From: Takakia lepidozioides
Taxonomy: Eukaryota > Plantae > Bryophyta
DNA: 64,000 nt
Direction of reading: 5' to 3'
NCBI GenBank assembly: GCA_030704615.1
Contig: CM060732.1
Location: 13,888,001-13,952,000 of the forward strand
Shown here: positions 1 to 64,000 of the stretch, piece by piece
Layout: every line of letters begins with the position of its first letter
Position numbering within the stretch: the stretch's first letter is position 1
Position numbers and translations under genes: made by a program
Notes under the pieces: model-generated
What the model was told of the DNA's origin: nothing
The model's database searches: none
What the model saw: the letters and a program-made list of their open reading frames with translations, nothing else

Positions 1-451
1 GAGCCTCCGACTTCGGTCCCGGGAGTGCGATCCTTCCTAGGACTCGCCTCCTATTACCGGAAGTATGTGAGAAATTTCGCCAAGATTGCGGGGCCGCTGT
101 CAGACCTTCTGTGTAAATCTAAAGTCTGGGCATGGAACACCTTTTGTGGCCAAGCTTTTGCTGAATTGAAGCAGCGGATGGCGGAAGCTCCAGTCTTGAA
201 AATCCCGGAGTTCGATCGTCCGTTCGAGATACATACAGATGCGTCGGACTTCGCGATTGGGGGTGTACTGATGCAAGATGAACGTCCAGTGGCTTACGAA
301 AGTAAGAAACTGAATGAAGTGGAGCGACGGTGGCCGACGCATGAGAAAGAGATGAAGGCGGTGGTGCACTGTCTTGAGCTTTGGCACCACTATGTTGGTT
401 CCAACCCAGTGAAGGTGTTCACGGACAATGTCACGGTGAAGTATTTTGCCA
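1..451 (+). mobile_element. Ty3/Gypsy chromovirus pol fragment (RT thumb/connection and RNase H), truncated at 451
   Basis: ORF 25-690 has [27 protein letters not shown] and [12 protein letters not shown]. Similarity to the other copies stops after GTATTTTGCCA (451) and unrelated sequence follows. Confidence 0.95.
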
Positions 452-567
452 TTAAAATTCTATTAATCTTGAAAATCATCACTATCGTCGTCCTGTCCTT
501 GACTGTCCTGCTCCGCCTCCACCCCGTCATTGTCTTTCTCATCTCCAGCGGACTGCTCATTGGCCAG

Positions 568-2163
568 TGTCGCGCACCTCACTTCGGTAAGCTCCCCCCT
601 CAAGTCATAGTTACTCGCTTGATGCGCGCGCCTAACTCCCAACTTGGCCGCCGGGCCAACTTGGAGCTCTGGCTGCTCACCGGGGCATAACGGTCCCCAT
701 TTGATCTCCCAAAGAACCCTCCAACGGTTTGGAACCAGCCGAATTCCCTTTGGTAGTTGGCGGTCCGGAACAGCTCCCCACTCTTTGGTCGCTTTCCGGC
801 TCGCTTGCTTACTCACTAGTTTTTGGTCACCAACGGGCTTGCACCGTTCTCGGGGTTACTACTCCCTATATATACTGCTGTAGCTGTCCACGGGGGTTTC
901 ACAAACAACCATGCCATTTTATGGCGAACCACCACGAACACCCTCGACTCCTGGTGATGAGTCGCGGTGAGTCTTGGCCAACCCACCACGGCCCGTATGG
1001 ACCATGATGAGTCCCAAGACTCCCCACTACTCCCACCACGAGGTCTCCGCCCCAGGGTGAGTCCTATGCCACCCCCACTAAGACCCGCTAAGCTACCACC
1101 ACCCCTTGTGGAGCCACCCCCACCGCAACCGGTGTGCGGGGCTCCACCTAGTGAGCGCCTCCGCCTCCTTGAGTGCCTTGGGCACTCAAGGGTGCTTCAG
1201 CCCCCATACCTATCGCTGCCACTGCCCCCACCACAGGGGCAGCCCCTCTTGTGTCCCGACCCCCCTGCCCTCAAGGCAAAGGGCCGCGACACACACCCCT
1301 ACCAACAGGGAGTCGATGTCCTCATCGGCTTGTCCATTTTGTGGAAACGAACATCCAAGTTGTGGCGTCCCACATCAAGGAGTTTGTTTCCGTACCATGG
1401 CATCCCATGACAAAGAACCAAACCCCACACTTGACTCTACTCTCCACTAGCTAGTTCGGCCGACTTCCTCCAAGTCCCGGCCAAGGGTGGAGCCTCTCAA
1501 GCTCCTCCCTGTGCACTCTTCTTGGCTACTTCAAGGCCAAGGAACGATCCTCCCCGAGGATCGAATCGCCCTTACTACAACAACATTGTTTGCGACGCTC
1601 ATGATGCCGCTTTTGGCATCACCTTGAGCAAGGGTTCACCTCGAACCCTCTTTGACTAGGAAGATAAACTTGAACCAACCGCGCGCCCCAATCACTACAA
1701 TTAGGTCCGCCTTGGAATGCTGGCCTGAGGTACGGGAACACGCCGAAGCGCACTACGACTTCGTCCCGAGGCTACACGATTATAGTACGTGAACGGAAGC
1801 ACGTAGCTTCCGCGTTAGCCCGCACTACAAAGCAACCCCCTCGGTAGCGCAGTTATAGTATGCGCACGCGCCAGGTGCGCACTAGCACGTGAACTCCTAA
1901 AGAAGGCGCAAGTTTCCTTGCCTCTTGGATGGGAGTCACCCGATTTCGGCACTGCGCAAACACACGATTAAACCAATTTACCTCTCCCACTTTTGTAAGC
2001 TAGCATGCATTCTATACACTAGCCAACCACATCATGCATCAACATTCCAAACAAAATAGGACGCACAACATTTGGAACCCATTTCCTTTATTACAATTTT
2101 TTTTGTACAATACAAGTTTTTGCAATCAGATTCCTAAGCTAGCTAAACTGGGCTAAGCATGCA
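568..2163 (-). mobile_element. Complete 3' LTR (~1.6 kb) of chromovirus copy A
   Basis: On the minus strand it begins TGCATGCTTAG directly after the purine tract GGGGGAGGAAA and ends GGTGCGCGACA, the same end that precedes the PBS at 8751. Homologous to LTR sequence at 6425-7904, 46871-47369 and 48884-49975. Confidence 0.92.
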
Positions 2164-5100
2164 TTTCCTCCCCCACGCTCCAAGGTTGATGTCCCCATCA
2201 ACGCTTCTTTCGCTTTTGAGGTCGCCCTTCAAAAATTGCAACCGCTTCGGATGCGTTTCCCATTTCAGAGGCACGCACCCAAGATGCCTCCACATGATGA
2301 TAGCCCTTCCATTTGACGAGATACTCCGTTTCTCGGTTCTTGAACCTCCTCGACTTAAGTACTGCCTCCACCTCGTACTCAGGTTCATTTTCATGATCCA
2401 ACAACACAGGTGGCGGACGCAACACTTGATGTCGATTCGGACGCGCTTCATCTTTGAAGTAAGTCTTCAAAAGGGAGACGTGGAATACTGGATGCACCTT
2501 GCTATTTGCCGGCAGCTTCAATTCATACACATCCTCATTCATAACCTTCCGGATGCGAAAGGGTCCCGCATACGGAGGTACGAACTTTGGACTCACTTCC
2601 GGAGGTAGTCGGAAATTCTTGATGTTCAACCAGACCTCCGTGCCTGCCTCAAACTTCACTTCCCTCCGCTTCCGATTTGCCTGCCTTTCATACCGTTTCC
2701 TAGCTTTGGCAGCGTTGTACTTTGCGAGCTTCAACAAACGCTTGCGTTCTTCCAGTACCGCCGCTACTGCCGGTTCCTCAACGTCCTGGGCAACCCAACT
2801 TGTCGGCACCAGAGGTGCTTTTCCATAGACCAATACAAAAGGGGAAACTCCCGTTACGGAGTGTTCTGTGTTATTATAACAGAACTCTGCCACGTCTAAG
2901 TGTTCCACCCAGTCTGTTTGGTCTGCCGACACGTAATTCCGCAAGATCTGCTTCACTACGGAATTCACTCTTTCCGTTTGGCCGTCGGTTGTAGGTCAGA
3001 AGGTGGTGCTCATCTTCAGCCTCGTCCCCATCTTCTTCCAAAGTGCCCTCCAAAATTTACTCGTAAACTTTGGATCGCGGTCCGAGACAATATCCTTCGG
3101 GACTCCATGATGCTTTAAGACGTGGGCGAAGTAAAGTCGCCATGTTTCCTGCGCCGTTGCCGTCCCCTTGGTAGGGATGTAATGGCCCATTTTACTGAAC
3201 CTATCCACCACCACCATGATTGCATCGAATCCTTTTGACAGCGGCATAGCAGTCATGAAATCCATCGAGATGCTTTCCCAAGTCCCCTCTGGAATCGGCA
3301 AGGGTTGTAACAGCCCCGCTTGCTTTTTGTACTCGTTCCGGTTTTGTTGGCATGTGGTGCATGTCTTGACATACTCCTCTGCCTCTTCCCTCAATTTGGG
3401 CCAGAAATACTCTTTCTTCAAGAGTGCCGCAGTGCGCTTGGCTCCGCCGTGGTCCGCAAGCGGGCTATTATGACATTCTCTCAAGAGGCTATCTCTGATC
3501 CCTCCCTTCGGCACGTAGAGCTGCTTTTGCTTATACCGGAGCAGTCCATTTTGCAAGTGGAACTGCGATTTAACCCCCATCCTCAAGTCCTCTATCACGG
3601 ACTTTGCCAGCTCGTCCTTCCGGCAAGCCTTTCGGATCTTCCTTTGGAGCGCCGTCTCGCCCCTGTACACCAACAGAAGCTACTGCTTTCTACTTAAAGC
3701 ATCGGCCACCACGTTATCCCGTCCCGGTTTGTACTGGATATCCACATCGAACACCGCCAAAGTATCTTGCCACCTAAGTTGTTTTGGGGACAACTTGGGC
3801 TGCGTGGCAAAATACTTCAGCATGAAATTGTCCGTGAACACCTTCACTGGGTTGGAACCAACATAGTGGCGCCAAAGCTCCAGACAGTGCACCACCGCCT
3901 TCATCTCTTTCTCGTGCGTCGGCCACCGTCGCTCCACTTCATTCAGTTTCTTACTTTCGTAAGCCACTGGACGTCCATCTTGCATCAGTACAACCCCAAT
4001 CGCGAAGTCCGACGCATCTGTATGAATCTCGAACGGACGATCGAACTCCGGGATTTTCAAGACTGGAGCTTCCGCCATCCGCTGCTTCAATTCAGCAAAA
4101 GCTTGGCCACAAAAGGTGTTCCATGCCCAGACTTTGGATTTACACAGAAGGTCTGACAGCGGCTCCGTGATCTTGGCGAAATTTCTCACATACTTCCGGT
4201 AATAGGAGGCGAGTCCTAGGAAGGATCGCACTCCCGGGACCGAAGTCGGAGGCTCCCAGTCCAAAGATTGCTTTCACCTTCCTGTCATCCATTCTGATCT
4301 CATCCTGTGTAATCACATGCCCCAGGAACTCCACTTTTGTGACCCCGAATTTGCACTTTGAAGCTTTGGCATACAGCTTCCCTTCCCGCAATTTCTGGAA
4401 CACCCTTTTGAGGTGCTCCAGGTGCTCCTCCTTTGTTTTCGAATACACCAAGATGTCATCGATGTACACGATCACAAAGTAATCCAACCACTCCTGGAAA
4501 AGGCTGTTCATCGGCGTGCTAAAGGTCGCGGGAGCGTTGGTGAGTCCAAAAGGCATCACCAAGAACTCATATGAACCATACCTTGTCCTGCACGCGGTCT
4601 TCTCCTCATCTCCTTCTGCCACTCGAATTTGATGATAGCCGGAGCGTAGATCGATCCGGCTGAAATACTTCGCTCCTGCCAACCGATCAAAAAGGTCATC
4701 GATCCTTGGCAAAGGGTACCGGTTTTTTATAGTCACCTTATTCAAAGCCCTGTAATCGACACACATCCGCAGCGTCCCATCTTTTTTGTCTGCGAATAGC
4801 ACCGGGGCTCTGTAAGGTGACTTACTCGGCCGGATGTATCCCTTTGACATTAGATCTTTGAGCTGAGTCTTCAGCTCGACCAACTCTCTGTGGCTCAACC
4901 GGTAGGGCGCCTTGGCAGGCGGTTCCAATCCCGGTATCACCTCAATCTTGTGGTCAACTCCTCTTCGCGGTGGCAAGCCGCTTGGTAAATCCTCCGACAT
5001 CACATCCTGGTATTTCTCCAAAATCCCCTTGATCCAATCTAGGTCGGCTCCCCATCGCCTTCTCCCTTCACTTCTCTAATGTAGAGCAAAAACTGGGCTC

Positions 5101-5531
5101 GTGCGCCTCCTCCACGGCCCACTCCCTTGCTGACAGAAGGTTATTCGCCCTCCCAGGGTTTGGGCGTTTCCGACACTCGTAAGACCTCGCCACCATTCCC
5201 ACATGGCAGCGTGACTACTCTCTTGCGGCCATCTATGACCGCTCCGGATTTGCTCAAAAATGTCATCCCCAAAATGAGATCCACTCCATCGATCTCGCAG
5301 ATGGTGAAGTTCTCACGTCCCTCCCAACTCCCCAGTTAAAGAGGAACATCAAACGCCAACCTTGTCACCAATTGCGGTCCTTTGGCAGAACGCACCTCAA
5401 TAGAGGCCCCCACGTCACTTGTCGGAGTCCCAGCTTTGTGCCGTTGCCGGTGTCATGAAGGAGTGCGACGCTCCTGTGTCCACCAACAACGACACGTTAG
5501 TTCCGGATATTATCCCGTCCACGAACAATAA
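2164..5531 (-). mobile_element. Chromovirus copy A internal region: partial protease, RT, RNase H, integrase, chromodomain and PPT, with frameshifts
   Basis: RT YIDD (ORF 4140-5021), RNase H DAS (3680-4264), integrase HHCC and SMDF...SDRD (2996-3673), AGPF motif and chromodomain YEVEAVL...YLVKWKGY...SW (2198-2968). [12 protein letters not shown]...LSPKQLRWQ resembles the Galadriel clade (from memory). Broken just upstream of the protease DTG at 5531. Confidence 0.95.
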
Positions 5532-7904
5532 AATTTTGGAGGGCACTTTGGAAGAAGATGGGGACGAGGCTGAAGATGAGCACCGCCTTTCGACCTACGA
5601 CCGACGGCCAAACAGAAAGGGTGAATTCCGTAGTGAAGCAGATCTTGCGGAATTACGTGTCGGCAGACCAAACAGACTGGGTGGAATACTTAGACGCGGC
5701 AGAGTTCTGTTATAATAACACAGAAACATCCGCAACGGGAGTTTCCCCTTTCGTATTGGTCTATGGAAAAGCACCTCTGGTGCCGACAAGTTGGGCCGCC
5801 CAGGACGTTGAAGAACCGGCAGTAGCGGCGGTACTGGAAGAACGCGAGCGTTTGTTGAAGCTCGCAAAGTACAATATTGCCAAAGCTAGGAAACGGTATG
5901 AAAGGCAGGCGAATCGAAGCGGAGGGAAGTGAAGTGAAGTTTGAGGCAGGCACGGAGGTCTGGTTGAACATCAAGAATTTCCGACTACCTCCGGAAGTGA
6001 GTCCGAAGTTCGTACCTCCGTATGCGGGACCCTTTCGCATTCGGAAGGTTATGAATGAGGATGTGTATGAATTGGAGCTGCCGGCAAACAGCAAGGTGCA
6101 CCCAGTATTCCATGTCTCCCTTTGAAGCCTTACTTCAAAGATGAAGCGCGTCCGAATCGGCATCAAGTGTTGCTTCCGCCACCTATGCTGTTGGATCATG
6201 AAAATGAACTGAGTACGAGTGGAGGCAATACTTAAGTCGAGAGAGTTCAGGAACCGAGAAACGGAGTATCTCGTCAAATGGAAGGGCTATCATCATGTGG
6301 AGGCCTTGGGTGCGTGCCTCAGAAATGGGAAATGCATCCGAGGCGGTTGCAGCTTTCGAAGGGCGACCTCAAAAGCGGAAGAAGCGTTGATGGGGACATC
6401 AACCTTGGAGCGTGGGGGAGGAAATGCATGCTTAGCCCGGCTTAGCTAGCTTAGGAATCCGATTACAAAAACTTGTATTGTACAAAAATTTGTTATAAAG
6501 GAATTGGGTTCCAAATGTTGTGCGTCCTATTTTGTTTGGAATGGTGATGCATGGTATGGTTGGCTTCTTTGGGAGTTCACGTGCTAGTGCGCACCTGGCG
6601 CGTGCGCGTACTATAACTGCGCTACCGAGGGGGTTGCCTTGTAGTGCGGGCTAACGCGGAAGCTACGTGCTTCCGTTCACGTACTATAATCGTGTAGCCT
6701 CGGGACGAAGTCGTAGTGCGGCTTCGGCGTGTTCCCGTACCTCAGGCCAGCATTCCAAGGCGGACCCAATTGTAGTGATTGGGGCGCACGGTTGGTTCAG
6801 GTTTATCTTCCTAGTCAAAGAGGGTTCCAGGGAACCCTTGCTCAAGGTGATGCCAAAAGCGGCATCATGAGCGATCGCAAGCAATGTTGTTGCAGTAAGG
6901 CGATTCGATCCTCGGGGAGGATTGTTCCTTGGCCTTGAAGTAGGCCAAGAAGAGTGCACTGGGAGGAGCTGGAGAGGCTCCACCCTTGGCCGGGACTTGG
7001 AGGAAGTCGGCCGAACTAGCTAGTGGAGAGTAGAGTCAAGTGTGGGGTTTGGTTCTTTGCCATGGGACGCCATGGTACGGAAACAAACTCCTTTGATGTG
7101 GGACGCCACAACTTGAATGTTCGTTTCTACAAAATGGACAAGTCGATGAGGACATCGACTCCATGTTGGTAGGGGTGTGTGTCGCGGCCCTTTGCCTTGA
7201 GGGTAGGGGGTCGGGACACATGAGGGGCTGCCCCTGTGGTGGGGGCATCGGCAGCGATAGGTATGGGGGGCTGAAGCACCCTTGAGTGCCCAAGGCACTG
7301 AAGGAGGCGGAGGCGCTCACTAGGTGGAGTCCCGCACACCGGGTTGCGGTGGGGGTGGCTCCACAAGGGGTGGTGGTAGCTTAGCGGGACTTAGTGGGGG
7401 TGGCATAGGACTCACCAAGGGGGCGGAGAAATCGTGGTGGGAGTCGTGGGGAGTCTTGGGACTCAGCACGGTCCATAGGGGCCGTGGTGAGTGGGCCAAG
7501 ACTCACCGCGACTCATCACCGGGAGTCGAGGGTTTTCGTGGTGGTTCGCCATAAAATGGCATGGCTGGTTATGAAACCCCCGCGGACAGCTACAGAAGTA
7601 TATATAGGGAGTAGTAACCCGAGAACGGTGCAAGCCCGTTGGTGACCAAAAACTAGTGAGTAAGCGAGCGAGCCGGAAAGCGACCAAAGAGTGGGGAGCC
7701 CGTTCCGGACTGCCATCTACCAAAGGGAATTCTCCTAGTCCCAAATAGGTGGAGGGTTTAGAGGGAAGCGAAGGGGGACCGTTATGTCCCGGTGAGCAGC
7801 CGAAGCTCCAAGTTGGCCCGGGCGGCCAGGTTGGGAGTCAGCGCGCGCATCAAAGCGAGTAATTATGACTTGAAGGGGAGCTTACCGAAGTGAGGTGCGC
7901 GACA
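5531..7904 (+). mobile_element. Chromovirus copy B: 3' half of integrase, chromodomain, PPT (6407-6424) and 3' LTR (6425-7904, ~115-bp internal deletion near 6565)
   Basis: ORFs 5558-5932, 5877-6125 and 6219-6449 match the integrase and chromodomain of copy A in the opposite orientation. The LTR ends GCGCGACA at 7904. Confidence 0.93.
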
Positions 7905-8569
7905 ATAATTGTGTAACCTCGGGACAAAGTCTTAGTGCAACTTCGGCGTGTTCCCGTACCTTAGGCCAACATCTCAAAGCGGGCCAAATTGTAGTGAGTG
8001 GGGCGCACGGTGAGTTCAAGGTTATCTTCATAGTCAAAGGGGTTCAAGGCGAACCCTTGCTCAAGGTGATGCCAAAAAGCGGCACCATGAGCGGTCGCAA
8101 ACAATAGTTGTTGTAGTAAGAGGATTCGATTCTCGGGGATGATCATACCTTGGCCATGAAGTGGGCCAAGAAAAGTGCACTGAGAAGCTCCACCCTTGGC
8201 CGTGACTTTGGGGAATCGGCTGAACTAGCTAGTGGGGAGTAAGAGTCAAGTGAGAGTTTGGTTCTTTGCCACGGGACGCCATGACACCCCACGACTCCCA
8301 CCACAAGGCTTTAGCCCCACCGTGATCATATGTCCCCAGTGAGCATCTCCGCCCCCTTGAGTGCCTTTGGTCCTCAAGGTGCTTTAGCCCCCAGTCCTAT
8401 TGCTTCTACTGCCCCCACCACAGGGGCAGCCCCTCTTGTGTCCCGACCCCCTGCCCTCAAGGCAAAGGGCCGCGACACACACCCCTACCAACAAGGAGCT
8501 GATGCCCTCATGGACTAGTTCCTTTCTTGTGGAAACTAACATCCAAGTTGTGGCGTCCCGCATCAAAGG
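7905..8569. mobile_element. Two adjacent fragments of an older, diverged LTR of the same family: 7905-8284 (+) and 8284-8569 (-)
   Basis: 7905-8284 aligns with many mismatches to 6686-7075. 8284-8569 aligns to 1020-1380, which is the LTR in minus orientation. Confidence 0.85.
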
Positions 8570-9612
8570 GAATTCTCCTAGTCCCAAATAGGTGGAGGGT
8601 TTAGAGGGAAGCGAAGGGGGACCGTTATGTCCCAGTGAGCAGCCGAAGCTCCAAGTTGGCCCGGGCGGCCAGGTTGGGAGTCAGGCGCGCGCATCAAAGC
8701 GAGTAATTATGACTTGAAGGGGAGCTTACCGAAGTGAGGTGCGCGACACTTGGTATCAGAGCTTAGAGTTCAGTACGCGATCGTCCTTGGGATTGGCCTC
8801 ATCATGGGGTCGGGCAAGCCAAAGCGAAAGCGGAACGGCCCAAAAGATGATGATCCTGGTGAACTCGATGGGGGCGACGTGTCACCGAAGCGGCCGTTTG
8901 AGGAAGCGACGCAGGTTTCTGAAAGCGAGGCCGCTCAAGAGCGGGAGGAATCCGAGGAGTCGGAGCCCGAGGAATCCGTGAGAGCTCCGACCGACCGACA
9001 GATGCCTCCCATGCCGGCAGCCTTTTGGGAAGGGTTGTTGGCGCAGTTTGGCGGGACGTTGAAAGACGTGTTGAAGGCGGCTAATGCCACTTCCACTAAG
9101 GCAAAGTTTAAAGTGAAGCCTAAGGAACCCGGCACCTTCGAGGGCGTCCGAAATCGGAAGGCACTCAACAACTGGCTCCTGGAGCTAAAGCAGTACTTCC
9201 GGGCGGCAAAGTTGAGTGACGAGGATCGGGTGGAAGTGGCTCCCACCTATTTGAGGGGCTATGCTCAACAATGGTGGCAGAAACGCCTTCACGACCGAGG
9301 CCCAAGCCCGGAAACCTTGAACTGGAGTGGGTTCAAGGAATTGATGAAGAGACAGTTTGTGCCCTTCAACGCGTCCTGGCTTGCCCGGGACAAGATGAGG
9401 AATTTGAAGCAAACAGATGACATTCGGGGGTATGTCCAGGCTTTCAATGTGCTGTTGCTCGAAGTCGCGGATATGGCAGAACCAGAAATGGTCTTCAACT
9501 TTGTGGCGGGACTGGCCCCATGGGCCAGGCGGAAGTTGGAGGAGAAGCCACCCAAGACTTTGAACGAGGCAATTGAGAGGGCTGAATGTTTCTCGGATGT
9601 CCGTAGGGGTGA
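8564..9612 (+). mobile_element. 3' end of a 5' LTR (8564-8748), PBS and N-terminal gag (ATG 8804), truncated at 9612
   Basis: GCGCGACA-CT-TGGTATCAGAGC. ORF 8750-9724 has retrotransposon-gag motifs (KPKEPGTFEG, YLRGYAQQWW, LKQTDDIRGYVQAF). Confidence 0.93.
8751..8762 (+). promoter_or_regulatory. Primer-binding site complementary to initiator tRNA-Met
   Basis: TGGTATCAGAGC, 2 nt after the LTR end; this is the canonical plant tRNA-iMet PBS. Confidence 0.92.
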
Positions 9613-10254
9613 GTCGTGGGGAGTCTTGGGACTCAGCACGGTCCATAGGGGCCGTGGTGAGTGGGCCAAGACTCACCGCGACTCATCACCGGGAGTCGAG
9701 GGTTTTCGTGGTGGTTCGCCATAAAATGGCATGGCTGGTTATGAAACCCCCGCGGACAGCTACAGAAGTATATATAAGGAGTAGTAACCCCGAGAACGGT
9801 GCAAACCCGTTGGTGACCAAAAACTAGTGAGTAAGCGAGCGAGCCGGAAAGCGACCAAAGAGTGGGGAGCTGTTCCGGACTGCTAGGAGTTGGTCGCCAA
9901 AAAAGACATGGGCTATTTGTGAGACCCCCGTCGACCCCTACAGAAGTATATATAGGAAGTAGTAACCCTGAGAACGGTGTTGCAAGTCCGTTAAGCGAGC
10001 AAAAGCTAGTGAGCAAGCAAATGAGCTGGAAAACGACGAAAGTGTAGGGAGCTATTCCGGACTGCCTACAACTAAAGGGAATTCCCACTGAGCCCGCGTT
10101 GTCGAGGGTCCCGTGGGGGAGCAAGGGGGACCGATGTCCCGGTGAGGAGTCGAAGCTCCAAGTTGGCCCGACGGTTAGTTTGGGAGTCAGGCGCGCGCAT
10201 CAAAGCGAGTAACTATGACTTGAAGGGGAGTTTACCGAAGTGAGGTGCGCGACA
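9611..10254 (+). mobile_element. LTR fragments: copy-B-type LTR piece (9611-9883) fused to the 3' end of a diverged LTR (9884-10254)
   Basis: 9611-9883 is nearly identical to 7441-7713. 9884-10254 is diverged and ends GCGCGACA. Confidence 0.88.
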
Positions 10255-12550
10255 CCCAGCTCCTTAGCCCATTTGGCGTGGAGGGATGTGACCCCACTCC
10301 TCTAACATTCCAGCTGTGCAGCAAGTGATTCATGTCCATGATAAGACTGCAGGCCCATAGTTCCACTGCGATTTGATTGCCTTGAGAAAGAGAAGCAGTA
10401 TTTTGTTCTCTTGTCCTAGGGGGTTACTAGGTAAGAGAGCCATGAGAATCTTGCAGAGAGAGGGATAACACAAGACAATTTCAAGTGAAGATTTTAATGG
10501 TTCTTGATTATCTCACTGGGGCTAGTTTCTTGAACTGTCTCCCTTTTGCCATGATCCAGGGCAGGCCCAGGGTAAACTCCTAGCAGGTCTTTTGAGAATA
10601 TAGCTTCCAAGTCAGCTGAGATATTGGAGAGATCGCTACTTCCCCTCCAGTTCGGGAGAAGTCACTTAGCGGGAGAAGTCACTTAGAGGAAAAAGAGCTG
10701 TCAAACACCAAGCCCAATCGCGCCTCTTGTTAAGCACATTTGGCGATAAAATGAAGATGGGGGAGTAAGCATGGGGTAGCATGTTTACCGTAGGTGGGGA
10801 GTCTACTGTCTTCTCCGAGAGCATGAACGTGAGCGACTGCCCTCAGTCAGGGTTTAACAACATTTGAGTGGGGGAGATGTTTGGCACTTTTGCATCGGCC
10901 ACCACTGCTCGACGAGCTTCTTTGGAGGTTTGGGCCTCAAGCTTCCGCAGTATCACAATCTTTTGAACCATCCTCTCGCTTTCTTCAAAAATCAGAAAGC
11001 TTTTTCATGGATCGTTTACCCTGCACGAGAGAGATTATACTTATCAGCCCGAATCTAGTTGTGGATTCCTTTAGTAACTGAGATATCTGAGCCAGAGATG
11101 ATCGGCAGTACATGAACAACCATCAGATGAGGGTTAGATGCATTACTTTCAACTAGAATACCGATGTGCTTCAGATTGTCCATGGAAATAATAGCATTGG
11201 AGTTGTAGGAAAGAAGAATGTCCCGAGAAAGTTTCAGAGTGAGCTCTCGCTCATGTCCCATTGTGAATGCATTGGTGTGCTCCTCATAGATCCAAGCCGA
11301 TCTGAATCCTTAACTACCATTTATGAAAAAAACCCCAATATACTCTTCGATGAAGGTGTAACATTGGGATGATGCAAATCGCTGCCTACTCCCTCAAGTA
11401 ACCAGAACCTAGTGCCTAACCATTCAGGGGTAAATTGGTAAAGGACTGCCATTTAAGAAAGGAGACTGTCATGCTGGATCCGAGCTATTGCAGTTCGGAT
11501 TTTGAAAACGGGAAGGAAACCCATGCTTGTGTGTTGTTGATTGGAAGGGAAGCATCTGGACGGATCTAAGGGGGTGAGGTCCCATCATCCGCCAATCTTT
11601 TTTTTCTTTTAGACTTCAGGCCATGCACTTCCATATGCTCGTTGATTGCATTAGTTGGGTTGGAAGAAGCGGAGTTGTCTGCCTGCTGCTCAATCACTTT
11701 CTTCCTTAATTTAATTGGGCAATCCAACTTCATATGTTCCACTCCATTATAGGCAAAACAGATAATACGGAGGACCTCTTCTCTGATTGCAACATCAATG
11801 AAAGATTTGTCCAATGTGGGTAGTTTGATGGAGAGCCTAGATGATGGCTGCTTCTGGCATGAGGACTATGATGTTGGGAACACCATTGTCCTTGTTGTAG
11901 TCCAAGTGTATGTCCTCATTGTCGATGCTAAGTATACTGTCCTCAACTAGGTCATACACCTTTATGGACCCAATATATAATGTGCCAAATTACGCTGGAG
12001 AGATGAGAGGTAAGTGCTAGGCAGAAAAAGAATTGGAATAACGTGAGGCTTCCAAGTTACACCTTCTTTGTATCCCCAATCCTGAGTCCAGGGGAACATA
12101 TGAGCTTTGCATGGAGAATTGCGAGTATTGAGTGCTCCTTTAGCTTTTGAGCAGAACATGATTGCGTACATAGAAACCTCTGCGTAGACAAAAATGTGTG
12201 AGCCCTCCCTCCGAATCAAGGTATTCTACAACCCATCTGCATACCCAAGTCCTGGGTCTGATCTTTCCACTAGGGAAGTATACCAACACTTCTTGTTGGG
12301 CAAACTTTTGAGATTGTGCAACCATTTTGTCAATACTGAGTGTAAGAATTGGCTGCGAGTTAGAGTTTGTCACCGCTGTGTCTTCCCACAGTATGAGCTT
12401 GGAGGAGATCGGGGATGGAAGAGTGAGCTTGTTTCTCGGGCCCTTACCTAGAATCGAGCCCCAAGTGAGTTCCGAAGTGACCGATGTATGAGCCCAGCCC
12501 TGTCTATGGCCTCTACCGCTCATGGAGGAGGATCCTCCCTGCTTCTTCTT
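10255..12550 (-). mobile_element. Degenerate L1-like LINE: ORF1 with zinc knuckle and start of ORF2 endonuclease, with an oppositely oriented ORF2-like piece at ~10860-11300
   Basis: Minus strand from 10339 reads MDMNHLLHSWNVRGVG (SWNVRG is the AP-endonuclease start motif) and is cut by the LTR at 10254. Degenerate CCHC CFAYNGVEHMKLDCP in ORF 11566-11814. Plus-strand GGLGLK motif near 10925. Confidence 0.65.
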
Positions 12551-15500
12551 TTTTGACGAGTCTCCCTAGAGGCCATGGGTTACACACCCCTCTCACAAAA
12601 ACCAAACTAAGAGGGGGAGGAGAGACAGGGAGAAGGAGAAAGAGAAAGAGAAAGAGATGAGGAGAAGGAAGGAGGAGGAGTGGATGTGCCCGAATTTACC
12701 AGCCGTCCTCGGCCTAAACTGCCGCAGAGATCAAGAGAGGGGGGAGGAACAAGTCGTGCGGGGGAGATGAATGATGGTCTGTAAAAACTTCAAAGCTTGT
12801 CAATGAAACAGGCTATCGCCACAGCCCACTGCAGCTTAAGCCATGAACGATTTGTCTCCGAATGAGAGAGACGCCAGTAATGAGTGCGGTTTGGGAGTTA
12901 GAGAATGTCACTATCTCATCCACGCGTCTTGTAGATCTTCTCGGAGATGGACAGCCGCCAACTTGGCGTGGAGAATGATTGTACTGTATTAGAGTCTCGA
13001 AGTCTCCGAGACTCTGATTCAGCACAGGAATCCAAGGAGATGGAAGGAAGTGACTTCGAGTCTGGATCTTTTCTCTTCACACGAGAGACAAGGATTTCTG
13101 TCAATCTCTCTTTTACTTAAATATGTAGAAATTAGCTTCCAAAAAACGTCTATCAATTTACTTTCATTAGGAATGAATTTCATCTTTATGATTTCAATCA
13201 GTTTTGGATGGATCATTGAAACATGGACGGAGGACTGCTGCACTTTAATGTGTATAAGCACTAGGTATACGTATAGCTCACTATCAATCGAGCTCTTGGG
13301 ATTCATCACATGAAATCAATTAAAGGACACTTACGAACTTCGGTTAGAACGCAGTCATTCCCTCGAAACTTTCAACATTAAATTTTCCAATGATTGTCAT
13401 TGCATTGCAATTGTGAAACTCTTGCCCTTCTAAGTTCTTACCTATTGGATTTTAGTGTGTGTGTGTGAAAGATGGCTCAGAACATTGCCCTTAGCTTGAA
13501 GGACAATTGGCCTGTGAAGTGTCAGTGAATGTTTCAAATTTCAGGCCTGAGTGGAACTTCATGCAAAAGCTCTAAGAGCACAATACACAAGCTGTTAGTA
13601 CCTGTAGGCAGCTACATTAGCGGTGTATTTGAGGGGAATTTCACAGATTTGCAGTGTCCAAGATAGTATCAATGAGGAATGGTCAAACCACATGCTCTTG
13701 GCAGGAGACGGTGGCAAGTCGGAATGTTACATACCTAGTGGTGCTCAAGACATTTCACTTTGTGTCTCTTATAGCCAATAATAGGGGCCCACTTTAGGGG
13801 GTGCAAGAGAGTTGGTGGAGGCGGCTGAAAGCTGACGCGTGAAGAAGGAATTTGTACGCTAGCAGCAACTGGCGGCATTCTTATGTCAGTAGATCCCCAT
13901 GTGGACCCAGTCGCACACAACGGACAGGCAGCAGCCGCAACGGTAAGTAGACTGTAGCAGGAAAGAGTAGCGTGTGATGAGTGTGTGTATTTGCACACGC
14001 TCGCTGCTCCGTTTGCCTCGGTCCGAACCCGAGATGGAGGCTGGGCAGTTTACCGAGTGATATTAAAAAGTATGTTTGTTGTCACTGCTCACACGAATAT
14101 CTTAGTGGATACTGGTAACAAGGCGAGCCTAGGGTTCCAGCTTCGTGGACCGAACCAACTTGACCAGGCGTGTCTCGGAACACCGCCCCAGCCAGTGAGA
14201 AGGAGACCGGCTGCAGGCCTGCTCACAATGGCACAGGCAAGGGAAAAAAACCCTTTCAGAGCAGCCCAGACAGGAAAATCCAAGAAAGATGTTTTGTCAC
14301 GCTCTTGCAAGATTTTCTTGGGAAGGCAGGAAGATGATTGTATCCTCGGGCAGCTCCCCGCCCAGACCCACCTGTAAAATCACTTCGAATTGTGAGGGAA
14401 GCTGTTGTGCTTGCACCTCCCACGGAAGGACTGACCTGCATCTGCCCTCTCTCGCTGCTCCTCTCTCATGGTTTGTCTATTTTATGAGCTCTTTGCTCCA
14501 AGGGTTGTTATGTATGGGCTGGGGCTTGAGGCCAAGGGCGAGGGCACTGTTATGAAAGTATTGCCGACCCCGTCGGTTCGGAGCTGGTCGCCCAAGGTGG
14601 GACAACGCTGTGGAGGGGTAGATTGAGTTGCAGGAAATGCATGTACAATTGGCTTTCGCGAAAAACTTGTGGACCTTGTATCCAAAGATATTCAGGTTGA
14701 GAGAGGGAGAGAGAACTTGCAATGCCTTGGTCCGATCGTTGCAGACTCGCAATCAGTTTTGGGAAAAGCTCTCATGGATGGATCAAGCACAGTTTGCCAT
14801 GGAGGTGGTTGAGTAGCTGGAAGTTATCTGCGACGCTGCGTATGTGCAAAGAGAGAACAGGTGAAAGGCACTGCCTGGCACAATCGTCCCCCCCAAAGAC
14901 GGGCAAACGAAAGAAAGTGAGAGACATAGAAGAGGAGGATTCTTTTCCCAGAGTGAACTGAAGGGGAAAGCAAAGAGCATGAAAGAGTATATGTGGATCA
15001 CCGGAGTGCCTACCTTTTGTGGGTTTCTTTCATTAGCTCAAACTCCACACCCATTCCTGCAGTAAATGCCTTTAGGTATTTCTCTGTTAGCTGTAGCGGG
15101 ACTACCTTGACTGAAAGATTAGGTCACTAAGAGAGGGAGGGGAGAAGAACAAGTCGGAGCCATTGCCTTGATTGTATGAGGGACCCCTGTGATGCTGGAC
15201 GACTTATAGCCTGAATGCTCCAATACATTCTTCAACATTTTCAAGCCCAAGAAGGGTAAGAGAGTGTCCCGAAAGATCGAGAGAAATAATCGGTGACTGG
15301 AAAGTTAAGGGGAAGAGGTTTGAGAAATAAGGCTGTGCGTATGTTGAATTGGTACAGTGACTGTACGCTAGCTCGAGGTCTGGCAACGAAAGAGAAGTAG
15401 TCTTGCAGAAACTCAATTGGAAAGGTGACTCTAGGAGAAAATTGTAGTTGTTCAAAGGCAACCGAGCACTTGCAAGCTATTGGATGCTGACAGCTGACCC

Positions 15501-15873
15501 ACATTAACGTGGCCGTAGCTTCTGGTTCTCTATGACTTGAGGCACAAGGCTGCATTCTTTTGCCAAAGTACGATTGGAAAGTCCTTTTGAGTCGCTCTTG
15601 AAATATGTCGGGTGAGAAGCACCTCGTTGAGTGATGGGTTTGGGTAGACAGACAGCTAGCCCCTTTTTTTTTACCTTCCCTTAGTGGAAGGGTAGTTTTT
15701 CTAGAGACCATGGAGCTGAACTGCCGCTCCCTAGCCCATCAGCTCAATTTTAAAGGGGGATACTTTTTCTGCAGTACGAGTTGTACGGGATCATGCAGCA
15801 CTAAAGACCATGCACAAAAGACTGGTGGGCAGATTTTGACAACACCGGTAATATAGTTGGAACCGTTGTTCCA

Positions 15874-15973
<100 letters not shown>

Positions 15974-15996
15974 AGATTGGGGGCTTTCAGTACTGC

Positions 15997-18222
15997 ATGG
16001 GCAGAATGGCAGCAGGCATTTCATCCCCAGCCCGCGTGAGGCTGATGGATTTGATTGCTACAGATGGACTTCCATCTGACCGCTACAAGCTAGCCGTCAC
16101 AACATTGTCCCAGTCCTTCAGGAATTTCAGCGCTGCCATTATTCAATTGCCCCCGGGTGACGATGTCCTGTTACGGTGTGTGCTTGATTCTGTCAGAATG
16201 TACTTCCATCAAAAACCGATTGTGGATCCTGGATCTGTCCACGCAGAGGACCCTCAAGACTGGAATCGTACAGTGGGTTACTATGCTGAGCCCCAGCATA
16301 TCAGGGAGTTCTATGATTATCGTCCGGGGCGAACTGCTGTGGATGCAGCTAACCTAGCGGGGACGGAATTGCCCCCAGCGGGATTGCCTGAGCTTTTTGC
16401 TGCGCTGGGGAAGGCTGCCCGTGCTATCTTGGATGCAATTGGTTTCTCGCTTGAGCTGAGGAGTTTCTCGTTTACAGATTTGCTGGATAATGTGCCACTG
16501 AGAAGTGGAGAGACTTCAATTTCTGTTCTATCAACTTGCTGTCACAATAGGTATGGCGGACCCTCTTGGCTCACATTTTGTTGAAACGAATTGGAATCCA
16601 TAGAGGACTGCCATCACCGGAAGAGAGAATATCCTCTGCTATCCTGGGCATGATTTTCTCCTAACCAAAGATAAAATGCCTTTTTGAATGTGCCTAGAAT
16701 TTGGTACTCTGGATAGAACTTGAACAATTATTGGCACTCTCGTAGCACCCGGGTCTTTGGGCAAATTCTCAGGACTTCAAATCCATAGAATCTTTGCCAT
16801 CCTGAATTTGAACTTCTGTCCCAGAAGAATTGGTTTGATTGTCAAGTATTCTGGTCTTAAATAGGCTCATCTTGCAAGAATGTCTTAAAAGTCCTACAGC
16901 AGTAGACTTTGAGAAATTATCTTTGTGAGCTTCCTGCTTAGTTGTCCAGGTGTTAAGCACAGACTGTCCTTTCTTTATGTTGGCAGACCTGGGGCACACC
17001 AGGGAGCTGTACTGACAGGTGAGCAAGGCCATATGCCCCTTCATGAAGAGGAAGAACCACATGCTGACAAGGGACTCTTGACCTTACTGAAGTCAGATAA
17101 ATCTGGGCTCCAAATACGAGACTTTCAGGGACGATGGGTTGTTGCGGATGCAGACTTGGGCCCCCAAGACATGGTACTGTACTCAGGTCTGTCTCTCTAT
17201 CAAGCAACTGCAAGTTACGTAATGCCTGCTCTCCAGCGAATTGACACCAGCACAAGCCTTGGTCATGCCCAGAGTTCTACCCTTTATGGACGATGTTCCG
17301 TGGCGTTTAAGCTTATGCCTCGTGCTTCAGCAATTTTGCATTGCTCTGCTATGACAGCTGCTGGCCATCCTGTGGGGGGTCCCTTTCAACTGCCAGTTGC
17401 TGTTCATGATTTCATGCAGCGGTCACATCCCATGGACCAACTTGTGAGCCGGCCCGGCATTCCAACTTTTGCCTTTCCTACGCCACCTGATGGTGGGTTA
17501 CTTCTGCACGTGTTGAGGGGATGGGATTAAATGAAGTTCTGCTGCTGTTAAGGATTAGTGTGCATAAGCTCAATGTTTTACTCGATCGTCTTCCTCTCCA
17601 GATGGGTAGAGGCATTGGTGAGCTCACGTGATGAATGATCACTCACATGAGCCTCACAAGCATGATTATCTGTAGATGACGTGCTAGTTCACCTTGCCAA
17701 GGAAAGAAGCACGTTCTTAGTTACATGATTAAATGATAATGCATTATTGGTAATGCTACATGTCTAACAGTAAGCTGACTTTCACAGCTGGATGTCCTGA
17801 CTGAAACTTCTATTCAGTAGTTTTCGTTCCTGCCACAGCTCAAGTGAAGGCACCGATGAAGCGCCGCAAACAAATCTCACGAGGGAAGCCCCTTGCTCCA
17901 TCCAAGCGGTTACGGCTTGAAGCCCAACGTGTTCTTAAGGAGCGAGTTCAGGAGATAGCAGACAGTAAAGGTCTCAAAATCCGGTACTGCAATTTCAAAG
18001 AGTGTGAGGAGCAACACATCACTGCACTTGATAGTCCCTGTTCAGCAATGCGGGCAGAGATGGGTTGGCCCCCTGGGGTCTCCTTTGTTCATCCTCATGA
18101 TCTGCCCAATAAAGCCAAGCAGGCCTTTTTGGAAGCTTACGAACCTGGATGGACAGCTGCTCAAGATGTGGAACTCGGATTATTGGAGCCAAGCCACTTG
18201 CAACAACCTCAGACTCATGCTT
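15997..18222 (+). CDS. 2-oxoglutarate/Fe(II)-dependent oxygenase superfamily-like protein. Exons 15997-16550, 16987-17492, 17839-18222; the stop may be formed across a last intron (T|AA at 18779-18780)
   Basis: GT-AG introns keep the frame (HNR|PGAH, PPDA|QVK). HxD motif PHADKGLLTLLKSDKSGLQI..GRW typical of the DSBH fold. Basic NLS-like KRRK...KRLR and C-terminal GWPPGVSFVHPHDLPNKAK resemble a conserved plant family. Confidence 0.88.
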
Positions 18223-21200
18223 GTAAGGCTCTGAACTGTCTTTGCAGAATTGGCTGGGGAAAGAGCCAAGGGGGGGTTTTGAGGGAGGGAAAGAAAGAAA
18301 GAAAAAGAATTTGACTGTGGAGAGGTGCCTACATGCTCTTTATTGGGCAGTCAACCCTTCACACACCTAAGAAAGATGGTCTCGACTGTCTCTCCGTTCC
18401 TAAAATCTTGGAGGCACTTTGGACATGGTACTGGAATGGAGATGACATATGGGTCCCCAACAGTCCCTTCTGTGATTTTGTCCTTTTTCAAACATTTAGC
18501 TTCCCAGAGACAGGAACCCTGATCTTTCTCAGCGGGATCCAGGAAGTTAGTCTGTTGATCATATTTTGCGATTGTCGAAGATGATATCTTGCAAGTCACA
18601 CACAGTGCATGAGGCTCATTTAGCCTGGAAGGAAAACTCGTGATTTGAACCACATGTCAATATGAAAAGGCTGAATGCATTAGGGCATGCAAGGAAATCT
18701 CTTGACCTGTGTCTAAAACCAGTGACTAGGAGTTCATGCACCTATTTTGTCCACTTTTGGTCTTGCTGGCATCTGCAGAACTCATTTGAGTGGGGGGGCT
18801 CACCAGAGTTGACTCAGTAATGAGTGGGTGATTTGTTGCATAGCTTGAATTCATCCATCATTTCTTGTGGTGGTTTTGCATCTGTTCTGTTATTGGAAGG
18901 AGGAGAATGAGGAATCTCTAGTCTAGGTGGTCAAGTTCTAAGGTTCAGTCACCAAAGTGTTAATGTTTTGAAAGGTAGTTGAGAAATTCCAATAATTAAC
19001 ACTGATGGCAAGAGGCATTCATCTCATCTAAGCATCTGGAGCCACAAAAGCTCATCAAAGTCAACCATATTTGTTAGTTACATTTGTATTCCAGCAATAC
19101 CATTGTATAGAGAGAGTGGGTGGTTCAAATAATATGGGATAACTCTTATGAAGTGACAGGAGCACCGCTTGTGGAGGACCAACGATTTGCAGTGAGGACC
19201 ATATTTGATTTTCTGCGTGGCAAGGGCAAGCTCGTTCCTACTGGAAAACCTCAGGTGGTTGGGCACAAAGTGAATCTTAGTGGTTTGGCGAAGGTGTCGT
19301 TTGAGGCAGGCGGACGAACCCAGGTGGCCTCCTGTGCTATTCTTCACTGAGTTTATTTGTTGGTTATCCAACCAATGGAAAAGTCTGCATTGAAAGGCCC
19401 AAAGTTTGAGCTTTTGTCTGTTGGTTTTTTGAAATGAACAACTGAGAAATGTACATCCAGGTTGGGGAGGTTGTCAAGGATAAAATCGTTCCTTTTTGCC
19501 CTATACAATCTGGACCATTGAAGGCTGTACACCAATCTGAAGTTTAAAATGCTTGAAGTTGCTAGAGAGTTACAGCCTTTGAGTCCTTTGATCTTGAAGC
19601 CCCTGCTATTGCAGCTGATTACATTCAGCTATAACTTCCTGCATAAATAGGCCCTGTGAAATTAGAGAAAAGAAGTCCATGCCTCTATTCTCCACTTCAG
19701 CTTGGGGTATCTGTATCATGAAACACCCCGGTCTGTGGTCAGAATGGCAAAAGCTCCAAGCAAAGCCAGGGTAGTTTCAGGGCACAAACCAACTGTGCAG
19801 GCGTGATCTCAAAGGTGCACGTCCGGTCATTTTCCTGCTGGCCTATTCTTAGGCTTTATGCTCTTTTGTGGTATGCTTGATTGTAGCTAGAGGATGCAAC
19901 AGGAGTTGACATCCTGACCTCAGTGTCACCCCCTGTGATCTAGATTGGAATACCAAAGCTGTGGTGTGATTTGTGGTTGATTTAACCAAATTACTGCATT
20001 ATATTTTGCCTCATCATTCTTCTGGCTGTTTGCTCTCTTTACCCAGAATATTTGACTGTATGGTGAAGAAGCTTGTAGAGCAAATCTGGAAGACCAGAAC
20101 CCGCTAACAGCAAAGTGGAGCTGGTCTGGCAACAGTCTGGTCAATCATTGTTTACAACTGTTCGGCAGTGCCGAGAGGGTTGTAGCACATACAATGTAGA
20201 ATGAGGTTGATTCTGGCCTTCCAGAATTTCAACGAAGCCTTTAGTCATAGCATCAATATGTCAATTGGACGTGACTATGGAGTCAGGAGTGTGACAGCTT
20301 TTGGCATTGTGTTGCATTTTGGGAGTAGTGACAACCTGTGATCTCAAGAGCCTCTTGCTTGTCCATGCCTGTTGATATGTCAAATGGGTTCCCATTACCA
20401 GCTCTGTTAATTTACTGCAGAGAGGTACCTAGTATTAGTTTGAACTTCAGGCAATTGTCCAGCATGGGAAGGCCTTTAGGTAGTCATTGAGTTCAAGTTG
20501 TTCATCAAAGACTGGGAAGGACATTTTGCAGGGCCTCATCTCGTCGCTTTTCCCTACCATTTCCCCATGTGGCCTCACTATGGACTTCACTAGTAGGTCA
20601 GAGAGAGAGAGATAGTGACAACAAGTCTATTTCCCGCAGGACACCAAAGCAGGTGGTGGGATTTTTACCCGCCAGGGTATAAAAGTCAGCTTGATGTCGA
20701 GCATGCCTTGCCAACAATGATCTTATATATGTTACGGTGTTAAAATATCACACTAGAAATAAGAGTGTTGATATAGCACTGCTACTGTAGCTGTCTAGTG
20801 TTTATCTTGCTTGATACAAATTTGAAACATGACTGCCAGCCACTGGCTCATGAAAAAGGAAAGTAAAAATTCAACGTCCAGCGAAATTCACTGTGCCTAC
20901 TACTCAATGCACAGTCCACCAGGGCCCAAAGGATGGGTGTGGACCTGAATATAAAGGAGAGACCAAAAGGAGAAAGACAACATGTAAGAGTTCTATTACT
21001 ACAAGGGAGGCCCAGAAAGCCGAGAGGACACAGTGGAACCGTAGAAACCAACAAAGGAAATAAGTAGCTTACTACATCCACTGGAGGGAGGACCCATATG
21101 TGATAGGAAGAGTATATGTAAGTGATCGTTTGGCTTGGTGTGGGGCAGTTTGAATCAGAGTCTGGCTTTCAGCGCTTCATTGCAGACCATTTCCAACTTG

Positions 21201-22868
21201 ACAATGCGTCCGAGTGGGTGAAAGAGAGAGCTCTGGAACGGCTGAAGAAATTGTATGATCAAGTGCTTGCTGATTATGTTGAGGATTTGGTGGCCAGTGA
21301 ACAACAAAATTGAAAGTGAGAGAGAGATCTGAAATGCATTTTGAGTTTAGAAGAGGATAGGAAGCGTGTTAAAATTTTCTGATCACTCTGCCTATCTTTG
21401 GCCACCGGGAAAGAGGGGCTTGTTATTTCCTGGTTTGGTTGATGAACGTACCACTCTTTTGCTGCAAGCACGTCACGGGCTGTGTTGGTTGCATTGGCTG
21501 GAACGATTTTGGTCCAATGCATGCAATACTCTGAGGTACTAGTCTTGAAGCTAGTCTTCAGTGCCCGAGTTGCTATCTCGTACAGATAGGCGCTGATCAA
21601 CGTAGAATTCACTTTGGGAGGATCAGACCAGTTTTACTCGGAGGGTTTGTGTTTGGCTCCTAGCGGGGCTAAAAAGTGCACGGGTGTAACAACTTTATTG
21701 ATGTGGGAGCTTTTTAATTCCCACAAGTAATGTGGACATCCTCCCTTTATTTGTGAAAATCACTACTGTCCTATTACTGTAAGATGAAGGGAGCAGGGGG
21801 ACGTTTGAGATTGCTTCGCCAGGGTTAGAAGGCTACATGGAACTGGGTAGATTATACCTGGCGCGTTGTCTGGTCCAGGAGGTAACTCCGCGGCCGCCCG
21901 ATTCTTTTCCTAGCATAAAACCGCTTCAAATATTTCCCCGCCTTTTTGCAATCGTGTCTGCGTTGTTGTTCGTTCACTGGAAAGAAACTGGAAATTAATG
22001 GGCAACTAATCTCCGACGTATCTAGTATATATTTATGGTAAGAAGCTGTGTAAATTATGCGGTAGAAGGTGTGCTGACTCAGCCAGTACGCCACTCGCCA
22101 GCTGGTGTGGGGCGTTCCCCGCTGTAATCCACTCCGGGTCCTTACGAGTTAGGGTTCACCAGTATAAGCCCAAAATACGCAGGAAATATTTGAAGCGTGT
22201 TTGGGAATGCCCCAGGGCCGGCCCAAATGCCTGTGAATGCCCGCGGGCCGGGCATTCCCCGACGTGGTGCCTGATTGGCCCACGTGTCGCTCAGCCTCCC
22301 TCTGCACCGGAAGATTGTTGCGGAAGGTGGTGTTGCACAGGAAGGTTTTACACTTGGTGGTTCATAGGCACTCAGTTCTGGAAGATAGACCTTCCGTTCC
22401 ATGAAACGGAATGTGTAGGGTAAATAAGCGTACGTCCTGCTTTTTATCTAGCGCAATCTGATTGGCTGCGAATTATCCCATATCGATTGCCCGTATTTAG
22501 CAACTGGGTGTTCTTGAGCTACATGCACGTGGTGGAAGGCCACATCCTGGCAGGGCTTTCCCTCAGGGGAGGTGTCGTCAAAATACAAAGGGTGAAACAC
22601 CATAGGGCGTTACGTATACCGTAATGCCCTAAGCCCTCACTGGAGGGCATTCCCGATTTAAGGGCCTGACGCGCCAAGGGCGGTAGCCCGAGGGGAAGGT
22701 GTCAGCCCCGGGGGAAGGCCCCAAAATCCGGGAATGCCCCACACAAGGGACGTTACCTTGTGTGAAGAAATGCCAGAAAATTAAAAAAAATCTAATGGCC
22801 GGTGCATTCTACATTTCGGAAAGCACCGCGACTGTGACTGTATGTAATGCACGTGAATGAGTTCACAC

Positions 22869-23642
22869 CAGTGTTGGCCGGGTATCGCATCTGGACATGC
22901 ATACCCGGCGGTTATTTGCCGGTTATGCACATATGCATACCCAGAAAGTGCAGCCCCTGGAGGAACCGGCTATGGAAGGGAGCTTCCTAACCGGCTAGAG
23001 AACCGGCATCCTGATTGTAAGGATGTTATACCCGGAGCAGGATCCGGAGCAAATGTGGATGGCGTAGAGGCGGTTCTAGATAATATAGGTGTAGGGGTTG
23101 GTGATGGTAGTTAAGATTATTGCATATGGACATATCCTGATTATGTCTTACTAGTAACAATACATTTACAATGGTTGGGGAGATTAGGTGCACAACATTG
23201 AGAATGCCCAAGTAAATAGGAAATTAATTAGTTGGGCATTTGGCTAAAACAATAGTTATAACTTAGTGTATTACAGGGGTAGCCTCAAGGGAGAGAGATA
23301 GATGATAGGGGTTGAACTTTTGAACCTGAGACCCACATGCCAATACACAAGTGGCTTACCACCATGCCACAACCCTCTTGTGTAGTTTTACACACATACA
23401 CAAAAATGCTAGAAGAAGTAAATATATAAAAATGGATGAATCCCATAACCGGTACCATGGAACCGACAATTTTTAAAATGGCATAACCGGTAGATTGAAA
23501 ATTCATGTGTTTAATGAGAATCTGTATCCGAGATGTTTTTCAAACCTATTGTTATACCCTGGCCCGGCCATCCACTTTTTTCAAGGAGTAGGCCATAACT
23601 GGACCGGAAGAGGGCTCAAAACATGGTACCCGGCCAACACTG
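22869..23642. mobile_element. Intact non-autonomous hAT-type element (774 bp)
   Basis: Perfect 16-bp TIRs CAGTGTTGGCCGGGTA / TACCCGGCCAACACTG, flanked by the 8-bp TSD GTTCACAC (22861-22868 and 23643-23650). Internal ACCGG-type subterminal motifs. Confidence 0.92.
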
Positions 23643-24134
23643 GTTCACACCAGTTGTATCTTGCTAAGAAACAAGGTTAGGACTACATGATGGAAACTGT
23701 ATATCTCGTTGAGATTGTTCAGAAGCCGCGCGAGTTGAACCATTTTGCAATATGATCATTGAGTGGACATGTAAATCTCAATGTTAGCAGTCCCACAGTC
23801 AGTACCTGGTTTGAAACTTGGGCTATATCTCAGATCTCTGTCAGGATGATACGTGTGGCCATAGAACTTCCTCAAAGCTGCAATTAACTTGTCGAAAGCC
23901 TAGGAGTATTCCCTACAGAGTGAACAGGGTGATGGGAGGGTTACTAGATCAATATCTTAGCTACCAGGAAGAAGATGAAGGTTACTACGAGACCTAATCA
24001 CTGAAGGAGGCAAAGAACCAGCCCATGCATATCCCAACATCAAGACATATAAACCTGGATGACCTGGGTACTAAAATCTACTTAACTATCACTCTCACCA
24101 CAAACTAGCCCAAACTTTTGTCGTCTCGAATTGT

Positions 24135-24770
24135 TCAGTAAGCACATAGTCCAAACCGGCAAGTCCCATCACGGCACGCCATCCCACATTTCCCACAATT
24201 CTGTGTATCATCGTTAAGATTTCTACACTTGCCTTTGCAGCAGCTCCGATCCCACTTGCAAACATGGCCGCAGTGGCCACAATGATTCGGATTGGTTGCC
24301 AGGTCCACGCAGGAATCGCCACAGCAGGTAGTCCGGCGTTGATCTCTCTTGGACGCCTTTAGGGTGATGCACACCGTGGCAGTATCCGAGCAACCGTTGG
24401 AGTGCGCCCACAGGCTGCGCCGGGGAACAACTGCATTCGAGACCCTTTTCTGCCTTGGCCGTCTCATCACTGAGTTATGAGATGAAGGAGGATCAAGGGC
24501 CTTACCTGAGTGAGCTTCAACCCTGCAACGATCGAATCTTCGTTGGTCTGGGAAATAGCCGTATCCAACCTCACTTGTAACCTCTCTACTCTTTGCTCCT
24601 GGTCTAGGCGAATGGGCTGTGTTGTGGGAGCTACCCTTGAAACTGCGTCTCTCCATAGCTTCCGATGTAGGAAACGGGGCGAAACACACCGCAAGTAGAG
24701 CACCAGCTGTTACCAAAGCAATGACCGGAAGACTGAGTGTGCCTGCGGCAACCATGTGCAGCTGGGCCAT
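24135..24770 (-). CDS. STIG1-domain secreted cysteine-rich protein (single exon, ~211 aa from ATG 24770)
   Basis: N-terminal hydrophobic segment LSLPVIALVTAGALLAVCFA. C-terminal TCCGDSCVDLATNPNHCGHCGHVC..SCCKGKC.NL..D..NCGKCG..C...CRFGLCAY is the STIG1 cysteine pattern. Confidence 0.88.
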   Translation of the reverse strand: MAQLHMVAAGTLSLPVIALVTAGALLAVCFAPFPTSEAMERRSFKGSSHNTAHSPRPGAKSREVTSEVGYGYFPDQRRFDRCRVEAHSGKALDPPSSHNSVMRRPRQKRVSNAVVPRRSLWAHSNGCSDTATVCITLKASKRDQRRTTCCGDSCVDLATNPNHCGHCGHVCKWDRSCCKGKCRNLNDDTQNCGKCGMACRDGTCRFGLCAY

Positions 24771-25759
24771 ATGGAAAATCCTCGACAATCTATACTCAGA
24801 CTTCTTACGCTGAACTGATGACACTGCGTCCACCCCGGGTTGCAAGTTGCTGCGTATGACAACAACCTGTCACAATCTCTACTACTGAGGCAGGCCTTTT
24901 CTCAATCTATAAATCACTTTATCATATGGAACCGCTTGTAAACGATGAGATCGCGCGACGTTCTAGAAGCTGGCAATACAGTAAAGCCGCAGTAGTGTTA
25001 AACTGCAACCGAGTGTGCATATTTGTAAACTCGAAGTAATCCTTTTTTCTTCAATATTTCTAAGTACTGCAGTCCGATTAAAGATCTGTTTGTGTCTCTG
25101 TTTGGATCGGCCTCGGGGCCCTCTGACAAGAAGGAGAGAGACGAAGCTGCGATTATCAATGTAACGCAAACCGCCTTGGCACGCGCAGAGAGCTTATTAC
25201 CCTGGGCTTTTCCCTCGTGAACAGCCCCATGCTACGCTCTAAATTCACTGGACGTTAGACAAACTTTACTTCTACTTTAGTTTTACTTACGTCAAACAAA
25301 CTTGCTTTACTTTTACCTCTCCTTTTTACATTCCCCTGCTAACGCCGCCCTCTCGCCGTCATTCGCCCTCCCAGCCTCCCTTCTTGGGCTAGTTTCGCCA
25401 TAATTCTCACATTAATTCTTTTTCGACTAATATGTCACTCTTCTGCGAGGGTTTGCATAGCCCCAAACGTAGCTTCTTCCAGTGAAGTGCTTCATTCCCC
25501 CAACGTCGCTGCATCCAGTGAATTGTTTCATTGGGCGCGCATTGCTGCACATATGTCTCCTAAATCATTCACTGTCTTATTTATTCCTAATACTAACCAT
25601 ACCAATTCTAAACACCTAATACTAAGCGAACCCCCCCCCCCCCCCCCACAGTATTCAGGTTAGCTACATTGGAACCTTGCTCGATCATTTATCAACCCCC
25701 ACCGCCCTGGCGCAATTACATGAAATACCCATAACCGTTACCCACTAACTAAATTGGTA

Positions 25760-26400
25760 TGTGTACACACCACTTACAAAACCCGCAAATACCTACCACT
25801 TTTAACCATCAACTGGACCGGATTCTAAGACATTTATTTGGTCACATAGCCGCAGTCCACCCGCCTACCCAAACACCCAACAAATACTCCCGAATCGACC
25901 CGGACAAACCATGGAGACATGTGACTCCCAAGCCTCTATGGGCAACAAGACAAAAAAACCTTTGTTATACCACTCCCAAATTTCACAGAACCCACAACCT
26001 TGAAAGTCCCACCACAAAAATGCATATATACTGATGGCTCCTTAAAAGATGCTCGAGCGGATTGTGGTATATATTTGGTTGGCACAACACCAAAATATAT
26101 AGCCGTCTCCTGGTCGCCATAATATCTTGTGAGCGGAGCTTATGGCTATACATGATGCTATGAAGTCTCTCCCATACCAACCTACTTCAATATATTATTT
26201 ATTTATAGACAGCTTGGTCTCCCTATACCTTCTCACCAACCAAATCTGCAAGCCATCATCACAGATCCACCATACTGATATTACATTTATAAAAGGAATC
26301 GTCAATGTTGTATCCTCTTTACCGCTGCAAATCCATATACATAAAGTTCGATCTCACACAGTAGGTGATGACATAGCAGACCATCTAGTTAGAAATGCAG
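25760..26400 (+). pseudogene. Decayed RNase H domain, probably from a non-LTR retrotransposon
   Basis: Across frameshifts: IYTDGS...ELMAI...IDS...HKVRSH...DDIADHL, matching the RNase H D-E-D-H-D motif order. Confidence 0.65.
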
Positions 26401-26499
26401 ATTTATAATATCTGGATCTGTAGGATATATCATTCTCTAATTTGTCAAGTATCCGGACCCGGCGGATATTAAAAAAAACTAAGAACCGCCCAACACTAG
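26400..26499. mobile_element. Lone end of a hAT-like element related to the 22869 MITE
   Basis: Ends GAACCGCCCAACACTAG, similar to the TIR CCGGCCAACACTG. No partner end was found. Confidence 0.4.
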
Positions 26500-26711
26500 A
26501 AATTACTAGGTGAGGTGCCTAAATAATAAAAACGAATCTGCCTAATAATTAAATTTTTAAAAGGAGCGACATTCGCCGATGATGGTCGCTGGCATTTTCT
26601 AAAATACAAAAAGATACGACCGACCGACCGAGGCACATGTGCTCAGGTAGGATGGTAGAGAGAAGCACAACATCCTAAGTTTTCACTTTGTATAAAGCTT
26701 TGGCCTTATTT

Positions 26712-26797
26712 CAAAATCAAACATCAAATCATCAAATCATCAAATCATATCAAATCATCAATTTATCAATTCATGAAATCATCAAATCAAAAATCAC
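26712..26797 (+). repeat. Degenerate (ATCAAATC)n minisatellite
   Basis: Read directly. Confidence 0.75.
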
Positions 26798-27339
26798 ATA
26801 TGTTGTTCAAGCTTAACTTTTGCCCGCATGTGCTCTGAATATGTCAGCAACACATGTGCAAAGATTCAACTGGGAAAAATAAAAAATAAAAAAATAAAAA
26901 TCTACCTCCCCAACGACACACTCACCCTTCAACCAATTTTGAATTAAATCAAATTCAAATGAATTTTAAATAAATAATTGAATTTAGAATGACTATGATT
27001 GCAAAATTTCTGCTACGTAGTGATTTTATTTTTGGTGAATTCAACCCCCACACCACTACATCCATGCAAAAAATTGGACCAAACAAAAATTAAAAAAAAA
27101 TATTTTCTTCGCTCACTATTGCAAAACTCTCTATGAAGAGTACATGAAGTTGAATTCAAATCAACTTTGGAATGCAAATGAGGGGAGAAAATATGGTTTT
27201 GGGTCCAGATGACTTTTGTTCACTCCCAAATTTTGCACGCTATATGTTGTCATTAAGCATATGGTTGAAGAATGGAATTTAAAAAAAAAAATCATGTGGA
27301 GGCGAAACCCAATTTTCTGTCTCTATAACACGTAGACGT

Positions 27340-27650
27340 TCATTGAAAGGGCAAACAACCAGTTGACCATCCAAATGATTTTTGTTTACTTTGAAACTTT
27401 GCCAGTATGTTCAGTTTACCATCTGACAGGTCCTTGACAAATATGACATCAAACGAAACTCACTGAAAGGGCGATCGAATCGTCGCCCATCCAAATGATT
27501 TTTGTTTGCTTTGAAACTTTGCAAATATGTTCTACATACCATCCGACATGTCTTGGACAAATATGAGATCAATCCAAATTCATTCAATGGGCCAACGAAT
27601 GGTTGCCCATCCAATTGATTTATGTTTGCTCTGAAACTTTGAAACTTTGC
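27340..27650 (+). repeat. ~2.5 copies of a 120-bp tandem repeat
   Basis: CCATCCAAATGATT-like motif at 27367, 27487 and 27607. Confidence 0.85.
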
Positions 27651-27652
27651 TT

Positions 27653-30291
27653 TGTTATAGGGCCCATACCACTACAGTGTTTGGGATGTTCATTGTCATG
27701 GTTTTAGTCATGGTTAACTAGAATTAACTATTTCTAGTTAATTAGGATATTTTGGATATTTATATTTGTATTTTGTGTGTTGGGACTTCATTTGGTCTCA
27801 CATGCCAAGTGAGGTGTCAAGCCTCACTTGGGACATGGGGATGGATTTTCCCCTTGTGAGGGTTGAGGAGGGCTCATCTTCTTGTAGTTGAGCCTCCATG
27901 AGCCTCTCCCACCTCCATAGCTCTAGGTATTGAGAGGGAGTGTGGTGAGGGTTTTGTGGGGTGGATTCCTTTAGCAAAGGTGCACTTGGCTTGATTTAGT
28001 TTATGCGACTGAGTGGATTCATGAGTGAAGTGTTTCCATTGTGTATACTTTCCATTATCACTACAAGAAGATGACCTTATGCTTGTAAGTGCGGAGTGTA
28101 AGGATTAGTTTAGCACTTGTGTTGGTGTATACCAAGGAATGAGAGAGCTAGGAAAGCTCAAGTATCTCACAAGGCTTGCAAGGTGTTGCAAAGGAGAGTG
28201 TTTTTGCATTGCATCAAGGAGGTGGAGAGGTCAATGAGAGAGCTCTTGAGTTACAAGACTTTACAAGTATTGCAAGGATGAAGTCTTGTATGTGTAGAAG
28301 CATTATTGTGCACTAAGGGTTTGAGAGCTAGAAAAAAAGTTCTTGCATCACAAGAGGAGTGTCTTGTGTGTGGAGAAGATAAGCACTTGGGTTTCAAAAT
28401 TAAGCTCCAGTTGTTCACATGTGTGAAAGAGAAGCCAAAGAGCGGCACATGCTTGGGTTGGAAATACCATAGAAGGAGGACAACAAACATAGCTTGAGGA
28501 GCATTGAGTAGCTCAAGTGAAGCTAAGAAATGGTTGTTCTATCCATGGTGAAATGAAGCCAAGTGGAGTTTCATTTGGTTGACAAACAAGCAAGCTAAGG
28601 CGCTAGTAGGGAGTGCTTTTGCTAGTCCTATGAGTTCTTGGATTGCTCTTGGTGAAGCAAGTGGTTGACCAAGCAAATGGTGCGTGTGTGGAGCATTTTT
28701 TCCAAGTGTGGCTTCCAACTTCAAGCTTGAGGAGAGCTAGAAGGTAAAGTGAGCAAGTTCATTCCTTTGTGTATGAGGTGGTGCATGTATGGAAGATAAG
28801 CCAAGGAGCTACATAGACTAGGGCTTGAAGACAACAAAAGCAAACACTTGGAGAGCATCAAGAAGCTCAAGATGACCCCAAAGGGAAGCATGTGGGTGAA
28901 AATTCTATCCATGATGATGTGAAACCAAGCCTAGAACATTGAAGAGCTTGGAGCACATGTGGGAGATCATTGGAGGTGGTCTTCATGAAGAAATGAGATT
29001 GTGGCTCAAGGCATGCATAACAACTTCAACCATACATTAGCATGTGACAAGACAAAGAAGGGGAAGGTGAAGCTCATGTATTTATTCCCTTCTGGCTTAA
29101 GTTCTATGGTGGATGGTTGATCAAGCAAGTGATACTTATGTGGAGCATGCTCTTTAAGGCTTATGACTTCAAGTTTGAGAAGATGAGCTCTTGAATAGAG
29201 GTGTGGATACACATTACTGTGAATGAAGACAACACCTAGGTCAAGAGGTGGAAGTGTGTGTGACTAGCCCATGCAAGGGAAAGCATATGGAAGATGGCAT
29301 ACAAAATTCAAATTGAAGCAAGGCTTAGTGCTTGTCATTGGGCACATTAGCTTGCTATGAGTTCTAAGGAGATCAAGAGGAACTTGTCAATTTGTGATGA
29401 ATGCATTGCAAGGTAAAACAATGCAATCTTGCATGCATGTTAGGGGGGAAGATACCATGAAGAAGGTGTTTCTCACCATCACATAAACTCCTTAAGCCTT
29501 CAGGTAGAAGCATGGATCAGGAGCAATAATGTGTATGATGTTTCTTACTATACTCTACAAACCCTAGTCTCCATACACTTAATGTATATGGGCTCCCTCT
29601 ACCAAACATACATTTTTTTGAACGGTGTATGGGCCCCCTCTGCCCAACATACACTTTTGTAAACAGTGTATGGGCCCCCTCTGCCCAACATACATTATTC
29701 TGAACAGAGTATGGGCTCCCTCTGCCCTACCATACTCTTTTGTAAACAGTGTATGGATACATGTGGAGAGACTTTGCCTACCATACGTTTTCATTAAAAG
29801 TGTATGACATCTAGGAGTATTTGGGGTCCTTGGAGGCCAAATTTGGTGAGCTTAAGGAGTCTTTGGCGAGATGTTTGAAGGACTATATGGGGTCCTTGAG
29901 GGCCAAGATTTGGCAAGCTCTTGGGGCCTTAGTGACTATTTCGAGTCCAATTGTACAACATTTGGGAGCCTTAGTGAGATTGTTTGAGATACATCTTGAG
30001 GGCTCTTGGAGAGTTATTGGAGAGACCTTGGAAGGTGGTCTGTCTGCATGACCAAGAGCATTTAGAGATAGGGGGAGACTAGTGGGATGAGAGCATTTTG
30101 GGATTAGGAATTGCTTTAGTCTCTCTTCGTTGTAGTTTTCCACCCTTTCTGTAGGCCAAAACCTTTCCGTAGGTGGAGGCAAGAGTTAGTCCGGGTTTGG
30201 GCTGGGTTGTCTTGCAGGAGCGACACTGTAGAGTGTTTTTGGTGTGGGGGAGTTACTGTTTTGATTTTCTTGTGTTTGGATCCCCTTCACA
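27653..30291 (+). mobile_element. Old, CpG-depleted LTR-like repeat
   Basis: Starts TGTTATAGGG and ends CCCTTCACA. Strongly CpG-poor and TG/CA-rich, with no ORFs. No TSD could be confirmed. Confidence 0.4.
29584..29790 (+). repeat. ~41-42-bp tandem repeat, ~4.5 copies
   Basis: Unit GTATGGGCCCCCTCTGCCCAACATACACTTTTGTAAACAGT. Confidence 0.85.
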
Positions 30292-30304
30292 CTTGCATGC
30301 TTGA

Positions 30305-30402
30305 CCCTGGTTATCAGCGTCACGTCCGTCCGTCAGTGTCAGGTCACGTCAGACCTAACGCTGACGGGACCTCCGTCACGTCAGGTTCGGGGAATATTCT
30401 AG
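30305..30402 (+). mobile_element. Helitron-like 3' end or mini-element
   Basis: Hairpin ACCTAACGCTGACGG-gacct-CCGTCACGTCAGGT (30352-30386), 12-nt spacer, then CTAG followed by T. GTCC microsatellite upstream. Confidence 0.55.
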
Positions 30403-30621
30403 TAAAAATAGTACAAGATAAAATACTGCCACTTAAGCAGCCACGTCGCCGACACGGTGGCGGTGGCAAATTTATTTTGAAAATTAACAAAATAAACGTG
30501 ACCGCCAATTTTGGCGGTCGCTGTATTTTTCCAAATAAAAAAAGAAATAACGACCGTCATATTGGCGGTCGCTTCAATTTATTTTAAAAAAAAAACAAGA
30601 TTGACGGTTGCATTAATCACG

Positions 30622-32589
30622 TGTTGTGAGTTTCTTTTCTTCTTCACCAAGTGAAGAACCACAGGTGCAGGAATGGGAACAATGGGTTGGCTAATATATG
30701 TACTCTTGTTCAATGCACACTGTCGATCATCATTTGTTTTTTTCTATCACAGAGTATATCTGTGTCTGCTCAAGCATATCTCGAGAAAAAAATAAATGTT
30801 TGCTGTATCAATCATTCTGCAGTATACTGATGCTCCTTGCATGGAGCACAACGACTTCCCGCACGGGAATTCTAACCTTAAACATTTTGTCATTTTCACC
30901 TTACCCCGCTGCAGCATTCCTTGTAGAGAGAGAAAAGTCAGAAGCAGTGAGGGGGTAAAAGGTGAGTTGTAGAGCAGTGGTTGTTGCTCCCCTCACATGA
31001 GTGAAAGGCGTCAGGCACAGGAAAACCCAGAAGGGCCTGTGACCTCTTCAGATAGAATGATACGTTATTCCAGAGTATGGTCCTCTAAGGTTCAGAATGA
31101 ATCCAATTGTTTCTTAGGTCAAGAATTTCATCATGAGCTCTGCGAAATCCATGAGAGATCCCTACGACTCATGAACATAGTTAGATTGTAGTTAGAAATG
31201 GTGCGTCTATTTCATGGGTAGGATCCTCGGGTATCCAATCTTTTCTGCTGTTATGGGAGCCAAGAATTAGGACGCCCAGAAGCATCATGTTTAGGAGCTT
31301 CTAGACCCTTCCGGATTCAAATCGAGGTCGTACGTAGTTCGCAGTGAGCGATTTACCATGAGCTGTGCAAAACCAAGAAGGGTCCCTGCAAGGTATGTCA
31401 AGTAGGGTAGAACCAAAGTCCTTCCAAGGCTATTTTAGAGTAGAATCATCAATTTGCACCGCGCATATCTCTCTTACATCATCTAGGGGATTCGAACCCA
31501 GTCCGGTGAGGGAGAATGGCGGTTTTGAAGTATTTTTTATCTGGGAACTCCAACTCTCTCCGAAGAGGGCAAGTTGGGTGGTTTTGAAACATTTTTTGGC
31601 TTTTGCTTTCCACGGAGGGAAAGCGCATCAGCGCCTTAAAATAATGTAAAGGTGAAATCTGGCTTGGACCCGTCAGTGGTTATTTTATTATTTACGCATG
31701 CATGTTCTGGACTAACGAATGTAGTGGCAGGGATGAGCTCTCAGCGAGATTCATTCATCCGATAGGGCCGTGGCAGTTCCCCGCGGCAGGGAATGGTTTC
31801 CGGATGTTCCTCGGTTCTCATTGGGTTCCCACGGGGTTCCCAAGGGCATTTTTAGGCACCAAGGGAATTTTTGGATTCTCCACATGATTTCCCACATGGG
31901 AGGTATTTTTTCCTGATTTTCTTAATTTTTTTTATTTTCCAGCATTTCTGATTTGTGAAATTGCTTAAATAGAATAGAAGCACGTGGTGCACGTTATAGC
32001 CTAAAGGGCGTTGATTAAACTGATTGAACTTATTGATTTGAGGAGCTTAGAACCACCTTATTGAACTTGGTGAACCTATTGGATTATGATAGGTATTTTG
32101 GCCACTCCTTTGCTAAGACAAAGTATTTTAGGCACTAGGGTAGGAAGCGTTGGCCCTTCCATCAAAGATGACTTGAACTTAAGCACTCGGTGAAAGAGGG
32201 GCATTGGGAGAGTAAGATTTTCCCTCTTCTTCCTAGGCTCGGCAGGTGCCTTGTGAAGGGATTAAAACATGTCCCGGCTATAGGCGGCTCGGGGGCTTAG
32301 GCGGTAGGAATTAGACAATAAAACACAAAGACTTGGAAGGCAGTTACTGAGTAGATTGTAGGATACTGTAGGACTTAGAAACGCAAACTCGCCCTGTGAA
32401 GAGAAGTACGTGATTTCTCTTTGCTGGTAGGACTTAGATAGTGATCATAGCCATCATGTACGACCACGGACCCCCTGCACTAACCGCAGTCGGGTAGGCG
32501 GTTCAGTGAGCCCAACCTACACCGCAACTTACCACGACCCCCCTAGCTAGTATGTCGTCACCCTGACCGCGCGCGCTCAGGGCTCGTCA
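30622..32589 (-). mobile_element. Putative LTR-like insertion interrupting the RT of the adjacent Ty3 element
   Basis: RT homology stops at 32590 and the minus strand then starts TGACGAGCCC. The left boundary is uncertain and no TSD was found. Confidence 0.35.
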
Positions 32590-33919
32590 CTTATGCGCAT
32601 CTTTTCTTGTTGAAGAAGTGCCTCAATCTGTTGTTGCACCAGATTTTCTTCAGCTTCTGATAGTCTATTTGCTGGTGTTCTTGTGGCAGGGAACCCTTGG
32701 GTATTGATTTCGTGTTCAACATCTGCAAAGTGCAATAAGTCTGCTTTGTTCAGGGCAAAACTGTACTGGTTCCTGTGGCACAACTCTATCATCTGCTACT
32801 TCTGTTCTGGAGTGAGTTCAGGAGAAAACTTGAGTTTGCTTCGTATACCTTCCCACCTTTGTTGTTCCTCCAGTGTTTGCATGTCTTCTTCCGTCCGAAT
32901 GTCATCTCTCCTATGGCATGCAAGTAAACCAGATGAGCTTCTTTCCTTTGCTGGTTTGTGACTTTTGTCCAATCTTCCAGTTCATCATCCGAGTTGGGAT
33001 TTGTACGGTTACCTCCATTCCAGATCTTGGTGTAGGCATCCTTGATAAAACCTTCCTTACTTCCTTGTAACTGGGGTCATCAAGCAGATCTGGGTGTTCA
33101 TTGTCTTGGAGGTCTTCCGCCCATATGTCTAGGAGGTAATCCTCCATTGCCTCTTGGTCTGAGTTGTAGCCTTGATCATCCTCTTCCACATCAGAGCCCT
33201 CAGTTGAGTGTGAACTCTCACTGTCGTTCATGTCCGATGCACAATTAGATAGCCCATCCTCATCCATTGGTGTGAATAAGCTTTGGCTGGCGTGTATACC
33301 TACTATCTGTTCCACTGCCATAACCTCTGTTTTGATCTGAGTGTCCTCGATCAATGGCTCCACAGCCAAGTTCTTGCAGAACTCGTGAAAGTTGCCAATC
33401 GTTGGCTTTAGGTGGTTCATGGTGTGAAGTGGGAAGTAAGCCACATTCAGACCAGGCCCATATCTTACTCTCAACGTTTCTGTTTCCATATCAATTACTG
33501 CCCTGAACTTCTTCAAGAAGTCCAGCCCGAGCAACATACTGTAAGTGTCCGTATCCACCACCATGAAAGTGATATTGTTAGTCAGTTTTCCAACAGTGAC
33601 CTTCAAATTGTCGAGCACACCCATTGCTGTTTCTACAGCACCTGAGGCCACCCTATACGACATGTCTCAATCTGTTAACACACAGCCCATGAATCCCAAA
33701 TCCCTTACTGTTGTTGCTTCTATCACGGAGATCATTGCCCCTGTGTCTATCTGGCCCATTACTTGGAAGTTTCCAATGGTTACCAGAGCATGCAAAGCAT
33801 TTACTTTGCCTGTGAGCATAAAAGATGGCTTCCATATCCTTGTTGCTAGTTTCAGGTGTTAGTTTTACCTCTTGGGCAGTAGGGTACGGTGGACCAAAAG
33901 AGACAGATTTTTCCTCCAT
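32590..33919 (-). mobile_element. Second Ty3/Gypsy family: degenerate aspartic protease, acidic linker and start of RT
   Basis: IDTGAMISVI near 33740; FMVVDTDTYSMLLGLDFL in ORF 32911-33663; HEINTQG...RLSEAEENLVQQQIEALL in ORF 32577-32792. Confidence 0.8.
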
Positions 33920-35574
33920 GAAAGTACCTTAAATTGAGGGAATTTATCCAAATATTTAATTTTAGATGATAGATATGATATATTTAACACTTTCAGTAAA
34001 AAGTCCCATCCCAAATAGGCTAGAATGTTTTTATTAGAATTTTAGTATCTAATTATTAGAAATAAAATCATTTTTTATTTCTAATAATTAGAGATTTTTG
34101 AATTTTTTCCATATATCACTTGGCACCTCTACATCATGGGTTTTTACACCTTTTTAGTAATGATGATATCCCAAAAGCCTCTAAATGAGGATGATGTACA
34201 TTAGGGAAAATAGGCCCAGTTTGGACCCATTGTTTAGTATAAATTAGTCTATACCTCTCATTCCTGGGTATTTGCAGGATTGGGTGTCTCAGTTTCTGCG
34301 TAACATGGCAGTTTCTGCAGTGACCTCCCTCCATGGTTTCACTATAATTTCTTAGCAACTCAATAGTTCACCTAATTTTATATGGTGTAAAATTCTTAAC
34401 CACCATATATACCAATTGTTAGATTAAGAAAAAAACCTGCTGATGGAGAACTATGGACTTTCAAAGTAGAAAACTGTGGACTGTAGATGTTACAGTACAA
34501 AATGTTATGGACTAAATAAACATAATGTACACTCATGCAAAGATGTAAAGGAAAACATCCTAGGTGTGCCATTTTTTAAACCAACTCAAATCCATTTTCA
34601 TATGGACAAATTGCATTGGGAATTAATAGCTATGGACTTTTTTATGCCTGAAAAATAGGGCAATTTAGCCTAGTCCATACTATCTTCATTTGTGGCTTTT
34701 CGGGGCATCACCCTTTTCTACATAGGCGTAGAATTAACTATTCCAAAAGTGCCAGGTGTCAAATGGACTAGTTTGTTGAAAAACCGCGGTACAACTACAC
34801 ACACAGATGCCACAGAGGCAATGACGTGTCGGTTTTCAATTTTTATTAATTTTTATTAATTTTTATTAATTTTTCGTATTTCGCGCAAAACCCAATTTTG
34901 AAATTGTGCTGCCTATCGCGATTTGCGCGCGCACACTTGCTCTGTCGTCTTCCCGTTTCTCTAATCGTGGACGCTTCTGTGTTTCGGTGAGCTGTGTGGT
35001 TATTTGCAATGAGAATCTATGGCAGTGACTACGAATACCTAAGCTCTGAGGATGTAGAACTTGAAGTTTTGAGCTTTGCATTGAATAGTTTGAATGTGTG
35101 TGGCTCTCATTCCAGTACGCCTTTCCACTTCAAGCCGACATTTGTAGTTGAGCCTTTGTCGTGGTTCTGCGTAGACCAGGCCCCATGCCTGGCGATATCC
35201 TTTTGCATAACGTTTCAGAATATATACATCCACGGGGCGTGCAGATGGTGCCCGTGTGTGTGGAAATGACGAGCTCAGTTTTTGATGATTGGGTGTTGTG
35301 TGTGAGAGTTGGTGGGGGAGAGCCTAAAACTTACTTGCATGTTGGTGGTTGGTGGATTCTCCAAGATGGCCCTGTGCATGGACATTTTCATTCGCATCAA
35401 CATGATGGGCTTGAGATTTGGCTATCACGGGCATTCAGCTCTTGCAACAAATGCTTTCCCTCCCTAAATTGAATACCTTCGTTCGTGCATTGTTTGCTAA
35501 GTAGTGTAGAATGTTTTAAACCTAATTTGTCCCTTCATTGTATGTTTGTGCAGGCTTGGAGAGTTCAGTCGGCC

Positions 35575-38500
35575 ATGACTAGTGGCAGGTCACAACGCGG
35601 CGGTGCGCACACGAGACCTGGGCCTAGAGAAAGGGCTAGACGCGCATTGAGAGATGAGGTACTTGAACGCGTCCGCCGATCTAGAGCGAGGAACAAAGAG
35701 TCACATGCCCAGAATGTTTCGCACACTGTAGGTGACTTGGAGCAAAACACGGAGGAAGCTGTAAGGGATCGAGAGATTAGAGGCCTGCCATACGATTGTG
35801 ACATGCATTTGTAACACGTTGAAAGTGTTCCCGGGACCTTCAAGCAAACGACACATCATGGAGAAGGTCATTTCGCACCCTTCACTCATCCCTGTGATGC
35901 CACTTGCTTTGCAAGATGGAAAGACCATTATTGCTCAACAACAGATCATCGATGGACTGACAAAATCGCTGGCTGAGATTAAAAACCCTAACACCGCAGG
36001 CAAATTAGCGAGCAAGCATGCGCTACTAACAGCAGTGGTTAACAATGGGTGTGGTTCCTCGTATAGATCTACGGCATCTCTGTTAGGTGTTCATCCCCGT
36101 AATATAAGCGCGGCAGTTGCACGCCGCGAGGATATGGAATCTGCTCGCGAAGGATTCATGTGGAGTTTGTCTATAAGGAAGACGAGACGCGATACAATTT
36201 CAGTTGCAACGAGGGATGTTGTGGTCTCTTGGTGGGTGTCCCAAACTCGAGTCAGTCCTAATGCAAAAGATGTCACTCGGAAGCGTCTCGCTGCGTTTCA
36301 GTACGATGTAAAGCCTACACTCTACTTGATGGAGCCTCAGGTACAACTCTACATGTCTTCTCACTGTATGTGGAATGTCTTTGAATTGTCTATGTTCTTA
36401 TGGAATGCTCGGAGGTTGACACTGACATGCCATGGACATCCCATGAGCTCTACAACAAGGTACATTGGAAATGTGGAGTCTTGTGGGTTTGAATGTGGAG
36501 TCCCCTGGATTCAATGTCAGGTTGTGGAGTGCCAGTCCATGATTTGTTTGTCGGTTGCAATTGCAGCGGAATGTTGTGGATTATTTGTGAAGTCTTGTGG
36601 AAACAATGACTGGTTTGTGGACTTGCGAGTTACTCTGCGTTGACCATGCCGCTATTCATGGACTCACCATAGACTTCTGTGGATAGCAGGACATGTTGTG
36701 GACTAGTAGACAATACTGCCTTAGTGCATATACAGTTTCATACTCTGCTAGCTCGTTGTAAGAATGTTTTTCATGACATTTTGGGATTGATAGGTGCCTT
36801 TCTTGTGCAGATGGATTTCTTTTTACGATTCCAAAGAGCACACCCTGACATCATAATGGGAAGCCGGTCATTTGATGCATTAAAACCATTCTTTGTAAAG
36901 AGAATGAAAAACAGGAATGTGTGTTGCTGCATTTATCATGTGGAAAATGGAAGAGTTGCGAGTGGGCTTCAACAACATGCGAGCCAAGTCAGGCCATTGT
37001 AATGGATCATGTGATTGTGAATGTGAATATATATGTCAGCCGGATGTTGTACAGGGCTGCAGAGGTGCTCTGTATACTTTTTCAAGGGTTACTCATATGT
37101 GGGAGTCAGTGGTATGCCCAAAAGATGAGTATAGTGATTGGCACAGGAAAGAGTGCATGTATGGAGAGTGCCAAGCTTGTGGTGTTGAAAACCTATCTCT
37201 GTGCCCTCTTGAGGATGATGATTCATCAGAGCACCTAGTGCAGTGGAGGCACTTCTCTTTACAAACAATCTTGACAAAGAAAGGAGAAGAAAGAAAGAAA
37301 CTCACCCTCCTCTACAAGCGGACTACACCTCACGAGCTTATTCGGTATTTGAAGCCTAAACTTCAGTTCTTCATTCGTCATAATTTTGTTGCTCAGTGGG
37401 AAGACAGACAGTTCAAGGAGTGCTTGAAGAATTTTCCTGCTGACGTGTTGGTTTCAGTGGTCGATTTTGCGGAAAATTACAGTTTTGAAATTCAGAATGA
37501 AGTGCAAAGCATGCACTGGTACCAGATTACAATCTTGGTCTTAATAACCTGGCGTCGAAATCCTAACCCAAATTTGAGTGGCCTTGGCTCTGATAGCTTG
37601 ATGGAATACCATTTCTTTATCTCGGACGACAAACACATGACAACTACTTTGTTCAACATTGCTTGCAGCTGCATTGGCAGCATGTGACCACTACCTTGTT
37701 TCGTCCATCACAACATTGGATATGGAGTGATGGGTGTTCTTCTCAATTCAAGTCCAAAGTGCCATGGTATTTTGTCAGCAGGTACCCTCATCTCACGGGG
37801 GGTTGCACTTTGCTTTGGAGCTTCTTTGGTACAGGGCACGGCAAGGGCCCTCATGATGGAGCAGGTGCAGTTGTCAAAAGATACCTACGTACTGCACAGC
37901 TAGATGTCTCAGGCCCGAAGCTGCAAAATGCGGAAGATGTTGTAAGATTTTTGAGAGAACGGTTGTCCTCAAGACCAGAGTCTTCCTACTGGCAGAGATC
38001 TGATGTCCGTCGAGTTTTCTGGGATGTAAAGGAAGAGGATATCAACCGTCGTTCACTGCATGACTGTGATGTTATCAAGGGAATCAAGAAACTACATTCA
38101 GTCAGATCTGTTGCCAGTGGTGATACTAACAAACTCATGATAAAAGGGTTGGCTTGCTTCTGTTGTTTCTGTATTGACTCAGCATGGAACAATTGTGAGA
38201 ATGCTGCATGGACTGGTGAATGGGAGTTGCAGATCTTGACCCCGAAGAACACCGCAAATGTCAGGCATGCCATGGAGAAAGATGCAGATGAGGATTGGGA
38301 CCAGTTTGGCATCAATGGTGATTATTTGGCATCCCTCATTAAAATTGGAGACAATTTCGCAGTCAATGCTGAGGAAAACAATGATGAACAGGTAGACTTT
38401 TACATCATTTGTTGTAGTCGGGCTCTCCATGCAGTGAAGAAGCCATTCACTGATGCATGGGGCACTTTGTTTGTAGAAGGAGACATGGTAATTGCAGGAA

Positions 38501-38718
38501 AGTATTACCAGAAGTGGGGGAGAACGGAAGACACGTATGTATTTCTGAAAAAATCACAAGTGGTCTTTCTGCACTCTGAACATGTGCGTGCCATCAAGTT
38601 TCCTATGCTGCCATGCGACTACAGGGTTGTAGGGAATGATCCGGTTTACAAATTGCCTGAATTCGCTGAAGAAGGGATAAGGGCTGCAATTGCAGCTTTG
38701 GATTCTGGCAACGACTAG
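35575..38718 (+). pseudogene. Decayed intron-containing DDD transposase, Sola2-like (intron 36341-36810; frameshifts near 35800, 36945 and 37635)
   Basis: Motifs VCCCIYH, C-rich CxxC, VVDFAENY, ISDD, WSDGCSSQFKS and FFGTGHGKGPHDGAGAVVKR, plus C-terminal CFCCFC. GT-AG intron in frame. The family assignment is from remembered motifs. Confidence 0.75.
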
Positions 38719-40320
38719 CTACATAAGATACAAGACGTTCCTTGCATACATTCTGCATTGTGGGGATTTTTTTGGGGGGGGTGGGCATTTCCATTGCATC
38801 CATTTGCTCGGTCTTGCATCCATTGCATCCATACTTTGCATGTTATAGGGGGGGCAAGTACCATGGCCTTGGCGAGCAGTAGGCCATAGTACTTGCAGTT
38901 TGCCCCGTGCATCTTTCACCCACACGCAAGTTGGAAATAGTTGGGCATGCGAGTGGGTTCAAGCCCCACTTGGGTGCAGCTGCATTGTTGGTTCACACAA
39001 TTGTACCAACAAAGAGCTTTGCCTCTCAGGTCATCATTTGCTGCAGGGCCTGTCTTATTGGAAAGGGGGACTGGGGTGACATGCAACAAAATCCAGGTTT
39101 GATGTAAGCAATGGATTGGTATGCAATTGATGCCTGGCAGCTCGTAGCTTTTATGTAGTTTCGGCTGAGTTATGAGATAAGTTTGATTCTTCGCAGCTTC
39201 TGCAGCTTTCTAGATATGGAGGCGAAGAATCCCAGGCATGGCGGGAAGCTTTGGCGGCAGCAGGGTAGATGTTGGCATCTTCACTTTAGGTCAATCATCC
39301 TTGGTGCAGCTATACTCTCGGTAGATGGGCTGGTTGGTCTGCAGCAATTAACTATAAACTGAAGCAAGGGAGACTGATCCATGGGTTATGTTTTGATTCC
39401 TTGAAGATGGGTTTCCATCTAGTGAGGCAGCTGTTCTTTTCATCCTCGATACTTAGTTGCTGCGGCAGCCTGTAGTGATTGATTACGAGCCAAGATGGTG
39501 AAACTAATTTCCAGTTGACATTAGGGCACTGGCTGCATGGTTTTGGCATTGGGATTTGGGAGATTACACGGTTGACTCAAGCTCTAGCTCAGGAAAGCTA
39601 CCATAGGTAGCAATTAGTATTTGAGTGATGAAGGATCGTTGTCTATGAGCAGCGGCAGCTCATTTCCTTATCAAATTCTTGCTTACTGCATTTTTCAGTT
39701 TTAAACCATGAGTAGATAGTGGGAAAACTAACCTACAGTCTTGCTTCGGTGTCATATTTGGGTATGGCTTCAGATGTGGGGGTTCAGTTCATCTCGACCT
39801 CATGACCAGCTGCTCATGTACATTGGGTGTCTTGGAATATTTAAACTCTGAAGTCTGCCAGCCTCATGAGGGAAGGCGCCATATATGGACAGTAGATTGT
39901 GTATAAAACCATTCGATTGAAGACAAGGCTGCTGTCCATGAATGGCTGATGGGGATCATGATTCAGTTGTTGGGAATAGGGTGAATATGGGTACAACCAG
40001 AGTGGTGTGGTAGGTCTCTTTTCTGCATATTTGTTTCATCCTCTGTCTCTTAGTTTCCATGTGCCTATCCCGCTCAGTCACCCTCAATCGCAGCAAGGGG
40101 AGGTGGGGGGCTTATATGTAGATTTGCAAGTGTGTACTTCACGAAAAAGTGTGGTGGGAATTCGAGCCTCTCTCTTGCCATTGCCTATAGCTCCAGTGAA
40201 TGCCAAATTCAAGATAAGGCACACACAGGTAGAAACTAGAAAACACGATGTGTGGATGTAGTACAGAGATTTGTTTTTTCTTTGGAAAAAAACAAAAGAA
40301 GTACTAGCATTGAGGGGTAG

Positions 40321-40389
40321 GAGCGGGAAGGGGATTTCGACCCCTGCCCTATGAAGCCCCAATGACTACTCCTAACCGCTGAACTACCC
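40321..40389 (-). ncRNA. tRNA-derived (SINE-head-like) sequence
   Basis: Minus strand has A-box-like TAGTTCAGCGG and B-box-like GGGTCGAAATCC at tRNA-like spacing. No convincing acceptor stem, so probably not a functional tRNA. Confidence 0.45.
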
Positions 40390-40964
40390 ATGTTATTTGG
40401 TGACAACTGGGTCATGTTTTGTATTTAAAGTCATGTAGGGCCTGGGTTCTGGCCCACTGGACCCTCCTGGTCCCCGCTGCCTCCTCGGTAGTACCCTCGC
40501 CTTCCAAAAGTGTCCAAAGTGGGCATTAAAGTTTTCCAGCCATTTCCATTATTTTCCATGCAGAATCCAAAATCTTGAACCTACACCCACTGCGTTCAAA
40601 TTTGGGAAGCAGGTCAAGCTCCTCTCGTCCGCTCCTCTAGTCCGCTCCTCCCACTTCCTCTCCTCCCATACTCCCAGGATAGTTGGTCTGTTTCCAGGCC
40701 TCTTGCTCAGCTTCAGTCACAAAGCGATGGCGTGTCGGCATCCCAGCAATCGTCCCAACGGAGATCTCACCCTGTGGAACTTCTCGCCCAGGTCAGGAGA
40801 CATTTTTCATATTCCTCGAGGATTGGGTAAACGAGTCTCAGCAGAGGCAGGTGAGCTTGACCGATCTGGAGTACCTTCCTGGCTTCCACGATGGGCCTCG
40901 CGGGGACGGGCTTGCGCAGCTCTGGTGCTTGCAAATCGTCGATCTGGATATGCCGCCTGCATGG

Positions 40965-41844
40965 GGTTTGCCGACACATAATTCCGCAGAATTGTTTCAC
41001 CACGGAATTCACCTTTTCTGTTTGGCCGTCCGTTGTGGGTTGGAAGGATGTACTCCTCTTTAGCCTCGTCCCCATCTTCTTCCAAAGTGCCCTCCAGAAT
41101 TTTCTTGTAAACTTTGGATCGCGGTCCGAGACAATATCCTTCGGGAGTCCATGGTGCTGGAAGACGTGGGCGAAGTAAAGACGCCCCGTCTCCTCCGCCG
41201 TTGCCGTTTCCTTGGTGGGGATGAAATGACCCATTTTGCTGAACCTATCCACCACCACCACCATGATTGCATCAAATCCCTTTGACAGCAGCAAAGCGGT
41301 CATGAAATCCATTGAGACACTTTCCCAAGACCCCTCTGGAATCGGTAAAGGTAGTTACAGCCCCGCTTGCTTTTTGTACTCACTCCGGTTTTGTTGGCAT
41401 GTGGTGCATGTCTTAACATACTCATTGGCCTCCTCCCTCAGTTTGGGCCAGAAATACTCTTTCTTCAAGAGTGTCGCAGTGCGCTTGGCTCCGCCGTGGC
41501 CCGCAAGCGGGCCATCGTGACATTCTCTCAAGAGACTATCACTGAAGTCTCCCTTCGGCACGTAGAGACGCTTTTGCTTGTACCGGAGCAGTCCATTGTG
41601 CAAGTGGAACTACGACGTAACCCCTAGCCTCAAGTCCCGCATCACGGACTTCGTCAACTCATCCTTCCGATAAGCCTTCCGGATCTTCCTTTGCAGCTCC
41701 GTCTCACCTCTATACATCAACATGAGCTGTTGCTTTCTACTCAAAGCATCGGCCACCACATTGTCCCGTCCCGGTTTGTACTGGATATCAACGTCGAACA
41801 CTGCCAAAGTGTCTTGATACCTAATTTGTTTTGGGGACAACTTA
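40965..41844 (-). mobile_element. Diverged chromovirus copy: end of RNase H and N-terminal integrase
   Basis: ORFs 41610-41840, 41355-41603 and 40767-41312 match the integrase with premature stops. Homology ends near 40965. Confidence 0.9.
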
Positions 41845-42260
41845 TGTCGCGCACCTCACTTCGGTAAGCTCCCCCTCAAGTCATAGTTACTCGCTTTGAT
41901 GCGCGCGCCTCACTCCCAACCTGGCCGCCGGGCCAACTTGGAGCTTCGGCTGCTCACCGGGGCATAACGGTCCCCCTTTGTTCTCCCAAAGAACCCTCCA
42001 CCGATTTGGAACCAGCAGGAATTCCCTTTGGTAGTTGGCAGTCCGGAACAGCTCCCCACTCTTTGGTCGCTTTCCGGCTCGCTCGCTTACTCACTAGTTT
42101 TGGGTCACCAACGGGCTTGCACCATTCTCGGGGTTACTACTCCCTATATATACTTCTGTAGCTGTCCCCGGGGGTTTCACAACCAGCCATGCCATTTTAT
42201 GGCGAACCACCACGAAAACCCTCGACTCCCGGTGATGAGTCGCGGTGAGTCTTGGCCCAC
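41845..42260 (-). mobile_element. 3'-terminal 416 bp of a chromovirus LTR, nested in the diverged copy
   Basis: Begins TGTCGCGCACC on + and aligns to 568-985. Confidence 0.92.
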
Positions 42261-44624
42261 GGACTGGCCCCATGGGCCAGGCGGAAGTTGGAGGAGAAGC
42301 CACCCAAGACTTTGAACGAGGCAATTGAGAGGGCTGAATGTTTCTCGGATGTCCCTAGGGGTGAAAGACAAGGCCGTACGGAGCTGAACCACAAGAAGAT
42401 TCGGCGGAAAGGTGACTCCTTCCGACCGGAAAAGAAGTGGGATAGGCCACGCGGCGATAATGGCACGTGGAAATCGAAGGGAGGGCCTTCACACGTCAAG
42501 GCGGCACCCGGTGCTCCGAAAGGAAAAGCGGGTGGAGCGGCTTATGGCGGACAGAAGGCGACCTTTGATGGAGTGTGTTTCAATTGCGGGGAGCCCGGGC
42601 ACATGGCCAAGAAAAGCACGAAGCCCCGGCAATTGAACATGACTCGGGCGACCACGGAGCTGTCGGAAGATACCATCAGTCGCTTGGTGGAAGCGGTGGT
42701 CGCCAGGACTTGCAAGGTAGGCAAATTTTCTTGTGAGTTGTATCAGGAAACTGGCGCCTTACGAAAAGGGAGTCAGTTATTGTTCGTGGATGGGATAATA
42801 TCCGGAACTAATGTGTCGTTGTTGGTGGACACAGGAGCGTCGCACTCCTTCATGACACCGGCAACGGCACAAAAGCTGGGACTCCCGACAAGTGACGTGG
42901 GGGCCTCTATTGAGGTGCGTTCTGCCAAAGGAGAACACAGTTGGCGACAAGGTTGGCGATTTGATGTTCCTCTTCAACTGGGGAGTTGGGAGGGACGTGA
43001 GAACTTCACCATCTGCGAGATCGATGGAGTAGATCTCGTTTTAGGGATGACCTTTTTGAGCAAATCCGGAGCGGTCATAGATGGCCGCAAGAGAGTAGTC
43101 ACGCTGCCATGTGGGAATGGTGGCGAGGTTTTACGAGTGTCGGAAACGCCCAAATCCGTGGGAGGGCGAATAAACCTTCTGTCAGCAAGGGAGTGGGACG
43201 TGGAGGAGGCACACGAACCCCAGTTCTTGCTTTACATTAGAGAAGTGAAAAGAGAAGCGATGGGGAGCCGAGCCCAGATTGGATCAAGGGGATTTTGGAG
43301 AAATACCAGGATGTGATGCCGGAGGATTTACCAAGCGGCTTGCCCACGCGAAGAGGAGTTGACCACAAGATTGAGGTGATACCGGGATCGGAACCGCCTG
43401 CCAAGGCGCCCTACCGGTTGAGCCACAGAGAGTTGGTCGAGCTGAAGACTCAGTTCAAGGATCTAATGTCAAAGGGGTACATCCGGCCGAGTAAGTCACC
43501 TTACGGAGCCCCGGTGCTATTCGCAGACAAGAAGGATGGGACGCTGCGGATGTGTGTCGATTACAGGGCTCTGAATAAGGTGACTATCAAAAACCGGTAC
43601 CCTTTGCCAAGGATCGACGACCTCTTCGATCGGTTGGCAGGAGCGAAGTATTTCAGCCGGATCGACTTGCGCTCCGGCTATCACCAAATTCGGGTGGCGG
43701 AAGGAGATGAGGAGAAGACCGCGTGCAGGACAAGGTATGGTTCATATGAGTTCTTGGTGATGCCTTTTGGGCTCACCAATGCACCAGCGACATTTAGCAC
43801 GCTGATGAACAGCCTTTTTCAAGAGTGGTTGGATGACTTTGTGATCGTGTACATCGACGACATCTTGGTGTACTCGAAAACAAAGGAGGAGCACCTGGAG
43901 CACCTCAAAAGGGTATTCCAAAAATTGCGAGAAGGGAAGCTGTATGCCAAAGCTTCAAAGTGCGAATTCGGGGTCACAAAAGTGGAGTTCTTGGGGCATG
44001 TGATTACACAGGATGGGATCAAAATGGATGACAGAAATGTGAGGGCGATCTTGGACTGGGAGCCTCCGACTTCGGTCCCGGGAGTGCGATCCTTCCTAGG
44101 ACTCGCCTCCTATTACCGGAAGTATGTGAGAAATTTCGCCAAGATCGCGGGGCCGCTGTCGGACCTTCTGTGTAAATCCAAAGTCTGGGTATGGAACACA
44201 TTTTGTGGCCAAGCTTTTGCTGAATTGAAGCAGTGGATGGCGGAAGCTTCAGTCTTGAAAATCCCGGAGTTCGATTGTCCGTTTGAGATTCATACAGATG
44301 CATCGGACTTCGCGATTGGGGGTGTACTTATGCAAGATGGACGTCCAGTGGCTTACGAAAGTAAGAAACTGAATGAAGTGGAGCGACGGTGGCCGACGCA
44401 CGAAAAAGAGATGAAGGCGGTGGTGCATTGCCTTGAGCTCTGGCGCCACTATGTTGGTTCCAACCCAGTGAAGGTGTTCACGGACAATGTCACGGTGAAG
44501 TATTTTGCCACGCAGCCCAAGTTGTCCCCAAAACAACTTAGGTGGCAAGATACTTTGGCAGTGTTCGACGTGGATATCCAGTACAAACCGGGACGGGACA
44601 ATGTGGTGGCCGATGCTTTAAGTA
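42261..44624 (+). mobile_element. Chromovirus copy C: C-terminal gag, zinc knuckle, protease, RT and RNase H
   Basis: CFNCGEPGH, LVDTGASHSF, YIDD, DAS...E...TDN...ADALS. Homology ends at GCTTTAAGTA (44624). Confidence 0.95.
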
Positions 44625-46870
44625 CCGCGCCAACTGAAGCCGAGCACTCTGAGCGCATGTTTCTTCCGCTTTTTGTAGATGTGTCGTCCTCTTCTTCGCG
44701 CCAGAACATTTTCTCTGTGCTTCTGCATGTGCGATTGCAAATGATTGTTGTTGCTTTCATGCTTATCTGTAGGAACAAAGTTGTTTTTGCTTTCATGCTT
44801 ATCCCTACTCTCCCTGTCACAACTGTTGATTTGATTTGGATGGTGCCGCCGTGTTGGGGATGACAGAGTGAAGATGATCGGGACACGGTGGTGTATCCTC
44901 GACTGCTCCAAGTCGACGAGCGGCGACTCCAACCCATCGACTGCAGTCTGACAGTCATCGACAGCAGTCTGCGGATTCTGATATTCGCATTCTCGGGTCG
45001 CCTACGTGGGCACTGGAGGGCAATCCAAAACTAGTTCCTTTTGTTGGCGGAAGAGAGGCGCTGGAGCGGGAGTACGCCCGAATAGGCATTTGGGAGATTG
45101 CCTCTGCAGCAGTCGGCATGGCAGGTGCAGGGCGACGGAAACAGGCAGCAGATCCGCCCATCCATGAGGTCGATGCACAGGCAGGGGAGCCCGCCCACAC
45201 GAAGAAGAAAATAAAGGTGAAGCACATGCAATCCCTAGCCAAAGAGCAGGCACACGTTGCTGAGGGGGGAGTGAACAGGACACCCACCAAACACCAAGAG
45301 GGTGTGACTTCCCCGGGGTCGAAGGTGGTGGACCTGGAGGCCTCAACTACAGCCACGCCATCTAAGAAACAAAAGGCCTGAGAGAGGGCAAAAGACAGGG
45401 TAAGAGAACATGGCAGAGAGTGTAATGCCAATCTAGTTCGTCGGGGTGTACTTGGGCTATGTTCTCCATCCATGCGGCAAGCCGATGGTTCCCGTCCCAT
45501 ACGAAGAACATTTTTTCGGACAAGTGCTGGAAAAGAGGATCGTTAACAATCAATTTCTCGAACTCGCCGTTTCGCATTTCTCGATTTTTAGCTGTGGAAT
45601 TAGAAGACCATGCTTTGTAATTGCTATGTGCTTTGCTGACAGACCAGAATTGACCAAGATTCACTCATGGCACATACATTTTCATTCAGAAATCAAGCAG
45701 CTTCCCTGTGCCATATGGGGAATATACAGGCTTCGATAATCTTCTGTTAATGTTATTTGCAATTCACTGCCAGTATGCTGGGACGTGTCCTTTGTCGTAT
45801 GGATTGCTGTTTGCACAAGGTGCAGTATGCAAATGCTGGAATGTGCAGTAGGACCCTTCCCACTGGGACACAGAACTAGCAATCTTGTAAAGGCATCACA
45901 TTTGCAGAACAGTAACAATGTATTTGTAGCAAATTGGAGTCTTCTCATAAAGGTGGACGAAATTCACATGTAGCCATGGCGATGCGGCACCACCAAGTGT
46001 ATAATTCCTCACAAAAAAATAGGGTGCAAGAAGATGAATGTAATATAATTGCCACTAACTCCTTCCCGAATGTGGAATGTCAAGCAGTCCGACCAGTATC
46101 CTGCCGTAGGGCCTTGTGCAGCTCGTTGAAACTCAGTGTTGGAGCATGGATGAAGACGTCCACTGCGGATATGCAACTCATGCGCTTCATAAAAATGTAA
46201 TAAAGGTGTTTGCAGGGGACGTATGCTGCATTCCTCGATTCCATAACAAGGAAGTCCTCACAGTTGCAAGCTGGGTACTGTGAAACCGTGAGACAAAACT
46301 GACCGGGTGCACTCGAATCGTATGTCAGTGCTGCCGAGGCAAAGGCGCGCCTCAAGTACAAGTCTCGGATGGTGAAGTACGTGGCCATTGTTGATCCCGC
46401 ACTCGGTGACGACTTTCTTGTGGAGGTGGGGAAGCACTACTCACGGGCTCTTAAGCCAACAATGACAATCGAGAAACTACATCGTCTAGCCACAGCATGT
46501 GTGGATGCAACTGAGAAGGTTAATCATTCTGAACCAACTTGGACTCTTCATGCAACAATGTGTTCCCTTACTTTATTTCACTTACTAATATCCACGTTGG
46601 TTGGACAGATCCGGTGGCTCCAAATCTGGAATGGGTCTCAAAGTATTCGGGACATGTGGAGCTTCCCAAAACCTGACAAACTATCCGACCCCACATTCGA
46701 CCTCTGGATGAACCGCATGACATGGTGGTTTCAGGTTGTTTTCAAGCTTTTTTGGTGCTTCCCCTCTTGTATCACGTAGATTTCTGGCATTTCTTGAAGA
46801 ATGCTGACTGATGGGGACTGTCCGCAGGTCACCACAAATGCGCAAGAGCAGTTGGACACCCAAGCCCACC
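44625..46870. other. Non-retroelement mosaic containing a ParB/Srx-like fragment (-, ~45400-45580), a SWIM zinc finger (-, 46080-46360) and plus-strand coding remnants; probably DNA-transposon derived
   Basis: FFVWDGNHRLAAW; CNCEDF...CKHL; coding-like pieces at ~44960-45381 (+) and 46369-46779 (+, apparent intron). Confidence 0.55.
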
Positions 46871-48883
46871 AGATAACCTTGAACCAACCGTGCGCCCCAA
46901 TCACTACAATTGGGTCCGCCTTGGAATGCTGGCCTGAGGTACGGGAACACGCCGAAGCCGCACTACGACTTCGTCCCGAGGTTACACGATTATAGTACAT
47001 GAACGGAAGCACGTAGCTTCCGCGTTAGCCCGCACTACAAGGCAACCCCCTTGGTAGTGCAGTTATAGTACGCGCACGCGCCAGGTGCGCACTAGCACGT
47101 GAACTCCCAAAGAAGGCGCAAGTTTCCTTGCCCCTTGGATGGGAGTCACCCGATTTTGGCTCTTCGCAAACACACGATTACCCAATTTACCTCTCCCACT
47201 TTTGTAAGCTAGCATGCATTCTACACACTAGCCAACCACACCATGCATCACCATTCCAAACACAATAGGACGCACAATATTTGGAACCCATTTCTTTATA
47301 ACAAATTTTTGTACAATACAAGTTTTTGCAATCGGATTCCTGAGCTAGCTAAACCGGGCTAAGCATGCATTTCCTCCCCCACGCTCCAAGGTTGATGTCC
47401 CCATCAACGCTTCTTCCGCTTTTGAGGTCGCCCTTCGAAAGCTGCAACCGCCTCGGATGCGTTTCCCATTTCTGAGGCACGCACCCAAGATGCCTCCACA
47501 TGATGATAGCCCTTCCATTTGACGAGATACTCTGTTTCTCGGTTCCTGAACCTCCTCGACTTAAGTATTGCCTCCACCTCGTACTCAGGTTCATTTTCAT
47601 GATCCAACAGCATAGGTGGCGGACGCAACACTTGATGCCGATTCGGACGCGCTTCATCTTTGAAGTAAGGCTTCAAAGGGAGAAAAGGAATACTGGGTGC
47701 ACCTTGCTATTTGCCGGCAGCTCCAATTCATACACATCCTCATTCATAACCTTCCGAATGCGAAAGGGTCCCGCATACGGAGGCACGAACTTCGGACTCA
47801 CTTCCGGAGGTAGTCGGAAATTCTTGATGTTCAACCAGACCTCTGTGCCTGCCTAAAACTTCACTTCCCTCCACTTCCGATTCGCCTGCCTTTCATACCG
47901 TTTCCTAGCTTTGGCAATATTGTACTTTGCGAGCTTCAACAAACGCTCGCGTTCTTCCAGTACCGCCGCTACTGCCGGTTCCTCAACGTCCTGGGCGGCC
48001 CAACTTGTCGGCACCAGAGGTGCTTTTCCATAGACCAACACGAAAGGGGAAACTCCCGTTGCGGAGTGTTCTGTGTTATTATAACAGAACTCTGCCGCGT
48101 CTAAGTGTTCCATCCAGTCTGATTGGTCTGCCGACACGTAATTCCGCAAGAATTGCTTCACTACGGAATTTACTCTTTCCGTTTGGCCGTCTGTCGTAGG
48201 TCGGAAGGCGGTGCTCATCTTCAGCCTCGTCCCCATCTTTTTCCAAAGTGCTCTCCAGAATTTACTCGTAAACTTTGGATCGCGGTCCGAGACAATATCC
48301 TTCGGGACTCCATGATGCTTTAAGACGTGGCGAAGAAAAGTTGCCCTGTCTCCTGCGCCGTTGTCGTCTCCTTGGTGGGGATGAAATGGCCCATTTTACT
48401 GAACCTATCTACCACCACCATGATTGCATCAAATCCTTTTGACAGCGGCATAGCAGTCATGAAATCCATCGAGACGCTTTCCCAAGTCCCCTCTGGAATC
48501 GGCAAGGGTTGTAACAGCCCTGCTTGCTTTTTGTACTCGCTCCGGTTTTGTTGGCATGTGGTGCATGTCTTGACATACTCCTCTGCCTCCTCCCTCAGTT
48601 TGGGCCAGAAATACTCTTTCTTCAAGAGTGCCGCAGTGCGCTTGGCTCCGCCGTGGCCCGCAAGCGGACTATCATGGCATTTTCTCAAGAGACTATCCCT
48701 GATCCCTCCCTTCGGCACGTAGAGACGCTTTTGCTTATACCGGAGCAGTCCATTTTGCAAGTGGAACTGCGATTTAACCCCCATCCTCAAGTCCTTCATG
48801 ACGGACTTCGCCAGCTCATCCTTCCGGCAAGCCTTCCGGATCTTCCTTTGGAGTGCCGTCTTGTACACCAACAAGAGCTGCTG
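46871..48883 (-). mobile_element. Inverted segment of copy C: integrase, chromodomain, PPT and 5' ~500 bp of the 3' LTR (46871-47369)
   Basis: ORFs 48320-48874, 47853-48236 and 47404-47676. LTR start TGCATGC at 47369. Confidence 0.94.
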
Positions 48884-49975
48884 TCAAAGAGGGTTCCAGG
48901 TGAACCCTTGCTCAAGGTGATGCCAAAAGCGGCATCATGAGCGATCGCAAGCAATGTTGTTGCAGTAAGGCGATTCGATCTTCGGGGAGGATCGTTCCTT
49001 GGCCTTGAAGTAGAGCAAGAAGAGTGCACTGGGAGGAGCTGGAGAGGCTCCACCCTTGGCCGCGACTTGGAGGAAGTCGGCCAAACTAGCTAGTGGAGAG
49101 TAGAGTCAAGTGTGGGGTTTGGTTCCTTACCATGGGACGCCATGGTATAGAAACAAACTCCTTGATGTGGGACGCCACAACTTGGATGTTCGTTTCTACA
49201 AAATGGACAAGTCGATGAGGACATCGACTCCCTGTGTTGTAGGGTGTGTGTCGCGGCCCTTTGCCTTGAGGGCAGGGGGGGTCGGGACACATGAGGGGCT
49301 GCCCCTGTGGTGGGGCAGCGGCAGCGATAGGTATGGGGGGCTGAGGCACCCTTGAGTGCCCAAGGCACTCAGGGAAGCGGAGGCGCTCACTAGGTGGAGC
49401 CCGACACACCGGGTTGCGGTGGGGGTGGCTCCACAAGGGGTGGTGGTAGCTTAGTGGGACTTAGTGGGGGTGGCATAGGACTCACCATGGGGGCGGAGAC
49501 CTCGTGGTGGGAGTCGTGGGGAGTCTTGGGACTCATCACGGTCCATAGGGGCCGTGGTGAGCGGGCCAAGACTCACCGCGACTCACCACCGGGAATCGAG
49601 GGTCTTCGTGGTGGTTCGCCATAAATGGCATGGCTAGTTGTGAAACCCCCGCGGACAGCTACAGAAGTATATATAGGGAGTAGTAACCCCGAGAACGGTG
49701 CAAGCCCGTTGGTGACCAAAAACTAGTGAGTAAGCGAGCGAGCCGGAAAGCGACCAAAGAGTGGGGAGCTGTTCCGGACTGCCATCTACCAAAGGGAATT
49801 CTCCTAGTCCCAATTAGGTGGAGGGTTCTAGAGGGAAGCAAAAGGGGACCGTTATGTCCCGGTGAGCAGCCGAAGCTCCAAGTTGGCCCGGGCGGCCAGG
49901 TTGGGAGTCAGGCGCGCGCATCAAAGCGAGTAACTATGACTTGAAGGGGAGTTTACCGAATTGAGGTGCGTGACA
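48884..49975 (+). mobile_element. Remaining ~1.1 kb of the copy C 3' LTR
   Basis: Aligns to 6815-7904 and ends GGTGCGTGACA at 49975. Confidence 0.93.
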
Positions 49976-50314
49976 CACTCTCTGATTCGCGGATTGTTTC
50001 GTGGAAGGCGCCAGGATAGAAGGCGCATTTGGCGGGCAAATGAAGTCCCCAACAGCCCTGTATATGACGTTGTCCGATAGTGGAACTCGCCATTCCCTGC
50101 CGTCGCCGAAATCATCGTGGAGCACAACAATACTTTCGACTACAACTCCGTTTGCATCCTTCATTTCCTCCTCCAAAAATACCGACCCCGGTTTTAGGTG
50201 GTATCGAACGCAGAGATATTTCTCCATCACCCGACAGATCTCCCCTCTGCACGGAAATGTAGCTCTATGCTCGTGAGGAGGGCAGTACACTATAGCGCTC
50301 GGGTTTTCTGCCAT
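49976..50314 (-). pseudogene. N-terminal ~113 codons of an unknown protein, interrupted by the LTR
   Basis: Open from ATG 50314 (MAENPSAIVYCPPH...) with globular-looking composition. The family was not recognised. Confidence 0.35.
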
Positions 50315-50734
50315 GGGAGTTGTGCACACAAGACTGCACAGGACGGCGTTCGGACAAGCGCCCTGGGAGAATGGGGGATGCAGCGAGGGGAAGGAATGCA
50401 GGGCCGATTTTTGGAAGCGACGAAGCCTATTCACAAATCTGGGGAGCCATCTCTCCCAAAAATCCACTGTCAGAGAGTTAATGAACCTTGTTTGTGGAAT
50501 GCGGCCCCTGGCCTTTGCGCAATAACTGCCAACGGTATGCAGTCAGAATGTATATGACCTGTGCAGATGCGCTGGGCAAACCAATCATTACGGCGTCTGA
50601 CAAGAAGCGTGGGGGGGGCGAGCGTGCAAGCACCTCCCCCATGGACAGAGGGAACTGACAGAGGTGGCATTCTAGTGGGTCTGATTACAAGATTGAGTGC
50701 CAGAACCTCGTTGCCATTCGTCAACATACAACAG

Positions 50735-53700
50735 CGGCGCCGAATTTCCATCCGAGGCCCGTTGGATGAAGTCGTCTCGGGGGGAGAGGCCGACACCTGG
50801 CCGACAGAGAACATCCCCCGGATGGAAAAACGGCGCCGAATTTCCATCCGAGGCCCGTTGGATGAAGTCGTCTCGGGGGGAGAGGCCGACACCTGACCGA
50901 CTGAGATCATCCCCCGGATAGAAATTCGGCGCCGAATTTCCATCCGAGGCCCGTTGGATGAAGTCGTCTCGGGGGGAGAGGCCGACACCTGGCCGACAGA
51001 GAACATCCCCCGGATGGAAATTTGGCGCCGAATTTCCATCCGAGGCCCGTTGGATGAAGTCGTCTCGGGGGGAGAGGCCGACACCTGGCCCACAGAGAAT
51101 ATCCCCCGGATGGAAATTCGGCGCCGAATTTCCATCCGAGGCCCGTTGGATGAAGTCGTCTCGGGGGGAGACGCCGACACATGGCCGACAGAGAACATCC
51201 CTCGGATGGAAAAACAACGCCGAATTTCCATCGGAGGCCCGTTGGATGAAGTCGTATCGGGGGGAGACGCCGAGACCTGGCCAACAGCGAACATCCCCCG
51301 GATGGAAAAACGGCGCCGAATTTCCATCCGAGGCACATTGGATGAAGTCGTCTCGGGGGGAGAGGCCGACACCTGGCCGACTGAGATCATCCACCGGATG
51401 GAAATTCGGCGCCGAATTTCCATCCGAGGCCCGTGGGATGAAGTCGTCTCGGGGGGAGACGCCGACACATGGCCGACAGAGAACATCCCCCGGATGCAAA
51501 AACGTCGCCGAATTTCCGTCCGCGGCCCGTTGGATGAAGTCGTCTCGGGGGGAGACGCTGACACCTGGCCGACAGAGAACATCCCCCGGATGGAAATTCG
51601 GCGCCGAATTTCCATCCGAGGCCCCTTGGATGATGTCGTCTCGGGGGGAGAGGTCGACACCTGGCCGACTGAGAACATCCCCCGGATGGAAATTCGGCGT
51701 CGAATTTCCATCCGAGGCCCGTTGGATGAAGTCGTCTCGGGGGGAGAGGCCGACACCTGGCGAGCAGAGACCATCCCCCGGATGGAAAAACGGCGCCGAA
51801 TTTCCATTCGAGGCCTGTTGGATGAAGTCGTCTCGGGGTCAGAGGCCGACACTTGGCCGACTGAGATCATCCCCCGGATGGAAATTCAGCGCCGAATTTC
51901 CATCCGAGGCCCGTTGGATGAAGTCGTCTCGGGGGGAGGCACCGACACATGGCCGACAGGGGACATCCCCCGGATGGAAAAACGGCGCCGAATTTCAATT
52001 TGAGGCGGGTTGGATGAAGTCGTCTCGGGGGGAGACGCCGACACCTGGCCGACAGAGAACATCCCCCGGATGGAAATTCGGCGCCGAATTTCCATCCGAG
52101 GCCCGTTGGATGAAGTCGTCTCGGGGGGAGAGGCCGACACCTGGCCGACAGAGAACATCCCCGGATGGAAATTGGCGCCGAATTTCCATCCGAGGCCCGT
52201 TGGATGAAGTCGTCTCGGGGGGAGAGGCCGACACCTGGCCCACAGAGAATATCCCCCGGATGGAAATTCGGCGCCGAATTTCCATCCGAGGCCTGTTGGA
52301 TGAAGTCGTCTCGGGGGGAGACGCCGACACATGGCCGACAGAGAACATCCCCCGGATGGAAAAACAACGCCGAATTTCCATCGGAGGCCCGTTGGATGAA
52401 GTCGTATCGGGGGGAGACGCCGAGACTCCATGGCCGACAGAGAACATCCCCCGGATGGAAAAACGGCGCCGAATTTCCATCGGAGGCCCGTTGGATGAAG
52501 TCGTCTCGGGGAGGCCGAAGGCCGACACACTCCCCCCCCCGGATGGAAAAACGGCGCCGAATTTCCATCCGAGGCCCGTTGGATGAAGTCGTCTCGGGGG
52601 AGAGGCCGACACCTGGCCACGAGATCATCCCCCGGATGGAAATTCAGAATTTCCATCCGAGGCCCGTTGGATGAAGTCGTCTCGGGGGGAGACGCCGACA
52701 CCTGGCCGACAGAGAACATCCCCCGGATGAAAAACGGCGCCGAATTTCCATCCGAGGCCCGTTGGATGAAGTCGTCTCGGGGGAGAGGCCGACACCTGGC
52801 CGACTGAGAATCATCCCCCGGATGGAAAATTCGGCGCCGAATTTTCCATCCGAGGCCGTTGGATGAAGTCGTCTCGGGGGGAGAGGCCGACACTGGCCGA
52901 CAGAACATCCCCGGATGGAAAAACGGCGCCGAATTTCCATCCGAGCCCGTTGGATGAAGTCGTCTCGGGGGGAGACGCTGACACTGGCCGACAGAGAACA
53001 TCCCCGGATGGAAATTCGGCGCCGAATTTCCATCCGAGGCCCGATGAAGTCGTCTCGGGGAGAGCCGACATGGCCAGAACCCCCCGGATCGCCGAATTTC
53101 CATCCGAGGCCCGTTGGATGAAGTCGTCTCGGGGGGAGAGCCGACACCTGGCGACAGAGACATCCCCCGGATGGAAAACCGGGGTTGGATGAAGTCGTCT
53201 CGGGGAGAGGCCGGCCGATCATCCCCGGATCCGAATTTCCGAGGATGAAGTCGTCTCGGGGGAGACCGACAGTCGTCTCTTGGCCGACAAAGAACATCCC
53301 CCAGATGGAAGAAGCCGAATTTCCGTTGGAGAAGTCGTCTCGGGTGAGAGGCCGACACCTGGCCGACTGAGATCATCCCCGGATGGAAATTCGGCGCCGA
53401 ATTTCCATCCGAGGCCCGTTGGATGAAGTCGTCTCGGGGGAGACGCCGACACATGGCCGACAGAGGACATCCCCCGGATGGAAAAACGGAACCGAATTTC
53501 CATCCGAGGCCCGTTGGATGAAGTCGTCTCCGGGGGAGACGCCGACACCTGGCCGACAGAGAACATCCCCCGGATGGAAAAACGGCGCCGAATTTCCATC
53601 CGAGGCCCGTTGGATGAAGTCGTCTCGGGGTGAGAGGCCGACACCTGGCCGACTGAGATCATCCCCCGAATGGAAATTCGGCACCGAATTTCCATCCGAG

Positions 53701-56700
53701 GCCCGTTGGATGAAGTCGTCTCGGGGGGAGACGCCGACACCTAGCCGACAAAGAATATCCCCTGGATGGGAAAACAGCACCGAATTTCCATTTGAGGCCT
53801 GTTGGATGAAGTCGTCTCGGGGTGAGAGGCCGACACCTGGCCGACTGAGATCATCCCCCGGATGGAAATTCGGTGCCGAATTTCCATCCGAGGCCCGTTG
53901 GATGAAGTCGTCTCGGGGGGAGACGCCCACACATGGCCGACAGAGAACATCCCCGGATGGAAAAACGGCGCCGAATTTCCATCCGAGGCCCGTTGGATGA
54001 AGTCGTCTCGGGGGAGAGGATGACACCTGGCCGACTGAGAACATCGCCCGGAAGGAAATTCGGCGCCGAATTTCCATCCGAGGCCCGTTGGATGAAGTCG
54101 TCTCGGGGGAGACGCCGACGCATGGCCGACAGAGAATATCCCCCGGATGGAAAAACGACGCCGAATTTGCATCGGAGGCCCGTTGGATGAAGTCGTCTCA
54201 GGGGGAGACGCCGACACCTGGCCGACAAAGAACATCGGCCTCTCACCCGAGACGACTTCATCCAACGGCCCCCGGATGGAAAAACGGCGCCGAATTTCCA
54301 TCCGAGGCCCGTTGGATGAAGTCGTCTCGGGGTGAGAGGCCGACACCTGGCCAACTGAGATCATCCCCCGGATGGAAATTCAGTGTCGAATTTCCATCCA
54401 AGGCCCGTTGGATGAAGTCGTCTCGGGGGGAGACGCCGACACATGGCCGACAGAGAACATCCCCCGGATGGAAAAACGGCGCCGAATTTCCATCCGACGC
54501 CTGTGGGATGAAGTTGTCTCGGGGTCAGAGGCCGACACCTGGCCGACTGAGATCATCCCCCGGATGGAAATTCGGCGCCGAATTTCAATCCGAGGCCTGT
54601 TGGATGAAGTCGTCTCGGGGGGAGACGCCGACACATGGCCGACAGAGAACATCCCCCGGATGGAAAAACGGCGCCGAATTTCCATATGAGCCCCCTTGGA
54701 TGAAGTCGTCTCGGGGGGAGACGCTGACACGTGGCCGACAGAGAACATCCCCTGGATGGAAAAACAACGCCGAATTTCCATCCGCGGCCCGTTGGATGAA
54801 GTCGTCTCGGGGTGAGAGACCGACACCTGGCCGATAGAGAACATCCCCCGGATGGAAAAACGACGCGGAATTTCCATCCGAGGCCCGTTGGATGAAGTCG
54901 TCTCGGGGGGAGAGGCCGACACCTGGCCGACTGAGATCATCCCCCGGATGGAAAAACGACGCCCAATTTCCATCCGAGGCCCGTTGGATGAAGTCGTCTC
55001 GGGGAGAGACGCCGACACCTAGCCGATAAAGAACATCCCCTGGATGAAAAAACGGCACCGAATTTCCATTTGAGGCCCGTTGCATGAAGTCGTCTCGGGG
55101 TGAGAGGCCGACACCTGGCTGACTGAGATCATCCCCCGGATGGAAATTCGGCACCGAATTTTCATCCGAGGCCCGTTCGATGAAGTCGTCTCGGGGGAGA
55201 CGCCCACACATGGCCGACAGAGAACATCCCCCGGATGGAAAAACGGCGCCGAATTTCCATCCGAGGCCCGTTGGATGAAGTCGTCTCGGGGGGAGAGGCC
55301 GACACCTGGCCGACACTGAGAACATCGCCCGGATGGAAATTCGGCGCCGAATTTCCATCCGAGGCCCGTTGGATGAAGTCGTCTCGGGGGGAGACGCCGA
55401 CGCATGGCCGACAGAGAATATCCCCCGGATGGAAAACGACGCCGAATTTGCATCGGAGGCCCGTTGGATGAAGTCGTCTCAGGGGGAGACGCCGACACCT
55501 GGCCGACAGAGAACATCCCCCGGATGGAAAAACGGCGGCGAATTTCCATCCGAGGCCCGTTGGATGAAGTCGTCTCGGGGTGAGAGGCCGACACCTGGCC
55601 GACTGAGATCATCCCCCGGATGGAAATTCAGTGTCGAATTTGCATCGGAGGCCCGTTGGATGAAGTCGTCTCGGGGGAGACGCCGACACATGGCCGACAG
55701 AGAACATCCCCCGGATGGAAAAACGGCGCCGAATTTCCATCCGACGCCCGTTGGATGAAGTCGTCTTGGGGGGACGCCGACACCTGGCCGACAGAGAACA
55801 TCCCCCAGATGGAAAAAACGGCGCCGAATTTCCATCCGAGGCCCGTTGGATGAAGTCGTCTCGGGTGGAGAGGCCGACACCTGGCCGACTGAGATCATCC
55901 CCCGGATGGAAATTCGGCGCCAATTTTCCATCCGAGGCCGGCGGATGAAGTCGTCTCGGGGGGAGAGGTCGACTTCTGGCCGACAAAGAACATCCCCGGA
56001 TGGAAAAACGGCGCCGAATTTCCATATGAGGCCCTTGATGAAGTCGTCTCGGGGGAGACGCTGACACGTGGCCGACAGAGAACATCCCTTGGATGGAAAA
56101 ACGGCGCCGAATTTCCATCCGCGGCTCGTTGGATGAAGTCGTCTCGGGGGGAGACGCCCACACATGGCCGACAGAGAACATCCCCCGGATGGAAAAACGG
56201 CGCCGAATTTCCATCCGACGCCCGTTGGATGAAGTCGTCTTGGGGGGGGCCGCCGACACCTGGCCGACAGAAAACATCCCCCGGATGGAAAAACGGCGCC
56301 GAATTTCCATCCGAGGCCCGTTGGATGAAGTCGTCTCGGTGGAGAGGCCGACACCTGGCCGACTGAGATCATCCCCCGGATGGGAAATTCGGCGCCAATT
56401 TTCCATCCGAGCCGGCCGGATGAAGTCGTCTCGGGGGGAGTGGTCGACTTCTGGCCGACAAAGAACATCCCCCGGATGGAAAAACGGCGCCGAATTTCCA
56501 TATGAGGCCCCTTGGATGAAGTCGTCTCGGGGGGAGACGCTGACACGTGGCCGACAGAGAACATCCCTTGGATGGAAAAACGGCGCCAAATTTCCATCCG
56601 CGGCCCGTTGGATGAAGTCGTCTCGGGGTGAGAGGCCGACACCTGGCCGACAGAGAACATCCCCCGGATGGAAAAACGACGCGGAATTCCCATCCGAGGC

Positions 56701-59700
56701 CCGTTGGATGAAGACGTCTCGGGGGGAGAGGCCGACACCTGGCCGACTGAGATCATCCCCCGGATGGAAAAATGACGCCCAATTTCCATCCGAGGCCCGT
56801 TGGATGAAGTCGTCTCGGGGGGAGACGCCGACACCTCGCCGACAAAGAACATCCCCTGGATGGGAAAACGGCGCGAATTTCCATTTGAGGCCCGTTGGAT
56901 GAAGTCGTCTTGGGGTGAGAGGCCGACACCTGGCCGACTGAGATCATCCCCCGGATGGAAATTCGGCACCGAATTTCCATCCGAGGCCCGTTGGATGAAG
57001 TCGTCTCGGGGGAGACGCCCCACACATGGCCGACAGAGAATATCCCCCGGATGGAAAAACGACGCCGAATTTGCATCGGAGGCCCGTTGGATGAAGTCGT
57101 CTCAGGGGGAGAGGCCGACACCTGGCCGACAGAGAACATCCCCCGGGTGGAAAAACGGCGGCGAATTTCCATCCGAGGCCCGTTGGATGAAGTCGTCTCG
57201 GGGTGAGAGGCCGACACCTGGCCGACTGAGATCATCCCCCGGATGGAAATTCAGTGTCGAATTTCCATCCGAGGCCCGTTGGATGAAGTCGTCTCGGGGG
57301 GAGACGCCGACACATGGCCGACAGAGAACATCCCCCGGATGGAAAAACGGCGCCGAATTTCCATCCGACGCCCGTTGGATGAAGTCGTCTCGGGGAGAGG
57401 CCGACACCTGGCCGACTGAGATCATCCCCCGGATGGAAATTCGGCGCCGAATTTCCATCCGAGGCCTGTTGGATGAAGTCGTCTCGGGGGAGACGCCGAC
57501 ACATGGCCGACAGAGAACATCCCCCGGATGGAAAAACGGCGCCGAATTTCCATATGAGGCCTGTTGGATGAAGTCGTCTTGGGGGGGGACGCCGACACCT
57601 GGCCGACAGAGAACATCCCCCAGATGGAAAAACGGCGCCGAATTTCCATCCGAGGCCCGTTGGATGAAGTCGTCTCGGGGGAGAGGCCGACACCTGGCCG
57701 ACTGAGATCATCCCCCGGATGGAAATTCGGCGCCAATTTCCATCCGAGCCGGCCGGATGAAGTCGTCTCGGGGGAGAGGTCGACTGGCCGACAAAGAACA
57801 TCCCCGGATGGAAAAACGGCGCCGAATTTCCATATGAGGCCCCTTGGATGAAGTCGTCTCGGGGGGAGACGGACACGGCCGACAGAGAACATCCCATGGA
57901 AAAACGGCGCCGAATTTCCATCCGCGGCCCGTTGGATGAAGTCGTCTCGGGGGGAGACGCCGACAATGGCCGACAGAGAACATCCCCCGGATGGAAAAAC
58001 GGCGCCGAATTTCCATCCGACGCCCGTTGGATGAAGTCGTCTTGGGGGGACGCCGACACCTGGCCGACAGAAAACATCCCCCGGATGGAAAAACGGCGCC
58101 GAATTTCCATCCGAGGCCCGTTGGATGAAGTCGTCTCGGGGGGAGAGGCCGACACCTGGCCGACTGAGATCATCCCCCGGATGGAAATTCGGCGCCAATT
58201 TCCATCCGAGCCGGCCGGATGAAGTCGTCTCGGGGGAGAGGTCGACTTCTGGCCGACAAAGAACATCCCCCGGATGGAAAAAACGGCGCCGAATTTCCAT
58301 ATGAGGCCCCTTGGATGAAGTCGTCTCGGGGGGAGACGCTGACACTGGCCGACAGAGAACATCCCTTGGATGAAAAAACGGCGCCAATTTCCATCCGCGG
58401 CCCGTTGGATGAAGTCGTCTCGGGGAGAGGCCGACACCTGGCCGACAGAGAACATCCCCCGGATGGAAAAACGACGCGAATTCCCATCCGAGGCCCGTTG
58501 GATGAAGTCGTCTCGGAGGGAGAGGCCGACACCTGGCCGACTGAGATCATCCCCGGATGGAAAATGACGCCCAATTTCCATCCGAGGCCCGTTGGATGAA
58601 GTCGTCTCGGGGGGAGACGCCGACACCTCGCCGACAAAAACATCCCCTGGATGGGAAAACGGGGCGGAATTTCCATTTGAGGCCCGTTGGATGAAGTCGT
58701 CTTGGGGTGAGAGGCCGACACCTGGCCGACTGAGATCATCCCCCGGATGGAAATTCGGCCGAATTTCCATCCGAGGCCCGTTGGATGAAGTCGTCTCGGG
58801 GGAGACGCCCACACATGGCCGACAGAGAATATCCCCCGGATGGAAAAACGACGCCGAATTTGCATCGGAGGCCCGTTGATGAAGTCGTCTCAGGGGAGAC
58901 GCCGACACCTGGCCGACAGAGAACATCCCCCGGATGGAAAAACGGCGCCGAATTTCCATCCGACGCCCGTTGGATGAAGTCGTCTCGGGGTCAGAGGCCG
59001 ACACCTGGCCGACTGAGATCATCCCCCGGATGGAAATTCGGCGCCGAATTTCCATCCGAGGCCGTTGGATGACGTCGTCTCGGGGGGAGACGCCGACACA
59101 TGGCCGACAGAGAACATCCCCCGGATGGAAAAACGGCGCCGAATTTCCACATGAGGCCTGTTGGATGAAGTCGTCTCGGGGGGAGACGCCGACACATGGC
59201 CGACAGAGAACATGCCCCGGATGGAAAAACGGCGCCGAATTTCCATGAGGCCCTTGGATGAAGTCGTCTCGGGGGGAGACACACGTGGCCGACAGAGAAC
59301 ATCCCCTGGATGGAAAAACGGTGCCGAATTTCCATCCGCGGCCCGTTGGATGAAGTCGTCTCGGGGTGAGAGGCCGACACCTGGCCGACAGAGAACATCC
59401 CCCGGATGGAAAAACGACGCGAATTCCATCCGAGGCCCGTTGGATGAAGTCGTCTCGGGGGAGAGGCCGACACCTGGCCGACTGAGATCATCCCCCGGAT
59501 GGAAAAACGACGCCAATTTCCAACGAGGCCCGTTGGATGAAGTCGTCTCGGGGGGAGACGCCGACACCTAGCCGACAAAGAACATCCCCTGGATGGGAAA
59601 ACGGCGCCGAATTTCCATTTGAGGCCCGTTGGATGAAGTCGTCTCGGGGTGAGAGGCCGACACCTGGCCGACTTAGATCATCCCCCGGATGGAAATTCGG

Positions 59701-62700
59701 CACCGAATTTCCATCCGAGGCCCGTTGGATGAAGTCGTCTCGGGGGAGACGCCCACACATGGCCGACAGAGAACATCCCCCGGATGGAAAAACGGCGCCG
59801 AATTTCCATTTGAGGCCCGTTGGATGAAGTCGTCTCGGGGGAGAGGCCGACACCTGGCCGACTGAGAACATCGCCCGGATGGAAATTCGGCGCCGAATTT
59901 CCATCCGAGGCCCGTTGGATGAAGTCGTCTCGGGGGGAGACGCCGACGCATGGCCGACAGAGAATATCCCCCGGATGGAAAAACGACGCCGAATTTGCAT
60001 CGGAGGCCCGTTGGATGAAGTCGTCTCAGGGGGAGACGCCGACACCTGGCCGACAGAGAACATCCCCCGGATGGAAAAAACGGCGGCGAATTTCCATCCG
60101 AGGCCCGTTGGATGAAGTCGTCTCGGGGTGAGAGGCCGACACCTGGCCGACTGAGATCATCCCCCGGATGGAAATTCAGTGTCGAATTTTGCATCGAGGC
60201 CCGTTGGATGAAGTCGTCTCGGGGGGAGACGCCGACACATGGCCGACAGAGAACATCCCCCGGATGGAAAAACGGCGCCGAATTTCCATCCGACGCCCGT
60301 TGGATGAAGTCGTCTCGGGGTCAGAGGCCGACACCTGGCCGACTGAGATCATCCCCCGGATGGAAATTCGGCGCCGAATTTCCATCCGAGGCCTGTTGGA
60401 TGAAGTCGTCTCGGGGGGAGACGCCGACACATGGCCGACAGAGAACATCCCCCAGATGGAAAAACGGCGCCGAATTTCCATATGAGGCCCGTTGGATGAA
60501 GTCGTCTCGGGGGAGACGATGGCCAACAGAGAACATCCCCGGATGGAAAAACGGCGCCGAATTTCCATATGAGGCCCCTTGGATGAAGTCGTCTCGGGGG
60601 GAGACGCTGACACGTGGCCGACAGAGAACATCCCCTGGATGGAAAAACGGCGCCGAATTTCCATCCGCGGCCCGTTGGATGAAGTCGTCTCGGGGTGAGA
60701 GGCCGACACCTGGCCGACAGAGAACATCCCCCGGATGGAAAAACGACGCGGAATTCCCATCCGAGGCCCGTTGGATGAAGTCGTCTCGGGGGGAGAGGCC
60801 GACACCTGGCCGACTGAGATCATCCCCCGGATGGAAAAACGACGCCCAATTTCCATCCGAGGCCCGTTGGATGAAGTCGTCTCGGGGGGAGACGCCGACA
60901 CCTAGCCGACAAAGAACATCCCCTGGATGGGAAAACGGCGCCGAATTTCCATTTGAGGCCCGTTGGATGAAGTCGTCTTGGGTGAGAGGCCGACACCTGG
61001 CCGACTGAGATCATCCCCCGGATGGAAATTCGGCGCCGAATTTCCATCCGAGGCCCGTTGGATGAAGTCGTCTCGGGGGGAGACGCCGACGCATGGCCGA
61101 CAGAGAATATCCCCCGGATGGAAAAACGACGCCGAATTTGCATCAGAGGCCCGTTGGATGAAGTCGTCTCAGGGGGAGACGCCGACACCTGGCCGACAGA
61201 GAACATCCCCCGGATGGAAAAACGGCGGCGAATTTCCATCCGAGGCCCGTTGGATGAAGTCGTCTCGGGGTGAGAGGCCGACACCTGGCCGACTGAGATC
61301 ATCCCCCGGATGGAAATTCAGTGTCGAATTTGCATCGGAGGCCCTGATGAAGTCGTCTCGGGGGGAGACGCCGACACATGGCCGACAGAGAACATCCCCC
61401 GGATGGAAAAACGGCGCCGAATTTCCATCCGACGCCCGTTGGATGAAGTCGTTTGGGGGGGGGACGCCGACACCTGGCCGACAGAGAACATCCCCCAGAT
61501 GGAAAAACGGCGCCGAATTTCCATCCGAGGCCCGTTGGATGAAGTCGTCTCGGGTGGAGAGGCCGACACCTGGCCGACTGAGATCATCCCCCGGATGGAA
61601 ATTCGGCGCCAATTTTCCATCCGAGCCGGCCGGATGAAGTCGTCTCGGGGGAGAGGTCGACTTCTGGCCGACAAAGAACATCCCCGGATGGAAAAACGGC
61701 GCCGAATTTCCATATGAGGCCCCTTGGATGAAGTCGTCTCGGGGGGAGACGCTGACACGTGGCCGACAGAGAACATCCCTTGGATGGAAAAACGGCGCCG
61801 AATTTCCATCCGCGGCCCGTTGGATGAAGTCGTCTCGGGGGAGACGCCACACATGGCCGACAGAGAACATCCCCCGGATGGAAAAACGGCGCCGAATTTC
61901 CATCCGACGCCCGTTGGATGAAGTCGTCTTGGGGGGGGACGCCGACACCTGGCCGACAGAGAACATCCCCCGGATGGAAAAACGGCGCCGAATTTCCATC
62001 CGAGGCCCGTTGGATGAAGTCGTCTCGGGTGGAGAGGCCGACACCTGGCCGACTGAGATCATCCCCGGATGGAAATTCGCGCCAATTTTCCATCCGAGCC
62101 GGCCGGATGAAGTCGTCTCGGGGGGAGAGGTCGACTTCTGGCCGACAAAGAACATCCCCCGGATGGAAAAACGGCAGCCGAATTCCATATGAGCCCTTGG
62201 AAAGTCGTCTCGGGGGAGACCTGACACGTGGCGACAGAGAACATCCCTTGGATGGAAAAACGGCGCCGATTTCCATCCGCGGCCCTTTGATGAAGTCGTC
62301 TCGGGGTGAGAGCCGACACCTGGCCGACAGCGAACATCCCCCGGATGGAAAACGACGCGGAATTCATCCGAGGCCCGTTGGATGAAGTCTCTCGGGGGGA
62401 GAGGCCGAACCTGGCCGACTGAGATCATCCCCGGATGGAAAAACGACGCCCAATTTCCATCCGAGGCCCGTTGGATGAAGTTCGTCTCGGGGGAGACGCC
62501 GACACCTCGCCGACAAGAACATCCCCCTGGATGGAAAACGGCGCCGAATTTCCATTTGAGGCCCGTTGGATGAAGTCGTCTTGGGGTGAGAGGCCGACAC
62601 CTGGCCGACTGAGATCATCCCCCGGATGGGAATTCGGCACCGAATTTCCATCCGAGGCCCGTTGGATAAGTCGTCTCGGGGGAACGCCCACACATGCCCG

Positions 62701-64000
62701 ACAGAGAATATCCCCGGATGGAAAAACGACGCCGAATTTGCATCGGAGGGCCCGTTGGATGAAGTCGTCTCAGGGGGAGACCCGACACCTGGCCGACAAG
62801 AACATCCCCCGGATGGAAAACGGCGGCGAATTCCATCCCGAGGCCCGTGGATGAAGTCGTCTCGGGGTGAGAGGCCCGACACCTGGCCGACTGAGATCAT
62901 CCCCCGATGGAATTCATTGTCGAATTTCCATCGCGAGGCCCGTTGGATGAAGTCGTCTCGGGGGAGACGCCGACACATGGCCGACAGAGAACATCCCCCG
63001 GATGGAAAAAACGGCGCCGAATTTTCCATCCGAGCCCGTTGGATGAAGTCCGTCTCGGGGGGCCGACACCTGGCCGACGACATCCCCGATGGAAATTCGG
63101 CGCCGAATTTCCATCCGAGATGAAGTCGTCTCGGGGGGAGACGCCGACACATGGCCGACAGAGAACGGAATGAGAAAGATTTGGAAAAACGGCGCGAATT
63201 TCCGTATGAGGCCCCTTGGATGAAGTCGTCTCGGGGGGAGACGCTGACACGTGGCCGACAGAGAACATCCCCTGGATGGAAAAACGGTGCCGAATTTCCA
63301 TCCGCGCCCGTTGGATGAAGTCGTCTCGGGGTGAGAGGCCGACACCTGGCCGACAGAGAACATCCCCCGGATGGAAAACGACGCGGAATTCCCATCCGAG
63401 GCCCGTTGGATGAAGTCGTCTCGGGGGGAGAGGCCGACACCTGGCCGACTGAGATCATCCCCGGATGGAAAAACGATGCCCAATTTCCATCCGAGGCCCG
63501 TTGGATGAAGTCGTCTCGGGGGGAGACGCCGGCACCTCCGACAAAGAACATCCCCTGGATGGGAAAACGGCGCCGAATTTCCATTTGAGGCCCGTTGGAT
63601 GAAGTCGTCTGGGGTGAGAGGCCGACACCTGGCCCTGAGATCATCCCCCGGATGGAAAATTCGGCACCGAATTTCCATCCGAGGCCCGTTGGATGAAGTC
63701 GTCTCGGGGGGAGACGCCCACACATGGCCGACAGAGAACATCCCCCGGATGGAAAAAGGCGCCGAATTTCCATCCGAGGCCCGTTTGGATGAAGTCGTCT
63801 CGGGGGGAGAGGCCGACACCTGGCCGACTGAGAACATCGCCCGGATGGAAATTCGGCGCCGAATTTCCATCCGAGGCCCGTTGGATGAAGTCGTCTCGGG
63901 GGAGACGCCGACGCATGGCCGACAGAGAATATCCCCCGGATGGAAAAACGACGCCGAATTTGCATCGGAGGCCCGTTGGATGAAGTCGTCTCAGGGGGAG
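50735..64000. repeat. 96-bp GC-rich tandem satellite, ~138 copies, running off the window
   Basis: Monomer CGGCGCCGAATTTCCATCCGAGGCCCGTTGGATGAAGTCGTCTCGGGGGGAGAGGCCGACACCTGGCCGACAGAGAACATCCCCCGGATGGAAAAA at 50735, 50831, 50927 and onward. The 32-aa periodicity in the ORF track agrees. Confidence 0.98.

Follow-up and report, generated by a model that had tools for sequence, protein, structure and literature searches.

Plant cases of chromothripsis and chromoanagenesis are known from haploid induction and biolistic transformation. The capture of filler DNA at end-joined breaks, yeast retroelement cDNA included, was reportedly the subject of classic work by Moore and Haber and by Teng et al. (1996). 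Chromothripsis and chromoanagenesis are characterised by clustered breaks, mixed order and strand of the pieces, some loss, and joints that are blunt or carry short microhomology (PMC6371609). The retrotransposon clusters of maize centromere 10 hold partial, chimeric and internally deleted gypsy elements beside a tandem repeat, with inversions, microhomology joints and captured mitochondrial DNA, and frequent double-strand break (DSB) repair was given as the cause (Wolfgruber et al. 2016, PMC4806543). The yeast fragile site FS2 consists of an inverted Ty1 pair (PMC3778018), and two further papers describe palindromes as inducing DSBs (PMC8053094, PMC3855049). LTR-retrotransposon eccDNA of Arabidopsis includes sub-genomic circles, some of them fused to other DNA (Zhang et al. 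2023, PMC10462705).

The window analysed here, a stretch of 64,000 nucleotides from Takakia lepidozioides, is a well-resolved case of a known process, ordinary break repair in repeat-rich DNA, and not a new or dedicated system. Its two clusters are probably nests of a very abundant Ty3/gypsy chromovirus beside a 96-bp satellite, where scars of DSBs repaired by NHEJ lie on top of nesting and deletion. The scars comprise two flipped segments, one cut-and-swapped piece and captured foreign DNA, and at least 14 joints fall in two stretches of ~10 kb (Table 1), while breaks in the intervening unique 30 kb would be invisible. Partial and chimeric elements, inversions, microhomology joints and captured foreign DNA beside a tandem repeat are common to the window and maize centromere 10, and the claim of the initial annotation that no established decay route gives such an arrangement is not supported. 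The window, however, shows rearrangement resolved at the kb scale within single elements, two reciprocal in-place inversions with a fragment at one joint of each, and an LTR hairpin as hot spot, and its satellite may not be centromeric. With chromothripsis the window shares seemingly clustered breaks, mixed piece order and strand with both sides of breaks kept, the loss of some fragments, and an end-joining signature of short microhomology or none with small losses; its pieces, however, measure 0.3-5 kb over about 10 kb as opposed to Mb, differ widely in age, and are in several cases connected by joints that are more simply explained. The head-to-head pairs A/B and E/D with their facing ends deleted, and the breaks at the 93-nt hairpin, resemble FS2 and the palindromes, but repair there is mainly by homologous recombination or BIR and in the window by end joining, with causation suggested by position only. 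Filler-DNA capture likewise ligates foreign fragments into a repaired break, but the pieces in the window are kb-sized, one of them (Q4) is not retroelement DNA, and the ends of P8 and P9 are unlike those expected of cDNA. The permuted P8+P9 also resembles a re-opened 1.3-kb circle, although PMC10462705 documents no reinsertion of circles without LTR ends.

Table 1. Pieces of the two clusters and copies of the LTR hairpin, in window coordinates
Feature	Position	Strand	Content	Similarity
P1	1..451	+	Young-copy RNase H fragment (reference internal ~2560-3010), cut at 451/452	97.1% to 3805-4255(-), 95.8% to 44060-44510; homology stops at 451
P2	452..567		About 115 bp of non-family DNA separating P1 from copy A's LTR terminus	
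Copy A	568..5531	-	3' LTR (568 to ~2161), chromodomain, integrase, RNase H, RT, part of protease; truncated at 5531	
Copy B, 3' part	5531..7904	+	Integrase core through 3' LTR (~6425-7904)	
C1	7905..8283	+	Old LTR segment (LTR ~379-766)	About 84-86% to young LTRs
C2	8284..8566	-	Segment of the same old LTR as C1 (~781-1143), inverted in place	Direct match to minus-strand copy A at 1014-1068 and 1147-1378
P8	8564..9612	+	Last ~185 bp of LTR, PBS, first 864 bp of internal region (gag)	99.5% to B's 3' LTR
P9	9611..9883	+	LTR positions ~1133-1405	98.9% to B's 3' LTR
C3	9884..10255	+	Old LTR end (~1226-1596), terminus at 10254/5	79-82% to young LTRs
Q1	40965..41843	-	Old integrase/RNase H fragment	87.5% to 2920-3796; even, about 85-92% along its length
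Q2	41845..42260	-	Last 416 bp of the LTR of copy E, truncated inside the hairpin, joined to D	
Q3	42261..44624	+	Copy D: gag C-terminus, zinc knuckle, protease, RT, RNase H	Pfam
Q4	44625..46870		Captured 2.25-kb fragment, non-family, without terminal repeats	
Q5	46871..48883	-	Copy D integrase, chromodomain, first ~500 bp of 3' LTR, inverted in place	94.1%, collinear with 1662-3685
Q6	48883..49976	+	Rest of copy D 3' LTR (~506-1596)	
LTR hairpin	7432..7524	+	93-nt near-palindrome, ~45-bp stem	
Further hairpin copies	49502-49594; 948-1040(-); 9611-9694			

Pfam and comparison within the window agree with the initial annotation that all family pieces belong to a single chromovirus family and that the window has no intact copy. 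The LTR is about 1.6 kb and the internal part about 4.65 kb long, and the Pfam domains of the family are gag, zinc knuckle, protease, RT, RNase H, integrase and chromodomain. On copies A and D the Pol order is protease, RT, RNase H, integrase, with the chromodomain after the integrase; the minus strand of copy A matched Chromo, SH3_Tf2-1, rve, Integrase_H2C2, RT_RNaseH and RVT_1, and matches were also found in P1 (RT_RNaseH_2), Q1 (rve) and P8 (Retrotrans_gag). The LTR 3' terminus reads ...GCGCGACA in six copies, in copy A at 568, and a PBS of tRNA-iMet type lies at 8751-8762. The window holds no 5' LTR start; the 5' boundary would be at 6425, where TG follows a purine run resembling a PPT. 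Judged from the sequence, the start probably lies some 390-500 bp upstream of the beginning of homology to 48883, and 48883/4 and 46870/1 would therefore fall inside the LTR. Words of the family reach depths of 2e5-9e5 in the reads versus about 41-57 for single-copy DNA, and the identities, between 79 and 99%, point to pieces of very different age. From each of copies A, B and D 30-50% of the length is missing, and a partner exists for only 4-5 of some 20 piece ends; overall, the near-conservative shuffling that had been proposed is not supported.

Every joint was checked by self-BLAST and in a base-level view, and the 11 junctions first described as non-terminal were all recovered within ±2 bp. 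Their positions, with the microhomology where both partners are known, are 451/452, 5531 (1 bp), 8283/8284 (1 bp), 8564-8569 (6 bp, CAAAGG), 9612/9613 (2 bp, GA) and 9883/9884 (0-1 bp) in the first cluster, and 40964/40965, 42260/42261 (0 bp), 44624/44625, 46870/46871 and 48883/48884 (1 bp) in the second; six of the scored joints thus have 0-2 bp and one has 6 bp. No TSDs were found at the 11 junctions and no common motif across 10 break sites, as had also been claimed. Further joints occur at 6564/5, 7904/5 and 41843-5, the last two being LTR termini. The pieces are in mixed order and strand. Five pairs of piece ends abut in reference coordinates (gap 0-20 bp) against 0.32 expected by chance (P = 2.5e-5), four of these pairs being age-matched and the fifth age-mismatched. 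Losses at reciprocal breaks were 5, 5, 7-13 and 14-17 bp. The end-joining of DSBs, originally invoked for the whole, is supported for about seven junctions, where on sequence grounds it would account for the reciprocal breaks with 5-17 bp lost, the in-place flips, the foreign fragments and the microhomology of 0-2 bp at most joints; the remainder is compatible with ordinary deletions between head-to-head copies.

Copy D contains a 2.0-kb in-place inversion, cut at the RNase H/integrase border and ~500 bp into the 3' LTR. Exactly 5 bp are gone at each break, GAAAG and TCCTA, each checked against two intact copies; Q3 accordingly ends in ...AAGTA, 5 bp short of the reference start of Q5. The unrelated Q4 occupies one joint of this inversion and has no match within the window and no Pfam match, and P2 has no similarity elsewhere in the window even at a word size of 7 nt. 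Both pieces are non-family DNA, a restriction of the rearrangements to TEs is not supported, and the contrast drawn between TEs and "collinear" genes is an ascertainment effect, because breaks are recognisable only where a repeat supplies the reference. One of the intervening genes was retrieved as a STIG1 domain at 24135-24845, and the ORFs scanned gave no oxygenase or transposase Pfam match for the others named. Minus-strand ORFs of Q4 appeared SWIM-like and ParB_N-like from language-model features only.

The old LTR C, made up of C1 to C3, received two cuts; 0.36 kb of it was flipped, and the 1.3-kb P8+P9 became ligated into the second joint. At the 781 end of C2 14-17 bp were lost, and its 1143 end lies inside the hairpin. 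P8+P9 is one contiguous stretch, from LTR position 1133 to gag position 864, that was recut with its halves in swapped order: P9, which in an intact copy lies just upstream of P8, is here downstream of it, with 7-13 bp lost between the two. Other LTRs show 87-97% identity to it, less than the LTR of copy B, and its insertion site is 660 bp past the 3' LTR of B itself; the 5' part of B is missing from its normal place in the junction view. P8+P9 could nevertheless derive from a sibling copy, extrachromosomal cDNA or a circle instead of B itself, and it can be read in one of two ways, as a re-opened 1.3-kb circle or as the product of three cuts and a swap.

Stepwise decay over a long time, by independent nestings, illegitimate-recombination deletions and a few unrelated small inversions, is an unlikely explanation for the clusters as a whole. 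Here the fragments at the joints would have come in later through unrelated insertions, or would be extrachromosomal retroelement DNA that was captured, such as cDNA or truncated circles, and would not be shards of neighbours. Several joints do fit it. Copy B is fused head-to-head to copy A at 5531 (inverted self-BLAST matches 2021-3058 vs 6565-5531 and 568-1905 vs 7904-6564), and a single deletion spanning the 5' ends with which such copies face each other can explain each of 5531 and 42260/1. The joint at 6564/6565 is an ordinary illegitimate-recombination deletion of 115 bp in copy B with a 2-3 bp repeat, and read contigs of other copies continue collinearly through both 5531 and 6564/5. 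Nesting accounts for 7904/5, where an LTR terminus meets the mid-LTR of an older copy, and for 41843-5, where the LTR terminus of Q2 abuts Q1 inside an older RNase H/integrase fragment. The spread of ages points the same way, Arabidopsis mutants commonly contain LTR-element circles that are truncated or chimeric (PMC10462705), and PMC11372161 describes yeast breaks that capture retroelement cDNA. Ordinary deletion, however, explains neither the two inversions nor the swap, and a later insertion would have to strike the exact joint of an earlier inversion twice, with Q4 and with P8+P9. The latter fragment is moreover nearest, among the LTRs of the window, to a copy only 660 bp away whose own 5' end is missing, and the breakpoints mismatch cDNA ends: a TATA box at 7597-7606 places the predicted transcript start ~190 bp downstream of the start of P9. 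Aberrant cDNA was rejected on the same position, and integrase-mediated autointegration because the D inversion has its joints within the LTR and at the border between RNase H and integrase, where 5 bp are lost instead of duplicated.

Template switching at forks stalled in hairpin-rich repeats (FoSTeS/MMBIR), which would have made the inverted and permuted segments by copying, is improbable. The hairpin and the inverted copies are plausible fork barriers, 8564-9 has its 6-bp microhomology, the overlap between P8 and Q3 is 104 bp long at 99%, and an imperfect inverted 14-mer (11/14) spans the two D breakpoints, although 1.6% of random position pairs equal it. At the C inversion inverted microhomology is absent, and most joints have only 0-2 bp. 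Q5 and C2 exist only in inverted form, once each, with no copy left in normal orientation and no copied segment beside its source; the inversions are copy-neutral and therefore nothing was copied. Reciprocal coordinates with small losses at both ends also run against the prediction of copying.

Artefacts, either chimeric molecules from whole-genome amplification or ligation or assembler errors in a high-copy repeat, are about as improbable. The family is extremely abundant, and no junction was bridged by read k-mer contigs, these being too short to bridge a high-copy family. Repeat-induced misjoins, however, switch copies within homology, whereas homology is lacking where the junctions here lie; the two arms of the inverted A/B pair differ by 5%, so the pair is no fold-back of one molecule. 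Chimeric reads and repeat-induced misjoins do not produce balanced in-place inversions in which both joints match and 5 bp are lost, and error-free contigs at single-copy depth cover old low-copy segments beside joints, e.g. 7916-8057 and 9949-10076. A dedicated or selected shattering of transposon clusters as genome defence, suggested because ORFs are destroyed and inverted repeats suited to dsRNA are made (568-3058 vs 5531-7904, and Q5 vs neighbouring sense pieces), is scarcely credible, since the breaks share no cis motif, the window has no associated gene and no candidate enzyme or guide, nothing points to a function, non-family Q4 and P2 are involved, the TE specificity is an ascertainment effect, and oppositely oriented insertions yield inverted repeats anyway.

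For DSB repair by end joining, the favoured reading, a single event per cluster has parsimony as its sole support, the argument being that the fragments sit exactly at inversion joints; the one haplotype is compatible with one event or several. The break that fused A and B at 5531 would have released the 5' part of B, and one shard of it, possibly circularised and then re-opened, would have been recaptured 3 kb away. By analogy with yeast fragile sites, the breaks may have been provoked by secondary structure at the LTR hairpin and between inverted copies of 1.6-7 kb, and the process would be passive damage and repair tolerated in gene-poor repeats, with no dedicated mechanism. The hairpin is conserved in four copies with a predicted DNA fold of -29 to -37.5 kcal/mol (z -5.7 to -9.6), and no unusual folding was predicted at the other breakpoints. 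Three independent break events, those of P9, Q2 and C, map in or at most 12 bp from it, which makes 3 of the roughly 7 break events in LTRs (post hoc, approximate binomial P about 0.01). That the hairpin together with inverted copy pairs forms a genome-wide fragile site, repeatedly seeding kb-scale multi-break events of a flip plus a captured shard, is a speculative and rather doubtful extension.

High-copy elements serve as internal rulers: with the intact structure known, breaks, flips and losses are all legible at single-base resolution. On the scale of a 64-kb window, plant repeat nests do undergo kb-scale balanced inversions with captured fragments, and a testable cause is pointed to in the LTR hairpin and the inverted copy pairs. 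If this cause were true, the family would hold a germline record of micro-chromothripsis, its rate and rules readable from thousands of copies. A genome-wide tally in this species could measure the break rate and the repair mode of repeat DNA and address the question of a single catastrophe.

Related sequence occupied two clusters in a self-comparison of the window, 1-10255 and 40965-49976, separated by about 30 kb of unique DNA. Pfam searches of the long ORFs identified one Ty3/gypsy chromovirus with gag, zinc knuckle, aspartic protease, RT, RNase H, integrase (H2C2, rve and SH3) and chromodomain. The 3′ end of its LTR reads ...GCGCGACA in six copies, and a primer binding site of the initiator-Met type follows the LTR end at 8751-8762. 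No 5′ LTR start survives in the window, and the best candidate for the 5′ end lies just past the chromodomain stop codon, where a purine run precedes TG at 6425; with this candidate start the LTR would be about 1.6 kb and the internal region about 4.65 kb long. Natural copies A, B and D in the window served as coordinate rulers in place of a built consensus. Searched as protein, the 522-aa RT-RNase H ORF gave no match above 73% identity. The family is very abundant, since its word depth is 2e5-9e5 versus approximately 41-57 for single-copy DNA (4600-10500; runs X1-X3 and X5). In a 'plant metagenome' run of another study the family was present at low depth and the locus-specific segments were all absent.

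The pieces between joints and the neighbouring features are listed in the table. The satellite sets in 760 bp past the LTR terminus at 49976, and its unit holds the inverted pair TTTCCATCCG / CGGATGGAAA. An aspartyl-protease remnant at 32911-33663 (-) probably derives from another retroelement, as tblastx detected no resemblance between it and the clustered chromovirus. The oxygenase, hAT element and transposase named in the initial annotation were not found among the ORFs scanned in the window.

Pieces of the two chromovirus clusters and other features. A and B are copies of the chromovirus and C1-C3 are parts of an older LTR, C, of the same family; P1, P2, P8 and P9 (cluster 1) and Q1-Q6 (cluster 2) are further pieces. 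Piece coordinates are from the self-comparison, and joints were inspected in base-level views.
Feature	Position	Strand	Content
P1	1-451	+	RNase H fragment
P2	452-567		DNA without assignment
A	568-5531	-	3′ LTR back to protease
B	5531-7904	+	integrase core to 3′ LTR end; 115-bp deletion at 6564/5
C1	7905-8283	+	old LTR, positions 379-766
C2	8284-8566	-	old LTR, positions 1143 down to 781
P8	8564-9612	+	LTR 1413-1596, PBS, gag to internal position 864
P9	9611-9883	+	LTR 1133-1405
C3	9884-10255	+	old LTR, positions 1226-1596
Q1	40965-41843	-	old integrase/RNase H fragment
Q2	41845-42260	-	LTR 1596 down to 1183
Q3	42261-44624	+	internal positions 761-3124
Q4	44625-46870		DNA unrelated to the family
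Q5	46871-48883	-	LTR 500 down to 1, then internal 4653 down to 3130
Q6	48883-49976	+	LTR 506-1596
LTR hairpin	7432-7524, 49502-49594, 948-1040, 9611-9694		conserved in four copies
STIG1-domain ORF	24135-24845	-	domain match E 1.6e-17
Satellite	50735-64000 (to window end)		96-bp unit, ~60% GC, at least 138 units, 81-85% matches

All 11 non-terminal junctions listed in the initial annotation were found in base-level views, within 2 bp of where it had placed them. The joints carry neither TSDs nor a common motif, and microhomology is 0-2 bp at the majority of them and 6 bp at 8564-8569. Several piece ends abut in the coordinates of the unrearranged element, which would not be expected of independent truncations. 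Between the end of Q3 and the start of Q5 only 5 bp (GAAAG) are missing, as checked against A and Q1, and between the end of Q5 and the start of Q6 5 bp (TCCTA), as checked against A and B. The gap is 7-13 bp from the end of P9 to the start of P8 and 14-17 bp from the end of C1 to the start of C2, and the ends of P1 and Q1 are 8 bp apart. With P1/Q1 included, five pairs of ends lie no more than 20 bp apart, versus 0.32 expected by random placement (P = 2.5e-5), and four of the five are age-matched. The exception is P1/Q1, where P1 is 96-97% identical to young copies whereas Q1 is about 88% identical throughout. Because of this mismatch, a 41-kb inversion (452-41843) suggested by these two ends is unlikely and was dropped, and their abutment would be a coincidence. 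The end of a young RNase H fragment (451) and an LTR insertion into an unrelated older copy (41843) fall on the same reference position within 8 bp, which may be chance or may mark a place at the RNase H end that is locally prone to integration or breakage.

Two in-place inversions account for the abutting ends in D and C. Copy D (Q3, Q5 and Q6) contains a 2.0-kb inversion with the 2.25-kb Q4 in one of its two joints, and exactly 5 bp were lost at each break (sites 3686-3690 and 1657-1661 of the intact copy A). In the old LTR C, 0.36 kb is inverted and the 1.3-kb P8+P9 block occupies one of the two joints; about 82 bp of C, including most of a hairpin, are gone there. P8+P9 derives from a single uninterrupted run of 5′ LTR and gag that was cut once and whose halves changed places without change of strand. 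A small circle opened again at a different point would produce this order, and so would three cuts and a swap.

As to the source of this block, P8 and P9 are 99.5% and 98.9% identical to the 3′ LTR of B, versus 87-97% to other LTRs in the window. B is fused head-to-head to A at 5531, so that its own 5′ LTR, gag and pol are absent from where they would normally lie. The simplest reading is that the event in which A and B lost their facing 5′ ends set shards free, one of which would have been joined to a break in C at a distance of 3 kb. The block may instead come from a sibling copy or from an extrachromosomal circle; in Arabidopsis mutants, LTR-element circles that are truncated or chimeric are common (PMC10462705). 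The gag pieces of P8 and Q3 share 104 bp with 99% identity (9509-9612 and 42261-42364); the usual divergence among family copies is 4-6%, and this stretch is covered by no third copy in the window. Their likeness may reflect either conservation or a common source. Q4 has no match elsewhere in the window, and it was ruled out as a complete transposon, terminal repeats, matching flanks and a Pfam match all being absent. Two minus-strand ORFs in Q4, at 46080-46388 and 45362-45664, hold CxC...CxH (SWIM-like) and DGNHR (ParB_N/sulfiredoxin-like), readings that come from language-model similarity only, without a Pfam match.

Balanced inversions with two matching joints are unlikely to be artefacts of assembly or library, and the same holds for the inverted pair A/B, whose arms differ by 5%. 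Logan k-mer contigs (4600-10500, four runs) are approximately 70-200 bp long, and none was shown to bridge a joint, being too short in a family with a word depth this high. These contigs cover the old low-copy segments next to the joints error-free at single-copy depth, and other genomic copies run on collinearly at 5531 and 6564/5. Aberrant first-strand transfer at the RNA 5′ end was considered for the gag-LTR joint at 9612 and rejected, as the TATA box at 7597-7606 places the predicted start of transcription about 190 bp further downstream than the start of P9. Autointegration was rejected too: it should leave LTR termini and 5-bp duplications, and the joints are internal and have lost 5 bp. 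Copying mechanisms (FoSTeS/MMBIR) were likewise rejected, since they predict duplicated segments and the inverted segments are single.

Within U3 of the LTR, a near-palindrome situated 120-160 bp upstream of the TATA box folds as a 93-nt hairpin with a stem of about 45 bp; its folding energy in four copies is -29 to -37.5 kcal/mol (z -5.7 to -9.6). This conservation suggests that the structure, as RNA or DNA, serves the element itself, whatever part it may have in breakage. Three break events in three different copies map at or beside the hairpin: P9 starts at its left base, Q2 ends 12 nt past its loop, and in C the left arm holds the start of the inverted segment, with the LTR continuing from 12 bp beyond the right arm. 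These are three of about seven LTR break events in approximately 7% of the LTR (rough binomial P 0.01, post hoc), and the hairpin is a possible cause of breaks. Hairpins at all breakpoints were ruled out, as the LTR hairpin alone stands out and the other breakpoints lack special folding. Both D breaks lie in an imperfect inverted 14-mer (11/14 positions), a match reached by only 1.6% of random position pairs (p ~0.016). Comparable inverted microhomology is absent from the C inversion, and it was rejected as a general guide for inversions. The head-to-head fusions of A with B (5531) and of copies E (Q2) with D (42260/1) are the remnant expected if a deletion ran through the middle of a long inverted repeat. 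Inverted Ty1 pairs are break sites in yeast (PMC3778018), as are palindromes (PMC8053094, PMC3855049).

The initial annotation had proposed that transposon clusters were shattered and re-ligated as pieces of ~0.3-5 kb, possibly as a genome defence. Breaks with end joining are supported for about seven junctions, and the wider claims are not. Shuffling was not near-conservative overall, A, B and D each lacking 30-50% of their length; DNA from outside the family forms part of joints; and no sign of a dedicated or defensive system was seen. That 'collinear' genes look different is an ascertainment effect: without a second genome, breaks in unique DNA are invisible. Parsimony favours multi-break events, since captured fragments sit exactly at inversion joints, and each cluster may have arisen in one event or in several. 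Scars of double-strand break repair have been published for retrotransposon clusters beside a tandem repeat in maize centromere 10, where elements are partial or chimeric and inversions, joints with microhomology and captured organelle DNA occur (PMC4806543), and are comparable to those seen here. The window is a real, well-resolved and moderately interesting instance of a known process.

Follow-up and report, generated by a model that had tools for sequence, protein, structure and literature searches.

The window analysed here, 64,000 nucleotides of DNA from Takakia lepidozioides, carries at positions 42261-49975 a retrotransposon in three pieces, the middle one inverted and separated from the first by 2.2 kb of unrelated DNA. 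This arrangement raises the question of whether the pieces were once neighbours in a single copy, and by which process that copy could have been cut, turned around and rejoined.

The chromovirus and its native arrangement

The element belongs to the Ty3/gypsy chromoviruses (LTR retrotransposons) and is degenerate and truncated at its 5' end. Piece A (42261-44624, plus strand) covered the C-terminal part of gag with its zinc knuckle, protease, reverse transcriptase and RNase H, for which the Pfam domains zf-CCHC, gag-asp_proteas, RVT_1 and RT_RNaseH were found. Piece B (46871-48883, minus strand) contained the integrase with an H2C2 zinc domain (Integrase_H2C2) and a decayed core, a chromodomain (PF00385 Chromo, E=4e-13, 47404-47676, minus strand), the 3' untranslated part and approximately the first 125 bp of the LTR, with at least 15 stop codons in every frame. 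Piece C (48884-49975, plus strand) was the remainder of the 3' LTR, from TCAAAGAGGG, which starts with TCAAAG, to the terminal GTGACA. The chromodomain lies C-terminal to the integrase, as in Ty3/gypsy chromoviruses. The domain order protease, reverse transcriptase, RNase H and integrase on one strand was confirmed by a collinear copy in the window, and it holds in the rearranged copy only after the inversion is allowed for. The nearest relatives of the reverse transcriptase were metagenome proteins (72%). For an exon of a flanking gene the best named relative was Sphagnum magellanicum (70%).

The collinear reference copy (copy 1, 567-5531, minus strand) extends from reverse transcriptase to the LTR end and provided the native readings of both cut sites. 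In BLAST, bases 42777-44624 of piece A were collinear with 5531-3691 of copy 1 at 94.6% identity, and piece B was collinear with its 1662-3685 at 94.1-94.5%. Piece C was 95.3% identical to the LTR of copy 2 (6814-7904) and 92.4-92.5% identical to that of copy 1. The native pol junction reads GCTTTAAGTA-GAAAG-CAGTAGCT in copy 1, an arrangement repeated in copy 3 (40965-41843, minus strand); the native LTR junction reads TTATCT-TCCTAG-TCAAAGAGGG in both copy 1 and copy 2, and at 8000-8060 a more divergent LTR is laid out alike, differing at two bases. Contigs from three other studies also contained native junctions belonging to other copies. All positions and motifs given for the three pieces in the preliminary description, together with its readings of the native pol and LTR sequence, were reproduced base by base.

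The preliminary description had also proposed that one element could be rebuilt from the three pieces. They are reciprocal products of one copy, and together make up only the 3' three quarters of a decayed one, about 5.5 kb where a full element would measure about 7.5 kb. The missing parts are the 5' LTR, the primer-binding site and roughly 760 bp from the start of gag, and an additional breakpoint (42260|42261) lies on the 5' side of piece A. In a sister copy, a tRNA-iMet-type primer-binding site (TGGTATCAGAGC, 8751-8762) follows the LTR end. On its truncated 5' side, piece A borders directly on an inverted LTR-end fragment (41845-42260, minus strand) whose LTR variant is that of copy 1; this fragment was ruled out as the element's own inverted 5' LTR, its terminal block being 92.4% identical to copy 1 versus 87.6% to piece C. 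The LTR terminus GACA recurs at six LTR ends in the window, while an LTR start is visible only once, at 7905, where it may be trimmed. A satellite array of a 96-bp unit, at least 13 kb long, adjoins the element, with 760 bp between the locus and the array.

Junctions, lost bases and the insert

At the pol cut, piece A ends with GCTTTAAGTA (its last bases AAGTA) at 44624, and piece B, read in the sense of the element, starts with CAGCAGCT at 48883, so that the GAAAG between them in the native sequence had been lost. At the LTR cut, piece B ends with TTATCT at 46871 and piece C resumes with TCAAAG, with the loss of 5-6 bp of the intervening TCCTAG; both losses had been described correctly before. 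Three new junctions were thereby formed: J1 (44624|44625) joins the RNase H end of piece A to the insert without the native GAAAG, J2 (46870|46871) joins the insert to the LTR-side end of inverted piece B without the native TCCTAG, and J3 (48883|48884) joins the integrase-side end of piece B directly to the LTR at TCAAAG with no filler. All three were abrupt and non-homologous. Microhomology was judged at J3 alone, where it amounted to 0-1 bp, the G at 48883 being assignable to either side; for J1 and J2 the donor of the insert would be needed. The total loss over both cuts was 11 bp, split as 5+6 or 6+5. In element coordinates taken from copy 1, pieces A (761-3117), B (3123-5146) and C (5152-6241) fall on one line without overlap, giving a net loss and no duplication.

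The insert (44625-46870; 2,246 bp) is unrelated to the element, and with a word size of 7 it matched no other part of the window. Its sequence is a mosaic in which low-copy DNA is combined with part of another repeat (45662-46291); the latter was recognized by its depth and by loose contig ends at 45662 and 46291. Two open reading frames in it might serve as leads only: a SWIM-like one (46080-46388, minus strand; motif by eye, atlas feature match 0.90) and a weak ParB_N-like one (45362-45664, minus strand; motif by eye, atlas feature match to ParB_N/sulfiredoxin 0.93). Pfam gave no match for the insert ORFs even at E<=10, and no record was found when the ORFs crossing J1 and J2 were looked up exactly.

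Break repair weighed against other explanations

What probably took place at this locus is that the element, once integrated, was broken and its ends were joined again with the uptake of captured DNA. An integrated chromovirus copy would have been broken at two places, the RNase H/integrase boundary of pol and a site in the 3' LTR, apparently about 125 bp into it. The intervening 2.0-kb segment would then have been rejoined in inverted orientation through non-homologous end joining, about 5 bp being trimmed at each cut; one side would have closed directly as J3, and the opposite side would have taken up the 2,246 bp from elsewhere. From the scars, namely reciprocal breakpoints, small deletions, no duplication and microhomology of 0-1 bp, we infer the repair pathway, and the breaks would have occurred in the chromosome rather than before integration. 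The losses of 5 and 5-6 bp and the single base of microhomology at J3 are what an end-joining inversion would leave. The earlier proposal that a fragment was excised, flipped and rejoined together with foreign DNA was borne out as to the inversion of piece B in place, but not as to a single event. The insert could have been captured in the same event as the inversion, or the 2.2 kb could first have been inserted in the LTR and later inverted together with piece B, and these two histories are indistinguishable.

The window is full of fragments from this chromovirus family, and three truncated fragments of different copies might therefore lie side by side by accident. For both physical neighbours of piece B to be reciprocal within 10 bp, however, the chance is about 2e-5. 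The preliminary description had named an origin from different copies as the finding that would speak against it, and private divergence was similar (A 2.9%, B 2.0%, C 2.6%), and copy 2, not copy 1, is the nearer copy for both piece B and piece C, as expected if the pieces came from one copy; an accidental neighbourhood is thus practically negligible. An assembly artefact, in which the true locus would be collinear or otherwise different and the arrangement would stem from a chimeric read or from a path wrongly taken through a repeat of very high copy number, is improbable. The setting favours such errors: the element family is extremely abundant (summed contig depth 1e5-1e6, whereas the low-copy part of the insert reaches about 1e2), and the long satellite array is very close. 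None of the listed contigs (short Logan contigs from public runs) bridges J1, J2 or J3, those listed ending before the junctions, with loose ends at 46871 and 48883; the J1-J3 arrangement therefore rests on the assembly. A metagenome scan with the 20-base J3 junction returned one match, otherwise unlike the window and thus a chance match. Overlap-based misassembly, however, switches copies within shared sequence and gives collinear chimeras, not three abrupt, base-exact reciprocal junctions with losses of 5-6 bp. The low-copy parts of the insert were present in the organism's own sequencing run with 0-2 differences, and rearranged pieces of 200-400 bp nearby (7902-9883) are too small for path errors.

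Replication-based template switching between short inverted homologies, by fork stalling or microhomology-mediated break-induced replication, would have given rise to the inverted piece and copied the 2.2 kb in, and a long insert could be explained as such a templated copy. The two break sites have an imperfect inverted 14-mer in common (CTTTAAGTAGAAAG vs CTTTGACTAGGAAG, 11/14), which, if not due to chance, would speak for a process assisted by homology or directed by sequence, and a neighbouring junction at 8564-8566 has about 6 bp of microhomology (CAAAGG). Yet the 11/14 match was noticed post hoc, a level that random site pairs attain in about 3% of cases, and the pieces do not overlap at all and show a net loss, whereas gains are typical of copying. 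Template switching is accordingly quite unlikely, and the preference for end joining expressed in the preliminary description agrees better with a conservative rearrangement of this kind. An origin before integration, through strand-transfer errors of reverse transcriptase or self-integration of the element's DNA copy, is very improbable. Self-integration does invert segments, and Ty3/gypsy integrases cut with a stagger of about 5 bp, which the losses match in scale. Self-integration, however, joins LTR termini to an internal target that becomes duplicated, while the breaks here lie in pol and inside the LTR, about 125 bp downstream of the only visible LTR start (7905), and bases were lost rather than duplicated. 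In addition, the product contains 2.2 kb of non-element DNA and has no 5' LTR, its 5' side being another breakpoint.

The inversion belongs to a known kind of event and was most likely produced by ordinary break repair, without any new mechanism. Two simultaneous double-strand breaks in plants give deletions or, less often, inversions, according to the summary of Schmidt, Pacher & Puchta (2019) in PMC8316200. Such inversions resemble the present one in having two breaks, a reversed segment, small deletions, microhomology of 0-1 bp and no need of homology; here, instead, the breaks would be spontaneous, 2.2 kb of extra DNA stands at one junction, and the pathway is read from scars. End joining in plants is accompanied by deletions and filler insertions, as PMC11712536 relates from Gorbunova & Levy (1997, PMC147090), and in PMC11712536 itself the inserted sequences came mostly from transposons and from what its authors call 'IR' sequences, with structural variants enriched in heterochromatin. 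The present locus is similar in having unrelated, partly repeat-derived DNA at a repair junction with a small deletion, and both copying and capture of a free fragment are compatible with an insert of 2.2 kb. For filler DNA, 2.2 kb is long.

The self-integration ('autointegration') of retroviral or retrotransposon DNA likewise inverts an internal segment and operates on the scale of about 5 bp, but it has junctions at LTR termini and duplicates bases, whereas here bases were lost and foreign DNA was included. Twin priming in LINEs also inverts part of a retroelement with few bases lost at the inversion junction, but it depends on the target-primed reverse transcription of non-LTR elements and gives 5' inversions, whereas here an internal part of an LTR element was inverted. 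Inverted duplications, the mark of inversion at staggered breaks, did not flank the inverted segment, its neighbours being non-overlapping.

Other reciprocal breakpoints in the window

Five near-reciprocal end pairs were observed in the window versus 0.45 expected (P=1.3e-4), which indicates that conservative cut-and-rejoin recurs in these repeat nests. Three further pairs had lost 7-8 bp (9883 vs 8564), 8 bp (451 vs 41843) and 17 bp with 51 bp of filler (8283 vs 8335-8566). A transposase- or integrase-specific stagger would leave an identical loss length at independent reciprocal breakpoints, and in this small sample within the window (n=5 pairs) the lengths were not identical. The suggestion of a specific nuclease or integrase-like stagger of about 5 bp thus found no support, and the LTR break is not at an LTR end. 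Models of staggered breaks in which duplications would connect 9509-9883 to 42038-42364 were rejected; the orientations did not fit, and an identity of 97-99% is normal for that conserved block.

It is possible, though rather unlikely, that the inversion did not happen in isolation but belongs to a cluster of scars: chromovirus nests adjoining satellite arrays may be locally shattered and religated at random, whether in a single chromothripsis-like event or through recurrent breakage directed at such chromatin. A clustered process would account for finding five reciprocal end pairs within 64 kb, among them a possible 41-kb inversion that joins the two nests. The locus resembles chromothripsis-like shattering in that several joins, conservative, reciprocal and random in orientation, lie within a few kb and show small losses; the joins here are equally compatible with events accumulated over time in DNA presumed to be under little selection.

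The event is without function; a dead and probably silenced repeat next to a satellite array was damaged. It matters little alone and serves mainly for calibration, as a case in which the reshuffling of dead heterochromatic repeats through break repair can be read to the base at both cuts. Reciprocity at the base level can separate conservative cut-and-rejoin from truncations that arose independently and from mechanisms that copy, and the coincidence of '5 bp' fails to generalise even inside the window. If the genome-wide count of small conservative inversions were far above that of other plant genomes, it would be informative on double-strand-break repair or on assembly quality in this lineage.

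One chromovirus copy in three pieces

All fragments of the element family in the window were placed on common element coordinates (primer-binding site as position 1, LTR at about 5022-6241). Copy 1 (567-5531, minus strand), the gag part of piece A and a 5' stretch at 8749-9612 each served as a separate reference. Piece A (42261-44624, plus) corresponds to element 761-3117, piece B (46871-48883, inverted) to 3123-5146 and piece C (48884-49975, plus) to 5152-6241, and the chance that both physical neighbours would match the ends of B within 10 bp was about 2e-5. In three-way alignments the level of private substitutions was 2.9% in A, 2.0% in B and 2.6% in C, and copy 2 (plus strand) was closer than copy 1 to both B and C; neither private substitutions nor copy affinity gave any sign that the pieces stemmed from different copies. 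Together they fall short of a whole element, as gag lacks about 760 bp and there is neither a 5' LTR nor a primer-binding site. The 5' edge (42260/42261) is an additional breakpoint, at which piece A meets an inverted fragment from the end of an LTR of another variant. In piece B, over 46871-48263, the private substitutions were strongly strand-asymmetric: on the element sense strand there were 12 G>A changes but a single C>T (binomial p about 0.003). This bias was not observed in A and C.

Pfam domains of gag zinc knuckle, aspartic protease, RVT_1 and RNase H in piece A, and integrase H2C2 zinc domain and chromodomain in piece B, identify a Ty3/gypsy chromovirus. In a sister copy a tRNA-iMet-type primer-binding site (8751-8762) follows an LTR end. 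The copy is dead, with at least 15 stop codons in every frame of B and a frame break in A near 43300. The closest protein relatives of the element were metagenome sequences (about 72% identity), compared with 57-60% for angiosperm gypsy elements. Sequencing runs of the organism are very rich in this family. The best named relative of a flanking gene exon (15997-16584) was from Sphagnum magellanicum (70%), which makes a bryophyte-like land plant the most likely source of the genome. A satellite array (50735-64000) with about 138 copies of a 96-bp unit (82-85% matches, GC 0.60) and strong A-over-T skew lies 760 bp from the locus; the array is broken near 54237-54268, reaches the window end and continues past it.

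The region was read directly and its junctions were compared with the other copies inside the window. The native RNase H/integrase boundary is GCTTTAAGTA-GAAAG-CAGTAGCT in the collinear copy 1, and is arranged in the same way in copy 3 (40965-41843, minus). Piece A ends with GCTTTAAGTA at 44624 and the reverse complement of piece B starts with CAGCAGCT at 48883, so GAAAG is missing at the pol cut. The native LTR reads TTATCT-TCCTAG-TCAAAGAGGG in copies 1 and 2, with the same layout and two base differences in a more divergent LTR at 8000-8060; piece B ends with TTATCT at 46871 and piece C starts with TCAAAG at 48884. Either B or C could have supplied the G at 48883 (1 bp of possible microhomology), and the total loss over both cuts was 11 bp. 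Position 49975 is a true LTR terminus (..GTGACA), and six LTR ends of the window share the ...GACA terminus. Both this element end and the junctions claimed in the preliminary description were real, the latter being read exactly.

The inserted DNA

The insert between A and inverted B (44625-46870, 2,246 bp) had no match in the rest of the window with word size down to 7. Contig depth and loose ends revealed a mosaic, with low-copy parts at 44736-45655 and 46392-46575 and, at 45662-46291, part of a different abundant repeat; other copies of this repeat have different sequence on either side. Since neither terminal inverted repeats nor a target duplication could be read in the sequence at its ends, a canonical transposon insertion was rejected. 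Two minus-strand ORFs are leads only, as Pfam supported neither reading: one is SWIM-like (46080-46388; C-x-C...C-x-H motif, atlas features 0.90), and another, a weak lead, is ParB_N/sulfiredoxin-like (45362-45664; VWDGNHR, atlas 0.93 with few shared features).

Origin of the arrangement

Parts of the stretch were present in seven sequencing runs from four studies, all stored as short contigs. Native junctions of other copies occurred in them (run X7 record 25, run X6 record 19), contig loose ends at 46871 and 48883 spelled the native continuation, and low-copy insert DNA was confirmed in the organism (run X1 records 3, 4, 7 and 8). None of the contigs listed bridged 44624/44625, 46870/46871 or 48883/48884, so the arrangement described here is that of the assembly. 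An assembly error is unlikely, as it would hardly create three non-homologous, reciprocal junctions.

Duplications, the usual trace of replicative template switching, are absent here. An imperfect inverted 14-mer common to both break sites, CTTTAAGTAGAAAG and CTTTGACTAGGAAG (44610-44630 and 48875-48895; native in copy 1 at 3680-3700 and 1650-1670), would speak for such switching, but the 11/14 match is weak, its length was chosen after the match was seen, and random site pairs in the element reached the same level in about 3% of cases. The pol break site is also a small palindrome (GCTTT-AAGTAG-AAAGC). Pre-integration events (self-integration or strand-transfer errors, for example) do not match in their defining features, since the junctions are not at LTR termini, bases were lost instead of duplicated, and foreign DNA is part of the product.

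The scars are best read as breakage and non-homologous rejoining, on the basis of abrupt junctions, small losses, no duplication and unrelated DNA at one junction; microhomology was 0-1 bp where it could be judged. The in-place inversion by cutting and rejoining suggested earlier was right in essence. Events of this kind are already known: in plants, two concurrent double-strand breaks give deletion or, less often, inversion (PMC8316200). A long-read study traced most inserted sequences to transposons and to sequences abbreviated 'IR', and found heterochromatin enriched in structural variants (PMC11712536, with reference to Gorbunova & Levy 1997). Either of two histories would fit equally well. 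Two breaks and fragment capture could have happened within one event, or the 2.2 kb could first have entered the LTR, with later inversion of B plus insert. The one-event history is slightly preferred, since the other requires an inversion break no more than a few bp from the insert edge.

Other rearrangements in the window

At 5531 copy 1 (minus, truncated in protease/RT) lies head to head against copy 2 (plus), which starts inside integrase; from integrase to LTR the two arms are 93.8% identical. About 115 bp of 3' untranslated region is absent from copy 2 (6564/6565) and kept in copy 1 (1906-2020) and piece B (47116-47229). In 7902-9883 LTR pieces were cut and reordered, with 8033-8283 (plus), 8335-8566 inverted, and an LTR piece at 8564-8748 followed by primer-binding site and gag to 9612 and another LTR piece at 9611-9883. 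The 8564-8748 piece is probably copy 2's own 5' LTR, since it is 99.5% identical to the copy 2 3' LTR (7721-7904).

An RT-RNase H fragment (1-451, plus) ends with ..TTTGCCA at 451 and copy 3 (minus) starts with AAGTTG at 41843; these points are natively 8 bp apart, with CGCAGCCC lost. An inversion of about 41 kb (452-41844) may have split one old element and parted two repeat nests. The right-hand junction of this putative inversion is only 1 bp away from an LTR terminus (41845), a closeness not accounted for by a random break. In its 'unique' middle the window also has a retroviral-type aspartic-protease-like ORF (32911-33663, minus) and two long adjacent mobile-element-like ORFs with no family assigned (36917-38718, plus).

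Three further near-reciprocal pairs were observed, at 9883 and 8564 (7-8 bp lost), at 8283 and inverted 8335-8566 (17 bp lost, 51 bp filler), and at 451 and 41843 (opposite strands, 41 kb apart, 8 bp lost); at the junction following the second (8564-8566), microhomology extends over about 6 bp (CAAAGG). The losses vary among pairs and do not cluster at 5 bp, so the suggested peak near 5 bp was not borne out and no evidence for a specific nuclease was obtained here. With five near-reciprocal end pairs in the window where chance alone would give 0.45 (P=1.3e-4), conservative cut-and-rejoin, whether in one event or in several over time, is a recurrent feature of its two repeat nests.
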